Assembly: GCF_964213995.1 (NCBI RefSeq)
Contig: NC_135830.1
Coordinates: 9,052,001-9,116,000 of the forward strand
Source of the DNA: Mustelus asterias
Lineage: Eukaryota
Reading direction: 5' to 3'
DNA length: 64,000 nt
The translations under genes and the position numbers were made by a program. Below are positions 1-64,000 of the stretch, in pieces. Each line of letters begins with the position of its first letter. The first letter of the stretch is position 1. The notes under the pieces are model-generated. The model searched no databases and was not told the DNA's origin. It saw nothing but the letters and a program-made list of their open reading frames with translations.

Positions 1-354
1 TTTTGATAAAATGCATGTCTGTTTCCATTGGTTTTTAACCAAAAGACATCGGGTGGAATTTCATGAAAAGAATTCGAAGTGCTGAATGAGTGAGAAAAGT
101 TTCAAACTCATTTCTTGGGCAAATTTTAAAAAAGCAATCTTGTGGCACTGAGTCAAAAACAGTCACAATATAATATTCACTGCAGGAGGAAGGGGAGGAA
201 CCTAAACTTGCTGGGGAAGCCAGCTGCTGATCTGGAGGGGTGTCATTGTGCATGCGCTCCATCCTCCCAGTTTCCATCTTCAGTGGACATGCCCCCCTCC
301 CCACAGAAATCGCCCCGCCAATCTCCTCATCTGTAGCGTTTCCCCCAAATCACC

Positions 355-585
355 AACCCCTCCCCCCAATCAGCATCCCTGCAGAGTTCTCCCTCTCGCC
401 CCCTCCCCGATCGCCACCCCTGCAGAGTTCCCCCTCTCGCCCCCTCCCCGATCACCACCCCTGCAGAGTTTTCCCGATCACCAGCTCCCTCCCCCATCAG
501 GACTCCTGCAGAGCTCCCCCCCGATAACCCCCTCCTCAATCACCACCCCTGCAGAATTTCCCAATCACCACTCCCTCCCCCGAGT
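355..585. repeat. Degenerate C-rich minisatellite (~43-bp unit, core CCCTGCAGAGTT)
   Basis: CCCTGCAGA(G/A)TT...CCCGATCACCA recurs about 5 times; it produces the Pro-rich spurious ORFs. Confidence 0.7.
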
Positions 586-639
586 CAGCTTCACCGTCCC
601 ACGGAGTGAGCCAGGGGTCCATTGGCGCCTATATTTGTC

Positions 640-1551
640 AAGACACATCTTAAAGTCACGATCGTATCTGCTTCCACTACCTTCCCCGGCAACGTGTTCC
701 AGGCACCCACCACCCTCCGTGTAAAAAACCTGCCTTGTACATCTCCTTTAAACCTTGCCCCTCGCACCTTAAACCTATGCCCCCTAGTAACTGACTCTTC
801 CACCCTGGGAAAAAGCTTCTGATTATCCACTCTGTCCAACCTGTCATAATATTGTAGACTTCTATCAGGTTGCCCTCCTCAACCTCCATCGTTCCAGTGA
901 GAACAAACCAAATTTCTCCAACCTCTCCTCATAGCTAACGCCCTCCACACCAGGCAACATCCTGATAAATATTTTCCGTACCCTCTCCAAAGCCTCCACA
1001 TCCTTCTGGTAGTGTGGTGACCAGAATTGAACACTAGATTCCAAGTGCGGTCTAACTAAGGTTCTATAAAGCTGCAACATGACTTGCCAATTTTTAAACT
1101 CAATGCCCCGGCCGATGAAGGCAAGCATGCCGTATGCCTTCTTGATTAGCTTCTCCACCTGCATTGCCACTATCAATGACCTGTGTACCTGTACACCCAG
1201 ATCCCTCTGCCTATGAATACTCTTAAGGGTTCTGCCGATAACTGTATATTTCCCATCTGTATTAGACCTTCCAAAATGCATTACCTCACATTTGTCCGGA
1301 TTAAACTTCATCTGCCATCTCTCCGCCCAAGTCTCCAACTGATCTATATCCTGCTGTACCCTCTGCCGGTCCTCATCGCTATCCGCAATTCCACCAATCT
1401 TTGTGTCGTCCACAAACTTACCAATCAAACCAGTTACATTTTCCTCCAAATCATTTATATATATTACAAACAGCAAGAGTCCCAGCACTGATCCCTGAGG
1501 AATGTCACTTGTCACAGCCCTCCATTCAGATATGTACCTTTGCACTGCCAA
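640..1551 (-). mobile_element. CR1-clade LINE, 5'-truncated ORF2 (reverse transcriptase C-terminal) fragment
   Basis: ORF 865-1551 has PQGSVLG, KFVDDTK, WQMKFNPDKCEVMHFG and LYRTLVRPHLE; the frameshifted continuation has TRGHRFK...FFTRRVVGAWN. Confidence 0.93.
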
Positions 1552-1802
1552 CCTCTGTTTTCTTCTGACTAAATATCTCTAAACTTCCTAACACCCTGTC
1601 ACTCTGTGATCCTTGTGAAATTTGAAACCAGGTATTCGCAAAAAGACTCAAAGAGCATCAGCCCACTGGAGGCTGAGACCAGCCAGTCCAGCACAAAGAA
1701 ACCCTCTGACCCTTCCCATTGACCAACTGTGAGAATGAACAAAATGCAGTCCTGGATGCAACTGAGAGCAGAAACAATAACAGCAGAATCCAACTCCTGT
1801 CA

Positions 1803-2729
1803 TCACTCGTGAACTTGCTGGTGTCTCAGCAGCCGGGATGAAACTCTGAATCCCTTCCCACACTGAGAGCAGGTGAACGGCCTCTCCCCAGTGTGAACTC
1901 GCTGGTGTGCCCGCAGGCTGGATGACTGAGTGAATCCCTCCCCACACTGAGAGCAGGTGAATGGTCTCTCCCCAGTGAGAACTCGCTGGTGTCTCTGCAG
2001 GTGGGATAACTGAGTGAATCCCTTCCCACACTGAGAGCAGGTGAACGGCCTCTCCCCAGTGTGAACTTGCTGGTGTCTCTGCAGGTGGGATAACTGAGTG
2101 AATCCCTTCCCACACTGAGAGCAGGTGAACGGTCTCTCCCCAGTGTGAACTCGCTGGTGTGCCTGCAGGTTGGATAACCAAGTGAATCCCTTCCCACACT
2201 GAGAGCAGGTGAAGGGCCTCTCCCCAGTGTGAACTCGCTGGTGTGTCTGCAGGTTGGATAACCGAGTGAATCCCTTCCCACACTGAGAGCAGGTGAATGG
2301 CCTCTCCCCAGTGTGAACTCGCTGGTGTGTCCGCAGGTTGGATGAACAAGTGAATCCCTTCCCACACTGAGAGCAGGTGAATGGCCTCTCCCCAGTGTGA
2401 ACTCGCTGGTGTGTCCGCAGGGTGGATAAACAAGTGAATCCCTTCCCACACTGAGAGCAGTTGAATGGCCTCTCTCCAGTGTGAACTCGCTGGTGTGTCC
2501 GCAGGTTGGATGAACAAGTGAATCCCTCCCCACACTGAGAGCAGGTGAATGGCCTCTCCCCAGTGTGAACTCGCTCGTGTGTCCGCAGGGTAGATAACTG
2601 AATGAATCCCTTCTCACACTGGGACCAGGTGAATGGTCTCTCCCCAGTGTGGCGGAGCCGATGAGCTTCCAGCAGAGATGGGGCTCTGTATCTCTTCCCA
2701 CAGTCCACACATTTCCATGGTTTCTCCAT
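1803..2729 (-). CDS. Tandem C2H2 zinc-finger protein (11 fingers, 2 degenerate); possibly a pseudogene or truncated
   Basis: Repeats of CxxC-x12-HxxxH with TGERPF linkers (84-bp period). Finger 2 has C>W and finger 9 has H>L. First ATG at 2729 (MEKPWKC); an in-frame TAA at 2799-2801 separates it from decayed upstream fingers that run into the gap. Confidence 0.85.
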
Positions 2730-2958
2730 GGTGCAGGTGTCCTTACCTCTCTCTTGGGTGAACAATAAGTTGAAACATCGTCCACACACAGAACAAGATT
2801 ACAGTCTCTCCCCGCTGTGAATGGTGTGATATTTATTCTGACTGTGTAACTGGTTAAAGCTCTTTAGTCAGTGCATTGGAACACACTCACTCAAGTGTGG
2901 CAGTGTGTCGATGCTTTTTCAAATCTTTTCAAATCGACAGGCTGCACAATCATTTCTC

Positions 2959-3158
2959 NNNNNNNNNNNNNNNNNNNNNNNNNNNNNNNNNNNNNNNNNN
3001 NNNNNNNNNNNNNNNNNNNNNNNNNNNNNNNNNNNNNNNNNNNNNNNNNNNNNNNNNNNNNNNNNNNNNNNNNNNNNNNNNNNNNNNNNNNNNNNNNNNN
3101 NNNNNNNNNNNNNNNNNNNNNNNNNNNNNNNNNNNNNNNNNNNNNNNNNNNNNNNNNN
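2959..3158. other. Assembly gap (200 N)
   Basis: Run of N; the round length suggests a scaffolding join of unknown true size. Confidence 0.99.
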
Positions 3159-3187
3159 GAGGCTCCCGCGGACCTCGTACAAAAACT
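3159..3187 (+). other. Partial 23-type RSS (20 bp of spacer plus nonamer ACAAAAACT); heptamer and V exon presumably lie in the gap
   Basis: ...CCTCGT-ACAAAAACT at 3173-3187, the same spacer end and nonamer as the intact V RSS at 5943-5981. Confidence 0.6.
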
Positions 3188-3923
3188 GGCGCAGGTCCAC
3201 AATCAATGGTTCCTTGTCCGCAAAACACATTGCGTTGAATTTCAGAGAAAATGAACCTGACAATGCAGCCTCATCTGAGTGGCTTTCCCTCCCTAACGTC
3301 AGTGATTGTCACAGTTGGGAAAATGTGACATTTGGCGCTCAGATTACTCCTGGATAAATCCAATCACAAAACCCACAGATGTCTCGGGTGAATAACTTAA
3401 TAAATCAATACTTCTAATCTTTCTGCATCAGATGCCTATCTGTCAGGGGAACCTGTTAAATGTGATCCAATATTAAAGGCACACTGAGAGTTGTCACATT
3501 TTGAAGTTTCTGGACAGAAATAATGACTGATTGAATCAGTACTTTCCCAGTATAAGAGTAATCCCAGTGGAAACGCAAGTCAATGTGGACTTGGGTGAAT
3601 ACTTATCCCCGGTATAAATAAAGCAGTGACTACTATTATGTTCATGCAGTGGATGCACTCATTAATACCCGCAGAGTAAATGAGGGTAAATTATTTATTT
3701 CATTTTTAACTTTATTTAGAAAGAAAAATCTATCTATAAAAAGGGGGATATTGAGTTCGAACGAAAGAGGGTTAACCGAGAAAGAGACAGTGTAACTGAT
3801 AACGTTATTCACCTTTCATGGAGAGAGAAAGAGAGTGAGAAAAACACACACAGCCCGGGATGGAATGTGTTTGGAGGGAGCCAGCTGTGTTTAGTCCACC
3901 ACTAACAGTGTTTGGTCCACAGC

Positions 3924-3931
3924 TGACGTCA
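3924..3931 (+). promoter_or_regulatory. CRE (TGACGTCA) in TCR V promoter
   Basis: Perfect palindrome about 155 bp upstream of the leader ATG at 4086, with TATAA at 4021. Confidence 0.6.
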
Positions 3932-4085
3932 TCTCAAGGCGACCAGCCATTTGCAACACTGGGAAAACCCCCCAATTTGCCAATGATTGAAGCTGCCTCT
4001 GATCTGAGTTTACTCCGTGATATAAGACTAGAAGCAACAACATATTTTAAACAGTGTCGCTGTTTACTGTCCATTCAGGAACCAC

Positions 4086-4560
4086 ATGTTCCCTGCGTGT
4101 TCTACTGATGATAATGGACATGCTGCCCCGTGAGTCTGAGCTCAAATCCTCAGTGTGTGTTCAATGGGTTATATTCACTCACAGATTTCTCACACAGTCT
4201 ATATGTTGTTACAGGAACCAATGGCCAAACTTCAGTTTCCCAGGAGCCGCCTGAATTAACGGTTCAGGAAGTACAGACGGTAATTTTGAACTGCAGTTAT
4301 AAAGCTAAGTACGTTGACCAAACTCTATTCTGGTACATCCTGTATCCCGGAGAAGCTCCGAGATATTTATTGAAAAGTTACGGCCAGGGGAAGGGGGATA
4401 AGTCTCCTGATTTTTCGGACCAGTTTTCTGCTAATTTGGACAGAGACAAGAAAACAGCTCCATTAAATATCACCGGGGTCCGTGTCTCTGTCTCTGCCGT
4501 GTATCTGTAAGTGTGCGCTGAACCGCAGTTACAGAGACGCAGTTAGTCCGTACAAAAACC
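4086..4560 (+). pseudogene. TRAV/TRDV: TCR alpha/delta-type V segment pseudogene (leader 4086-4129, V exon 4215-~4523, degenerate RSS 4524-4560)
   Basis: V exon reads QTSVSQEPPELTVQEVQTVILNCSY...LFWYILYPGEAPRYLL...DFSDQFSANLD...PLNITGVRVSVSAVYL*. YYC is broken by a frameshift and stop; the leader ATG is out of frame by 1 nt (M-SLRVLLMIMDMLP, GTGAGT donor); heptamer CGCAGTT, 21-bp spacer, nonamer ACAAAAACC. Confidence 0.85.
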
Positions 4561-5942
4561 AGCAAAGGCATTCTCACCTCCTCTCACTGAATCCGATCTC
4601 TGAGCTGGATTGTGAACAGTTAATAGAAACAAAATCATCTCATTAAAACCAATTAAACCGAATGATCAGGTTCTTTGTGCTGAATGTCTGTCAGTGTATG
4701 TAAAATCCCTCTTTATAGTAGTTTCTGTCGTTTACGAGCAACTCTGAATAGGAGACTCTGGTGCTGTAATGACCAACATGAAATAATTACAACATGAAAT
4801 AAAACTCATCAGAGGCATATCTCAAAAATCATCTCAGTCAAAAACCATACATTCGCTTTAATGCACTCTATGTATCAAAGAGAGCGATGATTGTTCAGTC
4901 GTTTGATTTCTTGAAGGCAGTTGATAGATTTGTGGATATTCAGGGAAATAACGGATATGGAAGTAGTCACAGAGTCATAGAGGTTTACAGCATGGAAACA
5001 GACCCTTCTGCCCAACTTGTCCATGCTACCCTTTTCTAACCACTATGCAAGTCCCAATTGCCCGCGTTTGGCCCATATCCCAACAAAATATTTGTCTGAG
5101 CATGAAGACTTATCCCGCGGTTTCGATTTCCCATAGCACTTCTGGTGATTACAGCAGACTTTTAAAGAAAGACTTTCGGGCATGTGGGCTTTGCTGGCTC
5201 GGCCGCTATTTATTGCCCATCCCTAGTTGTCCTTCAGGAACTTTCTGACGCTCTTCTCAATTAGATTTTTGCATTCAGTCGATTTTCTTACCAAATGTTC
5301 CAGTGTCTAGAGTACACCAAACTTATTCTTCGAGATTATTAATAGAGATATTAATCATTGTTCATTGGATTCTAAGCATGTATTGAAATAAACTTTTGTA
5401 CCTTTACTGTTAAGAATTCTGAGTTTTAATATGTGTCAAGTGTTCATTGTGTTAACATGAGTCACATTCTTCCGAACTCTTTCCAATGAAGTTTCTCTTC
5501 GATTCTCAGTTGATATTTTATTTCATTACTGTAACATTGAGAGATGTTTAATCAGGCTGTTGTGATTATGAGGATTTGCCTCAGCAGGCGGGCATCAGTT
5601 TACACTATTGACTGACATATCAAACCGAACAGCATTGGTTTCTTTGCCCCGAGTGTTCTTTGAAACATCAGAACAAGGGTACAACTAGTTCAAGGCTACC
5701 TGCAGCATTTTGAATTCTCAATGTTCGTGCCGATTTCCCGGTGATTCCAAATAAACAACAGCTAATTCTTCCCTCGCACAGTGAATGTAATAATCAGACA
5801 GAATCTGTGAACGATTTTAGATGGTGTTTGTGTGAATTGTGGTCTGGTTTGCGTTCACAGGAATGTATTGACGTGTTAGTTTATAACCCGCTGTTAGAAA
5901 CAACACTCGACAGACAGCAGCTGTGACTCAGAAACCTGCGGC

Positions 5943-5981
5943 AGTTTTTGTACGAGGATTTCACTCGTTCTCATCACTGTG
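5943..5981 (-). other. 23-bp-spacer RSS of the intact TCR V
   Basis: CACAGTG (5981-5975) + 23 bp + ACAAAAACT (5951-5943). Confidence 0.97.
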
Positions 5982-7026
5982 AGACTCTGTGCACAGTAAT
6001 AGACCGCAGTGTCAGACAGCCGCAACTCCGAAATAGTCACTCGGTACAAATTGTCTGACTGCTGGACTGAATCAGAAATCCGGGTCTGAGCGAAATCCGC
6101 CTTTAATTCAAAACCGCCGTTCTTGTCTCTCCGGACTGCAAACTCGGGCTGTCTGCCTGGATATTGACGGTACCAAAATAAATAATAAGCACCGTCGTTA
6201 AAGGTGCAGTTTAAAGTGACATCTTCTCCCTCTGTCCGTGTGAGTGAGGATTCCCGCTGAGTAACAGAATCTCCATCGCTCAGATCTGAAACACACGGTT
6301 AAAGAAAGAAAAAACATTGTTTCAAAGTTCAATTGAACTAAGAGAGAAAATTCACTGACAGTGTAACATAAAAATATGTATTGAATGTATTGAATCATGC
6401 CACATTCTCTCCAACTGATCTATGTTCCCGTTTACAATCCCCTGGAGATTCCTCCCTCTCGCCTCTTCTCAATGCATCTGTCCCTTTCTTCCTCAGCTGT
6501 TTAGTTTAGTTTACCTTTAAATTAATCTTTGCTCCTCTCCTCAAGTGTTCATTGTGTTAATATGAGCCACATTCTACCCAACTCTTTCGAAAGCTGTTTC
6601 TCTCCGATTCCCAGTTAATCTCTTTGTTTCCTTGGAATCATGAGACATATATTTGGAATCCTTCCACAAGTGGAATCATCCTCTCCCCGTCCACCACACC
6701 AATCCTCTATTTAATTGTAAATAAATCAGTCAGGTTTTTTTCGTCAGTGGAGAAGTTAATCATAACCTTGCATTCTGATAGCTCTCATCTTCCAATCCTG
6801 GTACCATCTCTCGAAATCGCCGTTGCAGTGTGCTTTTCGAATCTATTTTCAAAAGATTAAAACCACTCGCAAGGATTCATTTGTGTTCTACGGCAGGTCC
6901 AATACCTGTATAACATGAATGTCCTGCTTTTCAACTTTATCCCTCCAGAAAATAATTCATTTTTAAAGTGTTAAACTCACCAACAATGAATGTCACCCAG
7001 ATCAGAGAGAAAAAGGGGAGCCGCAT
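5982..7026 (-). CDS. TRAV/TRDV: Intact TCR alpha/delta-type (likely delta) V gene segment: leader exon 7026-6981, V exon 6285-5982
   Basis: Spliced translation MRLPFFSLIWVTFIV/DLSDGDSVTQRESSLTRTEGEDVTLNCTFNDGAYYLFWYRQYPGRQPEFAVRRDKNGGFELKADFAQTRISDSVQQSDNLYRVTISELRLSDTAVYYCAQS. Phase-1 GTGAGT/TTCAG intron, no stops, canonical C-W-YYC. Missed by the ORF track. Confidence 0.92.
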
Positions 7027-7117
7027 TGCTGCTGCTCCTGGATTGCCGGGACCTGTGGCTCCGAAAACTGCAAAAGATCGAACAAGATAAAGTTGAGAGC
7101 ATTGGCTGTGGCTGGTC

Positions 7118-7125
7118 TGACGTCA
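7118..7125 (-). promoter_or_regulatory. CRE (TGACGTCA) in TCR V promoter
   Basis: Perfect palindrome about 92 bp upstream of the leader ATG at 7026. Confidence 0.6.
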
Positions 7126-7819
7126 CACCCTGCAGACCCTATGGTCGGAAGAGCGGAGATCACTGAATGGAGAATAAAGAGCTGATTGGATATCACAATC
7201 TACAAGTTAATTTATTCCTGACAGCGTCATCAGGTGATATCCAATAAGCTCCTGGGCGCTTTACTCTGGATTCATCCAATCAACTGAGAGCTCCTTTCTG
7301 CTAATTCATGACATCAGAGCGGGGAGCCGTGACGGGAACAGGAATTAAACACAATGTGGTCCCGTCAACAGTTTATGTCTTGGAGGTGTGGGAAGTGAAG
7401 GGAAACAGTTCGTACTGTGTTGCTATTAGTGCTGGGGGCTCCCATTAAAAGAACCATTACATCTGACCACAGTTAGTATAAAGTTTGATAGAAGGCAGCG
7501 AGATCGAACCGCTTTGATAATGTAAACAAATGTGGGCAATTCCACCTATGAGATGAATGAAATGGGGGCGGGTTTGCAGGTTTGAGCCGAATGTAAGGTT
7601 GCAGCAGCAGCTAGAATCAGACAAACTGTGAGGACCAGCTCAGCACAATATATTTTCAGCGTTCTTAATATCACAATCCGTCATCATACAGTTTAAAATT
7701 TAAGAAAATGCTCATTGGACTGAATGCCTCTATTTCAGATTCTATGTCTCTCATTGTTTGTCCAAATGAAATAACTGAATAATATTTCAAAGATGTAAAG
7801 GAGGAATTGTCTTGGGTTT

Positions 7820-8245
7820 GATTAAATTTGATTTGATTGGATTTATCGTTGTCACATATAGTGGCATACAGTGGAAGGTATTGTTTCTTGCATGCTACAC
7901 AGACAAAGCTTACCGTACATACAGAACATAGGGGAGAAGGACAGGAGAGGGTGCAGGATTCAGTGTTACAATTAAAACCAGGGTGTAGAGAAATAAAAGC
8001 TTAATGTATGGTAGATCAATTTAAAAGTCCAATGGCAGCAGGGGAGAAGCTATTCTTGAGTAGGTTGGTACGTGACCTCAGAAATCTGTTTCTTTTTCCC
8101 AACGGAAGAAGGTGGAAGAGCGTATGTCCTGTGTGTGTGGGGTCCTTGATTATGCCGGTCGCTTTTCCGAGGCAGCGGGAAGTGTAGATAGAGTCAATGG
8201 ATGGGAGGCTGGTTTGTGTGATGGACTGGGTTTCGTTCAGAACTC
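7820..8245 (-). mobile_element. Rex1/Babar-like LINE 3' end
   Basis: Translation LPSIDSIYTSRCLGKATGIIKDPTHTGHTLFHLLP...KNSFSPAAIGLLN followed by a 3' UTR with an (AAATC)n tail. Confidence 0.8.
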
Positions 8246-9038
8246 TTGGTAAAGAGCAGAGATGTGGAATTATTTCGATAGCCCATGCGAAGTCCTGGCA
8301 CAGGCACAATGGGCCAACAGACTCCTCCTTGACTGTGCGGTGCACAGATCTCCGTCTGCAACTGAAGTGACTGAACAAATAACTGCTGTCGGTGCAGACC
8401 TGGCTCAATATCGCGGTGATTATATTAATTTGGATTAACCTTTCCCGCACAACAGTCAAGAGCTAAAGGTTAACAAAACGCATAGAACTAAAGAGCAGTA
8501 AAATATTAACAGGCTTCAGCCCGCCCGAGAAACCATTTTCCTGAGGAATGGATAGCACCATAGAGTCATAGAGTCATAGAGGTTTACAGCATGGAAACAG
8601 GCCCTTCGGCCCAATTTGTCCATGCCGCTCTTTTGTTTAAACCGCGAGGCTAGTCCCAATTGCGAGCATTTGGCCCATATCCCTCTAAAACCATCTTACT
8701 TATTCTACTGATCACTGATTTCTTTTAAAAAGCTGACTGTGGTCAATCTCAAATAAACAGCATGGCATGTGCATTACCCAGTGACTCGATTGCTTTTGTT
8801 GGACAGTCATGTTTGCGTTTCAATGCTGTGTATTTCAGAGATATTCAATTCAGAATGTGTTATCTTGATATTTAATGTTGAATAACTGGATATAACTGGT
8901 TGAAATTATTCTACGGAAGATGAGAAGGATGCATTTATGCTTTATCAGAAATCACTGCCCCCTTAGTCATTTGCCGGACGAACGCTTTTCAATTTTGAAA
9001 TTCTAGAGAAGTTGAGATATAAGGTTGAAAGTAGCCAT

Positions 9039-9165
9039 GATGTTGAGATGCTGGCGTTGGACTGGGGTGGGCACAGTAAGAAGAATCACAACACCAGGGT
9101 AAAGTCCAACATGTTTATTTGGTAGCACGAGCTTTCGGAGTGCTGCCCCTTCATCAGGTGAGTGG
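9039..9165 (+). mobile_element. Short interspersed repeat, probably a Penelope-like terminal fragment (second copy at ~60497-60624)
   Basis: GCGTTGGA.TGGGGT.GGCACAGTAAG...CACAACACCAGG.TAAAGTCCAACA...CTTCATCAGGTGAGT occurs twice in the window. Confidence 0.55.
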
Positions 9166-9837
9166 AGAGTTGGGTTCACAAACAGGGCAACCGTTTAATG
9201 TAACGCCTGTCTTCTTGTATTGAGGTACATGAACTCTCAGTCTAACCATTAGAACCTGCAGCAACAGAGCGGAGCTGAACAATGCAGAGAGACCGATCGT
9301 TAGTTCCAGAAATAGTAAATTGAGAATCAGGACATACAGATTAAATAAATTGATTGATATTAAATGTTGAATGAAGCTGTGCAGGTTAGGTGGACGGGCA
9401 TGCTAAATTGCTCCTTGTGTTAGATGGATTAGATATGGGAAATGAGTCGTGTTACGGGGATAGGACAGGAGAAAAGGCCTGGTTACGATACTATGCCGTC
9501 GCTGCAGATTCGCTGGGCTGAATGGCCTTTTCAACATGTAGGCAATCTATAAACCTATGAAACAAATACTGAGTATATTTGGTTGAAATTATTCGCAGGA
9601 AGATAAGATTGAAGTATTAACGATTGCGCAGAAATCTTTGCTTCATTAGACATTTGCCACACGAAAGCTTTTTAATTTTAAAGTACAAATTAAATTGAGA
9701 TATCAGGTTGAACGTAACGGATGTGTTTTTCTCTTCAGTGACATGGGCTCTCGATCTTACCATTCGAACTTGCAGCAACACAATGGAGTTGAGCGTTGTA
9801 GTCAGGCCAATTGGGAGAAAAGGGCAGTTGGTCACTT

Positions 9838-9910
9838 GTTTGTGGAGTCCAGTGATTGTCACGTTCGCCTCACACGCTGAAGGTCCCCAGTTTAAACCTG
9901 GGCCGAAACG
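9838..9910 (+). pseudogene. tRNA-Val(CAC) pseudogene
   Basis: 73 nt resembling vertebrate tRNA-Val-CAC (TCACGTTCGCCT-CAC-ACGC..AAGGTCCCC); acceptor stem, D-arm and B-box (GTTTAAA) are mutated. Confidence 0.8.
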
Positions 9911-9939
9911 TTAATTTATTTTTCTTGTGTAGGGTGAGG

Positions 9940-10330
9940 GAAATCTGTCTGATTTCAGTTTGTTGCTGAACATTATCCGAATCTCGATGTTGCAGCCATT
10001 TTATATTTGCTCTGGCCTCGGCCTCAAATTCTTTGTGTCAAATAAGAAATGCTGAATTTTTGCGACGCAATGACAGAAACGAAACGTTCCTATTTTGACA
10101 CCGTGCACATATCAGCAAGCAGTCCAGTCTACTGCCCAATTTAATGGGTTTATAGGTGCAGACTAACATAGTTAATCACTATCTGAAACATGTCTAGAGT
10201 GAGTGAAGTCTGTATGATTTCAGTTTGGGGCTGAATATAATCGGAATCTCGATGTTACAGACATATTATCTTTGCTCTGACCTCGGCCTCAAATGCTTTC
10301 TCCAAAATCAGAAATGCTGAATTTTATGAC
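9940..10330. repeat. ~125-bp direct duplication (9940-10070 and 10205-10330)
   Basis: Both copies read TCTGT.TGATTTCAGTTTG..GCTGAA...GAATCTCGATGTT.CAG...CCTCGGCCTCAAAT...AGAAATGCTGAATTTT. Confidence 0.8.
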
Positions 10331-10618
10331 ACAAAGTTTACAAAATTGTGTAAATTCTCTCAGACATGTTGAATTTTGTCCAAAATGTATTTGAGTTTAG
10401 CATTTATTTAATGTCCTAATCTTATTAAATGAATTTTCTTTCATAGAATTTAACTTAAAATAGTCGGTTTCAGTTCATAAACAATTTCCTAACATTAACT
10501 TCTCCAGAGAAGCTTAAAAAGTGTTGGTCAGCATTTATCTGAATAAGTGTAAAGCTATTGAAGACATTTTTCATCGAAAGTAACATGGAAATTGTGAGCA
10601 TGTTTTAAAAGTTTGCAC

Positions 10619-10691
10619 CGAGCCAACCAGGAGTCGAACCTGGAATCTTCTGATCCGTAGTCAGACGCGTTACCCATTGCGCCACTTGCCC
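10619..10691 (-). tRNA. tRNA-Arg(ACG)
   Basis: GGGCAAGTGGCGCAATGGGTAACGCGTCTGACTACGGATCAGAAGATTCCAGGTTCGACTCCTGGTTGGCTCG, 73 nt, intact A/B boxes, TTTT terminator downstream; one A:G mismatch in the acceptor stem. Confidence 0.9.
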
Positions 10692-11800
10692 ATATGTCAA
10701 GAAGTTGCAGTTGTTGCACATTGGCCCGATATTTCGAAAGTTTCAAGCAGAAACTTTGTCAAAACGTTTGCGTTTACTTGTGAGGAAATGGTCCATCATT
10801 GCGATTGTCTTTATTCATTTACAATCATCTCTAATTGCCCTTGAATTGAGTTGCTGAGTTAACCTGCCGTGTTGGAATTCAAACTGCTGTCCAAAGACTA
10901 TAAGACGACCAAACCACGAACCATTCCCCTCAGAGAATCAACGCTCGAATATTACTTGAATGTAATACTTTACACGCATATAGCATTAGCTCTTACATAT
11001 GCCTCAATATGCATTCAGAAAGAAAATGAAACTGAGGTGCTGAGAATCCACTGCACACTGAGCAGGAAAAGTCATGCTCCTATTTTGACTCAACACACAC
11101 TTTCTCAGTTCGTGCAGTGGCTACAAGAACAGTTCAGAGGCTGGGAATCCTGCGGAGAGTAACTCACCTGACTCCCCAAAATCTGTCCACAAGGCACAAA
11201 TCGGGAATGTAAGTGAATGCACCCCACTTGCATGGTTGGTACAGGAACTCACCAAATACACCTTAGGCAGCACTTTCCAAACCCAAGACCGTTACCAGGA
11301 GGAAGATTCCCTCCAAGCCGACCACAATGTTGACTTGGAAATGTATCGCTGAACCTTCTCCGTCATTGGGAAAAGGTCATGGAATAACCGCTCCCCCCGC
11401 CACTAACAGCACTATGGATGTCCTAGACCAATAGACTGCAGCAGTTCAAGAAGGCAGCTCACCGCCACCTTCTCAAGGAAATTAGTGATGGGTAATAAAT
11501 GCCGGCCGAGCCAGAGACACCCGCATCTCGTCAATGAATAAACAGAAACATCCAGCCAACTGCCTGAACTGCCTGAACGGGCAATCATGGGGTCCCGTGA
11601 ACAGGTGAATGATGATAAAATGAATGTCCCCTTCCAAGTCAACCCTTTTGAAGGCTGCTTTTCGAGCGAGCGTGTTGTGTTGATGGATTCCCTGCAGTTT
11701 GTGCTCAGATTCTCAAACCAAGCCCCATGTGAACCAATCTGTCTGTAACGGGAAGAAATGAACAAAACCTGCGAATAGGGCAATAGGAAACAACATCACA

Positions 11801-11888
11801 GAGCTCGTGCAGGATTTGAACTCATCATTTCGTGCACATTTGATCTCAAATACCAACATCAGGAATCATACCCCTGGAACAAAGAGTC
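11801..11888 (-). pseudogene. Degenerate tRNA-Pro-like sequence with a ~16-nt insertion in the anticodon loop
   Basis: GACTCTTTGTTCCAGGGGTATGATTC...GAGTTCAAATCCTGCACGAGCTC resembles tRNA-Pro GGCTCGTTGGTCTAGGGGTATGATTC...GGGTTCAAATCCCGGACGAGCCC. Confidence 0.5.
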
Positions 11889-12699
11889 TGCACTTGGGGT
11901 ACTTTCACCAAATTGTTCATTTTATTCCTATTAATAATTCCATCTTTCATAAGGTTGTATTAATAATTTGTTATGAATAGAATCTTGTCATCGCCCTAAC
12001 CAGCAAAGTCTCATAACAACTAAAATGTGCGTGTGTGTGTATATATATATATGTATATATATATACTGGTTATCAGCAAAGCATGTCATTAAGTCCAATA
12101 GGTTAAGCACAGATAGAATTAAAACCTCTCTCCACAATCTGGTATCACATTATAGGACAGGTATGGTATAGGTGTGATGCAGTACAAATCTCCCTCCACA
12201 TTATCCAATCACTCATTCCCAGATTCAGTGCCGCATGCGTTAGAAACAAACGGTAACCCTGACCAACGTGAGATCTCCCGATCCTGGGGAAAGTACATCG
12301 AGATGGGGAGTCATACTAACTGAAGGTAAAAGTAAGAGAGTGAGGGAGGGTCGGCCCTTGGCTGCGTGGGGCGGTGCACATGGTGAGTAATAGAGATTCG
12401 AGCAGAAAGGAACTTTAATTTTCAACTGTAACTACTCAGAGAAGTTCTTCTGAACACGCATGCAGGCCGTTCATTCTTCTCTCCTTGAAGTTGATATGAT
12501 ATGCAAGCAAATCAAATCTCGGAGCTGAAATCCAGGACTTTAGAATGAAAAGATCTCAGCTTCAGGAATGTAGGAACATACAAAGGACCAGACCAGAATC
12601 CTCAGGACATGCTGATATCATCCACAGCCTGTAGAAGGACATGATGAGATGGAAGTGGACAGAATCGTCAGGGCATGAAGGTTTGAATGTCATTGGTAG

Positions 12700-13140
12700 A
12701 CCCCTGGGGTGATATCTTGTGAATTCAGGGGGATAGCAACAGCAGAAATGAAGCAGGCAGAGAGAATCCCTGGGGTGATGCTCAGTTAGTTCAGGGGATA
12801 GACTCAGAGGAATGGAGCCGGGACAGAGGTTCCCTGGGGTGATGTTCAGTGAGTTCAGGGGATGGAGTCAGAGAGAAAGGAGCCGGGAAAGAGGATCCCT
12901 GGGGTGATGTTCAGTGAGTTCAGGGGGATGGAGTCAGAGGGAATGGAACAGGGACAGAGGATCCCTGGGGTGATGCTCAGTGAGTTCAGGGGATGGAGTC
13001 AGAGAGAAAGGAGCCGGGACAGAGGATCCCTGGGGTGATGCTCAGTTAGTTCAGGGGATAGACTCAGAGGAATGGAGCCGAGAGACAGGATCCCTGGGGT
13101 GATGTTCAGTAATTTCGGGGGATGGAGTCAGAGGGAATGG
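12700..13140. repeat. ~65-bp minisatellite, about 7 copies
   Basis: CCCTGGGGTGAT starts at ~12702, 12768, 12832, 12897, 12963, 13028 and 13092. Confidence 0.92.
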
Positions 13141-13610
13141 TGTCTATTGCGGATAATGCATCATCGAAATGGAATCAATGGGACAATGTTAATTGACACA
13201 AAAAGGACAGTGTGAAGCAGACAGTCACTGTGTGTTCACCAGAAAACGGAGCGTGTGCGTTTCCAACAGAACATGGGGGCAAAATATCTATTTGCGTGCT
13301 AAGAGAAAATGAGAAGCGGGAGTCTCTGTATCAGATTAAACCGCATTCTCTGGGAGCAGTTCCAATAATCTGTTTATCTGTTGTTTCAGATTGACCCCAG
13401 TATCTGGGAATTCTGCGTGTTTTCCCCTAGTATATCTCATCGGCCCCAATTGCTGACAATCATTGGAAATGTGTACGAATTGCATGTTTTTTGCAGAAAA
13501 CATCCCAGTCTCTCGTGGTTAATACCCAACTGTTCTCACCGAGTTTTATATCTGGCCGGTTGGAGTTTATCATAAAAAGGCAGCAGTAAAGCTGTCATTA
13601 CACGGATGGG

Positions 13611-13624
13611 CCGCTAGATGGCGG
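13611..13624 (+). promoter_or_regulatory. Candidate CTCF site
   Basis: CCGCTAGATGGCGG matches CCASYAGRKGGCRS at 13/14; lies just 3' of the IgM transcription unit. Confidence 0.55.
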
Positions 13625-14240
13625 AGTGACTCTTTCACTGAAGAGTCTTGAGTTGAAACACATCCCAGACAGTCTGGGGAAAAATCCCAGTCTGGGAAAA
13701 GGGGGAAACCGTGTAATAGGGAAAATAGAGCGGTGTCGATAGGCTTTGGAGAATAACTCAAAGTCTGACTTAGTTTTTTTTTCACTCTAGATTTATTTAA
13801 AAAAAACAGAGAACATGTAACAGAAACGTTTGTTTTAAAGTTGATAAAGCGAATAAGCTTCACATTGAAAATAGAAAACACCTGTTCCGAGCTGTCCAAA
13901 ATATGTACACATACAACAGACACAAGAAAGATTAAACAGGAGCTAAACATATCGGGAAATGAACAATTGTGAATAAGGAACGGGAAAAATCATTGAGTTA
14001 TACTTGAAATTTAAACTACAGGGAAACTATTAATTACAGTTTACATCACAACAAAAAATACCTCATACGTTTCATATTGAGAACTGAAATACCGGCCAGT
14101 ATTGTCTCAGTTAGAGATTCAGAATGATAAACCGAGGGAATTTTACTGTTAGATTCACCGAGAGCAGATATTGTATTTGAGCCATACAGAGATCATAATA
14201 ATCAGTTGAGGGAAATCTACAGCGTCCAAAATTCAACCCG

Positions 14241-14249
14241 TCACTTGAT
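14241..14249 (-). CDS. IGHM: IgM transmembrane exon TM2 (IK*)
   Basis: CTCTTTTACAG|ATC AAG TGA, in phase 0 with TM1; candidate AATAAA at 13797-13792. Confidence 0.85.
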   Translation of the reverse strand: MK

Positions 14250-14389
14250 CTGTAAAAGAGAGATACAATAATGAAGCAGATATTTATGATGCGGGGCATT
14301 AATGTTAGAGTTTTAAATCAATAAAACGTTCAGAGATTTTTCAAATCCCTTCTATCAGTTTGAAATGTGGATTAATTGAATCATCTCAC

Positions 14390-14517
14390 CTTCACCAGAG
14401 TGACAGCAGTGCTGTAAAAAATGCTCAGGAAGAACAGGACGATGAATGTGGAAGCGGTTGTCCAGATGTTGCTGTTGTCATCCTCATTGTTTTCAATCCA
14501 AATACGGTCTGTGGAAT
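14390..14517 (-). CDS. IGHM: IgM transmembrane exon TM1
   Basis: TAG|(D)[42 protein letters not shown]|GTGAG, with the conserved antigen-receptor TM motif; joins the internal Cmu4 donor at 18002/18001. Confidence 0.95.
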
Positions 14518-15079
14518 CTATGGGTGTCACAGCCGAGGAAATATAATTAGATTGTTTTATTTATCCAGCATAACTAAATATTACTTTGTATATTCCCATT
14601 TCTCCTTCCTAAGCTATTAATTCATTATCTAATTGAAGTTTCATATATATCTACTATTGAGTTCGTGACACTCAGTAACCGATCTCTGTAACTATTTTCA
14701 TACATGTTCTTTCTTACATTCCTCGTACAGACTGTATGGGAAAACATGGCAACTTTTCTTCAGTATCAGTCCATTTTCCAAAAATTTCATGCTACCTATT
14801 ATTGGAGAATATAATAATGTGTTTCGAGGGAGATTTGTGATCTGTTTATTTGTAAACTTTAAATGTTGCTATTTAAGAAGTCGAATGTGAGTTTCCATCT
14901 CGTTTGTTTATCTGTTATGGAAACACTTGTTATATTATTAACTTAAATCGGTTCCTCATTGAGAATATTGTTCAGTGTGTTTGTTGAGTTATTTTCTTAT
15001 TGGAACAATTGTTGGAGAAAATGTCTTTTAAAAAGTAACTTGAATTATACTTCCATCAAAAACCTCACTTTTGTGTTTG

Positions 15080-16600
15080 AGTTTGTTTGTGTTCGCATGC
15101 GCATTTCGCTTTGCACTATTACTTGTTTGCGTTCATGTACGTGTTAATGTGTGACCCTATGCCATTATGTTACTTTGTAAAATCATGTGTCTGCATCTGT
15201 GTGTACATTATGTTTCTCTGTCAATGTTTACATACGAGTGATTCATTGTGTTCAAGTCGCTCTTTATTTAGTAATGTCTATATGAAAACATGTTTATGCG
15301 TTCGTGCCTGTTAATAAATGTGCTAATATGCTTTTGCTCTTCCAACTATCTGTTAGTGCAGTAGTGTTTGTATCTGTGTGTGTGTGTGTGTGTGCGTTAA
15401 TGTGTTTTTGTACTTTGTTAGATCTTTATAAACATGATTTGATATATATTCATGTTCTCATTTGTATTAATGTGTGTGTTTGTGTTCTCTTGTTTATTGG
15501 CATGTTAATGTTTGCGTCTACATGTGCGTCTTTGAATATTTTGCCGTCTGTTGATCTAAGTATTTGTGTGATCATGTGTACTCTGTTAACGTGCGTCTGT
15601 GTGTCTATATTTGTGTGTGAGCATATGCATCTTTGAATCCATATTCTTTAATTAAGCTTCTTTTGCATTCCATGTCCTTGGGTGATTATACTCTTCTGCA
15701 TTTTGTATGTTTGTGTTTGCGTCTGCTTGCTTGCGTGTGCCTGCATCTGCGTTTGTGTGCATTTCTGTCTGCGTATTTATGGAGCCATGTTTTTTCTGTG
15801 TTTTTGTGTGTGTTTGTGTCTGTGTACAATTGTGCGTTTGTTTTCAGAAGTGTGTATTTAATGTGCATTTCGAGGATTCTATGATTTCAGTGTTTGTTTG
15901 TGTGTATACATGCGCATTTGCGTAAGTAATGTATGTGTGCGAACCGATGTGCGAATGTCTTTCCATGTCAGGGCTTGTGTGTGTCTGTGTGCATTGTGCA
16001 CGCTTGTAAATATGTGTCGATTTGCATGTGTTTTTCGTGTGTGCATGTGTGTGTCTTTGTGTGCGTGTGATTCTGTGCCTATGTATGTTTCTATGTGTAT
16101 TTCTCCGTTTATGTGAGTGCTTTTATGTGTGCACAAAAGTGTGTATCTTTGTGTCGGTGCATCTGTTTGTGTGTGTTTGCGTGTCTGACTGTCTGCCTTT
16201 ATGCTTCTGTGAATGTGTGTGATTGTGTGTACATGAGTTTGCACTTGTGTGAAATTGTGCGTTTATTGGCATATTTACATGGATATATATGTTTATTTTT
16301 GTACTTGTTTGTATAGGCTTATGCATCTGCGTATTTCTTTGTTTGAGTATTCGTGCGTATGCCTATATTTGTGTGTGTACATATTTGTGCGTGTTAGTAT
16401 GCTTGCTTTTGTGAAGGCCCATACGTTTACTTGTGTCTGTTTGTGTGTGTAATTTTTGTGCATGTTTGTGTTTTTCTTTGTGTATATTTCTTTGCCTGTA
16501 TTTGTGTTTCTGTATGTGTGTACTTACGTGTGTTTTTGTGGATGTGTGTTTCTGTGTGCGTGCGTGCAGATGTCTGGCATGTGTGTGTGCGTGTTGTTTT
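15080..16600. repeat. Degenerate (TG)n-rich low-complexity tract in the Cmu4-TM intron
   Basis: About 1.5 kb dominated by TG/TGTT/TGCG. Confidence 0.9.
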
Positions 16601-17109
16601 GTCAGTTGCCTGTATATTTACTACTGTACCAAGTTTCACAGGATGGAAATAATAGACCTTGACCCTGACGGGTGCGAATTATGGAGAATGTTTTCAACAT
16701 CCTCTGTTGATATTTCTCTTCTGTGAGATGCAAGGCGAAATTCGTTGAATTAATGCAACAATTTATTGATCCACATAAACATCAGGGATAGGTGTCTGAA
16801 AACCCAGGGAGGATACAGTCACCAGTTTAAATTTGGATTGTGAGAAATCAATGTTAGCAAACGATGAACAGAGTGTTTAAACTTTGAAAATAATGTTCCA
16901 TAAATATATATTCCACAACATGATTAGCATGTTGGAAGTTTAGAATTTGCAGCCAGAAAGGGAGAAAACCTTTGGTGACTGAGGAATTGCCATAGAAATC
17001 CAATCTCTTCCATATCTTCTGCTCGGGGATGGGGAGCATTGTGAGTTCATCGTTTCGTTCTCTCCTATGGACTGAGCACTTTCCATTTTGGTTTTCTCTG
17101 CTGAGGAGC

Positions 17110-17515
17110 TGTAGCTACAGTGGGTTCACTACTGCCCCTCCCCCTCACTTTGTTGGGGATGTGGGGGTACAGTGAATTAACTACACTCCCCTCTTCCTCT
17201 CTTTACTGGGAAATTGGGGGTAGAGTACATTAATTAATGTTCTTCCCCCTCTTTTTGGGGTGAGTGCTGATACAGTGGATTAACTACTCCTCTTTGTTGC
17301 GAAGGGAGGGTACAATGGTTTATCTAATGCCACTCCCACTCTCATTGTTGGTGGAGTGTGGGTAAAGTGGATTATCCAATGCTCCAACCCCCTCACTTTG
17401 CTGGGACAGTGGGATTACTGTGGATTACCTAATGCCCCTCCCCTCTCTTTGCTGGAGGAGTGGGAATCCAGTGTGTTAACAATTTCAATCCCCCCTCTCT
17501 CTGATGGGGGATTGC
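17110..17515. repeat. Degenerate ~55-60-bp tandem repeat, about 7 copies
   Basis: Recurring TACAGTGGATTA(A/C)CTA.TGCCCCTCCCCTC.CTTTG.TGGGG. Confidence 0.7.
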
Positions 17516-17939
17516 TGCTCTATGTCTGTGTGTGACCCTCACTTCAGTTCCGAGTGGATGTAGTCAGCAACTTAAAGCTGACATCAATGTTAATGGGATG
17601 GACAATGAGGGAAGCAGGAATACCAAGATCTAAATATGCGTATTTGTTTATCTGAAATATTCATTCGTTGGATTTCTCCCCAGCAGCAGGAAGGTTGGTG
17701 AAGCTATTTTTCAGAGTTTGGTAATGAATATGCTCCAGTCTGTCTCTAACCCAGGGTGCGTGTCACTGATATGGGAGCACTGATTCTACAAGACTTGTAA
17801 ATATGAGACCCAAACCAAAGAGACCTAAAAGAAGTAAAACTGGAAAACAATCAATTAAGCGATTGGTTATTTTCATTCATCATTGGACGAAAAGGCTTTT
17901 ATTATTTTTATTGAAGTGTCGAATATAAATGTATGATTC

Positions 17940-18331
17940 TCATTGACATGAATTAACGGTATCCATCAGTGCAAGAGAAATGTTCACAAAACTGGGTTTA
18001 CCGCTGGATTTGTCAACCGTTCTGTTGATGATCTTCAAGGGGATGGCTTCATGTCCCACCACACATGAGTAAGAAGCGCCACTGGCCCACTCCTCCGCTG
18101 CAATGGATAACAGGCTGTACATGAAGAAGGAGCCATTGCCGTTCTCCGCCACCACCTCTGTGTTCCTGTAGTTCCCGGGATTCACCGGCTTGTCATTGAT
18201 GGTCCACTTGACGAAGATCTCTCGGGGGGAGAAACCTCTCACTAAACAGCTGAGGGAGATGAATCTCTGAGCGGAGACGTCTTCCGCCGAGGGCAGGAGG
18301 ACAGAAACGGAGGGTTCCTGTGGATTTTTAA
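17940..18331 (-). CDS. IGHM: IgM Cmu4 exon plus secretory tailpiece
   Basis: (V)[42 protein letters not shown]...[49 protein letters not shown]. Tailpiece has the NIS glycan site and penultimate Cys; AATAAA at 17912-17907 and 17903-17898; internal G|GTAAA donor for the membrane form. Confidence 0.97.
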
Positions 18332-19050
18332 CTGTAGAAAATGTACAACATGCGTCAGTTTCGGAGGGAATGGAACTCCTGGATACTCCAGGTCATAGAG
18401 TTTTACAGCACGAAAAGAGGCCCTTCAGCCCAATGTGACTGCGCTGGCCATGAAACACCAATCTATTTTAATTCCATTATCCAGCACTTGATCCATAGCC
18501 TTGGATGCATTGGTGTTTCAAGGACTCATTTAAATGTTTCTTAAATGCTGTGAAGGTTCCTGCCCCTTCCAACCTTTCAGGCATTGAGTTGCACATTCAA
18601 AACACCCTCTGGGTGAAAAAGGTTCTCCACAAATGCCGTTCCTTCTCTTAAATCTATATCATCTGGTTGTTGACCCTTCCACGAAGGGGAGATGTTTCTT
18701 AATTATCTACCCGATCGAGAAAAGCGTATTTGATGCTGACTTTTAAAGGTTTCCAATTTTCATTTTGGGATTTGCCCAATTTTTCAGTTCGGAGCAGAGA
18801 TGGTTACGATCCATTTATTGGTGAACATTTCTGTCTGAACTAGAAAGTTACTTCAAGCTTACAGCACAGAAAGAGGCCATTCAGCTGAACTGGTCTGTTT
18901 TGCTGCTAAAGTTCAAATCACGTCCCTCCTCCCTTCTTACTCCATCTAAGCGTTGTCTTCTAATCATTGTTACTTCATCTACTTTTCACTTCTCACATCG
19001 AATTTATTATCTACAGACCCAGAGTGTTTAGTTACTAAAACTATCAATCA

Positions 19051-19374
19051 GGGGCGGCACGGTAGCACAATAGTTAGCACTGCTGCTTCACAGCTCCAGG
19101 GACCTGGGTTCGATTCCCGGCTTGGGTCACTGTCTGTGTGGAGTTTGCACATTCTCCTCGTGTCTGCGTGGGTTTGCTCCGGTTTCCTCCCACAGTCCAA
19201 AGATGTGCGGGTTAGGTTGATTGGCCAGGTTAAAAATTGCCCCTGAGAGTCCTGAGATGTGTAGGTTAGTGAGATTAGCGGGTACAATATGTGGGGGTAG
19301 GGCCTGGGTGGGATTGTGGTCGGTGCAGACTCGATGGGCCAAATGGCCTCCTTCTGCACTGTAGGGTTTCTATG
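19051..19374 (+). mobile_element. HE1/V-SINE-type tRNA-derived SINE, full length
   Basis: GGGGCGGCACGGTAGCAC...GGTTCGATTCCC B-box, core GGTTTCCTCCCACAGTCCAAAGATGTG, CR1-like 3' tail. Confidence 0.9.
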
Positions 19375-19472
19375 AGAAGGCGATTAATACACCGAATAGC
19401 AAAGATTGACTCAACCACTTACACTGGAAATATACACAATGACTCATTTATTGTTTCAGTCTGGCCGCTCAC

Positions 19473-19772
19473 CTTCTTCCTTGTGGATAGATAGTCTTAA
19501 AGGAGTTGGCTGATCCTCATTGCTCGCCACACATTCGAACACGTCCCCACTCTGCCAGGCTTGTGTCGAGATGTTTAATTTGCTGACTACACTGCCTGAA
19601 TGTTTCTCGACAATCTCTGATTTTAAAGGTTTCTTTCCTTGGCTCCAGGACATGTTGAATCCAGCGTAAGCGTTAGAAATGACACATGTTAAGGTCACGG
19701 TCGCCTCCAGTAGGACCTGTTCTATGGGAGGAGGCAGGAGAGTGATCCTGGAATTGGTGCATGTGGGAGAAT
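19473..19772 (-). CDS. IGHM: IgM Cmu3 exon
   Basis: 300-bp phase 1-1 exon: (D)[44 protein letters not shown]...[35 protein letters not shown]; CAG/GTGAG splice sites. Confidence 0.96.
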
Positions 19773-20100
19773 CTGTGAAGCAGAAATGAAAATGAACCTA
19801 AGTTTCATCTTCAGAATCAAGACAGCAGTATTCAGCCTTCACTTTCTGATGTAGTATAAAAAAACTTCGGGATATCAACCTCGAGATGTCGTCTTTAATC
19901 GTCTATACTGAATGGAAAGCCAGGTTGGTCTGCGAAAACTATTCAGTAAAATCGATTACTCCAGACGTTATTGTAATGAATCAGCATTGCAGCAATCCCT
20001 GTATAAATATATCATTCCTGACATCAGGAAGGCAATACTGAACGCTGATTTATAAATAGGGTGGGTGCACTTTCGAGCACAATACCTTGAAGCTGTTAAC

Positions 20101-21105
20101 ATATGAATATAAGAACTAGGAGCAGCAGTAGACCATCTGGCTCCTCGAGTCTACTCCGCCATTCAATAAGAACATGGCTGATATTTTCGTGCACTCAGAT
20201 CCACTCACCCGCCCGCTCATCATAACCCTTAATTCATTTACTGTTCAAAAAGCTATCTATTTTTGCCTTTAAAATATTCAGCAAGGTCGCCTCAACTGCT
20301 TAACTGGGCAGGAAATTCCATAGATTCACAACCCTTTGGATGAAGAAGTTCGTCCTTAACTCAAGCAGATATCGCCCCCCCCCTCCCCGCCTTATTTTGA
20401 GGATATGCCCCCTCGTTCTAGTTTCACACTCCAGTGGAAACCACCTCCTGCTGCTTTCTTTTCTACCCCTTCATGGTCTTACATGTTTCTAAAAGATCCC
20501 CCCTCATTCTTCTGAATTCCAATGGGTATAGTCCCAGTCCACACAATTTCTCCGCATAAGCCAACACTCCCAACTCCGCAATCAACCTAGTGACTTCTCG
20601 GCACCCCCTGCAGTGCCGGTTTATCCTTTCTCAAGTAAGGAGCCTAACGTTGTACACAATACTACAGCTGTTGCCTCAATTTATAAGCTGAACTTTTTAC
20701 AGCTGCACCATAACCTCCCTGTTTCTAAATTCCATCCCTCCAGCAATAAAGGACAAAATTCCATTTGCCTTCTTAATTACTGCTGCACCTACAAACCAAC
20801 ATTTTGAGATTCATGCACAAGGACACCCAGATCCCTCTGCACAGCCGAATGCAGCAATTTTCACCCCGGAATTAATAGTCAATTTTGCTGCTATTCCTAC
20901 CAACATTGTACTCCCTTGCCCTTGCCCACTCACTGAAACTATCTATATCCCTTTGCAGACTTTCAGTGTCCTCTGCACCCTTTGCTCTACCATTCATCTT
21001 AATGTCATCTGCGAACTTGTACACACTATACTTGGTCCCCAACTCCAAATCATCTTTGTAAACAATTGCGTCCCAACTCTGATCACTGAGGCAAACCACG
21101 ATCAC
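20101..21105 (-). mobile_element. Decayed CR1 LINE 3' fragment
   Basis: YKFADDIKM...ESLQRDID motif and a CR1-type 3' UTR. Confidence 0.85.
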
Positions 21106-21376
21106 TACTAGACACCTATCGTTTCCCCAAATACTATCAGCTCAGTAAACGCTGATATAAAGTCCACCTCACTCACTATATGAGATCAAAGTAGAGGGAA
21201 ACGTTCTGATGAAATCCTGAATGGTGAGCAATCCTAATGCAGCTCTTACACAGAAGCAAATACATGGCAGTAAATTAAAAGTTGTCCGCTGCTATGTACT
21301 GACTTTAATAATTCTTGATTTTTATTAAAATCAGAGCGTAAAATGATCAATTCCTCCCTCGGTTTGCATCTCTTAC

Positions 21377-21691
21377 CCAGAGATCCGGTGATGTTCTGAC
21401 TCTGGGTGAATCCTTGATGAGTGACCTGGCAGGTATAGACCGCTTTGCTGAACCATTCCCCAGCGGAGACTGTCAGCCGACTGCTCGCCGAGAAGCTCCC
21501 GTTCACTTCACAGACGGGAGAGGTGACAATTCCTGAATCCATGGGTTGTCCATTCTTCAGCCACTTCACCGTCATTGACTGTGCCTGGAAATCGACGATT
21601 GAACAGACGATGAATGCAAATTTGCTACTTGTGATTTCTTCACTGGAACTCACGGTGAGGATAACGGTTGGAGGGATGCCACCTTCAGGAC
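21377..21691 (-). CDS. IGHM: IgM Cmu2 exon
   Basis: 315-bp phase 1-1 exon: (C)[53 protein letters not shown]...[35 protein letters not shown]; AAG/GTAAG splice sites. Confidence 0.96.
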
Positions 21692-21757
21692 CTTGAGAAA
21701 ACACATATTAGTTATTTCCTACAGAAGATGTTGATCAATCAAACTTCTGTCTACATT

Positions 21758-22062
21758 AGAACATAGAACATAGAACATTACAGCGCAGAACAGGCCCTTC
21801 GGCCCACGATGTTGCACCGACCAGTTAAAAAAAAACTGTGACCCTCCAATCTAAACCAATTTCTTTTCGTCCATGAACCTATCTACGGATCTCTTAAACG
21901 CCCCCAAACTAGGCGCATTTACTACTGATGCTGGCAGGGCATTCCAATCCCTCACCACCCTCTGGGTAAAGAACCTACCCCTGACATCGGTTCTATAACT
22001 ACCCCCCCTCAATTTAAAGCCATGCCCCCTCGTGCTGGATTTCTCCATCAGAGGAAAAAGGC
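21758..22062 (-). mobile_element. CR1 LINE 3' end in the Cmu1-Cmu2 intron
   Basis: TRGHGFKL...FFTQRVVRDWNALP followed by a (TTCTATG)n tail. Confidence 0.9.
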
Positions 22063-22198
22063 TCATTTGCAGTCAATGGACATGAACCGGGACAATCCAG
22101 GGTCCGGATTATGCACATCTCTTTATGTGAGTTATAACCAAGGCCTTACACAGGTTAACCACAGCGTTTCTGTTTTACACAAGCTGCACAACACTTAC

Positions 22199-22498
22199 AT
22201 GGCATTTCAATGCTCTTGACTGAGTCGCTGTGTCGAACCTCACAGTCGATTTTGCTGCATTCTCCCTCTGACTCGGTGATGGTTAACTGGCTGCTCAGGG
22301 TATAGGTTCCCTTCGTGTTTCTCACTGACGGGTAAGTCTTAAACCCAGTGTTGATCGGCTGCCCATTTTTCTTCCAGGTCAGACTGGTGATTTCTGGGGA
22401 GTAGTCCATTGCCAAACATCCGTAGGTGACGGAGCCGTCAGTGTTGTGTTGCTGACAGGAGGAGACCAGGCTGTAGAGAATGGGCGGAGACGGTGTCG
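22199..22498 (-). CDS. IGHM: IgM Cmu1 exon
   Basis: 300-bp phase 1-1 exon: (A)[99 protein letters not shown]; light-chain-binding Cys present; CAG/GTAAGT splice sites. Confidence 0.96.
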
Positions 22499-23209
22499 CT
22501 GAGAAAGAATGGTCGATTGAAAAAGTTAGACACTGTTAATTGTGTTCTTTAAGCCATCAGACATTTAAAATTTTGACCAGAATTATGAACCTATCCTAAT
22601 ATTTCCCAATAAAACCGACACCACATTTAAGATTCGATTAGTTCTATGATTTAGGATATCTGTTCCCTCTGTAGGAACTCAAATCTCTTTCTCCGTCTCT
22701 GTCACACTGGAAAAAAAACATTTTGATGTTATCTGAATGACATAAATTGCACTGGATCAAAGGAGAAAAGCAGATGATTTTCTCTATTCTTGCAGCCACC
22801 ATTTATTTCTCAATCAACAGCACCTTGTGATGAGGAAATTGTCTCTTCATTCATTTCTTAGCAGTTTTGGGAATTGCTGGTGTTCAAACTGGCTGATGCT
22901 CTCAACACTCTCCACCTCATTTCCACCAAACATCCCAACCGCCCGCCTCCCACCAATCTCCAAAACCCCCAAACAAAGAATAGTGACTTTGCTTCAATAA
23001 TACCTTCAGGATGAATACTAATGTAATCACCATAAAACTCTCAAATGAATACCAACTCAAATGCTTGCAACATTCTCTAATCTTCGGATCATGCATTAAT
23101 AGTAGGAATAGGCCATTCGCTTCCTCAAGCCTCCTCCTCCATTCAGTGACATCATGGGTGAACTGATTGTGGGTGTAAACTCCATATTCCAACCCCTCCC
23201 TTCAGCCCA

Positions 23210-24150
23210 ATGACCAGCTGTCTACTCTTTCCTGACTCTCTGCTCGATCCTTCAGCTTTCTCTACTTTCCACCGGCTTCTGACGCTTTCCTCCATCTCTC
23301 TATCTGCTCTTTCATGTCTGTCCACACGTTCTCACCCCCTCTATGCTTTCCCCCAGCTCTCTGTCCTTTCTTCCGATTCTCTGCCCTTTCTTCCGGCTTT
23401 TTTCACTTGTCCCCGGCTCTCTATGCTCCCTCCCTACCCTTTATCCTGGCTCTCTGCAATTTCAGACCCATCCCCTCTCTCTGCTTTTATGTTTCCCCCA
23501 ACCCTCTAGACTTTCTCCCGACTCACTGTCGTTTCCTCCTGTTCCTTGCCCTTTTCCAACACTCTGTGCCCCCCTCCCCCCTCCCCCCCTCCCCATCCCA
23601 CTCTCTGTAGTTTCGCGCGGCTTTCCGCAATTACCTCCGTCATTCTGCCATTGCCCGGTTGTCTGTCCTTCCCACCACCTTTATGCCCTTTCTTCCGGAT
23701 CGCTGCCCTTCCCTCATCTCTATGCCCTTCCACCCTGTTCGCTGCCCTGTCCCCCGGCTCTCTGCCTTTTGCTCCGACTCTCTACCTTTTCTCCCGACAT
23801 TCTACTCTTCCCCCCGAATGTGTGCCCTTTTCCCCGTCTCCCTGTTCTTTTCGCCGGCTGTCTGCTCCTTCTCCCGGCTCTCTGCCCTTTCCCTCGGCTC
23901 TCTGCCCTTTCCCCTGGCTTTCTGTTCTTTCCCCGGCTCTCTTCCCTTTTCCCCATCTCCCTGTCCTTTCCCCAGCTCTCTGCCATTTCCCCTGAATCTC
24001 TGCACTTTCTCCCATCTCCCTGCCCTTCCCTACTGCTGTCTTCCCTTTCCCCCGGCTCTCTGCTCTTTCCCCAGCTATCTGCCCTTTCACGTAGCTCCTT
24101 GCCATTTTCCCTGGCCCGAGCCCCCGCGCTTCCCTACAGCTCTCTCCACT
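23210..24150. repeat. Degenerate ~20-bp polypyrimidine/polypurine repeat (CTCTGCCCTTTCCCCGGCT) in the J-C intron
   Basis: About 950 bp, almost all C/T on the + strand, with the recurring unit visible. Confidence 0.85.
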
Positions 24151-24240
24151 CCATTGGCATGCTCCTGAAGTTGGGCATCACACCGTCTTCAGACCTCGCT
24201 TCAGGATGTGAGAGAGTGAGTGAATGTGCATGCGTCTGCG

Positions 24241-24662
24241 TGAGTGAGTTAGGGTGAGTGAGTTAGGGGGAGTGAGTTAGGGGGAGTGAGTTAGGGTGAG
24301 TGAGTTAGGGGGAGTGAGTTAAGGTGAGTGAGTTAGGGGGAGTGAGTTAGGGGGAGTGAGTTAGGGGGAGTGAGTTAGGGCGAGTGAGTTAGGGTGAGTG
24401 AGTTAGGGGGAGTGAGTTAGGGTGAGTGAGTTAGGGGGAGTGAGTTAGGGGGAGTGAGTTAGGGGGAGTGAGTTAGGGGGAGTGAGCTAGGGGGAGTGAG
24501 TTAGGGGGAGTGAGTTAGGGTGAGTGAGTTAGGGGGAGTGAGTTAGGGTGAGTGAGTTAGGGGGAGTGAGTTAGGGCGAGTGAGTTAGGGGGAGTGAGTT
24601 AGGGGGAGTGAGTTAGGGGGAGTGAGTTAGGGGGAGTGAGTTAGGGTGAGTGAGTTAGGGGG
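24241..24662. repeat. 14-bp tandem repeat (NGAGTGAGTTAGGG), about 30 copies, each containing TTAGGG
   Basis: Highly homogeneous array; decays into (GTGA)n up to ~25410. Confidence 0.95.
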
Positions 24663-26109
24663 AGTGAAGATAAGTTGATGAGGGTGGGTGTGAGTGTGAG
24701 TGAGTGAGTGTGAGTGAGTGAGGTTGAGTAAGGGTGGGTGAGTGAGGGTGCGTGAGTGAGTGAGGGTAGCTGAGGGAGTGAGGATAATTGAATGAGGCTA
24801 ATTAAATGATGGTGAGCCAGTGAGTGCGTGGGAGTGGGTGAGTCAGGGTGAATGAGTGAGGGTGAGAGACAGTTAGTGAGTGTGAGTGAGGCTGAGTGAG
24901 TGAAGTTGATTGAGGATGAGCGCATGTGAGTGAGTGTCAGTGTCAGCTAGCATGAGTGAGGTTGGGTAAGTGAGTGAGGGTGAATGAGTGAGGTTGTATG
25001 AGTGAGTGGGGGTGAGTGGGGTGAGTGAGGTGAGTGAGTGACTAAGTGAGTGTGAATTATGCTGTGTGGGTAAGGTTGATTTAGGGTATGTGAGTGAGTG
25101 AGGGTATCAGGGTCAATGGCAGTGAAAATGACTGTGTGAGCGAGGCTGAGTAGGATGAGTGATTGTGAGTGAGAATAAGTGAGATTGGGTGAGTGGGGGT
25201 TAGTTAGTTTGCACGAAAGAGTGAATGTGGGTGAGTGAGTGTGAGTGAAGGTGAGTGAGTGAGCGTGTGAGCGAGCGAGGGTAGGTGAGTGCGGGTGAGT
25301 GTGTGAGGGTGAACGATGGTGAGTGAGTAGGAATGAGTGGGGGTAAGTGAGTGAGAGTGAGTGATTCAGTGAGGGCCAATAAGTGGGGTGGGTCAGTGAG
25401 AGTGGGTCAGTGATCATTCACAATTACTCTGGTCCCATTATCAGGATGATTCTCTGGATGATTTTCCGCTCAGTCTCAGCTTTCCATTGCCTGTTGTCCA
25501 CAGCCGAGTCGGGGACTGCTCCATTCGGCTCCAGGAGCTCCACCTCCTCCATTTCCTCTCCATCGATTTTGTCCCGATTCTCCACATTGATCAGCTTTCA
25601 GTAACAGAGCTGTCTAAAGTCAGGCAGCAGTGTAGATCACTGAGCAGCTGCTTTAATGTCTGTGCCTTACTTTAAGAAACCCGTGTCAGTGAACAGATAG
25701 ACAGACTGAGGGAGCTGGAAGGGAAGCTCACAGTAAAGTTAAAATGGGCCGCACAGGAATCAAACACCAACTCTACACCAGTATTGGGGAGTCAGGCGGC
25801 CTTAGTCTCGGCCAGGTCCCTTCTTATTTATTGTGCCTTTGTGTCCGGTGTAACACATGGAAATTCCTACTTCTGACCTCATGTTGGATGGAATGTCATT
25901 GATGAAGCAGTAGAAGATTGTTACTCCCAGAACCGTTCCCTGCCGAACTCCTGCAGTGATGTCTGAACTTAGATGTTTGACCTCCAACAACCAATACCAT
26001 CTTGCTTTGTGTTAAGTATGACTCGAAACAGAGAAGAATTTCCCCCCGATTCTTATTCACTTGAGTTTTACTCGGGCTTCTCGATCCCACACTCATTCAA
26101 ATGCTACCG

Positions 26110-26393
26110 GGGTGGCACGGAGGCACCGTGATTAGCGCTGCTGCCTCACAGCGCCACGGACTCGGGTTCGATTCCCGACTTGGGTCACTGTCTGTGTGGA
26201 GTTTGCAAGTTCACCCCGTGTCTGCTTGGGTTTCATTCGGGTGCTCTGGTTTCCTCCCACAATCCAAAGATGTGCGGTTTAGGTGAATTGGCCGTTCTAA
26301 ATTGCCCCTTAGTGTCACGGGGACTAGTTAGGGTAAATGCATGTGGTTATGGGGATAGGGCTTGGGTGGGATTGCTGTTGGTGCAGACTCGAT
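26110..26393 (+). mobile_element. HE1/V-SINE, 3'-truncated
   Basis: Same head and core as the copy at 19051. Confidence 0.85.
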
Positions 26394-28210
26394 GTGTGTG
26401 TAAATGTGCCTGTGTGTGATAAACTGCGTTTGCACGTGTGTGACATAGTGGGCTGCGTGTGCAAGAGGGGAGAGTGTACGTGAGAGAAAGGGTGTGTGAG
26501 ACAATGTGTGTGGGAGAGAGAGAATGTGTGTTTGAAGAGTTATTCTTTGTGTGTGAGAGTGTATCTCTTCTGAAAGTGTGTGTGTGCGGAGGGGCGGGGA
26601 GAGTAGGAGTCTGTGTGAAAGAGTACTTCTGTGTGTGATTGAGTGTGTGTTTATGTGAAAAGGAGTGTGTCCGTATGAGATACAGGGTGTCTGTGAAAGA
26701 GAATGTGTGTGCCTGAGAGGGAGGGTATGTGTGTGGGAGAGAGTGTTGTGTTCATGTGAAAGACAGTATGTGTGAGAGGGAGTGCCGATTGGAAAGTAAA
26801 ATAATATGTTCATCAGTGTCTGAAGGTGTGCATGGTATTGCGTCTGAGTGAGAAAGATGTGTGCAATGTGTGTGNNNNNNNNNNNNNNNNNNNNNNNNNN
26901 NNNNNNNNNNNNNNNNNNNNNNNNNNNNNNNNNNNNNNNNNNNNNNNNNNNNNNNNNNNNNNNNNNNNNNNNNNNNNNNNNNNNNNNNNNNNNNNNNNNN
27001 NNNNNNNNNTGTGAGAGTGTGTGAGACACATGAATGCTTTTGCACGTGTGTGAGACAGTGGTCTGTGTGTGCAAGAGGAGAGAGTGTGCATGAGAGAAAG
27101 AATGTGTGTGTGAGAGATAGTGTGTGTGTCTTTATGTGTGTGAGAGTGTGTCTCTGTTCTTCAAAGTATGTGTGTGTGTGTGTGTGTGTGGAGGGGCGGG
27201 GAGAGTGTGTGTGAGCGAGAGAAAGTGTGAAAATTAGACAGAGTGGATGCGTGAGTGTGTGTGAATGAAGTAACTGTTGAGAGAACATGTGTCTGTGATA
27301 GGTGGAGTGTTTAAGAGAGATACATTGTGTATACATGTGTGTTCGTGTGTGAGAGACGGAGAGACTGTGTGCGTGTCAGAGAGAGGGTGTTTGTGAGAGA
27401 CAGTGTTTGAGAGCAAGGTTTTGCATGTGTGAGATAATGTATAAGGGAGTGAGCGTGTGAAAGAGAGAGAAATATGTGCCTGTGTGAGAGAATGCGTGCG
27501 CAACTATTCGCATGAGAGAGGGAGCATATGAATGAGTGTGAGATGGAGTGAGAGTATACGGAAGAGTGAATGTGAGAGGGATAGTGCATGTGTGTGTGTG
27601 TGAGGGAGAATGTGTGCACGAGACTGTGCTTATTTGAGAGACTGTGTCTGTGTGTAAGAGTGCGTGTTAGAGTGTGTGCATGTGTCTATGTTTGTGAGAG
27701 AGTATTTGTGAGAGAGCCAGTGTGTGAAAGGAAGAATGTACAGGTGTGAGATAGTGTGTGCAAGAGAGATAGGAATATGTGCGTGTGTATGTGAGAGAGA
27801 GATGCGTGTGCAAGAGGAATTGTGAGAGTGTGTGTGAATAAATGTGAGACAGCTTGAGCGTGTGTGACAGAGTGTGGGAGAGAGAGTGCATGTGAGAGTG
27901 CGTGTGCGAGACTGTGCTTATGTGAGAGTATGTGTCTGCGTGTAAGAGAGAATGTGTGTGGGGATGTGATTGCTTTTGTGTAAGGGCGTGTGAGAGATTA
28001 ATTGAGAGAGCGAGAGTATGTACGTACTTGTATTGAGAGAGTGTATGTACAACGCGAGAGAGAGAGAGAGAGAATGTGTATGGCTGTGTGAGAGAGATCG
28101 TATGAGAGAGAAAGTAAGTGTGAGTATGTATTTGTGTGTGCATGTGTGAGAGAATATGAGAGTGTGCATGTGTGTATCTATGTGTGTGAGAGTGTGTGAT
28201 GTGTGTAAGT
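26394..28210. repeat. Degenerate (GT/GA)n tract containing a 135-N gap (26875-27009)
   Basis: Low-complexity GTGT/GAGA sequence on both sides of the N run. Confidence 0.9.
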
Positions 28211-31200
28211 CTCTATCTGGCTGATTTAGTCTGGAAAAGCACCCTCACTCCACACACACTCACCCACTCACACAGTAAGTGGGAGTGACATGTGAGCACA
28301 ATACGGACCGCGGGCCAAAGGTTGGAAAAACATTTAACTCTTTCACAAGTCAGTCGCAATTGAATAATTTCCTCTTTTCTCAATGAGCGAAACTTGTAAA
28401 AACTCAGGACATTTGACACAATCCAGGGCAAAGCCACCCACAAGATTACCCAACCCCCTCATTCACCCTATTCACTCTCTCCATCACTAACAAGCAGTGA
28501 CAGCAGTGTGTATAATATACAAGATGCACTGCAGCAACTCACTAAGGCTCCATAGAAAACACTGTCCAAACCCGCTGCCTTTGCATCCTAACAGGACAAG
28601 GGCAGCAGCCACATATGAACACTACCACCTGCAAGCTCCCCTCCAAGACACACACCATCCTGACTTGAAACAATATCTCAGTTCCTTCACAGTCGCTGGG
28701 TCAAAATCCTGGAACTTCCTGCCTAACAGCACGGCGGATGCCTGCAGCATATGGACTGCAGTTATTCAACGATGCTTCATAGCAACACTTTCTCATGGAA
28801 CAATTAGGGAAGATTAAAAATTCTGGCCGAGGAAATGACTCTAAAAGAGCCTTTAGAAAATTAAAAATAAGATGCAAATGAATTTGACCCTTCAACTGTC
28901 ATACTAAACAGGTCAGGGACTGCTATAGTACGGATCACAATATAGTAAATCTCACTTTGCATTTGTTCATCGAACATTCTCAAGGCCGGTACATCACTGG
29001 TTAAAAATCACCCAATTCTCCCTCTGCAGTCTGACGTTTCTGCTCTGTCTGATGGTCGCAATATGCTTTGGGGATCTCATTTCTGAGACGCCGAGTCAAA
29101 CATCAAGTCAAACTGTCACATTTCTCACAGATACAAGTGTATTGAAGAAATAAATCAAATTTCACTCCCTGAAATACAGCAGAAGGAACCAGAAGATTTA
29201 TAGCCAGTCAAACAGATTCCTGGTCCCAACACAGTGACCACGCGCACAGAAACAGAACAGACACAAACGGTGCAACAATCGAGTGCCCAGCAGATAGATC
29301 TGTTCAATCTGTCAATTTCATTCAAACTGTTGGATTCTAATTGATCAATGGTCAACTTACAACAACAGAAAATCAATAATCTATTTTAAATTAAACTGAT
29401 ATTCATTTCAAAACTCCTTTCGACTGTTAATTATTTCTCTGTCTCACTTCTCGAAAACTATGTGAAAATGTAATTTCGCTGAAAATGAGCAATCAAAAAT
29501 AACAGATTCAGGACAGTTCAATGTCCCTAACAGAGATGCAGTGACACAGTAAGAAGTAAACAAATCGGGAATCATTTACATTGAAAACCATTACTGATTA
29601 GAACTAATTTCTTAATTAAATGTAATCAACAAAATAATCAAAGCAAAGCACTTTATTGAGCTGAGCACAGCTGAGTAAAGTAATGTTTTTTTCTGAATTC
29701 ATTTTCGATACAATTAAATGTTCTCTAAAACGGATGATATTTTGCACGCCAGTGCAATATTCAAGGTCTTTTGTTTTAACTTAATCAGCACCAATATCAT
29801 ATTTTAAGCTATTGTTAATTGCCTGTTAGTTCTCCTGTCAGCTCATTTGTATTCTGTAATAAAATGAGTTTTCAATTATTCAACATGCTTCTGCCTCCAA
29901 CAGTGTTAAATAATTGGGTTACAATTAAATCTTAGACAATCTTAAACAATAATTTCAAATTACTGAATGGAAGCATTCAGACATCTGTCATTCAGTTACT
30001 TAAATCTAATCACATTGTAATATTTTACTTTTTCACTTTTACTACAAATGTCTTATTATAATCTACAAACGTGTTAAAATGCATACTCCTGAATTTGTAC
30101 AGAGTGTAACGGCCTGGCAGTTTGAAACCAATAATTCTGCTTCCTGGATTTAGTAATTTCGACCATCCATATAACTTAATTACTGAACATATTGTTGAAT
30201 TAAAGAAGATCTGAATTAAACAGTGCAAACACAAAGAGGACAATTGATTCAAATCCTCTGTAACACTAAAACACGATGCAGAATATAAGTCTAGACCTTT
30301 TCTTCATTATAATATTTAATAAGAATTAAACATAAGCTTCAGATAGAATCAATTCTTCTATTCTGTCATTTATTCTTCCCATAATTTTATCCTGTATTTA
30401 GCAGTAATGGGAGACATGCTGTTATTATTAAGTGCAGAGCTAATATTATTTTAATAATATTTATAATATTATTATATTTTATATAAATTAATCTTTTTGA
30501 ATTTCAAGCATTAACTTGTCCATCTCTAGTCAGTTTCTGTTGACAATTTACTACAAACACAATCATATGAACAATTACTTCAGTGTCAGCGAATTCCACC
30601 TGTCAGAAAACTCTGTTCGCTCTGTCAAGTGTATTCAAACTGTTTGATTCTAATTGATCAAAGGTCAAATTACAACAACAAAACAAATCAAGACAAATTT
30701 TAACTTAACCTGATGTTCATTTCAAAACTCCCTTCGCCTTTTAACTGTCTCTCCCTGTCTGTCTCAAATCCCAAAAACTAGGCAAAAATGTATTTTTCTG
30801 AAAATGAGCACGTCAAATATAACAGATCAGGGTCGTGTAATGTCCCTAACAGAGATACAGTGACACAGTAAGAATTGTAATTCATGATTTATTTTAATAT
30901 GTAAGCATCAGTTAACATGAATAAGATGCCCTAACATATATTTATTTTATTTTTCCGAAACCTGTTTGCTTTATCCCCACAAGAATTTTCAATTCTTTTT
31001 TTCATTTTCATTTAGCCAGAAAACGTGTAACCGCTCAGTTGAACCAATACAGAAACAATTGAGAAATACCAAACGATTTCACAAATTTTGAGGTGAGATT
31101 AGTAATAAACTATCTCGGTATCCAATTACAAATTACTTGGAATTAATAATCTGGTTGCGGCTGCACAGAAACAAAATGTGAATAAGCGGATACAAAAATT

Positions 31201-33061
31201 GCCAAAAAGTAACGTCTTACTCTGCAAAATTCGTATTCCAGTGAATGCGAACTTAATCTGGGATATAACGATTAATACAAAGTATATTGCTGAACTGAGC
31301 GCTGCTGTGGAAACAGCATGTTATCATTGAAATAGTTTCTGGAATTATCACAAAATATTTCCAGTCTGGAAAATTTTCTGGTCATGTTAATTGTGTGAAA
31401 AGCACAACAGAACTATTAAAGGGGATTAATGCTAATTTATATCAATATAAAATAATCTTGGGTGAATATGGAGTTATATTACCGATTAATAATTGTTTGT
31501 TTTATATTAATTTTACTTTTAAACTTGTTAATGAGAAGTTTGTGATTGCAACAACGACTTCGTGTCCGAATGAGCGTTGTAAGTCATGATTTACTTTAAT
31601 TTGTAAGGTTTAGTTAAAATTTATAAAAATGTTGGAATATCTTCATTTTAGTTATTTTTCCAAAACCTACTTGTTTTCTCCCTACAAGGGTTTTCAAACT
31701 CAAAGATTGTTTGCATTCAACCAGAAGACGTCTAACCGCTCAGTGGCACCGAGTTGAAACAATGCAGAAATAATGCCGTAACGCCAAACCATTTTACACA
31801 TTTTAAACATTCATAGTGATCGAACCACAGAATCTCTTCAGCAAAAACACACCAAAACACTTCAATGAGGGAATGAATCCGTTTCACGGACAAACAGTTC
31901 AATTGTCCATTCAACAGAATCAAATGTAACAATGCAAGAAAATCTCAATATCGAATCTAGCAAACCAACTCCTTACCAGTTATTAAACTAAACAGAAATC
32001 TGGAATAATAGCAACAGCAATAGCATTGCGGGGATGTGGAATGTGTTCAACAAATTAGTATTGAAACTTTATCACATTTTATTCATATTGGGTCATATTT
32101 CAAACATATTTAAACATTTGGATGGTAAAAGCTGCAGCCATCAAATGCCACCGAGATGAAACATTGCAGGTACCCCAAATTGTGAATGCAGTGAAAAAGT
32201 ATGTTCTGAACGAGCGGCGTAAACCGTGGTTTAGTTTAACCTGCAATTATCACTTAAGATTTAAAAAATACAAATACAACAACGCCTGCCTGATTTCTGC
32301 CTGCAGTCATGCGTCAAGCAGTTGCAAACCCGCAGACTGTTCGTATTCAATCACAAAGCGTGCGTCACCGAGTTTAAACAATGCAGAAGCACCAAACTAT
32401 TTCACAAATTTTACTTATTCAAAGTCGACCAGACAAACAATTTCCTCACCAGAGAAACACATCACTGAGAGACTGAACCCTGCTTCCTGCAGAAGCAGCT
32501 CAATTCTACAAACTCTTTCAACAGAATCAAATGTAACATTGACAGAAATTTTTGATATATATTCCAGCCAATCCGCCACCACCAAAGTAATTAATGTTTA
32601 AAATAAACAGAAATATTGCATAGCAGCACCAGCATTGTGAGTGAGTGGAATATGTTCACTGGATTAATATAGAAATTTTAGCATTTTAAAAAAATGTTGG
32701 GTTGGATTTCAAACACTTGTACAACCCGCAGCCACTAGATGTCACCGAGAATAAACATTGCAGAAACGCCGAATTGTTGAACAGACGTTAGGCTTTTAAA
32801 GTAACCCAGCCACACAGTAACTCAACAGATAAACACAAAAGCACAACAACTAGGGATTGAATCCCTCAGCAGCACCGATTGTCAAGAAACAGCGGAATTC
32901 CAGAACCCATTTGCAGCAGAATCACGGGAAACATTGTAAAAATTCACAATCGAGAATCCACCAAACCCACATTTAAGTAAACAAATGGATTATTAGTATA
33001 GGCAAAAATATAAAACAAAGACACATGCAAACCAGTTTCTCAATAAGTGCATGGTTCTTAC

Positions 33062-33148
33062 CTGCAGTCACCGTCACCATGGTTCCTTGTCCCCAGTAGT
33101 CGAAGTAGTCACAATGTCACATTCCCTGGGTTGTGTCATACAATAACC
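33062..33148 (-). CDS. IGHJ: IgH J segment (coding 33109-33062) with a 5' 23-RSS
   Basis: GGTTATTGT-23bp-CATTGTG, then YFDYWGQGTMVTVTA and a G|GTAAG donor. Confidence 0.97.
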
Positions 33149-33474
33149 GTCCCTGCACAAAATAGACACAAGAGCAACATTATTTTAAATATTCACAAAC
33201 CAGAGGAAAAACAAAGTCAATTAATGTTCATTAAATTATCATTGTATTTCTGGATACCATTCTCCATTCATAAATGACCCGAATGTTTTATATTTCACAG
33301 AGGAACACATGAATATGTTATTGAAAACACCAACTGATAATTGAGTAATTATCACAGATTTTCCATATTCATTCTTATCATGTGGTCAGTGCTGGACAAA
33401 AATAATACTGTATTGTGATTAAAGTTGGAATTTAAAAGTGACACTGATCCAGCTTCAATCAATCAATGCTGAGG

Positions 33475-33539
33475 GGTTTTTGTATTGACAGTAACTGCTG
33501 TGCCATCCAGGCACAGTGAGACACAGCATGACAAATACT
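33475..33539 (-). other. IgH D2 segment (CCTGGATGG, 33511-33503) flanked by 12/12 RSS
   Basis: AGTATTTGT-12-CACTGTG | D | CACAGCA-12-ACAAAAACC. Confidence 0.93.
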
Positions 33540-33848
33540 GCGGCAGGCTGTTCACTGTAAAATACAAAGATTTGATTTTACTGCTATTTCAAAAGCCTGT
33601 TTCCATCTCGTTTAAGAGTGAGTCAGTGAGATATTTCAACTTTTACTGGTCATGATGTTGATAAAGGGGATTAGAAACTTTTACACTCTCCGTTCACACT
33701 TAGCATGTAAATAAATAACAATAAAGTTGAAGCATTTTATATCTTTTAAAAAACAATGCTGCTTCTACCTATTATTTTGTTGAATCCTCATTTTGTTTGG
33801 CATTCCGCAGTGGCACTGATCACATATTTAAGCAAAGTCCTTCTCTGA

Positions 33849-33926
33849 GGTTTTTGTATGAGGATGTCGCTGTGCTCAGCACTGTGACCCCATCGTATCA
33901 CTGCGACACACACCCGTACAAAAACT
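33849..33926 (-). other. IgH D1 segment (ATACGATGGGGT, 33898-33887) flanked by 12/22 RSS
   Basis: AGTTTTTGT-12-CGCAGTG | D | CACAGTG-22-ACAAAAACC, the 12/22 layout typical of shark D1. Confidence 0.95.
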
Positions 33927-34260
33927 GCACTCATTCTGTTCAGTACTGCCGCTCAATATTCACTTCAAATGGACCATTTGTTCGGCTCTAATTTAAAATG
34001 TAGGCAACTGTTTATATAACACAATCTATCAGAAATATTAAAACGATAGTGCTGTACTTGCTGAAACGACAATAAATATAAAGTCAGTGAAAAGCTCACC
34101 CCGTTATATCGGTGACTTTTCAAATTTTACTGCTAAATGCTTTCTTTGTTACTTTTTAAACACGATTATGGTTTGATTCTGACCACTGTCGGTCATATTA
34201 CATTTAAAACAGATACTGACCTTCAGGTTATGATGGAAGTTGCTGAATTCCCTCACGAGC

Positions 34261-34299
34261 TGTTCTTGTCCGGGTGCAGCCCTGGTTCCTCTCGCTGTG
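34261..34299 (-). other. 23-RSS of VH
   Basis: CACAGCG-23bp-ACAAGAACA directly after YYCAGD. Confidence 0.92.
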
Positions 34300-34771
34300 G
34301 TCTCCTGCACAGTAATAGATGGCCGTGTCTTCAGTCTTCAGGCTCGTCATGTCCAAGGCGAAGATGTTGTTTGAAAGGTCTTTGGACGCAGTGAATCGGC
34401 CCTGAATCCCGGAGGCGTAATATTCGTTGGATGAATCTTCGTAGCTAACCAGCCACTCCAGCCCCTGTCCGGGAACCTGCCGGATCCAACTCATTTCGCT
34501 GCTGTCAAGATCGAAGCCGCTGGTTTTACAGGTCAGTCTCAGGGATCCTCCGGGACGCCCGGTCTTTGCCTCTGGCTGAGTCAACACAACCTCCGACTGG
34601 ACACCTGTAAAAATAGATCAAGAAACCCGAGGATTAATCCTGGTACTGATTTTTGAATCTGGAATATTATAGAGATAGACTGAGACAGCAACAGTGAGAG
34701 ACTTGGACAATAAAAACCTACTCACCGGATAAGAAAGTCAGCAACAAACTGAGACAAATCACCGACCTCAT
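34300..34771 (-). CDS. IGHV: IgM VH gene segment: leader exon 34771-34726, V exon 34604-34300
   Basis: [117 protein letters not shown]; open frame, canonical splice sites. Confidence 0.97.
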
Positions 34772-34860
34772 CCTTCTGGTAAATTGGGGGAAATGGTTGT
34801 GTCCGGAACTCAGTGAACAAACCAACTCCCGGACTGTTGGATTCCGGTCCCAGTGAGCGG

Positions 34861-34930
34861 CATTTAAATACCCGGCAGAAGGGGGCGGCTTTCCAGGCGC
34901 CGCCTGTTGATTCCCTGCTGGAGGCGGCGA
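34861..34930 (-). promoter_or_regulatory. VH promoter: TATA-like TATTTAAAT plus GC-rich boxes, no octamer
   Basis: TATTTAAATG at 34870-34861, about 90 bp from the ATG; no ATGCAAAT in either orientation nearby. Confidence 0.5.
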
Positions 34931-37896
34931 CAGGATCCACGTCCCACCTTCCACACCCCCAACAGAATGGAGTCGAGATTTACAATAGGTTATTATTAAA
35001 ACTGACATTTTATTCATGTCGGGATATTAGTTTGGCTGAGTATGTTCATTGTATTGTTTCCATTATTTCTGATGGTGATATTGCAGTTCATCATTTCTTT
35101 ATTTAAATAACTAATTCCATTGTAAATATGCTGAATTTATTACCACGCCCCTAACAAGGACACAAATCTAAAAATGATGAAATAACGCTTTCGGATATAA
35201 AGAGACCGTCAGTCTATTTTGCAACAATTCCGGGTCTCTGTCACATTACAATAATAAAGCATACTTTATCGGAAGAATTGTTATCAATTTCTGTAACTAA
35301 ATGTGGGGGATGAACAAAGTGATTCTATTTACAGTGCGGATGGCTATCACTGTACAATTTGGGTTTGGAGATGAGAAGAAACTCTCACACAATACAATGT
35401 TTCTCCTTATATTTGTCAAACTGTCCCAATCTCGAAGACAGCCCTTTGAAAATAATAAGAATCCCGCCCTCCTGATAATTAAATAGTGAGTTGCCAGAGA
35501 AACATAAAATTAACATCGATTTTTGACAGAGAAGTTAATGATTCGGAACGGACACGGAGATCATTAAAGTTCTCCTTCAGCATCCAAATCGTTGCAGCTC
35601 ACTCTATTGGCCACCGACTGTCTAATATTCATTGGTATTGGGAACACAGGGTATCAGGACTTTGCGGCACATTGCACAATATCACAAGAATAAATGTTTT
35701 ATCTTCCATTGAATCAGGTTATGAACTGATCATTTCTCCACTCATTGGCAGCTATGAGAGGGACTCTTCAATAACAGGAATCAGATTATACTGTACAATA
35801 GAACACGGTGTAAATCAGGTACAAGAGACGCTGCTGTTTAAATGAGATACAGAACGTTCAGAATATTCAGTTTTATGATGTTATTTTAATATTATTTCGA
35901 TGCATTTTTGGCCATTGCTCTGATCTCAATTGACTGGGGAATTGGGACCATCAACGTCTCTCTCTCGCATTTCATGAAGTGGTTAATGAACAGATTATAA
36001 TTATTGGAAAGGCATTTACTTGGAAGATATACAAATGAAAAAGCATCTGGTCACTTTATTGTTTTGCGATACTATTTACTCACATAATGAACTGGACATT
36101 GAATGAAAATATTTGATTAGAATGATTACTATTTAAAATGTGTCTTTCTTGTGCGAATGAAACATTTATTGTTTAAATGGCTGAATCCCATTTTGTCCAT
36201 TCAGGTTCACGCTAATCTTTCCCACACAGTATTTGGCAGCAATCCAGGCTGCTGTCAAATGCTCAAAGTTATTGACAGGAAGCATCTGGGGGTGTTTGTG
36301 AAGTAAATCAATGATCTGTTTCTTCAGTACTGACCGTTTGGCTGCAAGCCAACTTAAAACCCTTCACGTTGTCAATGAGGTCCATTTATAAACAAATCTA
36401 CCCAGTAACAGTACTGGGGGCACTTTAATTTTTTGAAGTTGTAAATCTAGATGAAATTTTCCCATCTCGAAAGAAAGGAAAGTCATGCAGCTTCTCTGGC
36501 ACCCTGTCAGCAACAATAATGATTTTTCCAACACAGCAGGGTATTGTGATAGATGGATAGAAAGAATTACAGGCAAACTGAGAGATGTCTCAGAGAGACG
36601 ATACATGAACATGTTTGCATTTTCCTCCCCTTTATCTTTCCATGGGATGTTTGGTTGGAAAGACCAGCACTTTTTGCCTGTCCCAAATTCCCTTGAACTG
36701 ACTGGTTTTCTAGGCCACTTCTGAAGATATGAAAGAGTCAGCTATTTTGCTGTCCGCTTGCAGTCACATCCTTGTGAGATCAGGTAGCGATGGCAGATTT
36801 CCCCCATTGGGGAATCAGAGATGTTCCAATAGTCGCCATTACTATCTATTTCAGATTTATTAATTGAATTCAAGTTCTACCATCTGTAATGGCCCGATTT
36901 AAATCCCTGTCCTCACATCATTGTCCTGGGCCTCTGGATCACTGGATCAATTAAATTAATATTATGTCACAATCTGCGCAAACAATAAATGTATTACTGT
37001 GTTGATGCAGGAATGAATGACATTTGAATGAATGATGGTTGGATGAGTGACAATTTGATGCCTCAATATTTTGATTGAAGAATCAGTGAATGGATTGATG
37101 GATGCTTTGATAGATGGCATTGAAAGATGCTGTTCTACATTCCCATATTTGTGCTTGATTATTTCATAAATGGAATCAGCTCCTTTATTCCATTTGTGTC
37201 AGTCTAATACCTCCAATTCTTCCAGAATGTCTGGGTGAAATCCATCCCGAGTTTATCGGGAGTTAGCAAGCTGATTCTCATGGAGAGAAGGACGAGATAT
37301 TCCTGCGGCTCGGAAGGTTCATTTCTCTGCTGATGCTGAATCTTCATATCCAAGATAAAAAGAGTGAACATGATTAGTTTGAGGAGGGAGGATTGTAATA
37401 TTTGAAACATCTGGTTCTTTCACGTGCAACAAATCACTCAACATGCCATCACCCAAACTAGAGAAGGTAACAGGGTGAAAAGTAAATAAGGTAACAACAG
37501 AAATATTGTGAGACTCACTGGACAACTCCAAGTGTTACATTACTTCCCAAAACAGTGTAATAATGAATCCGGATTTAAAGATTCCGTAACTTCACATGAG
37601 GTACAGGTAGTTTCATTTATATCATCACTTTGAAAATCATCACACACTCCAGCTATTTATCAGGACTTTCTATGTGATGATGAGGTGATTACTTTTCAAT
37701 GAAGCGCAGAGGCTGCTGGGTAGCTGTTCATTATCCTCGGTCTGAATTAATTCAATTCCCCACTGAATTCTGGGACAGATTTTATTTTTTGGAGAAAAAA
37801 AGGCCAATAAAATGTTAATAAATGTTAATATCAATAAATCATACGAAGCAAATTACAATTGTATGTTGTATAGAATGAAATACTGAAAGCAAACTG

Positions 37897-38358
37897 AAAA
37901 TGCTGGAAAAACGCAGCAGGTCTGACAGCATCTGTGGGGACAGAATAGAGCCTGGATGACGCTTCAACTGAGTATTCCTGATGCATTGGAGAGATCATCA
38001 TTGTTTCTAACAAAGTGTCAGAGAAACTGTACAACTTTCCTGCAAGATGGGAATAGTTTAAGTAGTTACTGTTTAATGATATACACTATTACGAGCCACA
38101 CACAAGTTACATCAATTCATGTATCGATCCCAAATATCATAATTAACTTCTCCATCCTAACTAACCTAATCAACGCCTCAATCACTAACTATACCCTCAA
38201 AAAAAACTGCCTCATCCCTATCCACCCTCAAAATTTCCCAATTTCATCATCCTTTTCAAATTTCTCCAGATAAAAAAGGGTCATCCTGACTCAAAACGTT
38301 GGCTCTATTCTCTCTCCACAGATGCTGTCAGATCTGTTGAGATTTTTCAGAATTTATT
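37897..38358. mobile_element. Element with ~55-bp inverted arms (MER6/Penelope-like shark repeat)
   Basis: AAAATGCTGGAAAAACGCAGCAGGTCTGACAGCATCTGTGG at ~37897-37937 is inverted at ~38316-38358; same family as 45860-46896. Confidence 0.65.
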
Positions 38359-38844
38359 GTTTTTGTTTTAGTTTCCAGAATCCGCAGTGTTTTGCTTTTT
38401 TCAAAATGCTGAATATAATTGGTGAAATAATTGTTTATCTGTAAGAACTGATGATAACTGGTGAATTGGAACAACCCCGCCTGGAAATTCCCCTCCAAGA
38501 CACTCATCAACCTGACTTGAACATATGTTACCGTTCCTATACTATCGCTGGGTCGGAATCCATGAGCACCCTCCCAAACAGCACTATGGGAGTACCTACA
38601 TTGCAGGTTTTGCAGCGGATCAAGAAGGCGGCTCACCACCAATTTACCGAATGCAATTAGTATTGGGGAATAAATGCTGGCCTAGACATGGTCGCCATAA
38701 AGTAATGTTAAATATACTAACCTTTATGAATGAACGATAACTGGTCAATGCATTTATTAAACTGTGAATGGACGGTCATTGTGAAAATAATTACTATTTT
38801 TCTGAACATTTATGACATTCTCCTTATCTGCTGGAAGATTTAAG

Positions 38845-39152
38845 GTTTGAAGTTTATTTATTAGTGTCACAAGTAGGCTTACATTAACACTGCCATGAAG
38901 TTACTGTGAAAATCCCCGAGTCGCCACATTGCGGCATCTGTTTGGGTAACCTGAGGGAGAATTTAACCTGGCTGTGCACCTTACCTGCATGCCTTTTTGG
39001 ACTGTGTGAGGAAACTGGAACACCCAGAAGAAATCCACGCATACACGGAGAATGTGCGGACACCGCACAGACACTGACCCAAGCCGGCAACCAAACCTGT
39101 GGCCCTGGCGCTGTGAGGCAACAGAGTTGACCACTGTGCCACACTGGCACCC
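38845..39152 (-). mobile_element. V-SINE-type SINE
   Basis: Reverse-complement head (GGTGCCAGTGTGGCACAGTGG) and core, with a TCACAGTAACTTCAT...AATAAA tail. Confidence 0.8.
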
Positions 39153-41412
39153 ACCATTCCACAAGAGGTGTATAATTCAAATTCATCACACTTTTTGAAA
39201 AGTAAGCCAATGGAAGAGACTGCTCCAGCTACAGACATATCTCAGTCATAGCATCACAGGAATGATATTTGCTATGGTCCCACTTGAAATACATCATCTG
39301 CTTGCAGACCGGGTGTTCCTGATGTGCAGTTCAGTGATTGTGTTGAAAGATTTACTCCAGGCAACAACTTCTCCATGTTCCATATGTGTCCATATCTTTA
39401 ACGTACTTCGTTCCATCTCGCTAAGACATTCAACACCGTCAGCAGGGCAAGGACTACAGGATTTTGCTGATAATTGGCTCTACACCAAAGCTCCTAATAT
39501 CCATTCATGATACAAAAACGATAACACACACTGACAAATGGTAGCTTAATGGGCAGAACTTGTGGCAGAATTAACCTTACGAGCGAAATGCAGTTAATGG
39601 GAATCAAGGGAAAAACAGTCCACAGGCTGGAGCACAAAGGAAGATGGTTGTGATTGTTAATGGTCAATGATCTCAGTCACAGGGCTTTGCAGGAATCCTT
39701 CAGGTTAGTGACCAAGCCCCAAGCTTCAGCCATCATCAAAGCTCATATGTGGTTTGTTCACTGGTGATTGAACAAAGTTCAGCACCAGTTCCGACTCCTC
39801 AGGGACTGACACAGTCTGTGTCCATATGAAGCAAGAGTTAGAAAACATTCAGTCTTGGGATAATGAGTGGCAAGTAACATTAATGTCACACAAGTGGCAG
39901 ACAATTACCCTCTCCAATAAGGGAGATTCCAACCATCTCCCCTTGACACTAAGTAGTGTTACTACCGCAGAATCCCTCACTATCAACATCCTGGGCATTA
40001 TACTTCGTGAAAATCTGAACTGGAAAATACATTTAAATCATGTGGCTACAAGAGAAGGTCAGATGTCAGGAGTTCGGCAGTGAACAGCTGACCTCCTGAA
40101 TTCCCAAACTCTATCCTTCATCTACAAGGCAAAGGTGAGGAGTATGAACAAAGAACAAAGAACAGTACAGCACATGAAAACGCCCTTCTGCCCACCAAGT
40201 CTGTTCCAACACAGCTGATTGAATATTCTCTACTTGACTGACTTGTGGCACTCAAAAAGCTCAATGCCTTTCTGGAAAAAGTAGCTGTCTCGAAGAACAC
40301 CCCACCCACCAGCTTCCCAAAGGAAATCATAGTTTGGCAACAAAAGTTGACATTATCAGTGACGTCAAAATCCCATGAAGTAATGTTAAACATATCATAT
40401 CTCTGCTTATATTCAACTCGCCTCTGACTCTGTGTTACACTAGGCTCTGCCTGGATCACATTCCAGGAGGTCCTGCCTAAGTTTTTTCCTGCACTCTGCT
40501 CAATATCAGCTGTCCATGTACGAGGCACAGGCTCTGTTAATATTATAATTTCTAAATTATGGCTGCACTTAGCCATGTCTCTGCTAATCTGACAAGAGGC
40601 CGTGTCTTAATTCTTACTGCCTCAGAACATTTACCACTGTATACTAAACTGGAAATACTGTCTTCATGCATTACACATGGTTCTGTCACAGTTATTTTGC
40701 TAACAGTTCATTAGATTTTAATAATCTAGATCATTTTTAAGTTAATGCTGCACCAGTCCATGTATTTGATTGTTTAAGACTATTTCATGTCTCGTTTTAT
40801 TGTACTTTGTAATACCTCCTAATTGCTGCATTGTCCGAATCTCAGTGTGTATCAGTCTCGGTCCTGTATCAGGGATTACTACGAAGAAGGTGGGCTCTGT
40901 CTCAGTTTATATCAGTCAAGGTACTGTATCAGTAATTATCACTAACACACTGGACTCTGCCTCAGTTTAAACCTGTCTCTGTCCTGTATCAGTAATTATT
41001 ACTAATGCACTTGGCTCCATCTCAGTTCATACAAATCTCGGTCCAGTATCATTAATTACTCGGCGCTGTCCCAGTTCATGTCGCACAAGCTCCTATATCA
41101 GTAAAACTGCGATAGACACTGTCTCAGTTTTCTTTTCCTCGACAATGTCATTTTTAAAAATGTTTCTTTCATGGGATGTGGCTTGTCACTGGAATTTGGC
41201 ATTTGACCATCCCCACATGGCACTCGGCACTAACTCATTTCTATTTTGTTGGATCAGGCCCCTGTTTATATTAAAATACCGTCTGGCTCTGTTAATACTC
41301 TGCTACACCCAGAACACAGTTTATATTGCACTAGACATTCTCTCTGGATATGTAATATTTGATACTGACCCTGTATATATTTCACTAGGCTGTGTCAGTG
41401 TTATTCTTGCAC

Positions 41413-42055
41413 TGGTGGAGGAGGTGGTTAAGAAGGCTTATGGTGTGCTGGCCTTTATCAATCGTGGGATTGAGTTTAGGAGTCCGGGGATAATGATGCA
41501 GCTATATAAGACTCTCGTCAGACCCCACTTGGAGTACTGTGCTCAGTTCTGGTCGCCTCATTACAGGAAGGATGTGGAAAAGCTTGAAACGGTGCAGAGG
41601 AGATTTACAAGGATGTTGCCTGGATTGAGTGGCATGCCTTATGAGGATAGGCTGAGGGAGCTCGGTCTTTTCTCCTTGGAGAGTCGTAGGATGAGAGGAG
41701 ACCTAATAGAGGTATATAATATGTTGAGAGGCATAGATCGGGTGGACTCTCAGAGGCTTTTTCCCAGGGTGGAAATGGCTGCTACGAGAGGACACAGGTT
41801 TAAGGTGCTGGGGGGTAGGTACAGGGGAAATGTGAGGGGGAAGTTTTTCACACAGAGGGTGGTGGGCGAGTGGAATCGGTTGCCGTCAGTGGTGGTGGAG
41901 GCAAACTCAATAGGGTCTTTTAAGAGACTCCTGGATGAGTAAGTGAGACTTAATAGGATGGAGGGTTATAGGTAGGCCTAAAAGATAGGGATATGTTCGG
42001 CACAACTTGTGGGGCCGAAGGGCCTGTTTTGTGCTGTAATCTTCTATGTTTCTAT
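41413..42055 (+). mobile_element. CR1 LINE 3' fragment
   Basis: VVKKAYGVLAFI...LYKTLVRPHLEYC...FFTQRVVGEWN followed by a TTCTATG tail. Confidence 0.93.
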
Positions 42056-43154
42056 TAACTATACCTCTGTTTGAATTATGTCTGTATTACTACACGGTTC
42101 TTCAAGAAGAAGAGGTAATATGTTGGGTAAAGACATTGCTATCAGGCAGGATTGAGAAACTGGCAGTATTGGATCGACAGTATTTGGTTGGTGCAGTCTT
42201 GGAGGGCCGATGGACCTTTTCCTGTGCTGTAATTGTCTTTGTTTTTTGTTCTTTGTTGACAGTGCATGCTACACAGGGCTTAGTATCCATTTTCAATGCA
42301 GTCAGCAGAAGTAGATTTCAGATATCACTTCTTCTTTTCCAGTGCCCAAAACCTCATAGAGTTTGCACTTGCAGTAGGATGCAGAGAATTGTGTTCCCCC
42401 AACCACTTTCATCATGACTGGCATTGTCCAGTGCAGTAAATATCCAATACAATATAAACGTGGACACGGTCAATTGCAGAAATAAGACTGCATCTAGTTT
42501 GATACAAACACGGACAGATCTAAATTAGTACAAACAGAGACAACGTCTAGTTTAATATAAACAGAAACATGGTGAAGTATAATATAAACAGGGATAGCGT
42601 CTAACTTAGTATAAACAGATAAAACATCCAGTTTAAGATGGATAGAGACTGGCAATATAAAATTCTACGTGCAATATAGAAAGAGTTAGGGTCTAGTGAA
42701 AAATAAACAGGGTCTTGGCCTCATAATATAAGCTGATACAGGGTAAATTTACTGTAATATAAAGAGACTGGTTAAATCCCCATGAAATTTGTAGAGACGG
42801 CCGACTGTCCCATCAAAAACTTGCAGGACAGCAGTAACATAGGGTTAGCAGCAGAATGTAAAGTTCCCTCTGCATTGCCAAATTAAATACTCCAAGGCAG
42901 GAATAGCATGAGTTACATGCAAAGTTAATCTCCCTCTACACTATCCAAATCAAACATTCTCAGAACATTATCCTGTCTGGAAACAGAGTGAAACTCCCTC
43001 TACAAAGTCTGCTCAAACAAAATGAAGGCAGAAAGAGCATGGACTCTCTTCTACGTAAAACCTCTTCTGCACTCTTCCTTTAGAGATTCGGGAGGCAGGT
43101 TTAAATTCGTACTAGGTACAGGGGAAAGACCGTCTACACAGTTCCATAAAACAC

Positions 43155-43520
43155 GGGGCGGCACGGTAGCACAGTGGTTGGGGCGGCACGGTAGCACAGT
43201 GGTTAGCACTGCTGCTTCACAGCTCCAGGGTCCCGGGTTCGATTCCCGGCTCGGGTCACTGTCTGTGTAGAGTTTGCACATTCTCCTCGTGTCTGCGTGG
43301 GTTTCCTCCGGGTGCTCCGGTTTCCTCCCACAGTCCAAAGATGTGCGGGTTAGGTTGATTGGCCAGGTTAAAAATTGCCCCTTAGAGTCCTGGGATGCGT
43401 AGGTTAGAGGGATTAGCGGGTAAATATGTGGGGGTAGGGCCTGGGTGGGATTGTGGTCGGTGCAGACTCGATGGGCCGAATGGCCTCCTTCTGCACTGTA
43501 GGATTTCTATGATTTCTATG
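43155..43520 (+). mobile_element. Full-length HE1/V-SINE with a duplicated 5' end and AAAACAC target-site duplication
   Basis: GGGGCGGCACGGTAGCACAGTGGTT appears twice at the head; AAAACAC at 43148-43154 and 43521-43527. Confidence 0.92.
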
Positions 43521-45804
43521 AAAACACACCCAGGTCAGATACAGCAGAGATTAGATACGGATTAAATCTTCCTTGACAAAGTCATATCAAACATTCAAAA
43601 GGCAGGGACAGTGTGTTTAGATGCAGAGTAAATGTTCCTCGACACTGTCCAGTCAAATACTTCAAGGACAGGGACAGCACCGGCTAAATATAGGGAAAGA
43701 TCCTTCGGAACTGCCACGTCGAATCCTTATCATTAAGTACAGCCGAGGTTAGATACAGAACAAAATGTATCAAGCATTTCAAGATCATAGAATGCTCAAG
43801 AGATCTTTTAGAGTAAATCTCATTCACAGATTCCAATTCATTGAATTACATTCTTTTAGAAGCCTATATTTCTGGCTGAGACAATAGATTGGGCAGACAC
43901 TGACTTTATGCTGTGGAGTGAAGACGATGAACCATCTTGGAGAGACAAGACACAGAACCAGACAAGAGAAAGACAGAGAAAGGGATGAAATGCAGGGAAT
44001 TTCCACGAAAACATTTGCAGTGTCATTATATTTCGGAATCAGAGGGATTATTTCCTAATTCAGAACATAGATATCATCATGATGTTTTTCTTCACATAAC
44101 TGACGAAGAAATAATGTGGAAAAACAATCATTACTGGAATCCGTTGATTGATTTGCATGGTTGTCTCTATTTCTGTGCTGTGTTCGTGGGGAAATATTTG
44201 TTGTGTTTTTGTCAGTCAACAATCTAATTTGGAATTTCTATTTTTGTATTTATTTACATAAAAAGCTCACTGGTTACAATGAAATGTCCATGACAGCAAA
44301 ACCAGATAAACCGTCACTTATTGATCAGTTTCAACTCAAAATAGCGGTTTATTTTAAGAATATTAACAGTTGGTTCGAAGTGAATAGAAACTTTTTGAAC
44401 ATTCATAACACCAGATGTATTTAATTAAAAGAAAATGATACATTCCATTTCAGAATTAGTTCTGAAAGTTCTGATGTCACAATTAACAAAGCATCTGTGA
44501 ACAGGCAGATATTCCACTCAGTGTTAACTTGATTGAGGATTTAATCTGTTTAAACTAGACAAGTTAAATAAAAAAAACAGACCTGATGTCTGAAGTATTC
44601 CTATCACAAATAGTGATCACACTCACACGAGGGAAGAATAAAAAACCCAGTGTGGTTATCACTAGGAGATACAATTAGCTTTGCTGCCTCACAGCGACAG
44701 AGAAGCGGGTTCGATTCCAACCTCGGGTGACTGTGTGTGGTTTTCACATTCTACCCATATCCATGTGAGTTTCCTCGAGTGCTCCAATTTCCTTCCACAG
44801 TCCAAGGATGTGCAGGTTTGGTGGATTGGCTATGATAAATTGCCCCTTAGCGTCCAACGATGTGCAACGTAGAATCATAGCCTCCCTACAGTGCAGAAGG
44901 AGACCATTCGGTTCATCAACTCTGCACCAGCTATCAATTCCCAAGGCCAAGGTGGATTGGCTGTGCTAAATTGCCTGTTAGTGTCCAACGATGTGGAGGA
45001 TCGGGGGATTAGCCTGTGAATTATGTCGTTGTCGGGATAGGGTGAAGGCTGGGCCTGGATCGGATGCTCTGCTGGAGAACCGCTGCAAACTTGTTCGACC
45101 GAATGGCCTCCTTTTGAACCGTAGGGATTATATGATTTCATGCTGCTATGATCAGGCAGAAGAATGACTGTATTCGTATTAATCTCAGCGCTTCCAAAGA
45201 ATTACAACTTTCATTTTAGTGGAACTTGCATCTACAGAACAATTTACCCGACCTCATGTCCTCTCAAAGTTCTTAAAGCTCACTGATGTACCTTTCCTGA
45301 ATTTAGTCACTGCTGTAATGTTGGAAATACAGCAGGTAATAGTCGTACAACTTGCTCCAACAAACTGAGATGTAATAAGTGGCCAGTAAATTTGTGATTT
45401 TATTTGAAGAATGAGGACTTGCGTAGGATATTGGGCAGAACAGCCTTGCTCTTCGTAATTATATCAATGAGATTTTGCATCCTGGCATCGATCTTAAATG
45501 TGAATCGGGTTCTGTCTCTGCTGATGCCCACTGAGCTGCTGAGTGGCATTTTTGTTGTTTTAGTTTTAGATTTCCGGAATCTTCAGCACTTTGCACTGTT
45601 TTTATTGATCTCTGGATGTGAGCATCACTGACAAAGGAACATTAATTGTCCCTGCTGAAAAGGCGATTGTGAACCGCCTCGTTGAAACCTACCCTCGGGA
45701 TGATTTTATTGTTTAACTTTCCATAGCAGCTTTGATACAACTGGATAGCTTGCTCGGCAATTTCAGTGGTGGCTAAGAGTCATTTTCATCACAGTGGACC
45801 GGGG

Positions 45805-47141
45805 AAAGATAGGAATCTTCGGTTTTCATGTTATTTCCAAAGAGACGATGTTGTTTGAAGTACAAAAGCAATTCTGCGGATTTTGGAATTGAAAGCAAAA
45901 GATAAAATGCTGGAAAACCTCAGCAGGCCTGGTAGTATCTGTAAGGAGAGAAAAGAGCTGGGCTGAGAGGTGGCAAATGGAGTTTAATGCGGAAAAGTGC
46001 GAAGTGATTCATTTTGGAAGGAGTAACAGGAACACAGAGTACTGGGCTAATGGTAAGATACTAGGTAGTGTGGATGAACAGAGGGATCTGGGTGTCTATG
46101 TGCATAGATCCCTGAAAGTTGGCACCCAGGTTGATAGGGTTGTTAAGAAGGCGTATGGTGTGTTAGCTTTTATTGGTAGAGGGATTGAGTTTCGGAGCCA
46201 GGAGGTCATGTTGCAACTGTACAAAACTCTGGTGCGGCCGCACTTGGAGTATTGTGTACAGTTCTGGTCGCCGCATTATAGGAAGGATGTGGAAGTGTTG
46301 GAAAGGGTGCAGTGGAGATTTACCAGGATGTTGCCTGGTATGGTGGGAAAATCGTGTGAGGAAAGGCTGAGGGGCTTGAGGTTGTTTTCGTTAGAGAGAA
46401 GAAGGTTAAGAGGTGACTTACTAGAGGCATACAAGATGATCAGAGGATTAGATAGGGTGGATAGTGAGAGCCTTTTTCCTTGCATGGTGATGGCTAACAC
46501 TAGGGGACATAGCTTTAAATTGAGGGGTGATAGATATAGGACACATGTTCGAGGTAGGTTCTTTACTCAGAGAGTAGTAAGGGCGTGGAATGCCCTGCCT
46601 GCAGCAGGAGTAGACTCGTCAACATTAAGAGCATTCAAATGATTATTGGATAAACATATGGATGATATTGGAATAGTGTAGATTAGATGGGCTTTAGAGT
46701 GGTTTCACTGGTCGGCCCAACATCGAGGGCCGAAGGGCCTGTACTGCGCTGTGATGTTCTATGTTCTATGTTTCTTCTCCAGGTAGTCTTTTGACAAAGC
46801 TTTGACAAAGGGTCACCTGGACTCGAAAAGTCAGCTCTTCTCTCTCCTTACAGATGCTGCCAGACTTGCTGAGATTTTCCAGCATTTTCTCTTCACGTTG
46901 TTTGAAATGTCTTTGGGCGGAGTAAATTAATTCTGACTTTCTGGGGTAGAGGAATTGTAGGTTGATCCAAGATTATCATACTGAAGAAGACACTATAAAG
47001 ATTGTTCAGGGACCTGTGGGACTCAGACCATCCAGTTGCTGCCAATATTCAGCGCATTGTCTTTGCAGCTCAGTCTCAGGGAGCCTCAGGGATGCCCGGT
47101 TTCTGCCTCTGGCTTAGTTAACGTAACCTCCGATTCGATAC
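45805..47141 (-). pseudogene. IGHV: IgH V pseudogene, split in FR3 by a ~1-kb insertion and truncated before YYC/RSS
   Basis: 47141-46897 reads IESEVTLTKPEAETGHP*GSLRLSCKDNALNIGSNWMV*VPQVPEQSL*CLLQY...FTPPKDISNN; it resumes at 45859 as SNNIVSLEIT/KTEDS. Acceptor mutated (ACAA|GT). Not in the ORF track. Confidence 0.9.
45860..46896 (+). mobile_element. Inverted-arm element with a nested CR1 (45961-46771), flanked by 10-bp TSD GTTGTTTGAA
   Basis: TSD at 45850-45859 and 46897-46906; CR1 ORF 45977-46642 (MEFNAEKCEVIHFG...FFTQRVVRAWNALP). Confidence 0.9.
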
Positions 47142-47174
47142 TTGTAAAAATATGAAAAAGACAATGACAACAAA

Positions 47175-47500
47175 ACGCCCGGACACATCCCGGACACACT
47201 CTTTCACCTTTCTACATCGGGAACAAGATAGAAAAGTATGAGGATATGTAGAAACCGATTAAAAAACAGCTTCTTTTCTGCTGCAATCAGACTTTTCAAT
47301 GGACCTACCTCGCATTAAGTTGATCTTTCTCTGCACCCTCGCTCTGACTGTAACACTACATTCTGCACTCTCTCGTTTCCTTCTCTATGTACGGTATGCT
47401 CTCTCCTTATAGTGCACAAGAAACAATAATTTTCATTGCGCATTAATATGCATGACAATAAAAAATCAAATCAAACCAAATCAAATCAAATCAAATAAAT
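47175..47500 (+). mobile_element. Rex1/Babar-like LINE 3' end inserted in the leader intron of the VH pseudogene
   Basis: Same 3' sequence as 7820-8245, with an (AAATC)n tail. Confidence 0.8.
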
Positions 47501-48221
47501 CAAAAACCCCGAGGATTATTCCCGGTGAATTGATTGCTGACACTGACATTCCAGAGAGAGACTAAGACTGAGGCAGTAACAATGAGATCCATTGTAATGC
47601 CTCTGCTAGTCCAAGAGGTGAAATTGCAATTGAGTCTCTGTTAGAGAAAAAAGAACAGTTTCATTGTAAATTAAGTCCCTTCATTTATCGACCCCTCCAC
47701 AAGGGAATAGACATAAACAAGATGACATTACCTTATCAGGGTAAAGACGTCAATCTGACTTGCAATAATTCTGTCTCTCTCTAACACATTGCAGCAAAAA
47801 TATAATTCATTGGAGCAATTATTATCGATTTATTGTATTTCAGGTGTGGATAGCTATCACTGTAATTTGGGAGTGGACATAAGAAGAAGGGAAGCAATGG
47901 CCTGGTATTTTTGTCGCTAGACAATTAATCCACAAACTCAACTCATGTTCTCAGGATCCGGCTTCGAATCCCAACGCGGCAGATGGTAGAATTTAAATTA
48001 AGTAAAAACATCTGGAATTAAGAATCTACTTATGACCATGATACCATTGCCGATTGTTTAAAAACTTATCTCGTTCACTAATGTATTTTAGGGAAGGGAA
48101 TCTGCTGTTCTTACTTGGTCTGGCCTACATGTGATTCCAGAGCCACAGCAATGTGGTTGGCTCTCAACTGCCCTCGGATAAGAGGTGGGCAATAAATGCC
48201 GATCATCCAGTGGCACGATGT

Positions 48222-48534
48222 CCATAGAATCCCTACAGAGCAGAAGGAGACCATTTGGCCTATCAGGCCCGCACCGACACCTTTCCCACCCGGGCCCTAT
48301 ACCCATCACCCCACGTATATTCCCTGCTAATTCCCTTGACACTACGGGACAATTTATCATCGCCTATCAGCCTAAGCAGCACATCATTGGACCGAATGAG
48401 TAAATAGGCAGACAATTGGAGAGTGTGCAGACTCCACAGAGACAGTGACTCCACACAGAACCAAACCGGTAATTGAACCCGGGTCCCTGGCGCTGTGAGG
48501 CAGAAGTGTTAACAACTATGCCACTGTGCCTCCC
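48222..48534 (-). mobile_element. HE1/V-SINE, diverged
   Basis: Reverse-complement SINE head and tail. Confidence 0.8.
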
Positions 48535-50285
48535 ACGAATGAATTCAAAAAAGAAAATCCTCATATGATACAATGTTACACTTTATATTTCTCCAACAGC
48601 TACTTGACCCTGTGAAAATTAACGGTGAAAGAAACCAGGTTGGCTTATAATTAATTGAGTTGGCTGAGAAACAAAATTGAAATCGACTTTTGACAGAGAA
48701 TTTAATGAATCAGAACGGACACAGCGATCAGGAAAATTCTCCGTCAGCATCCAAATCATTGCAACTCATTTTATTGGCCGCCGGCTTTCTAACATTCACT
48801 GGTAGTGGGAGTACAGGACATCAGGACTTTGCGGCATGTTGCACAATATCACAAGAATAGATGTTTTATCTTCCACTGAACCAGGTTATGAATTAGCCAT
48901 TTCTTCGCAGATTGGCAGCTCTAAGAGGCACTGTTAAATAATCGAAATCAGATTCTGCTGCACAACAGAACATGGTACTAATCAGGTGTAAGAGTATTTT
49001 TAATGAGGGGCAGAACACTGAGAATATTCCAGGAATCCGCGCTGTTCAAGGCAGTTATATGACTTTCTTTTACTTTTAATTATTTTCATTTTCGTGCCAT
49101 TACACTGAACTCATTGGGCTGAGGGATTGGGGACATCAAAATCTCTTTCCTGCACTTCATGAAGTTGTTCACAAAGTGGCTTTAATTGTTGGAAGGACAT
49201 TTATTTGGAAGTTATACAAATGACCTAGCACCTAACCAATTTACAAGTTTCCAATACTGCTAAATCACATAATGAACAGTGCATTCATTTAAAGTATTTG
49301 CTTGGAATGAATACCATTTAAAACGAGTCTTTCTTGTGGGAATCAAACATTTATTGCATAACTGGCTAAGTCCTATTTTATCCTTACATATTCACGTTAA
49401 TCTGTCCCACACAGTAATTGGCAGCAGTCCAACCTGCTGCCAAATACCCGAAGATGTTTGCAGGAAGCATCTGAGGGTGTTTGTTCAGAAACTCAAAGAT
49501 CTGTTTCCTCAGTACTGAGCGCTTGGCTGCAAGCCAACTTCAAACTCATAGCATTGTCAATGGGGCCTATTTATAAACAAATCTGCCCAGCAACAGCACT
49601 GGAGGCAACTTAATTATTTTTAAAGTTGTAAACCTGTATGAATGCTCCCCATTTCTTAGCAAAAGAAAGTTTCCAGCTTCTCTGGCACCTTGTTAGCAAC
49701 AATGATGATCTATCTAACACAACAAACCACTGTGATCGATGGATGGAAATAAATATCGGCAGATTGTGAGAGTTGATTCAGAGAGATGATAAATTTTATA
49801 CTCCATAAACATGTATGTTTGTGTTTTATTTCACTTTATTCTTCCATGGGGCGTGGGAGTCTCTGGAAAGACCAACATTTGTTTCCTGTGCTTAATTTAT
49901 TTTCAACTGGTGTGCTCGGGCATCTCAGAAGGCATTGCCCAGTTACGTATACTGCTGTCCGCCTGGAGTCACACCCTGGTGAGATCAAGTAGGGATGGCA
50001 GATTTCCTTGATTGGGGAATCAGAGACATTTATCTGGTCGCTGTCAGTATTAATCCAGATATATTGATTGAAATCAAATTCCACCAGCTGCGATGGTCGA
50101 ATTTAATCTCGAGTTCCCACATCACTGGCCTGGGTTTCTGGATTACTGGTCCACTGGCATTAATATTACTCCACCGTCTACACAAAAAAATAGAATTGCT
50201 TGTGTTGATGCAGGGATGAACGATAGTTGGATGCCTGAATGTTTTCATTGAGGAATCAGTGAATGGACTGACGGATGTGACGATG

Positions 50286-51217
50286 TGGTAAATTCGATCA
50301 GCAATTTTGCTGATGATACAAAGATTGGAGGTGTAGTCGACAATGAGGAAGGTTTGCAAAGTTTGCAGAGGGATTTGGACCAACTAGAAAAATGGGCTGA
50401 AAAATGGCAAATGGAATTTAACGCAGACAAGTGTGAGATATTACACTTTGGAAGGACAAACCAAAGTAGAACGTACAGGGTAAATGGTAGGACTCTGAAG
50501 AGTGCAGTTGAACAGAGGGATCTGGGAATACAGGTACAGAATTCCCTAAAAGTGACGTCACAGGTGGATAGGGTCGGAAAGAGTGCCTTTGGTACATTGG
50601 CCTTTATAAATCGGAGTATCGAGTATAAAAGTTGGAGTGTTATGGTAAGTTTATATACGGCATTGGTGAGGCAGAATTTAGAGTATTGTGTGCAGTTTTG
50701 GTCACCTAGTTACAGGAAGGATGTAAATAAGGTTGAAAGAGTGCAGGGAAGGTTCACAAGGATGTTGCCGGGACTTGAGAAGCTGAGTTACAGAGAGAGA
50801 TTGAATAGGTTGGGACTTTATTCCCTGGAGGGGAGAAGAATGAGGGGAGATTTGATAGAGGTGTATACGATTTTGACTGGTATAGAGAGAGTGAATGCAA
50901 GTAGGCTTTTTCCACTGAGGCAAGGGGAGAAAAGAACCAGAGGGCATGGGTTAAAGGTGAAAGGAAAAAAGTTTAAAGGGAATATTAGGGGGGGCTTCTT
51001 CACGCAGAGAATGGTGGGAGTGTGGAATGAGCTGCCGGATAAAGTGGCAAATTTTAACTTTTAACATTTAAGAAAATTTTGGACGGGTTCATGGATGAGA
51101 GGGGTGTGGAGGGATATGGTCCAAGTGCAGGTCAGTGGGACTAGGAAAAAAATGGTTCGGCACAGACAAGAAGGGCCAAAAGGCCTGTTTCTGAGCTGTA
51201 ATTTTCTATGGTTCTAT
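50286..51217 (+). mobile_element. CR1 LINE 3' fragment (absent from the paralogous flank at ~37110)
   Basis: ORF 50285-51064 with FADDTKIGG...WQMEFNADKCE, followed by a TTCTATG tail. Confidence 0.93.
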
Positions 51218-52106
51218 AGCTGGTCCTAAAATGTGTTGCTCTACGTTCGCATACTTGTGCTTTACTCCTTCAAAAATCGAAGATGGTCCTTAATTACAAT
51301 TGTGTCAGTCTACAACCTTTAATCCTTCCAGATTTCCTGGGTGAATTCCATCCCCAGGATATCGGGAGCAAGTGAATTGAACCTCACTAAGAGTAGTCTG
51401 ATTTTTCCCCATGCTGATGGTGAACCTTCAAGTGCAAGATGGAAAGAGGGAACATGATTAGGTTGATGAGGGAAGATTGTAATATTTGGGCCTTTCTAGT
51501 GCAACAAAATCACTCAACAGATCATCACTCAAATTAGTGAAGATAATAGGCTAAAAAGTAAACAATGTGGCAACTAAAATATTGTGAAACTCACTGGACA
51601 GCTTGAAGTAAATTACTTGCCAGAACTGTGTAAAAATGAATCGGGATTTTAAGCTTCTATAAATTCACATTAGATACAGATACTTTCAGTTGTACAGTCA
51701 TTTTAAAAATGGTCACACACTCCAGTTATATATCAGGAGTTTCTGTGTGATGATGAGGTGATTACTTGTCAATAAAGCGCAGAGGCTGTTGGGTAGCTGC
51801 TACTATTTGGTATGATTTAATCCAATTTCCCTCTGAATTCTGGGGCAGATTTGATTCTTTGGTGACAAAAAGGCCAATGTGATCTCAATACATTTGAATC
51901 TCAATGAATTATATTAAATAAACTGCAATTACATTTGCATCAAATAAAATACTGACAATAATTGGTGAAATATTAGTTTATTTTTGTGAATTGGTGATTA
52001 TTGGTAATATTGGCGCCAGGCGATGACCATCTCCAAAAAGGGAGAGTCTACCCGTTGCCCCTTGTCACTCAATGATATTACAATGCTGAATCACCACTAT
52101 AGACAT

Positions 52107-52137
<31 letters not shown>

Positions 52138-52423
52138 CAAATCATGTTTATAAAGATCTAACAACGTATAAAACACATTAACCCACATACACACACACAC
52201 ACACATTTTCCTTCCTGGGAGTCTTCAGTGATAATGACCCCGACTATTTTTCAGATGGAATGATGAACAACGAAACTTTTCCCAACGCCATGTTTGCTGA
52301 GCTGGACGTTAAAGGTCCCATGGTCTCCAACAGCGCCTTGGTCAACGTCCCTCCTTTTAACCAAAATGAACAAAAATACATTACCATGGATTGAGCCATT
52401 TTGATCTGATGCTGATCTGGCAA

Positions 52424-53240
52424 CATCGGAACATAGCCGCAGGAGTTGGCCATTCAGCTCCTCGAACTCGCCCCGCCATTCAATAACATCATGGCTGATC
52501 TTTGGCCGAATCCATGTACCTTCCCGAGGCCCATATCCCTTGATCCCCTGTTCAATAAAAAAAAAATCGATCTTAGACTTAAATCTAACAATTGAATCAG
52601 CACCCACCGGTGTTTGCGGAAGAGAGTTCCAAACATTCACATCTCTCTGCGTGTAGAAATTCTTTCTTTCAACTCTCCTGAACGGCCTGTCCTTATTTTT
52701 TAAACTATGGCCCTTTATTCTCGAACTTTCAACTAGTGAAAACATTTTATCTTTCTCTACCCTGTCCTTCCCTGGAAACATTTCATAGATTTCTATCAGA
52801 GCAGCCCTCAACCTTCTGAATTCGAGGGAAAAAGTCCTAATTTGTCTGATCTCTCCTCTCAACTTGCGTTGAACTTCCACCAGAGCCAACATCTTTCCAA
52901 AGGTGTGTTGCCCATACCTGCTCACAGTACTCTAATTGGGGTCTAAGAAGGATTTCATACAATTGCAGTACAACTTCTGCTTCCCTTTCCTCCAGTCCTT
53001 TGGATAAGAAGGCCAGCATTCCATTGGACTGAATGATTATTTTCTGCATCAGATCGTGACATTTTAAGAAACTATGCGCCTAACCCCAAATCTTGTTTGG
53101 CATCCACTTAATTTAGCTTTGTGCCTTCTAAAAAATATATCTTGATCTATCATTTGGATATTTGACTTTTGGTGCCATTATCTAAGCCCTTAACGAATAT
53201 TGTAAATAATTGAGGCTTCAGACAGATTCCTGCGGGACAC
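52424..53240 (-). mobile_element. Decayed CR1 LINE fragment
   Basis: LYEILLRPQLEYC and NFYTQRDVNVWNSLP motifs in shifted frames. Confidence 0.85.
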
Positions 53241-53739
53241 CACTTAACCTGCATGGTTCAGCAACGTACGTGTACAATTCGTTGCACCTTAACTTTTGGC
53301 ACCTCGCAGAAGGGGATGCGGTATTACATTAATGGATGTGAATTCTTGTTCCATTCATATCACAGCAATATTTTCACAGTAACTGTAATTACCAAGTTTT
53401 GCCAGCAGATGGAAATGAAATCTTGATGGGTTACATTACATGAAGCATGGACCGCCGCAATAAATACTACACTGGACCCTGTGTCTGTTCATTTTGAATT
53501 GGCCTCCATATGTATATATGTTAGAATGAGCCCTGTCTATGTTTATAATATATTATATCGTATGGCACCCTGTTTAAACTAGTATTGCACGAGTACATGT
53601 CATTCACACAATCACCCCGATCCGACTTTTTACAGGTAGGATCTAACTTTGCAGTTCTGCCACATGCAGTCCTGAATGGTGGTGGACATTTAAGCAATTA
53701 ACCGCAGCAGCAGCCTCAAATAAAACCCCTATTCTTAAT

Positions 53740-55430
53740 AATGTGGGAACTCAGCAAATGGAGAAGACAACCGAAACAATGGCTACGATCTTCCACCAGA
53801 AGTGCCGAAAGGATGTTCCATCTCGGCCTCTTTCTGAGGTCCCCAGCATCACAGATGCCAGTTTCCAAGCAGTTCAATTAATTTCACAGGATAACATTGG
53901 AACAGGAGTAGGCCATTCAAGCCCAGAAGCCCGCTCCACCATGCAATATGATCATGATTGATCTGTGGCCTAACCCTGTGCTGAAGGCGTTGGACACTGC
54001 AAGGATTATTGGCCCTGACAATATTTCATCAATAATAATGACGATTTGTGCTCTGGAGCTAGCTGCGCCCCAGCCAATCTATTCAAGTATATACATCACG
54101 GTCACATACCCAACAGTATGGAAAATTGGCAGACATCCCTATCGCAAAAGGCAGGGCAAATCCAACCCGGCCAATTGCTGCCGAGTGCGTCCTCACTAGA
54201 TAAAAATAATAGAATGTATCGAGGATCATCCGATCAGCAATAATAATAATCTACTCAATGAAGCACTGTCTGGGTCCCACTAGAAGCACTCGGTTCCAGA
54301 AACCATTTAAACTTAGTCCAAATATAGTGGAAATAGCTGATTTAATGAGGTGAGGTGAGAGTGCCGGCCCTCGGCATCAACGCAGCACTTGACCGATTGT
54401 GGCATCAAGAAGCCCGAGCAAAGCTGCAGTCAATGGGGATCCAGGGGTAAACATTCCACAGGCTTCAGTCATACCGAACATAGAGTAAGATGGTTGTGGT
54501 TGTTGAAAGCCAATCATCTGAGTCACAGGGCATTGCTGCAGGAAGTCCTCAGGATAGTGTGCTCGGCGTAATCTTCACCCTTCGTTAGAAGGTCAGAAGT
54601 GGGATGTTCACTAATGATTGCACAGTGTTCAGCACATTTGCGAGTCCTCAGATACTGAAGCAGTCCGTGTTCATCTGCAGCAAGACTTAGAACACACTCA
54701 GGCTTGTCTGAGGAGTGGAGAATAACATTCACGCCACACAAGTGGCAGGCAATGACCTTCTTCAAGTAAGAGAGATTCCAAACATCTCCTTTTGACACTA
54801 AATGGCATGACGACCGCTGAAACCCACACTGTCATCATTCTGGGAATTGCCGTTGATTAAAAACTGAATTGGGACAGCCATGTAAATAATATTGCTACAA
54901 GAACAGGTCAGAGGCTGGGAATTTTGTGTTGAGTAACTCACCTCCTGACTTCCCAAACCTCTCCATCATGTACAGGGCAAACGTCAGGAGTGTGATTGAA
55001 TATTCTCCACTTGTCTTACGTGTGACCCTGAAGCAACACCCAAATATCTCGATACCACCCAGCAAAAAGCAGGTGGCTCGATGAACGCCCCACGGGCCAC
55101 TTTAAGCATTCACTCTCTGCATCACAGATGTACAACTCCAGCAGTGTAAACTATACACACCTTGTATAGCAGCAACATAATCCTTCGATAGCACCTCCCA
55201 AACCCATTAGCTCTGACACTTAAAACGACAAGGGCAGCAGATGCACGAGAACACAATTACCTGCAAGTGCCCATAAAACCCACACGCCATCTTGACTGTA
55301 TATTTCAGTGACAATGGATGAAAATCTTGTAACTCCCTTCCTGTCAGCACTGTGCGTGTATTTACTCTGTGGAATTCAATGGCTCGAGAAGAGGGCTCAC
55401 CACCACATTCTCAAATGGAAAAACGAAGTG
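53740..55430 (+). mobile_element. Old, decayed LINE (CR1/L2-group) fragment; related pieces at ~11100-11540, 25850-26100, 28390-28840 and 39590-40145
   Basis: LKALDTA..GPDNIS RT-upstream motif; shared CACAAGTGGCAG.CAAT.ACC.TCT block. Confidence 0.7.
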
Positions 55431-55686
55431 GCAACAAATGCCACTTTACCAGTGACACAAAAATCTCATAAAATAACTTTGAACATGTCATATCTCTGCT
55501 TATATTCAATTAACCCCCATATCTGTTTGTATTGCAATAGGCCATGCCTCGATCACATTACAACATGTCTTATCTCCGCTATTTCTCTACTCGGCTCATT
55601 ATCAGTTGTTCCTACATGAAGCCAATGCCCTACTTAGACGATACTTTCTGAGTTATGACTGTGCTGAACTATGTTTCAGTTATTAT

Positions 55687-56012
55687 GGGCGGCTCGGTGG
55701 CACAATAGTTATCACTGCTGCCTGATAGCACCAGGGACCCGGCTTCAATTCCCAGCTATGGTGACTGTCTGTGTGTCGTCTGCATGTTCTCCCTGTGTTT
55801 GTGTCTGTGTGTGTGTGTGTGTGTGTGGGTTTCATCCGGGTCCTCCGGTTTCCTCCCACAGTCCGAAGGACGTGCTGTTCAGGTGCAATTTGGCCATGCT
55901 AAATTCTCCCCTAAATTCTACCCAAACAGGCGACTAGGGGATTTTCACAGTAACTTAATTGCAGTGTTGATGTAAGCCTTCTTGTGACACTAATAAATAA
56001 GCTTTAAAACTT
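55687..56012 (+). mobile_element. V-SINE-type SINE with an internal (TG)n expansion
   Basis: SINE head, core and AATAAA tail. Confidence 0.8.
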
Positions 56013-56160
56013 TAATCTGGCTGTGTCTCAATTCCTACTGCATCACAACATTTATCTGTGTATACTAAACTGAAACAACATTCTTGCATTACAAATGTTT
56101 CGGTCACAGTATTTGCTTGAATAGTTCATGACATCAAATTAACTCGATCTTATTTTAGTT

Positions 56161-56613
56161 AGAGCTTGCCGTATGAGGAACGGTTGAGGACTCTGGGTCT
56201 GTACCCATTGGAATTCAGAAGGATGAGGGGGGATCTTATTGAAACTTGCAGGATACTGCGAGGGCTGGATAGAGTGGACATGGGGAGGATGTTTCCTCTC
56301 GTAGGAAAAGCAGAGCCAGAGGGCACAACCTCACGCTGAAGGGGTGATCCTTTAAAACAGTGATGAGGAAGAATTTCTTCAGCCAGAGAGTGGTGAATCT
56401 GTGGAACTCTTTGCCACAGAAGGTTGTGGAGGCCAGGTCATTGAGTGTCTTTAAGATAGAGATAGATAGGTTCTTGATTAATAAAGGGATCAGGGGTTAT
56501 GGGCAAAAGGCAAGAGAATGAGGATGAGAAAAATATCAGCCATGATTGAATGGCCGAGCAGTCTCGATGGGCCGAGCGGCCTAATTCTGCTACTATGTCT
56601 TATGGTATGGTCT
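56161..56613 (+). mobile_element. CR1 LINE 3' end
   Basis: YEERLRTLGLY...NFFSQRVVNLWNSLP reading and CR1 3' UTR. Confidence 0.88.
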
Positions 56614-58470
56614 TAATGCTGCATCAGTCCATGTATGTGTTTATTTGATCCTGACTCTGCCTATATTTAATGCGACCAGGTCACTGTTATTAATGCACTA
56701 GATTATGCCTCCGTTCGAATTAAGATCGCATTACTCTACGGTTCTATGAGGAGGAGAGATAATACAATACAAAAATATGCTGTGCTAAAAACATCTGTAT
56801 TCAGCAGTATCCTGAAACAGAAATGATTGGATCGACAGTGCATCCAGCGCAGGGTTTGATATCTACTTGCAATGCAGTCAGCCGAATTGGATTTCAGATA
56901 TCACTTCTTCCAGTGCCCAAGACCAGTCTCCATCCCAGAGAGTTGTGTCTGTCGGAGGATGCAGAGAACTGAGTTCCCCCAGCCACTTTTCACATTATTG
57001 CACCTTGTCTAGCGCAGTAATAACTGAGTCCGTGCCCAATATAAAATGAAAGTGGACATAGTGAAGTGCAGAACGAAGACCGCTTCCAGTTTAGTACAGA
57101 GACAGGTCTACATTAATAGAAGCAGAGTCACTGTCGAGCTTTATGTAAACAGAGATATGGTGACGTGTAATATAAACAGAGACAGCATCTAGTTTAGTAT
57201 AAACAGAGAGCACATCTAGTGTAATATGAACAGAGACAGAACGTTCTTTTATATAAACTGACACAGAGATTAGTTAATTTAACATCAGCAGACCTGGATC
57301 ACAGACGAGTGCATTATAGAGACAGGGCCGAGTGTCCCATCAACCATTCCAAGGACAGGTGTAGCATGTGTTTAGGTACCGAATGTTAAGCTCGCTTCAC
57401 ATTGCAACATTAAACACTCCCAAGGCAGGTGTAGCACGGGATAGATACGAAGTGAATCTCCATCTCCACTGTCCTAATCATACATTCCCAGAAAATGTAG
57501 GCTGTTTAGAAACAGTAAAACTCTCTCTACTCTGTCCATTGAAACAATTGGGTGGCCGGGACAGGACGAGTTAGATCCAGGGAATGACCAATATACATTT
57601 TGGAGAAAAGCTCCCTCGATACATTCCAATTAATTGAACTAGACCCATTTAGTTAGAAGCCTATTGATATGGCTGAGAGAATACATTAGCTGGAGTTTGA
57701 CTTGATGTTGTTGACAATGACCTGTCGTGGAGAGACAAAACAAGACACAGAATCAGATAGCAGAAAAAAAGAGAGAAAAAGCACAAGAAATCTCCACAAA
57801 TATATTTGCCGTGGCATTATATTTCGAGATTGGAGGGAATCTTTCCTACTTTTGAATACAGAGATGATCATAGCCTTTTTTGCACATATAGCCGATGAAG
57901 GAAAATGTCCAAAGAACATTCACGACTGGAATCCGTTGATTTATATGCATGTTTGTCTATTTCTGTGCTGTGTTGATGGGGAAATTTTTGTTGTCTTTTT
58001 CTCAATCAATAAATTTATTCTAGGATTGCTACTTCTCTGTTTACTTACACAAACACCTCACTGGTTAGAATGAAGTATCACGGCAGCAAAACCAGATAAA
58101 CAGTCACTTATTGATTCGTTTCAACTCAAAATAACGGTTTAATTTAAGTATATTGACAATTGGTTCAAAATGAATAGAAACTTTGTGAATACCCATTAGA
58201 ACAGATGCTATTTAATTCAAATAAAGAGATACATTCTAATCAAAAATTTGTTCAGAGTATTCTGATGTCACAATAAATGAAACATAGTTGAACAGGCTGG
58301 TATTCCACCGAATGTCAATTTGATTGATGATTTAATCTACTTAAACTGGACAAGTTAAGACATCAGGCAGCGGAATGAATACAATCACATTAATCTCAGA
58401 GCTCTCAACATATCAAATCTTGCATTTTCTAATGTTAATATTTAGAAAGAACTTGCATTGAGTTTATGGA

Positions 58471-58830
58471 AACATAGAAGCCCGACAGTGCAGAAGGTGG
58501 CCATTCAGCCCGTCGAGTCTGCACCGACAAAAATCCCATGCAGGCCCTATCCCCGCAACCCAACATATTTACCCTGTTAATCTCGCTCACCTGCATATCC
58601 TGGGGCACTAAGGGGCAATTTAGCATGGCCTATCAACCTAACCCGTACATCTTTGCACTGTGGGAGGAAACCGGAGCACCGGAGGAAACCCTCGCAGACA
58701 TGTGGAAGAATGTGCGAGCTCCACACAGACAGTGACCCAAGCCGGGAATCGAACCACGGCTCTAGAGATGTAAGGCAGCAGTGCTAACCACTGTGCCACA
58801 GTGCTGCCTCACGGTGCCACCGTGTCGCCC
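58471..58830 (-). mobile_element. HE1/V-SINE
   Basis: Reverse complement of the SINE consensus seen at 43155. Confidence 0.88.
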
Positions 58831-59749
58831 ACGTTTTTATAACGGTTTCCCCGACCTCAGGTCGCCCCAAAGCATTTAAAACTCTCTGATGTATTTTCGC
58901 TTAATTTATTCACTACTTGGGAATACAGCAAATATCTGGGGCACAGCAGCCTCCCACAAACCGAGATGTGATAAAGGAACAGCAATTTTGTGATTTTAGT
59001 TGAAGAATGAATGGCCCAGGATACTGGGGAGAACAGCCCTGTTCTACAGAATTATATCATCGAGATTTTGCATTCTGCCATCGGCCTGAAATGAGAATCC
59101 GTTTCACTCTCTGCTGATACCCACTGATCAACCGTTTTTGTTGTTTTTCTGTCAGATTTCTGGAACCGCACTGTTTGCACTGTTTTATTCATTCTCTGGA
59201 TATGGGCATCACTGACAAAGTCAGCATTAATTGCCCATCCTGAGAAGGCTGACCTGAGCCACCTTTTTGAAAATAATTGCCCACTGGTCGATTTTATTTG
59301 TGTTTGAATTTCTGCAGCAGCTTTGAAACACCTGAATGGCTATTTCGGAAATCTCAGAGGCATTTAAGTGACAGCTTCATCACTGTGGAACTGGAGTCAC
59401 ATGTAGGACAGACAGGGTAAACACACTCTTTTTTATTCATTCGTGGGACTTGGGCGTCACTGGCTGACGAGCATTCTTTGCCCATCCTTAGTTGCACTTG
59501 GAGGGCAGTTGAGAGTCAACCACATTGCTGTGCCTCTGGAGTCACATGTAGGTCAGACAAGTTAAGGACGGTAGATTTCTTTCCCTCAAGGGGCATTAGC
59601 GAATCAGATGGGTTTTTGCAAAAATTAACAATGGTCTCAGTCATCAATAGATTCTTAGTTCCAGATATTTTTTATTGAATTCAAATTCCACGATCTGCCG
59701 TGGTGGGATTTGAACCCAGGTCCTCAGAACATTAGCTGAACATTAGGTA

Positions 59750-62360
59750 GATAGAAACTAGGAGTCGAAGTCGGCCATTCGAACCTGATCCGTCATTCAT
59801 CATGATCATGGATAGTTTTCTATCTCCAGGCCACATTGTTGCATTCTGTCCACACCCCTCGATAGCATTAAAATTTAATCACAAATCTATTTTTTTCTTG
59901 AATATATGCAGCGACATGGCATCCACAGTCATCTGTGCGAGATCACTCCGCAGGTTCACTAGCCTCTGAAGTGAAGAGCGCTTTCCCCATTTATATCCTA
60001 AATTGGCTACCCTGTGTCTTGAAACTGCATCCCTGGTTTGAGACTCCCTAACCAGCGAAAACATCTTTCCTTCATCTAGCCTGTCCAGTCCTGTTATACT
60101 TTATTCATTCATAATGTATATTTATTATTTGTGTCACCGGTAGGCATACATTAATACTGCAATGAAGTTACTGTGAAAATGCCCTACTGTCACACTCCAG
60201 CCCCTACTCAGGTGCGCTGAGCGAAAATTTAGCATGGTCAATGCACCTAACCAACACGTCTTTCAGACTGTTGGAGGAAACTGCAGCACCCGAAGGAAAC
60301 CCATGCAGACACGGGGAGAATGCAGACTCTGCACAGACAGTGGCCCAAGCTGGGAATCATATCCGAGTCCCTGGCGCTATGAGGCCCGCCACTGTGCCAC
60401 TGTGCCACCCTCGTTTTATATGTTTTATACGTTTCAGTCACAATTTTATATGTTTCGATCAGATGCCCTCTCATCCTTCTAAATTCAAGTGAATACATGA
60501 GGTGGAAATACCAGCGTTGGAATGGGGTTGGCACAGTAAGTCGTCTCACAACACCAGGTTAAAGTCCAACAGGTTTATTTGGAATCACGAGCTTTCAGAG
60601 CACCGCTCCTTCATCAGGTGAGTCAAGTGAATACAGGCCCAGTCGAATCAACCTAACCTCCTAGGACAGTCCCACCAATTCCGGTATCAGTTGTAGTGCC
60701 CACAGACCCTTTCTTATTTACCGAGATCAGAACTACACGCACTACATCGGGCATGGTCCTAGGAAGGCCCGGCATAACTGCAGTAAGGCTTCCGTAATTC
60801 TGAACTCAAATCTTCGTGCAGAGAAGGCCTTCCTAATTGCTTGCTGTGCATGCCTCTCCAATTTTATTGACTGGTGTACAAGGACACGCAGATCCATTTC
60901 TACGTCACACTTCCAAATATATGTTGCGTTCTGCTTTACACACCAGTATATAACTGCACATTTAGTCACCCTGTACTGCATCTGCCACGTGTTCACCCAT
61001 TCACTCAACTTGTCCAGATCCTCCACACAGCTCACAATTACGCCCAGTTATATATCGCCAACCCTTTTGAAAATGTTACATTTGATTCCCTCATCCAGAT
61101 CCCACAGTTGTACAGTGCGAGGGACCTGGGTTCGATTCCCAGCTTGGGTCACTGTCTGTACGAAGCCTGCACATTCTCCCCGTGTCTATATGGATTTCTT
61201 CTGGGTGCTCCGGTTTCCTCCCACAGTCTGAAAGATGTTCTGGCTAGGTGCATTAGCTATGCCATGCTAAATTCTCCCTCAGTGTACCCGAACAGGCGCT
61301 GGAATATGGCGACTCGGGGATTTTCCCAGTAACATCATTGCAGTGTTAACGTAAGCCTACTTGTGACTAATGAATAAATTTAAAAAGTTGGGATCTGGGG
61401 TACTCCACTAGTCGCTGACTGCCACGCGGAAAATGACCCATTTATTTCCACTCTCTTGTTTCTTATCTGTCAACGAATTCCATACCTATGCTAATACATT
61501 AACCCCATTTCACGCGCTTTAATTTGGCCTCCTGATATTTAATGAAGAACCATCTCAAATGTCTTCTTGAAGTGCAAATACACCATGTACACTGGTCCCA
61601 CCTTGCCTATCCCATTATTTGCATCCTCAAAGTACGCAAGTAGGTTTGTTAAGAATGACGTCTTTATTAAGCCCGTGCTGGGTTCATCAAATTCCGTTAA
61701 TGCTTTCCACATGTTTTACTATCATGTCTTTTATAAGTTTCTAACATCTTCGATGAAACTAAAGTCAGGCTGTAATTCATCATTTTTACTCTCCCTTCCT
61801 TTGTATACATTGAGGTTACATTTGTCACTCTCCAATCTGTCGGAACTGTTCCAGAGTTTATAGAAGATTAGAAGATGACCACCAATGTATCCAATATGTT
61901 CAGGGCCATTTCCTTTCATACTCTGGGATGTAGATTATCAGGCCCGAGTGGTTGATCAGCATTTAACCCGATTAATTTCCCCAGTACGATTTTCGTACTA
62001 ATACTGGTTTTCAACAATGCCGCCTTCCAACTAGCCCCTTGGTTCCCTAATATTTCTGGGAGGATATGTGTGTCCTCTTTTTTGAAGGTGGTGTCAAACT
62101 TTGTGTTCTATTCATCCAACATTTCTTTGTTCCCCATTATAATTTCCCTGGATTCTGACTGTAAGGTACTACATTTGTCTTTACTAATCTTTGTCTCTTC
62201 AGATATTCATAGAAGCTTTAACAATTAGTTTCTATGTTCACTGCTATTTTACTCTCATACTCTATTTCCCCCCGCGATCATTTGGTCTTCTTTTGTTGAA
62301 TTCTAAAACGGTCCTAAACCTCAGGATTGTTGCTTCTTCTGTAATTTTATATATCTTAGA
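59750..62360 (-). mobile_element. Old CR1 LINE fragmented by SINEs (60115-60410 minus, 61110-61385 plus)
   Basis: Decayed RT motifs (DLDKLSEWVNTWQM, LVNLRSDL) interleaved with SINE cores. Confidence 0.7.
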
Positions 62361-63636
62361 ACTAAGAAGTAAAATTTCCTCTCCTGAAAGACATTCGAGA
62401 AGAAGATGAGCTTTGACGACATAAGATTTTCACAGTAACTTCATTACATAGTGAATGTAAGCCTACTTGTGACGAATAAATACACTTTAAACCTTTAAAC
62501 TTTAAATACACATGATGTTTGTTTCAGCATAATCAATTAAGTGAATTGAAATTCCTCAGCTGCCAGGGTGGAATTGGAACTCCTGTCCCAAGAGCATTAC
62601 TTCAAGCTTCTGGAATACTAGCTTAATAACGATATTGCCACACCACCCCTTAGACTGAAATATCATCACATCTAATAATGGAGTAACTGAACATTCAGCA
62701 CTGGGTCACAGGTTGGATCACGAGCTCAGGTGTCTGTTGTGGGAATTGAACACATTACCGTTTGAGTCAAAACTTATGCGGATTCCACTGAGATTAGACT
62801 GTTAACTGGTCATAATTTGTGTTTTGACATGATGACATTGAGCTCAGTGTGCCCACAGTCTGAAATCTGTGTCCAATACTACACTTTACAAAGTTTATTT
62901 ATTACTCACAAGTAAAGCTTACATTAACACTGCAATTACGTTACTGTGAAATTTCTCGAGTCGCCACAGTCCAGCGCCTGTTCGGGTCAATGCATCTAAC
63001 CAGCGCGTATTTCCGAATGTGGGAGGAAAATGGTGTAACCGGAGGAAACCCACGCAGCCACGTAAGTTACATTTATAGTATAAATTCATTTGTAATGAAT
63101 TTGTAGTTTTTAATTTGAAATTTCCAAATTTGGAATTTGTAATGGCCTAGTGTAGCAGAACGAGAGAAATGACCGAATGTAGTATGTATTTATGCTACAT
63201 TCGGTCATTTCTCTCGTTATACTACACTCGGTAAGAGGCCATCCCTCTATTTATGCTGCATTAGGTCCTCTCAATTAGTACGAGGGTAGACCACGGATCT
63301 GTTTCTGTTACATCTGATCCCATCTCTTTTTATATTACACAGAATTTTTCTCTTTACATTACATCAGAGACTGTCTCTGTTATTCAACATACGACTATGT
63401 ATATGTTGTTGGCATTTAATTGTCAGAAGCAAGATTTCTCCCAGCCCGGAATGTTATGCTGACATAATGACAATGATTAATGGGAATCCATCCAAAAGTT
63501 CCATCAATTCCTAAAATGACATCGGGAAGCACGCGAGGTAGAAGGTCTTATCGATCTTGACGTTAATCATGTATGAGCTGCACTATCAGAACAGCTGAAC
63601 GCTGAGTTTGGTTCCCTTAGAGCTGAGCAGTTTACA

Positions 63637-64000
63637 AAGAACAAACAAAGGACAAAGAACAATACAGCACAGGAACAGGCCCTTCGGCCCTCCAAGTCTG
63701 CACCGATCATGTGTTCCTAACTAGACCATCCGTTTGTATCCCTCTATTCCAAGTCTGTTCATGTGGCTATCTAGAGAAGTCTTAAATGATCCTAGCGTGT
63801 CTGCCTCAACCACCTTGCTTGGTAGTGCATCCCAGGCCCCCACCACCCTCTGTGTAAAAAACGTCCCCTGCATATCTGTATTGAACCTTGTCCCCCTTAC
63901 CTTGAACTTGTGACCCCTTCTGTTTGTCATTTCTGACCTGGGAAAAAGCTTCTAACTGTTCACCCTATCTATGCCCTTCATAATTTTATAAACTTCTATT
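63637..64000 (-). mobile_element. CR1 LINE 3' end, continuing beyond the window
   Basis: RGHKFKV...FFTQRVVGAWDALP followed by the 3' UTR. Confidence 0.9.

Follow-up and report, generated by a model that had tools for sequence, protein, structure and literature searches.

An intact IgM cluster joined to TCR alpha/delta-type V segments in Mustelus asterias and a possible cluster organization of its TCR-delta genes

The stretch of DNA analysed here, referred to as the window, comprises 64,000 nt of the Mustelus asterias genome (GCF_964213995.1, NC_135830.1, 9,052,001-9,116,000), with the feature under study at positions 4086-34771. On its minus strand lies an IgM cluster of the order V-D-D-J-Cmu1-4-sec-TM, with an open frame throughout. 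The VH leader exon (34726-34771) begins with ATG, ends at a GT donor and continues in frame into the VH exon (34604-34300), which possesses a Pfam V-set domain and spans 34261-34604 together with its 23-bp RSS. Next in order are DH1 (33898-33887; 33849-33926 with a 12-RSS of variant heptamer and a 22-RSS), DH2 (33511-33503; 33475-33539 with its 12/12 RSSs) and a JH segment with a WGQG motif (33109-33062; 33062-33148 with its 23-RSS). The constant region consists of Cmu1 (22199-22498), Cmu2 (21377-21691), Cmu3 (19473-19772), Cmu4 with the secretory tailpiece (17940-18331), TM1 (14390-14517) and TM2 (14241-14249), the last terminating in IK and a stop. AG/GT ends were found on all of these exons, from leader, VH and JH to the secretory tail and both TM exons, and translation runs without a stop in the secreted and membrane forms alike, in agreement with the preliminary description, which had called the cluster intact. 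The gene fits the plan of a shark IgM minicluster, with a single V, two Ds and a single J ahead of Cmu1-4, the secretory tail and the TM exons.

The RSS spacing of the cluster is V23 / 12-D1-22 / 12-D2-12 / 23-J, and the RSS of the VH is CACAGCG-23-ACAAGAACA. It had been stated that every RSS is intact, a slightly generous wording: the 5' heptamer of D1 (CACTGCG) and the heptamer of J (CACAATG) retain CAC but are off consensus, while the paralogue at 7.06 Mb on scaffold C71 has the consensus. The CDR1 (GFDLDSSE) and CDR2 (YEDSSNE) of the VH are as previously quoted. Paralogues are numerous, with about 105 Cmu4 exons in the assembly at ≥69% identity (150 scored of 528 candidates) and 119 matches to TM1 (127 candidates scored).

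Beyond TM2, and with no N in between, lies V1 (5943-7125, minus strand), an intact TCR alpha/delta-type V whose ATG at 7026 is 7,215 bp past TM2 on the strand shared with IgM; the spacing of about 7.2 kb, the shared strand and the lack of a gap had all been described correctly. This segment has a CRE-type motif (TGACGTCA) at 7118, a split leader (7026-6981), an open exon (6285-5982) with a V-set domain, and the RSS CACAGTG-23-ACAAAAACT. In a V-domain comparison of 5982-6285, proposed earlier, V1 grouped with orectolobiform TCR Vs (57-67% identity, clade support 85/83, unstarred), against 32% identity to VH, and by this comparison it is a TCR alpha/delta-type V segment, nearer to TCR V than to VH. 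A sequence search of the PDB with V1 gave antibody fragments for all of the best 60 of 10,935 matches and was uninformative. The region does indeed mix IgH and TCR genes, as had been claimed, the IgM cluster adjoining V1. There are 24 copies of V1 in the assembly at ≥87% identity, 13 of which sit 27-35 kb 3' of a C-delta gene; judged by these copies, V1 belongs to a three-V block normally found just downstream of C-delta.

The second member of the block, V2 (3924-4560, plus strand, CRE motif at 3924), is an inverted TCR V pseudogene. At 4086-4560, where the V genes adjoining IgM had been taken to start, it lies in the orientation opposite to IgM and has a stop at the last Cys, a lost heptamer and a broken leader frame; its relatives on contigs C96 and C420 retain an RSS. 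Of V3 (3159-3187, plus strand) only the spacer and nonamer are present, the exon being lost to a 200-N run (2959-3158). Contig C132 runs into V3 at its positions 249617-249916, and C132 and four paralogues continue through V3 where the window meets the N run. The run is probably a scaffold join, a reading that rests on the break in homology, the run itself being indistinguishable from masking. Across the 200 kb to its left, 0 stretches of ≥1 kb align with C132 249.6-322 kb at ≥97%, and because of this the sequence left of the run in C71 is probably a different contig.

Between the IgM cluster and the V block, the IgM 3' flank (8746-14240, minus strand) is 89-91% identical at 8746-11174 to the flank of the IgM on C124 and 76-87% identical at 11914-13549 to the flanks of other IgMs, and contains a tRNA-Arg(ACG) at 10618-10692 (ARAGORN). 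Alignments place the junction at 8695-8746, IgM-flank homology stopping at 8746 and V-block homology beginning at 8695-8732, beside a short dispersed repeat (8559-8699). Since C132 carries window positions 3159-26874 at 99.89% identity, this junction has been assembled twice. A scan allowing up to 3 mismatches found no RSS at 8695-8746 and, with the dispersed repeat alongside, a RAG-made germline deletion was rejected as its source. Derivation of the window from the C71:7.06 Mb cassette by simple deletion was also rejected, as the two IgMs are of different subfamilies (Cmu3 64% aa, flank 77%), and the event may have run in either direction. Ectopic recombination among segmental duplicates likely fused the IgM cluster to the three-V block, and the window as such is an unremarkable by-product of this dynamic region.

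The preliminary description had placed the IgM gene in or at the edge of a TCR alpha/delta V array, with VH or VH-D1 joining TCR-delta D/J segments further left by cis deletion. VH and V1 do face the same way with compatible spacers, the N run makes the left neighbourhood uncertain, and the scaffold order may be wrong. However, IgM clusters on C71 span 1.6-19.3 Mb and that of the window sits inside this field, while V1 is of the type that follows C-delta. The 200 kb to the left (the context being uncertain past the N run) yielded no TCR D/J/C, nor did the gap-free C132 242-322 kb, which takes in the 75 kb after the V in the 99.9%-identical copy; in neither does V1 lie upstream of D/J/C in the same orientation. 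Protein and DNA searches of C132 (1.04 Mb) gave no match to C-delta. C71 has three C-delta genes, all on the plus strand and 1.9-3.2 Mb from the minus-strand VH of the window, and so the VH would need an inversion, not a deletion, to join a D-delta of this scaffold; the C-alpha genes of C71 are also all on the strand opposite to the VH. The V-array-edge arrangement was therefore rejected and is, to us, the least probable reading of the locus. The IgM of the window would act as an ordinary B-cell gene whose VH could reach a D-delta only via megabase inversion or in trans, and V1, stranded but intact, would need a distant D-delta or J-alpha.

The same set of 19 C-delta loci was obtained from the assembly with a whale-shark C-region protein search and with a DNA search. 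Their product comprises a C1-set exon, a connecting peptide and a TM with charged R and K, and the three exons are open with GT-AG ends in all 19. Identification as C-delta follows from the D segments upstream and from 61% identity to a catshark protein labelled like the gene marked IgWVTCRD in Table S1 (PMC12227049); protein matches labelled Mustelus asterias are probably from the same genome and hence not independent. The canonical nested TRA/TRD translocon, in which C-delta is single and lies immediately upstream of J-alpha and C-alpha, was not found on C71, where the gap-free 120 kb before J-alpha holds no C-delta. No C-delta was seen before J-alpha on C546 either, but a 200-N run between its V array and J-alpha (at C546:129,550) could hide one.

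The copy counts all derive from a single assembly, which retains near-duplicate contigs, C132 repeating the window at 99.9%, and some of the C-delta copies are therefore alleles. It could be argued that the cassettes are mostly unpurged haplotigs of a very heterozygous region with one to three TCR-delta loci, the window being a neighbourhood of the published IgM/TCR-V type; 16/19 copies are indeed on small contigs, and 13 are within 2% of each other. A diploid has two alleles per locus, yet there are 19 different gene sequences (16 CDS, 15 proteins), 0.07-8.75% apart, in clades with their own intron insertions and different upstream NAR-Vs, and we regard such an assembly effect as very unlikely. 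Single linkage gave 18, 16, 14 and 8 groups at 0.1, 0.3, 0.5 and 1%, only 1 pair being as close as the window and C132 (about 0.1% apart), and the three copies on C71 lie in different neighbourhoods. Nineteen distinct sequences in a diploid imply at least 10 loci, and the open-frame C-delta genes likely represent at least ten real ones.

Nine of the 19 cassettes were read upstream of C-delta. The order begins with NAR-V, D and J, followed by a supporting V-delta and additional Vs, an IgH-like one among them, and continues with D-delta (12/23), some six J-delta, C-delta and the V block. D-delta (free or joined) and Js are present in 9/9 of those read and NAR-V/D/J with a supporting V in 8/9, and a NAR-type V occurs 16-58 kb upstream on the same strand for 15 of the 19 C-delta genes. 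By gene order the cassettes fit the NAR-TCR layout, in which a NAR-type V-D-J stands before a leaderless supporting V-delta and then D/J-delta; the NAR label is a probable one, based on the lack of a CDR2, a J of DGSGT type and the order of the genes. A three-domain V-V-C product is predicted by gene models. An IgH-like V lies upstream of 11/19 C-delta genes, in the position expected of a TAILV (an IgH-like V without an Ig C, upstream of D-delta), of which it is a candidate; it groups with VH at 100/100 support and is 57% identical to the catshark IgV-on-C-delta. In five cassettes V and D are pre-joined. A V-D join is present on C850, and since the cassettes on C96, C119 and C436 (1.2-3.7% apart) share one V-D junction, the join predates their duplication.

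The cassettes could be real but passive, carried along as a region rich in repeats, tRNAs and zinc fingers underwent segmental duplication, with one or two serving T cells and the rest young and silent. The C-delta Ig exon varies in a nearly neutral manner (37 nonsynonymous and 12 synonymous variant codons, ratio 0.99), for which reason many copies may be young and unselected; stops are present in some J and V copies, and tRNA-Val arrays and ZNF genes lie nearby. On the other hand, all 19 C-delta frames are open, those of the clade 8% away included, conservation is evident in the TM exon (ratio 0.14) and the NAR-Vs differ between cassettes mainly at CDR1-type positions; the zero stops among 62 variant codons lend weak support. 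Passive carriage thus seems unlikely, though less so than an assembly effect. When contigs from 4 of 22 public runs were aligned with the final J-to-C-delta stretch, neither a copy number nor, among the joints listed (108 more lay beyond the listing), a J-C joint emerged. Those from runs X2 and X6, whose types are unrecorded or guessed, end where the C exon ends at its 3' side, and the one from X6 extends upstream by 285 letters that fall off the stretch, which fits a spliced transcript as a weak hint. No transcript with VH on C-delta was encountered.

An IgM TM exon is found within 100 kb of 5/19 C-delta genes, and an intact unrearranged IgM was demonstrated in one of these five cassettes, that at C71:7.06 Mb, where a complete IgM gene lies directly upstream of the cassette, 4.5 kb ahead on the same strand. 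At C71:11.0 the IgM is pre-joined with an insertion in the V, and on C123 the near TM is an orphan exon; the IgM on C96 was read as far as Cmu2, and the fifth such cassette is on C110. The cis-deletion geometry proposed for the window, which fails for that copy, does occur at C71:7.06-7.14 Mb, where an IgM VH (77% identical to that of the window) is 55.8 kb upstream of a same-strand 12/23 D-delta. This VH, at 7.061 Mb, has the CDR1 GFDLGSYS, and the C-delta of its cassette carries a private 3-base insertion. A deletion of 56 kb would here bring VH (23-RSS) onto D-delta (12-RSS), and such joining would turn 'trans-rearrangement' into short-range cis recombination.

Taken together, it is probable that the IgM of the window was fused, likely by ectopic recombination, to a post-C-delta V block, and that TCR-delta is present as 19 open-frame miniclusters, likely standing for ten or more real loci. 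Rearrangement would take place within each cassette, as in an Ig minicluster, with NAR-TCR, IgH-like-V or conventional delta chains as the inferred products. Rather more tentatively, and with our own judgement close to evenly divided, we suggest that TCR-delta in the houndshark-like lineage may have left the nested TRA/TRD translocon for Ig-style clusters: at least ten functional miniclusters of the NAR-TCR/TCR-delta kind, a separate C-delta in each, some germline pre-joined and some IgM-headed, in which a short cis deletion could send one VH to C-mu in B cells or to C-delta in T cells. If true, this would provide a shark counterpart to the TCR-mu clusters of marsupials and a second instance of TCR V genes joined in the germline, and would raise the questions of how one delta chain per T cell is chosen among many loci, and how this is done without TRA rearrangement deleting TRD. 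Because the C-delta paralogues carry distinguishing variants, the IgM-headed cassette makes a cis or trans origin of IgH-TCR-delta chimeras directly testable.

The mixed IgM/TCR-V layout has already been published. In the elasmobranch antigen receptor complex (AgRC), IgM miniclusters show linkage with TCR alpha/delta, and TCR-type and NARTCR V exons lie between IgH clusters (Flajnik et al. 2025, PMC12227049), and in the white shark IgM is interleaved with TCR Vs over 8-17 Mb (PMC12227049, Table S1). The same paper describes TCR alpha/delta as a translocon, and its Table S1 gives, for catshark and stingray, a single delta gene immediately ahead of TCRA, while for white and epaulette shark it has no model of C-delta. 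Mustelus asterias shares the IgM miniclusters mixed with TCR Vs; it differs, and the present findings are new, in the 19 open-frame, mutually different C-delta miniclusters, none of them seen beside J-alpha/C-alpha and five with pre-joined V-D. From the parts of the literature consulted on shark NAR-TCR, TAILV and IgH-TCR-delta trans-rearrangement (cited in PMC12227049, PMC3457774, PMC6795676), the shared features are NAR-V/D/J before a supporting V-delta, and IgH-like Vs upstream of D-delta with a VH 23-RSS matching the D-delta 12-RSS. As far as those parts go, the cassettes differ in that each NAR-V/supporting-V pair has its own D, J and C-delta, and in that one cassette has a complete IgM gene just upstream. 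Detachment of TRD from TRA is shared with the newt and with the second TRD locus of birds and flounder (PMC12698447), for which the portion consulted describes one or two TRDC-J-V clusters, compared with a likely ten or more in the present assembly, and does not mention IgM interleaving. Marsupial and monotreme TCR-mu (PMC7615758) likewise has tandem clusters, a two-V TCR-delta-derived chain, a C for each, a pre-joined supporting V and zinc-finger neighbours. Its Vs are VH-like, however, with a fully joined invariant V-mu-j, and it lies away from TRA/D, whereas the shark cassettes have NAR-type Vs, several Js and joins of V-D only, in some copies, and lie among IgM clusters. Membership of the cassettes in TCR-mu was rejected on the NAR-type N-terminal V and the V-D-only joins, and the likeness between the two is one of convergence.

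The IgM cluster lies on the minus strand, beginning with an open leader exon (34771-34726) and an open VH exon (34604-34300), followed by D1, D2, JH, Cmu1-4, the secretory tail, TM1 and TM2. Each exon has AG/GT ends and both the secreted and membrane forms translate without a stop, so the cluster is intact, as a preliminary description had held. The RSS scan returned the expected spacings (V23, 12-D1-22, 12-D2-12, 23-J), but two heptamers are variant, and the claim that all RSS are intact is somewhat generous. The TCR-type V described past TM2 was also recovered: V1, on the same strand, starts after 7,215 bp; its exon is open, a CRE motif lies at 7118 and its 23-RSS is near-consensus. A second V, V2 (4086-4560), is broken and on the strand opposite to IgM. 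A tRNA-Arg(ACG) gene (10618-10692) sits between TM2 and V1, and a broken VH-like fragment (46894-47139, minus strand) lies ~12 kb upstream of the leader exon; other IgM clusters have comparable fragments ahead of them. Contig C132 is 99.89% identical to window 3159-26874 and includes the IgM-V junction, which is therefore not a single-contig chimera. The observation is confirmed, and its interpretation is partly supported.

The window occupies 9.052-9.116 Mb of the 20.4 Mb scaffold C71. IgM Cmu4 exons span at least 1.6-19.3 Mb of this scaffold (150 of 528 candidates scored), and 119 matches to the IgM TM exon occur genome-wide (127/127 candidates scored), which places the cluster inside a field of IgM clusters and not at the edge of a V array as proposed. 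TCR delta segments had been expected further left; no D, J or C was found within 200 kb left of the window, where there are only broken V fragments (8.86-8.89 Mb) and tRNA arrays, nor in the next 75 kb of C132, and protein and DNA searches gave no C-delta match on C132. One tRNA array consists of ~40 tandem tRNA-Val genes (8.899-8.940 Mb). A 200-N run (2959-3158) interrupts a third V, V3, through which C132 continues, while sequence left of the run has no match of >=97% and >=1 kb to C132 249.6-322 kb; the run is thus probably a scaffold join. Left of it is a C2H2 zinc-finger ORF (1806-2798, minus strand, 331 codons, ~11 fingers); the C71:7.17 Mb cassette, too, is followed by ZNF arrays.

A query with the C region from a whale-shark TCR protein (P0004) identified 19 C-delta loci (55/55 candidates scored), and a DNA search gave the identical 19 (40 of 1,629 candidates scored; the remaining 21 were short repeat matches). 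In all 19, the C, connecting-peptide and TM exons are open with GT-AG ends. The sequences are all distinct, 0.07-8.75% apart (16 CDS, 15 proteins). Thresholds of 0.1, 0.3, 0.5, 1 and 2% sort them into 18, 16, 14, 8 and 4 groups. The window and C132 differ by ~0.1%, and just one C-delta pair is equally close. In a diploid, 19 distinct sequences would imply at least 10 loci. The Ig exon varies near-neutrally (ratio 0.99), which counts against function of all copies, notwithstanding the constrained TM exon (ratio 0.14). The closest proteins overall are labelled Mustelus asterias and probably derive from the same genome; they suggest lineage and add no support. Outside it, the nearest is a catshark IgV-on-C-delta protein (61% identity), followed by sawshark, sevengill (two) and whale shark proteins (47-52%). 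Two differing C-delta-like proteins labelled Heptranchias perlo (P0016, P0017), one with a supporting V, hint that C-delta may be duplicated in another shark lineage. TCR-alpha also seems to be duplicated, with J-alpha/C-alpha loci at C71:18.37-18.43 Mb (37 J motifs) and C546:137-242 kb (139 J motifs), whose C-alpha proteins clearly differ. No V or C-delta match occurs in the gap-free 120 kb upstream of the C71 J-alpha; on C546, where a V array is followed by a 200-N run interrupting the stretch, no C-delta was seen.

The cassette at C71:7.06-7.17 Mb is entirely on the plus strand. It is headed by an IgM V-D-D-J-Cmu1-4-TM with open frames, followed after 4.5 kb by a NAR-type V-D-J, a supporting V-delta, a further V, a VH pseudogene, an IgH-like V, D-delta (12/23), ~six Js, C-delta, and then V1 with inverted V2 and V3. 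Its core recurs at C71:12.22-12.27 Mb, C181 and C123. The NAR-V, supporting V and TAILV-like labels are putative, assigned from gene order, the V tree and characteristic features. Counted from coordinates, with 150 of 972 and 150 of 804 candidates scored in the V searches, at least 15 of the 19 C-delta genes have a NAR-V and at least 11 an IgH-like V upstream on the same strand; two of the four without a NAR-V match sit near contig ends. Five lie within 100 kb of an IgM TM exon. Each cassette carries every segment from which NAR-TCR chains, IgH-like-V chains and ordinary delta chains could be made. Behind the supporting V-delta (L007:1239-1400; paralogues at C71:12.23 Mb, C123, C181) are 2-4 tandem 23-RSS at 61-bp spacing. 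The V1/V2/V3 block also occurs inverted upstream of NAR-V (C96:1464713-1476007, C119:534490-544266), which gives both cassettes inverted copies on their two flanks; the upstream V1 has stops in both. At C104:1006802-1008231, C105:1142055-1143484 and C122:410929-412358, a TCR-type V precedes an IgM TM exon by ~1 kb on the same strand, with no Cmu4 match beside these among 150 of 528 candidates scored. An orphan IgM TM exon is immediately ahead of NAR-V at C123:556111.

Five of nine cassettes read (C96, C119, C436, C850, C71:11.02 Mb) carry a V joined to D-delta with the V RSS gone. C96, C119 and C436 differ by 1.2-3.7% yet share a single junction, which points to a germline join predating duplication; the joins in C850 and C71:11.02 Mb are others. 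The C850 C-delta (C850:35987-36330, L143) differs from the C71:12.27 Mb copy by 0.07%, the NAR-V is a different one, and its supporting V is joined to the D of that copy with 3 bases trimmed each side, either as a joined allele or as a captured somatic rearrangement. At C71:10998799-11047059 (L047-L052), a germline-joined IgM VDJ has an insertion in V; TCR V pseudogenes lie 3 kb past the IgM TM, one joined to D-delta, followed by Js and an intact C-delta.

These cassettes bear on the window junction. Of the 24 copies of V1 at >=87% identity, 13 are found 27-35 kb downstream of C-delta, on its strand. Window 3159-8695 matches this post-C-delta block (88-95% in five cassettes) and 8746-14800 matches IgM 3' flanks (best a C124 flank, 86-91%). 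Homology switches at 8695-8746, beside a short dispersed repeat, and the scan found no RSS there. Simple deletion is the less likely origin, since the window IgM is of a different subfamily from that heading the C71:7.06 Mb cassette; we infer ectopic exchange among duplicates. On C96 and C420, too, the V1/V2/V3 block follows an IgM at a distance of 6-17 kb.

Under the 12/23 rule, a V joins a downstream D on the same strand by deletion and one on the opposite strand by inversion. The window VH is on the minus strand, pointing left, and had been proposed to join TCR delta D/J by deletion in cis. The D-delta cassettes of C71 are on the plus strand, 1.97, 1.94 and 3.16 Mb away (J-alpha, 9.3 Mb), which speaks against this; if scaffold order holds, the window VH would reach D-delta only via inversion or trans joining. 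Deletion would instead fit the C71:7.06 Mb cassette, whose IgM VH lies 55,757 bp from the 12-RSS of the same-strand D-delta and could join it.

The explanation that we consider probable joins both findings: the window IgM is fused to a post-C-delta V block, and the assembly carries 19 C-delta miniclusters, likely at 10 or more loci. The IgM/TCR-V adjacency is of a type already known and, in this case, a by-product; PMC12227049 describes IgH clusters linked to TCR alpha/delta, termed a translocon, with TCR-type Vs between IgH clusters. What appears new, and merits testing, is the expansion of TCR-delta/NAR-TCR miniclusters, which includes pre-joined copies and a cassette headed by IgM. No report of multiple shark C-delta clusters was found by title or abstract opening in the openly searchable literature, and subscription primary papers on shark TCR-delta may bear on novelty. 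The comparison with published work also covered PMC6795676, PMC5931798, PMC7615758, PMC3457774, PMC12698447, PMC12529555 and PMC5192425. In Table S1 of PMC12227049, catshark and stingray each have one delta gene before TCRA, whereas 19 C-delta genes are present here.
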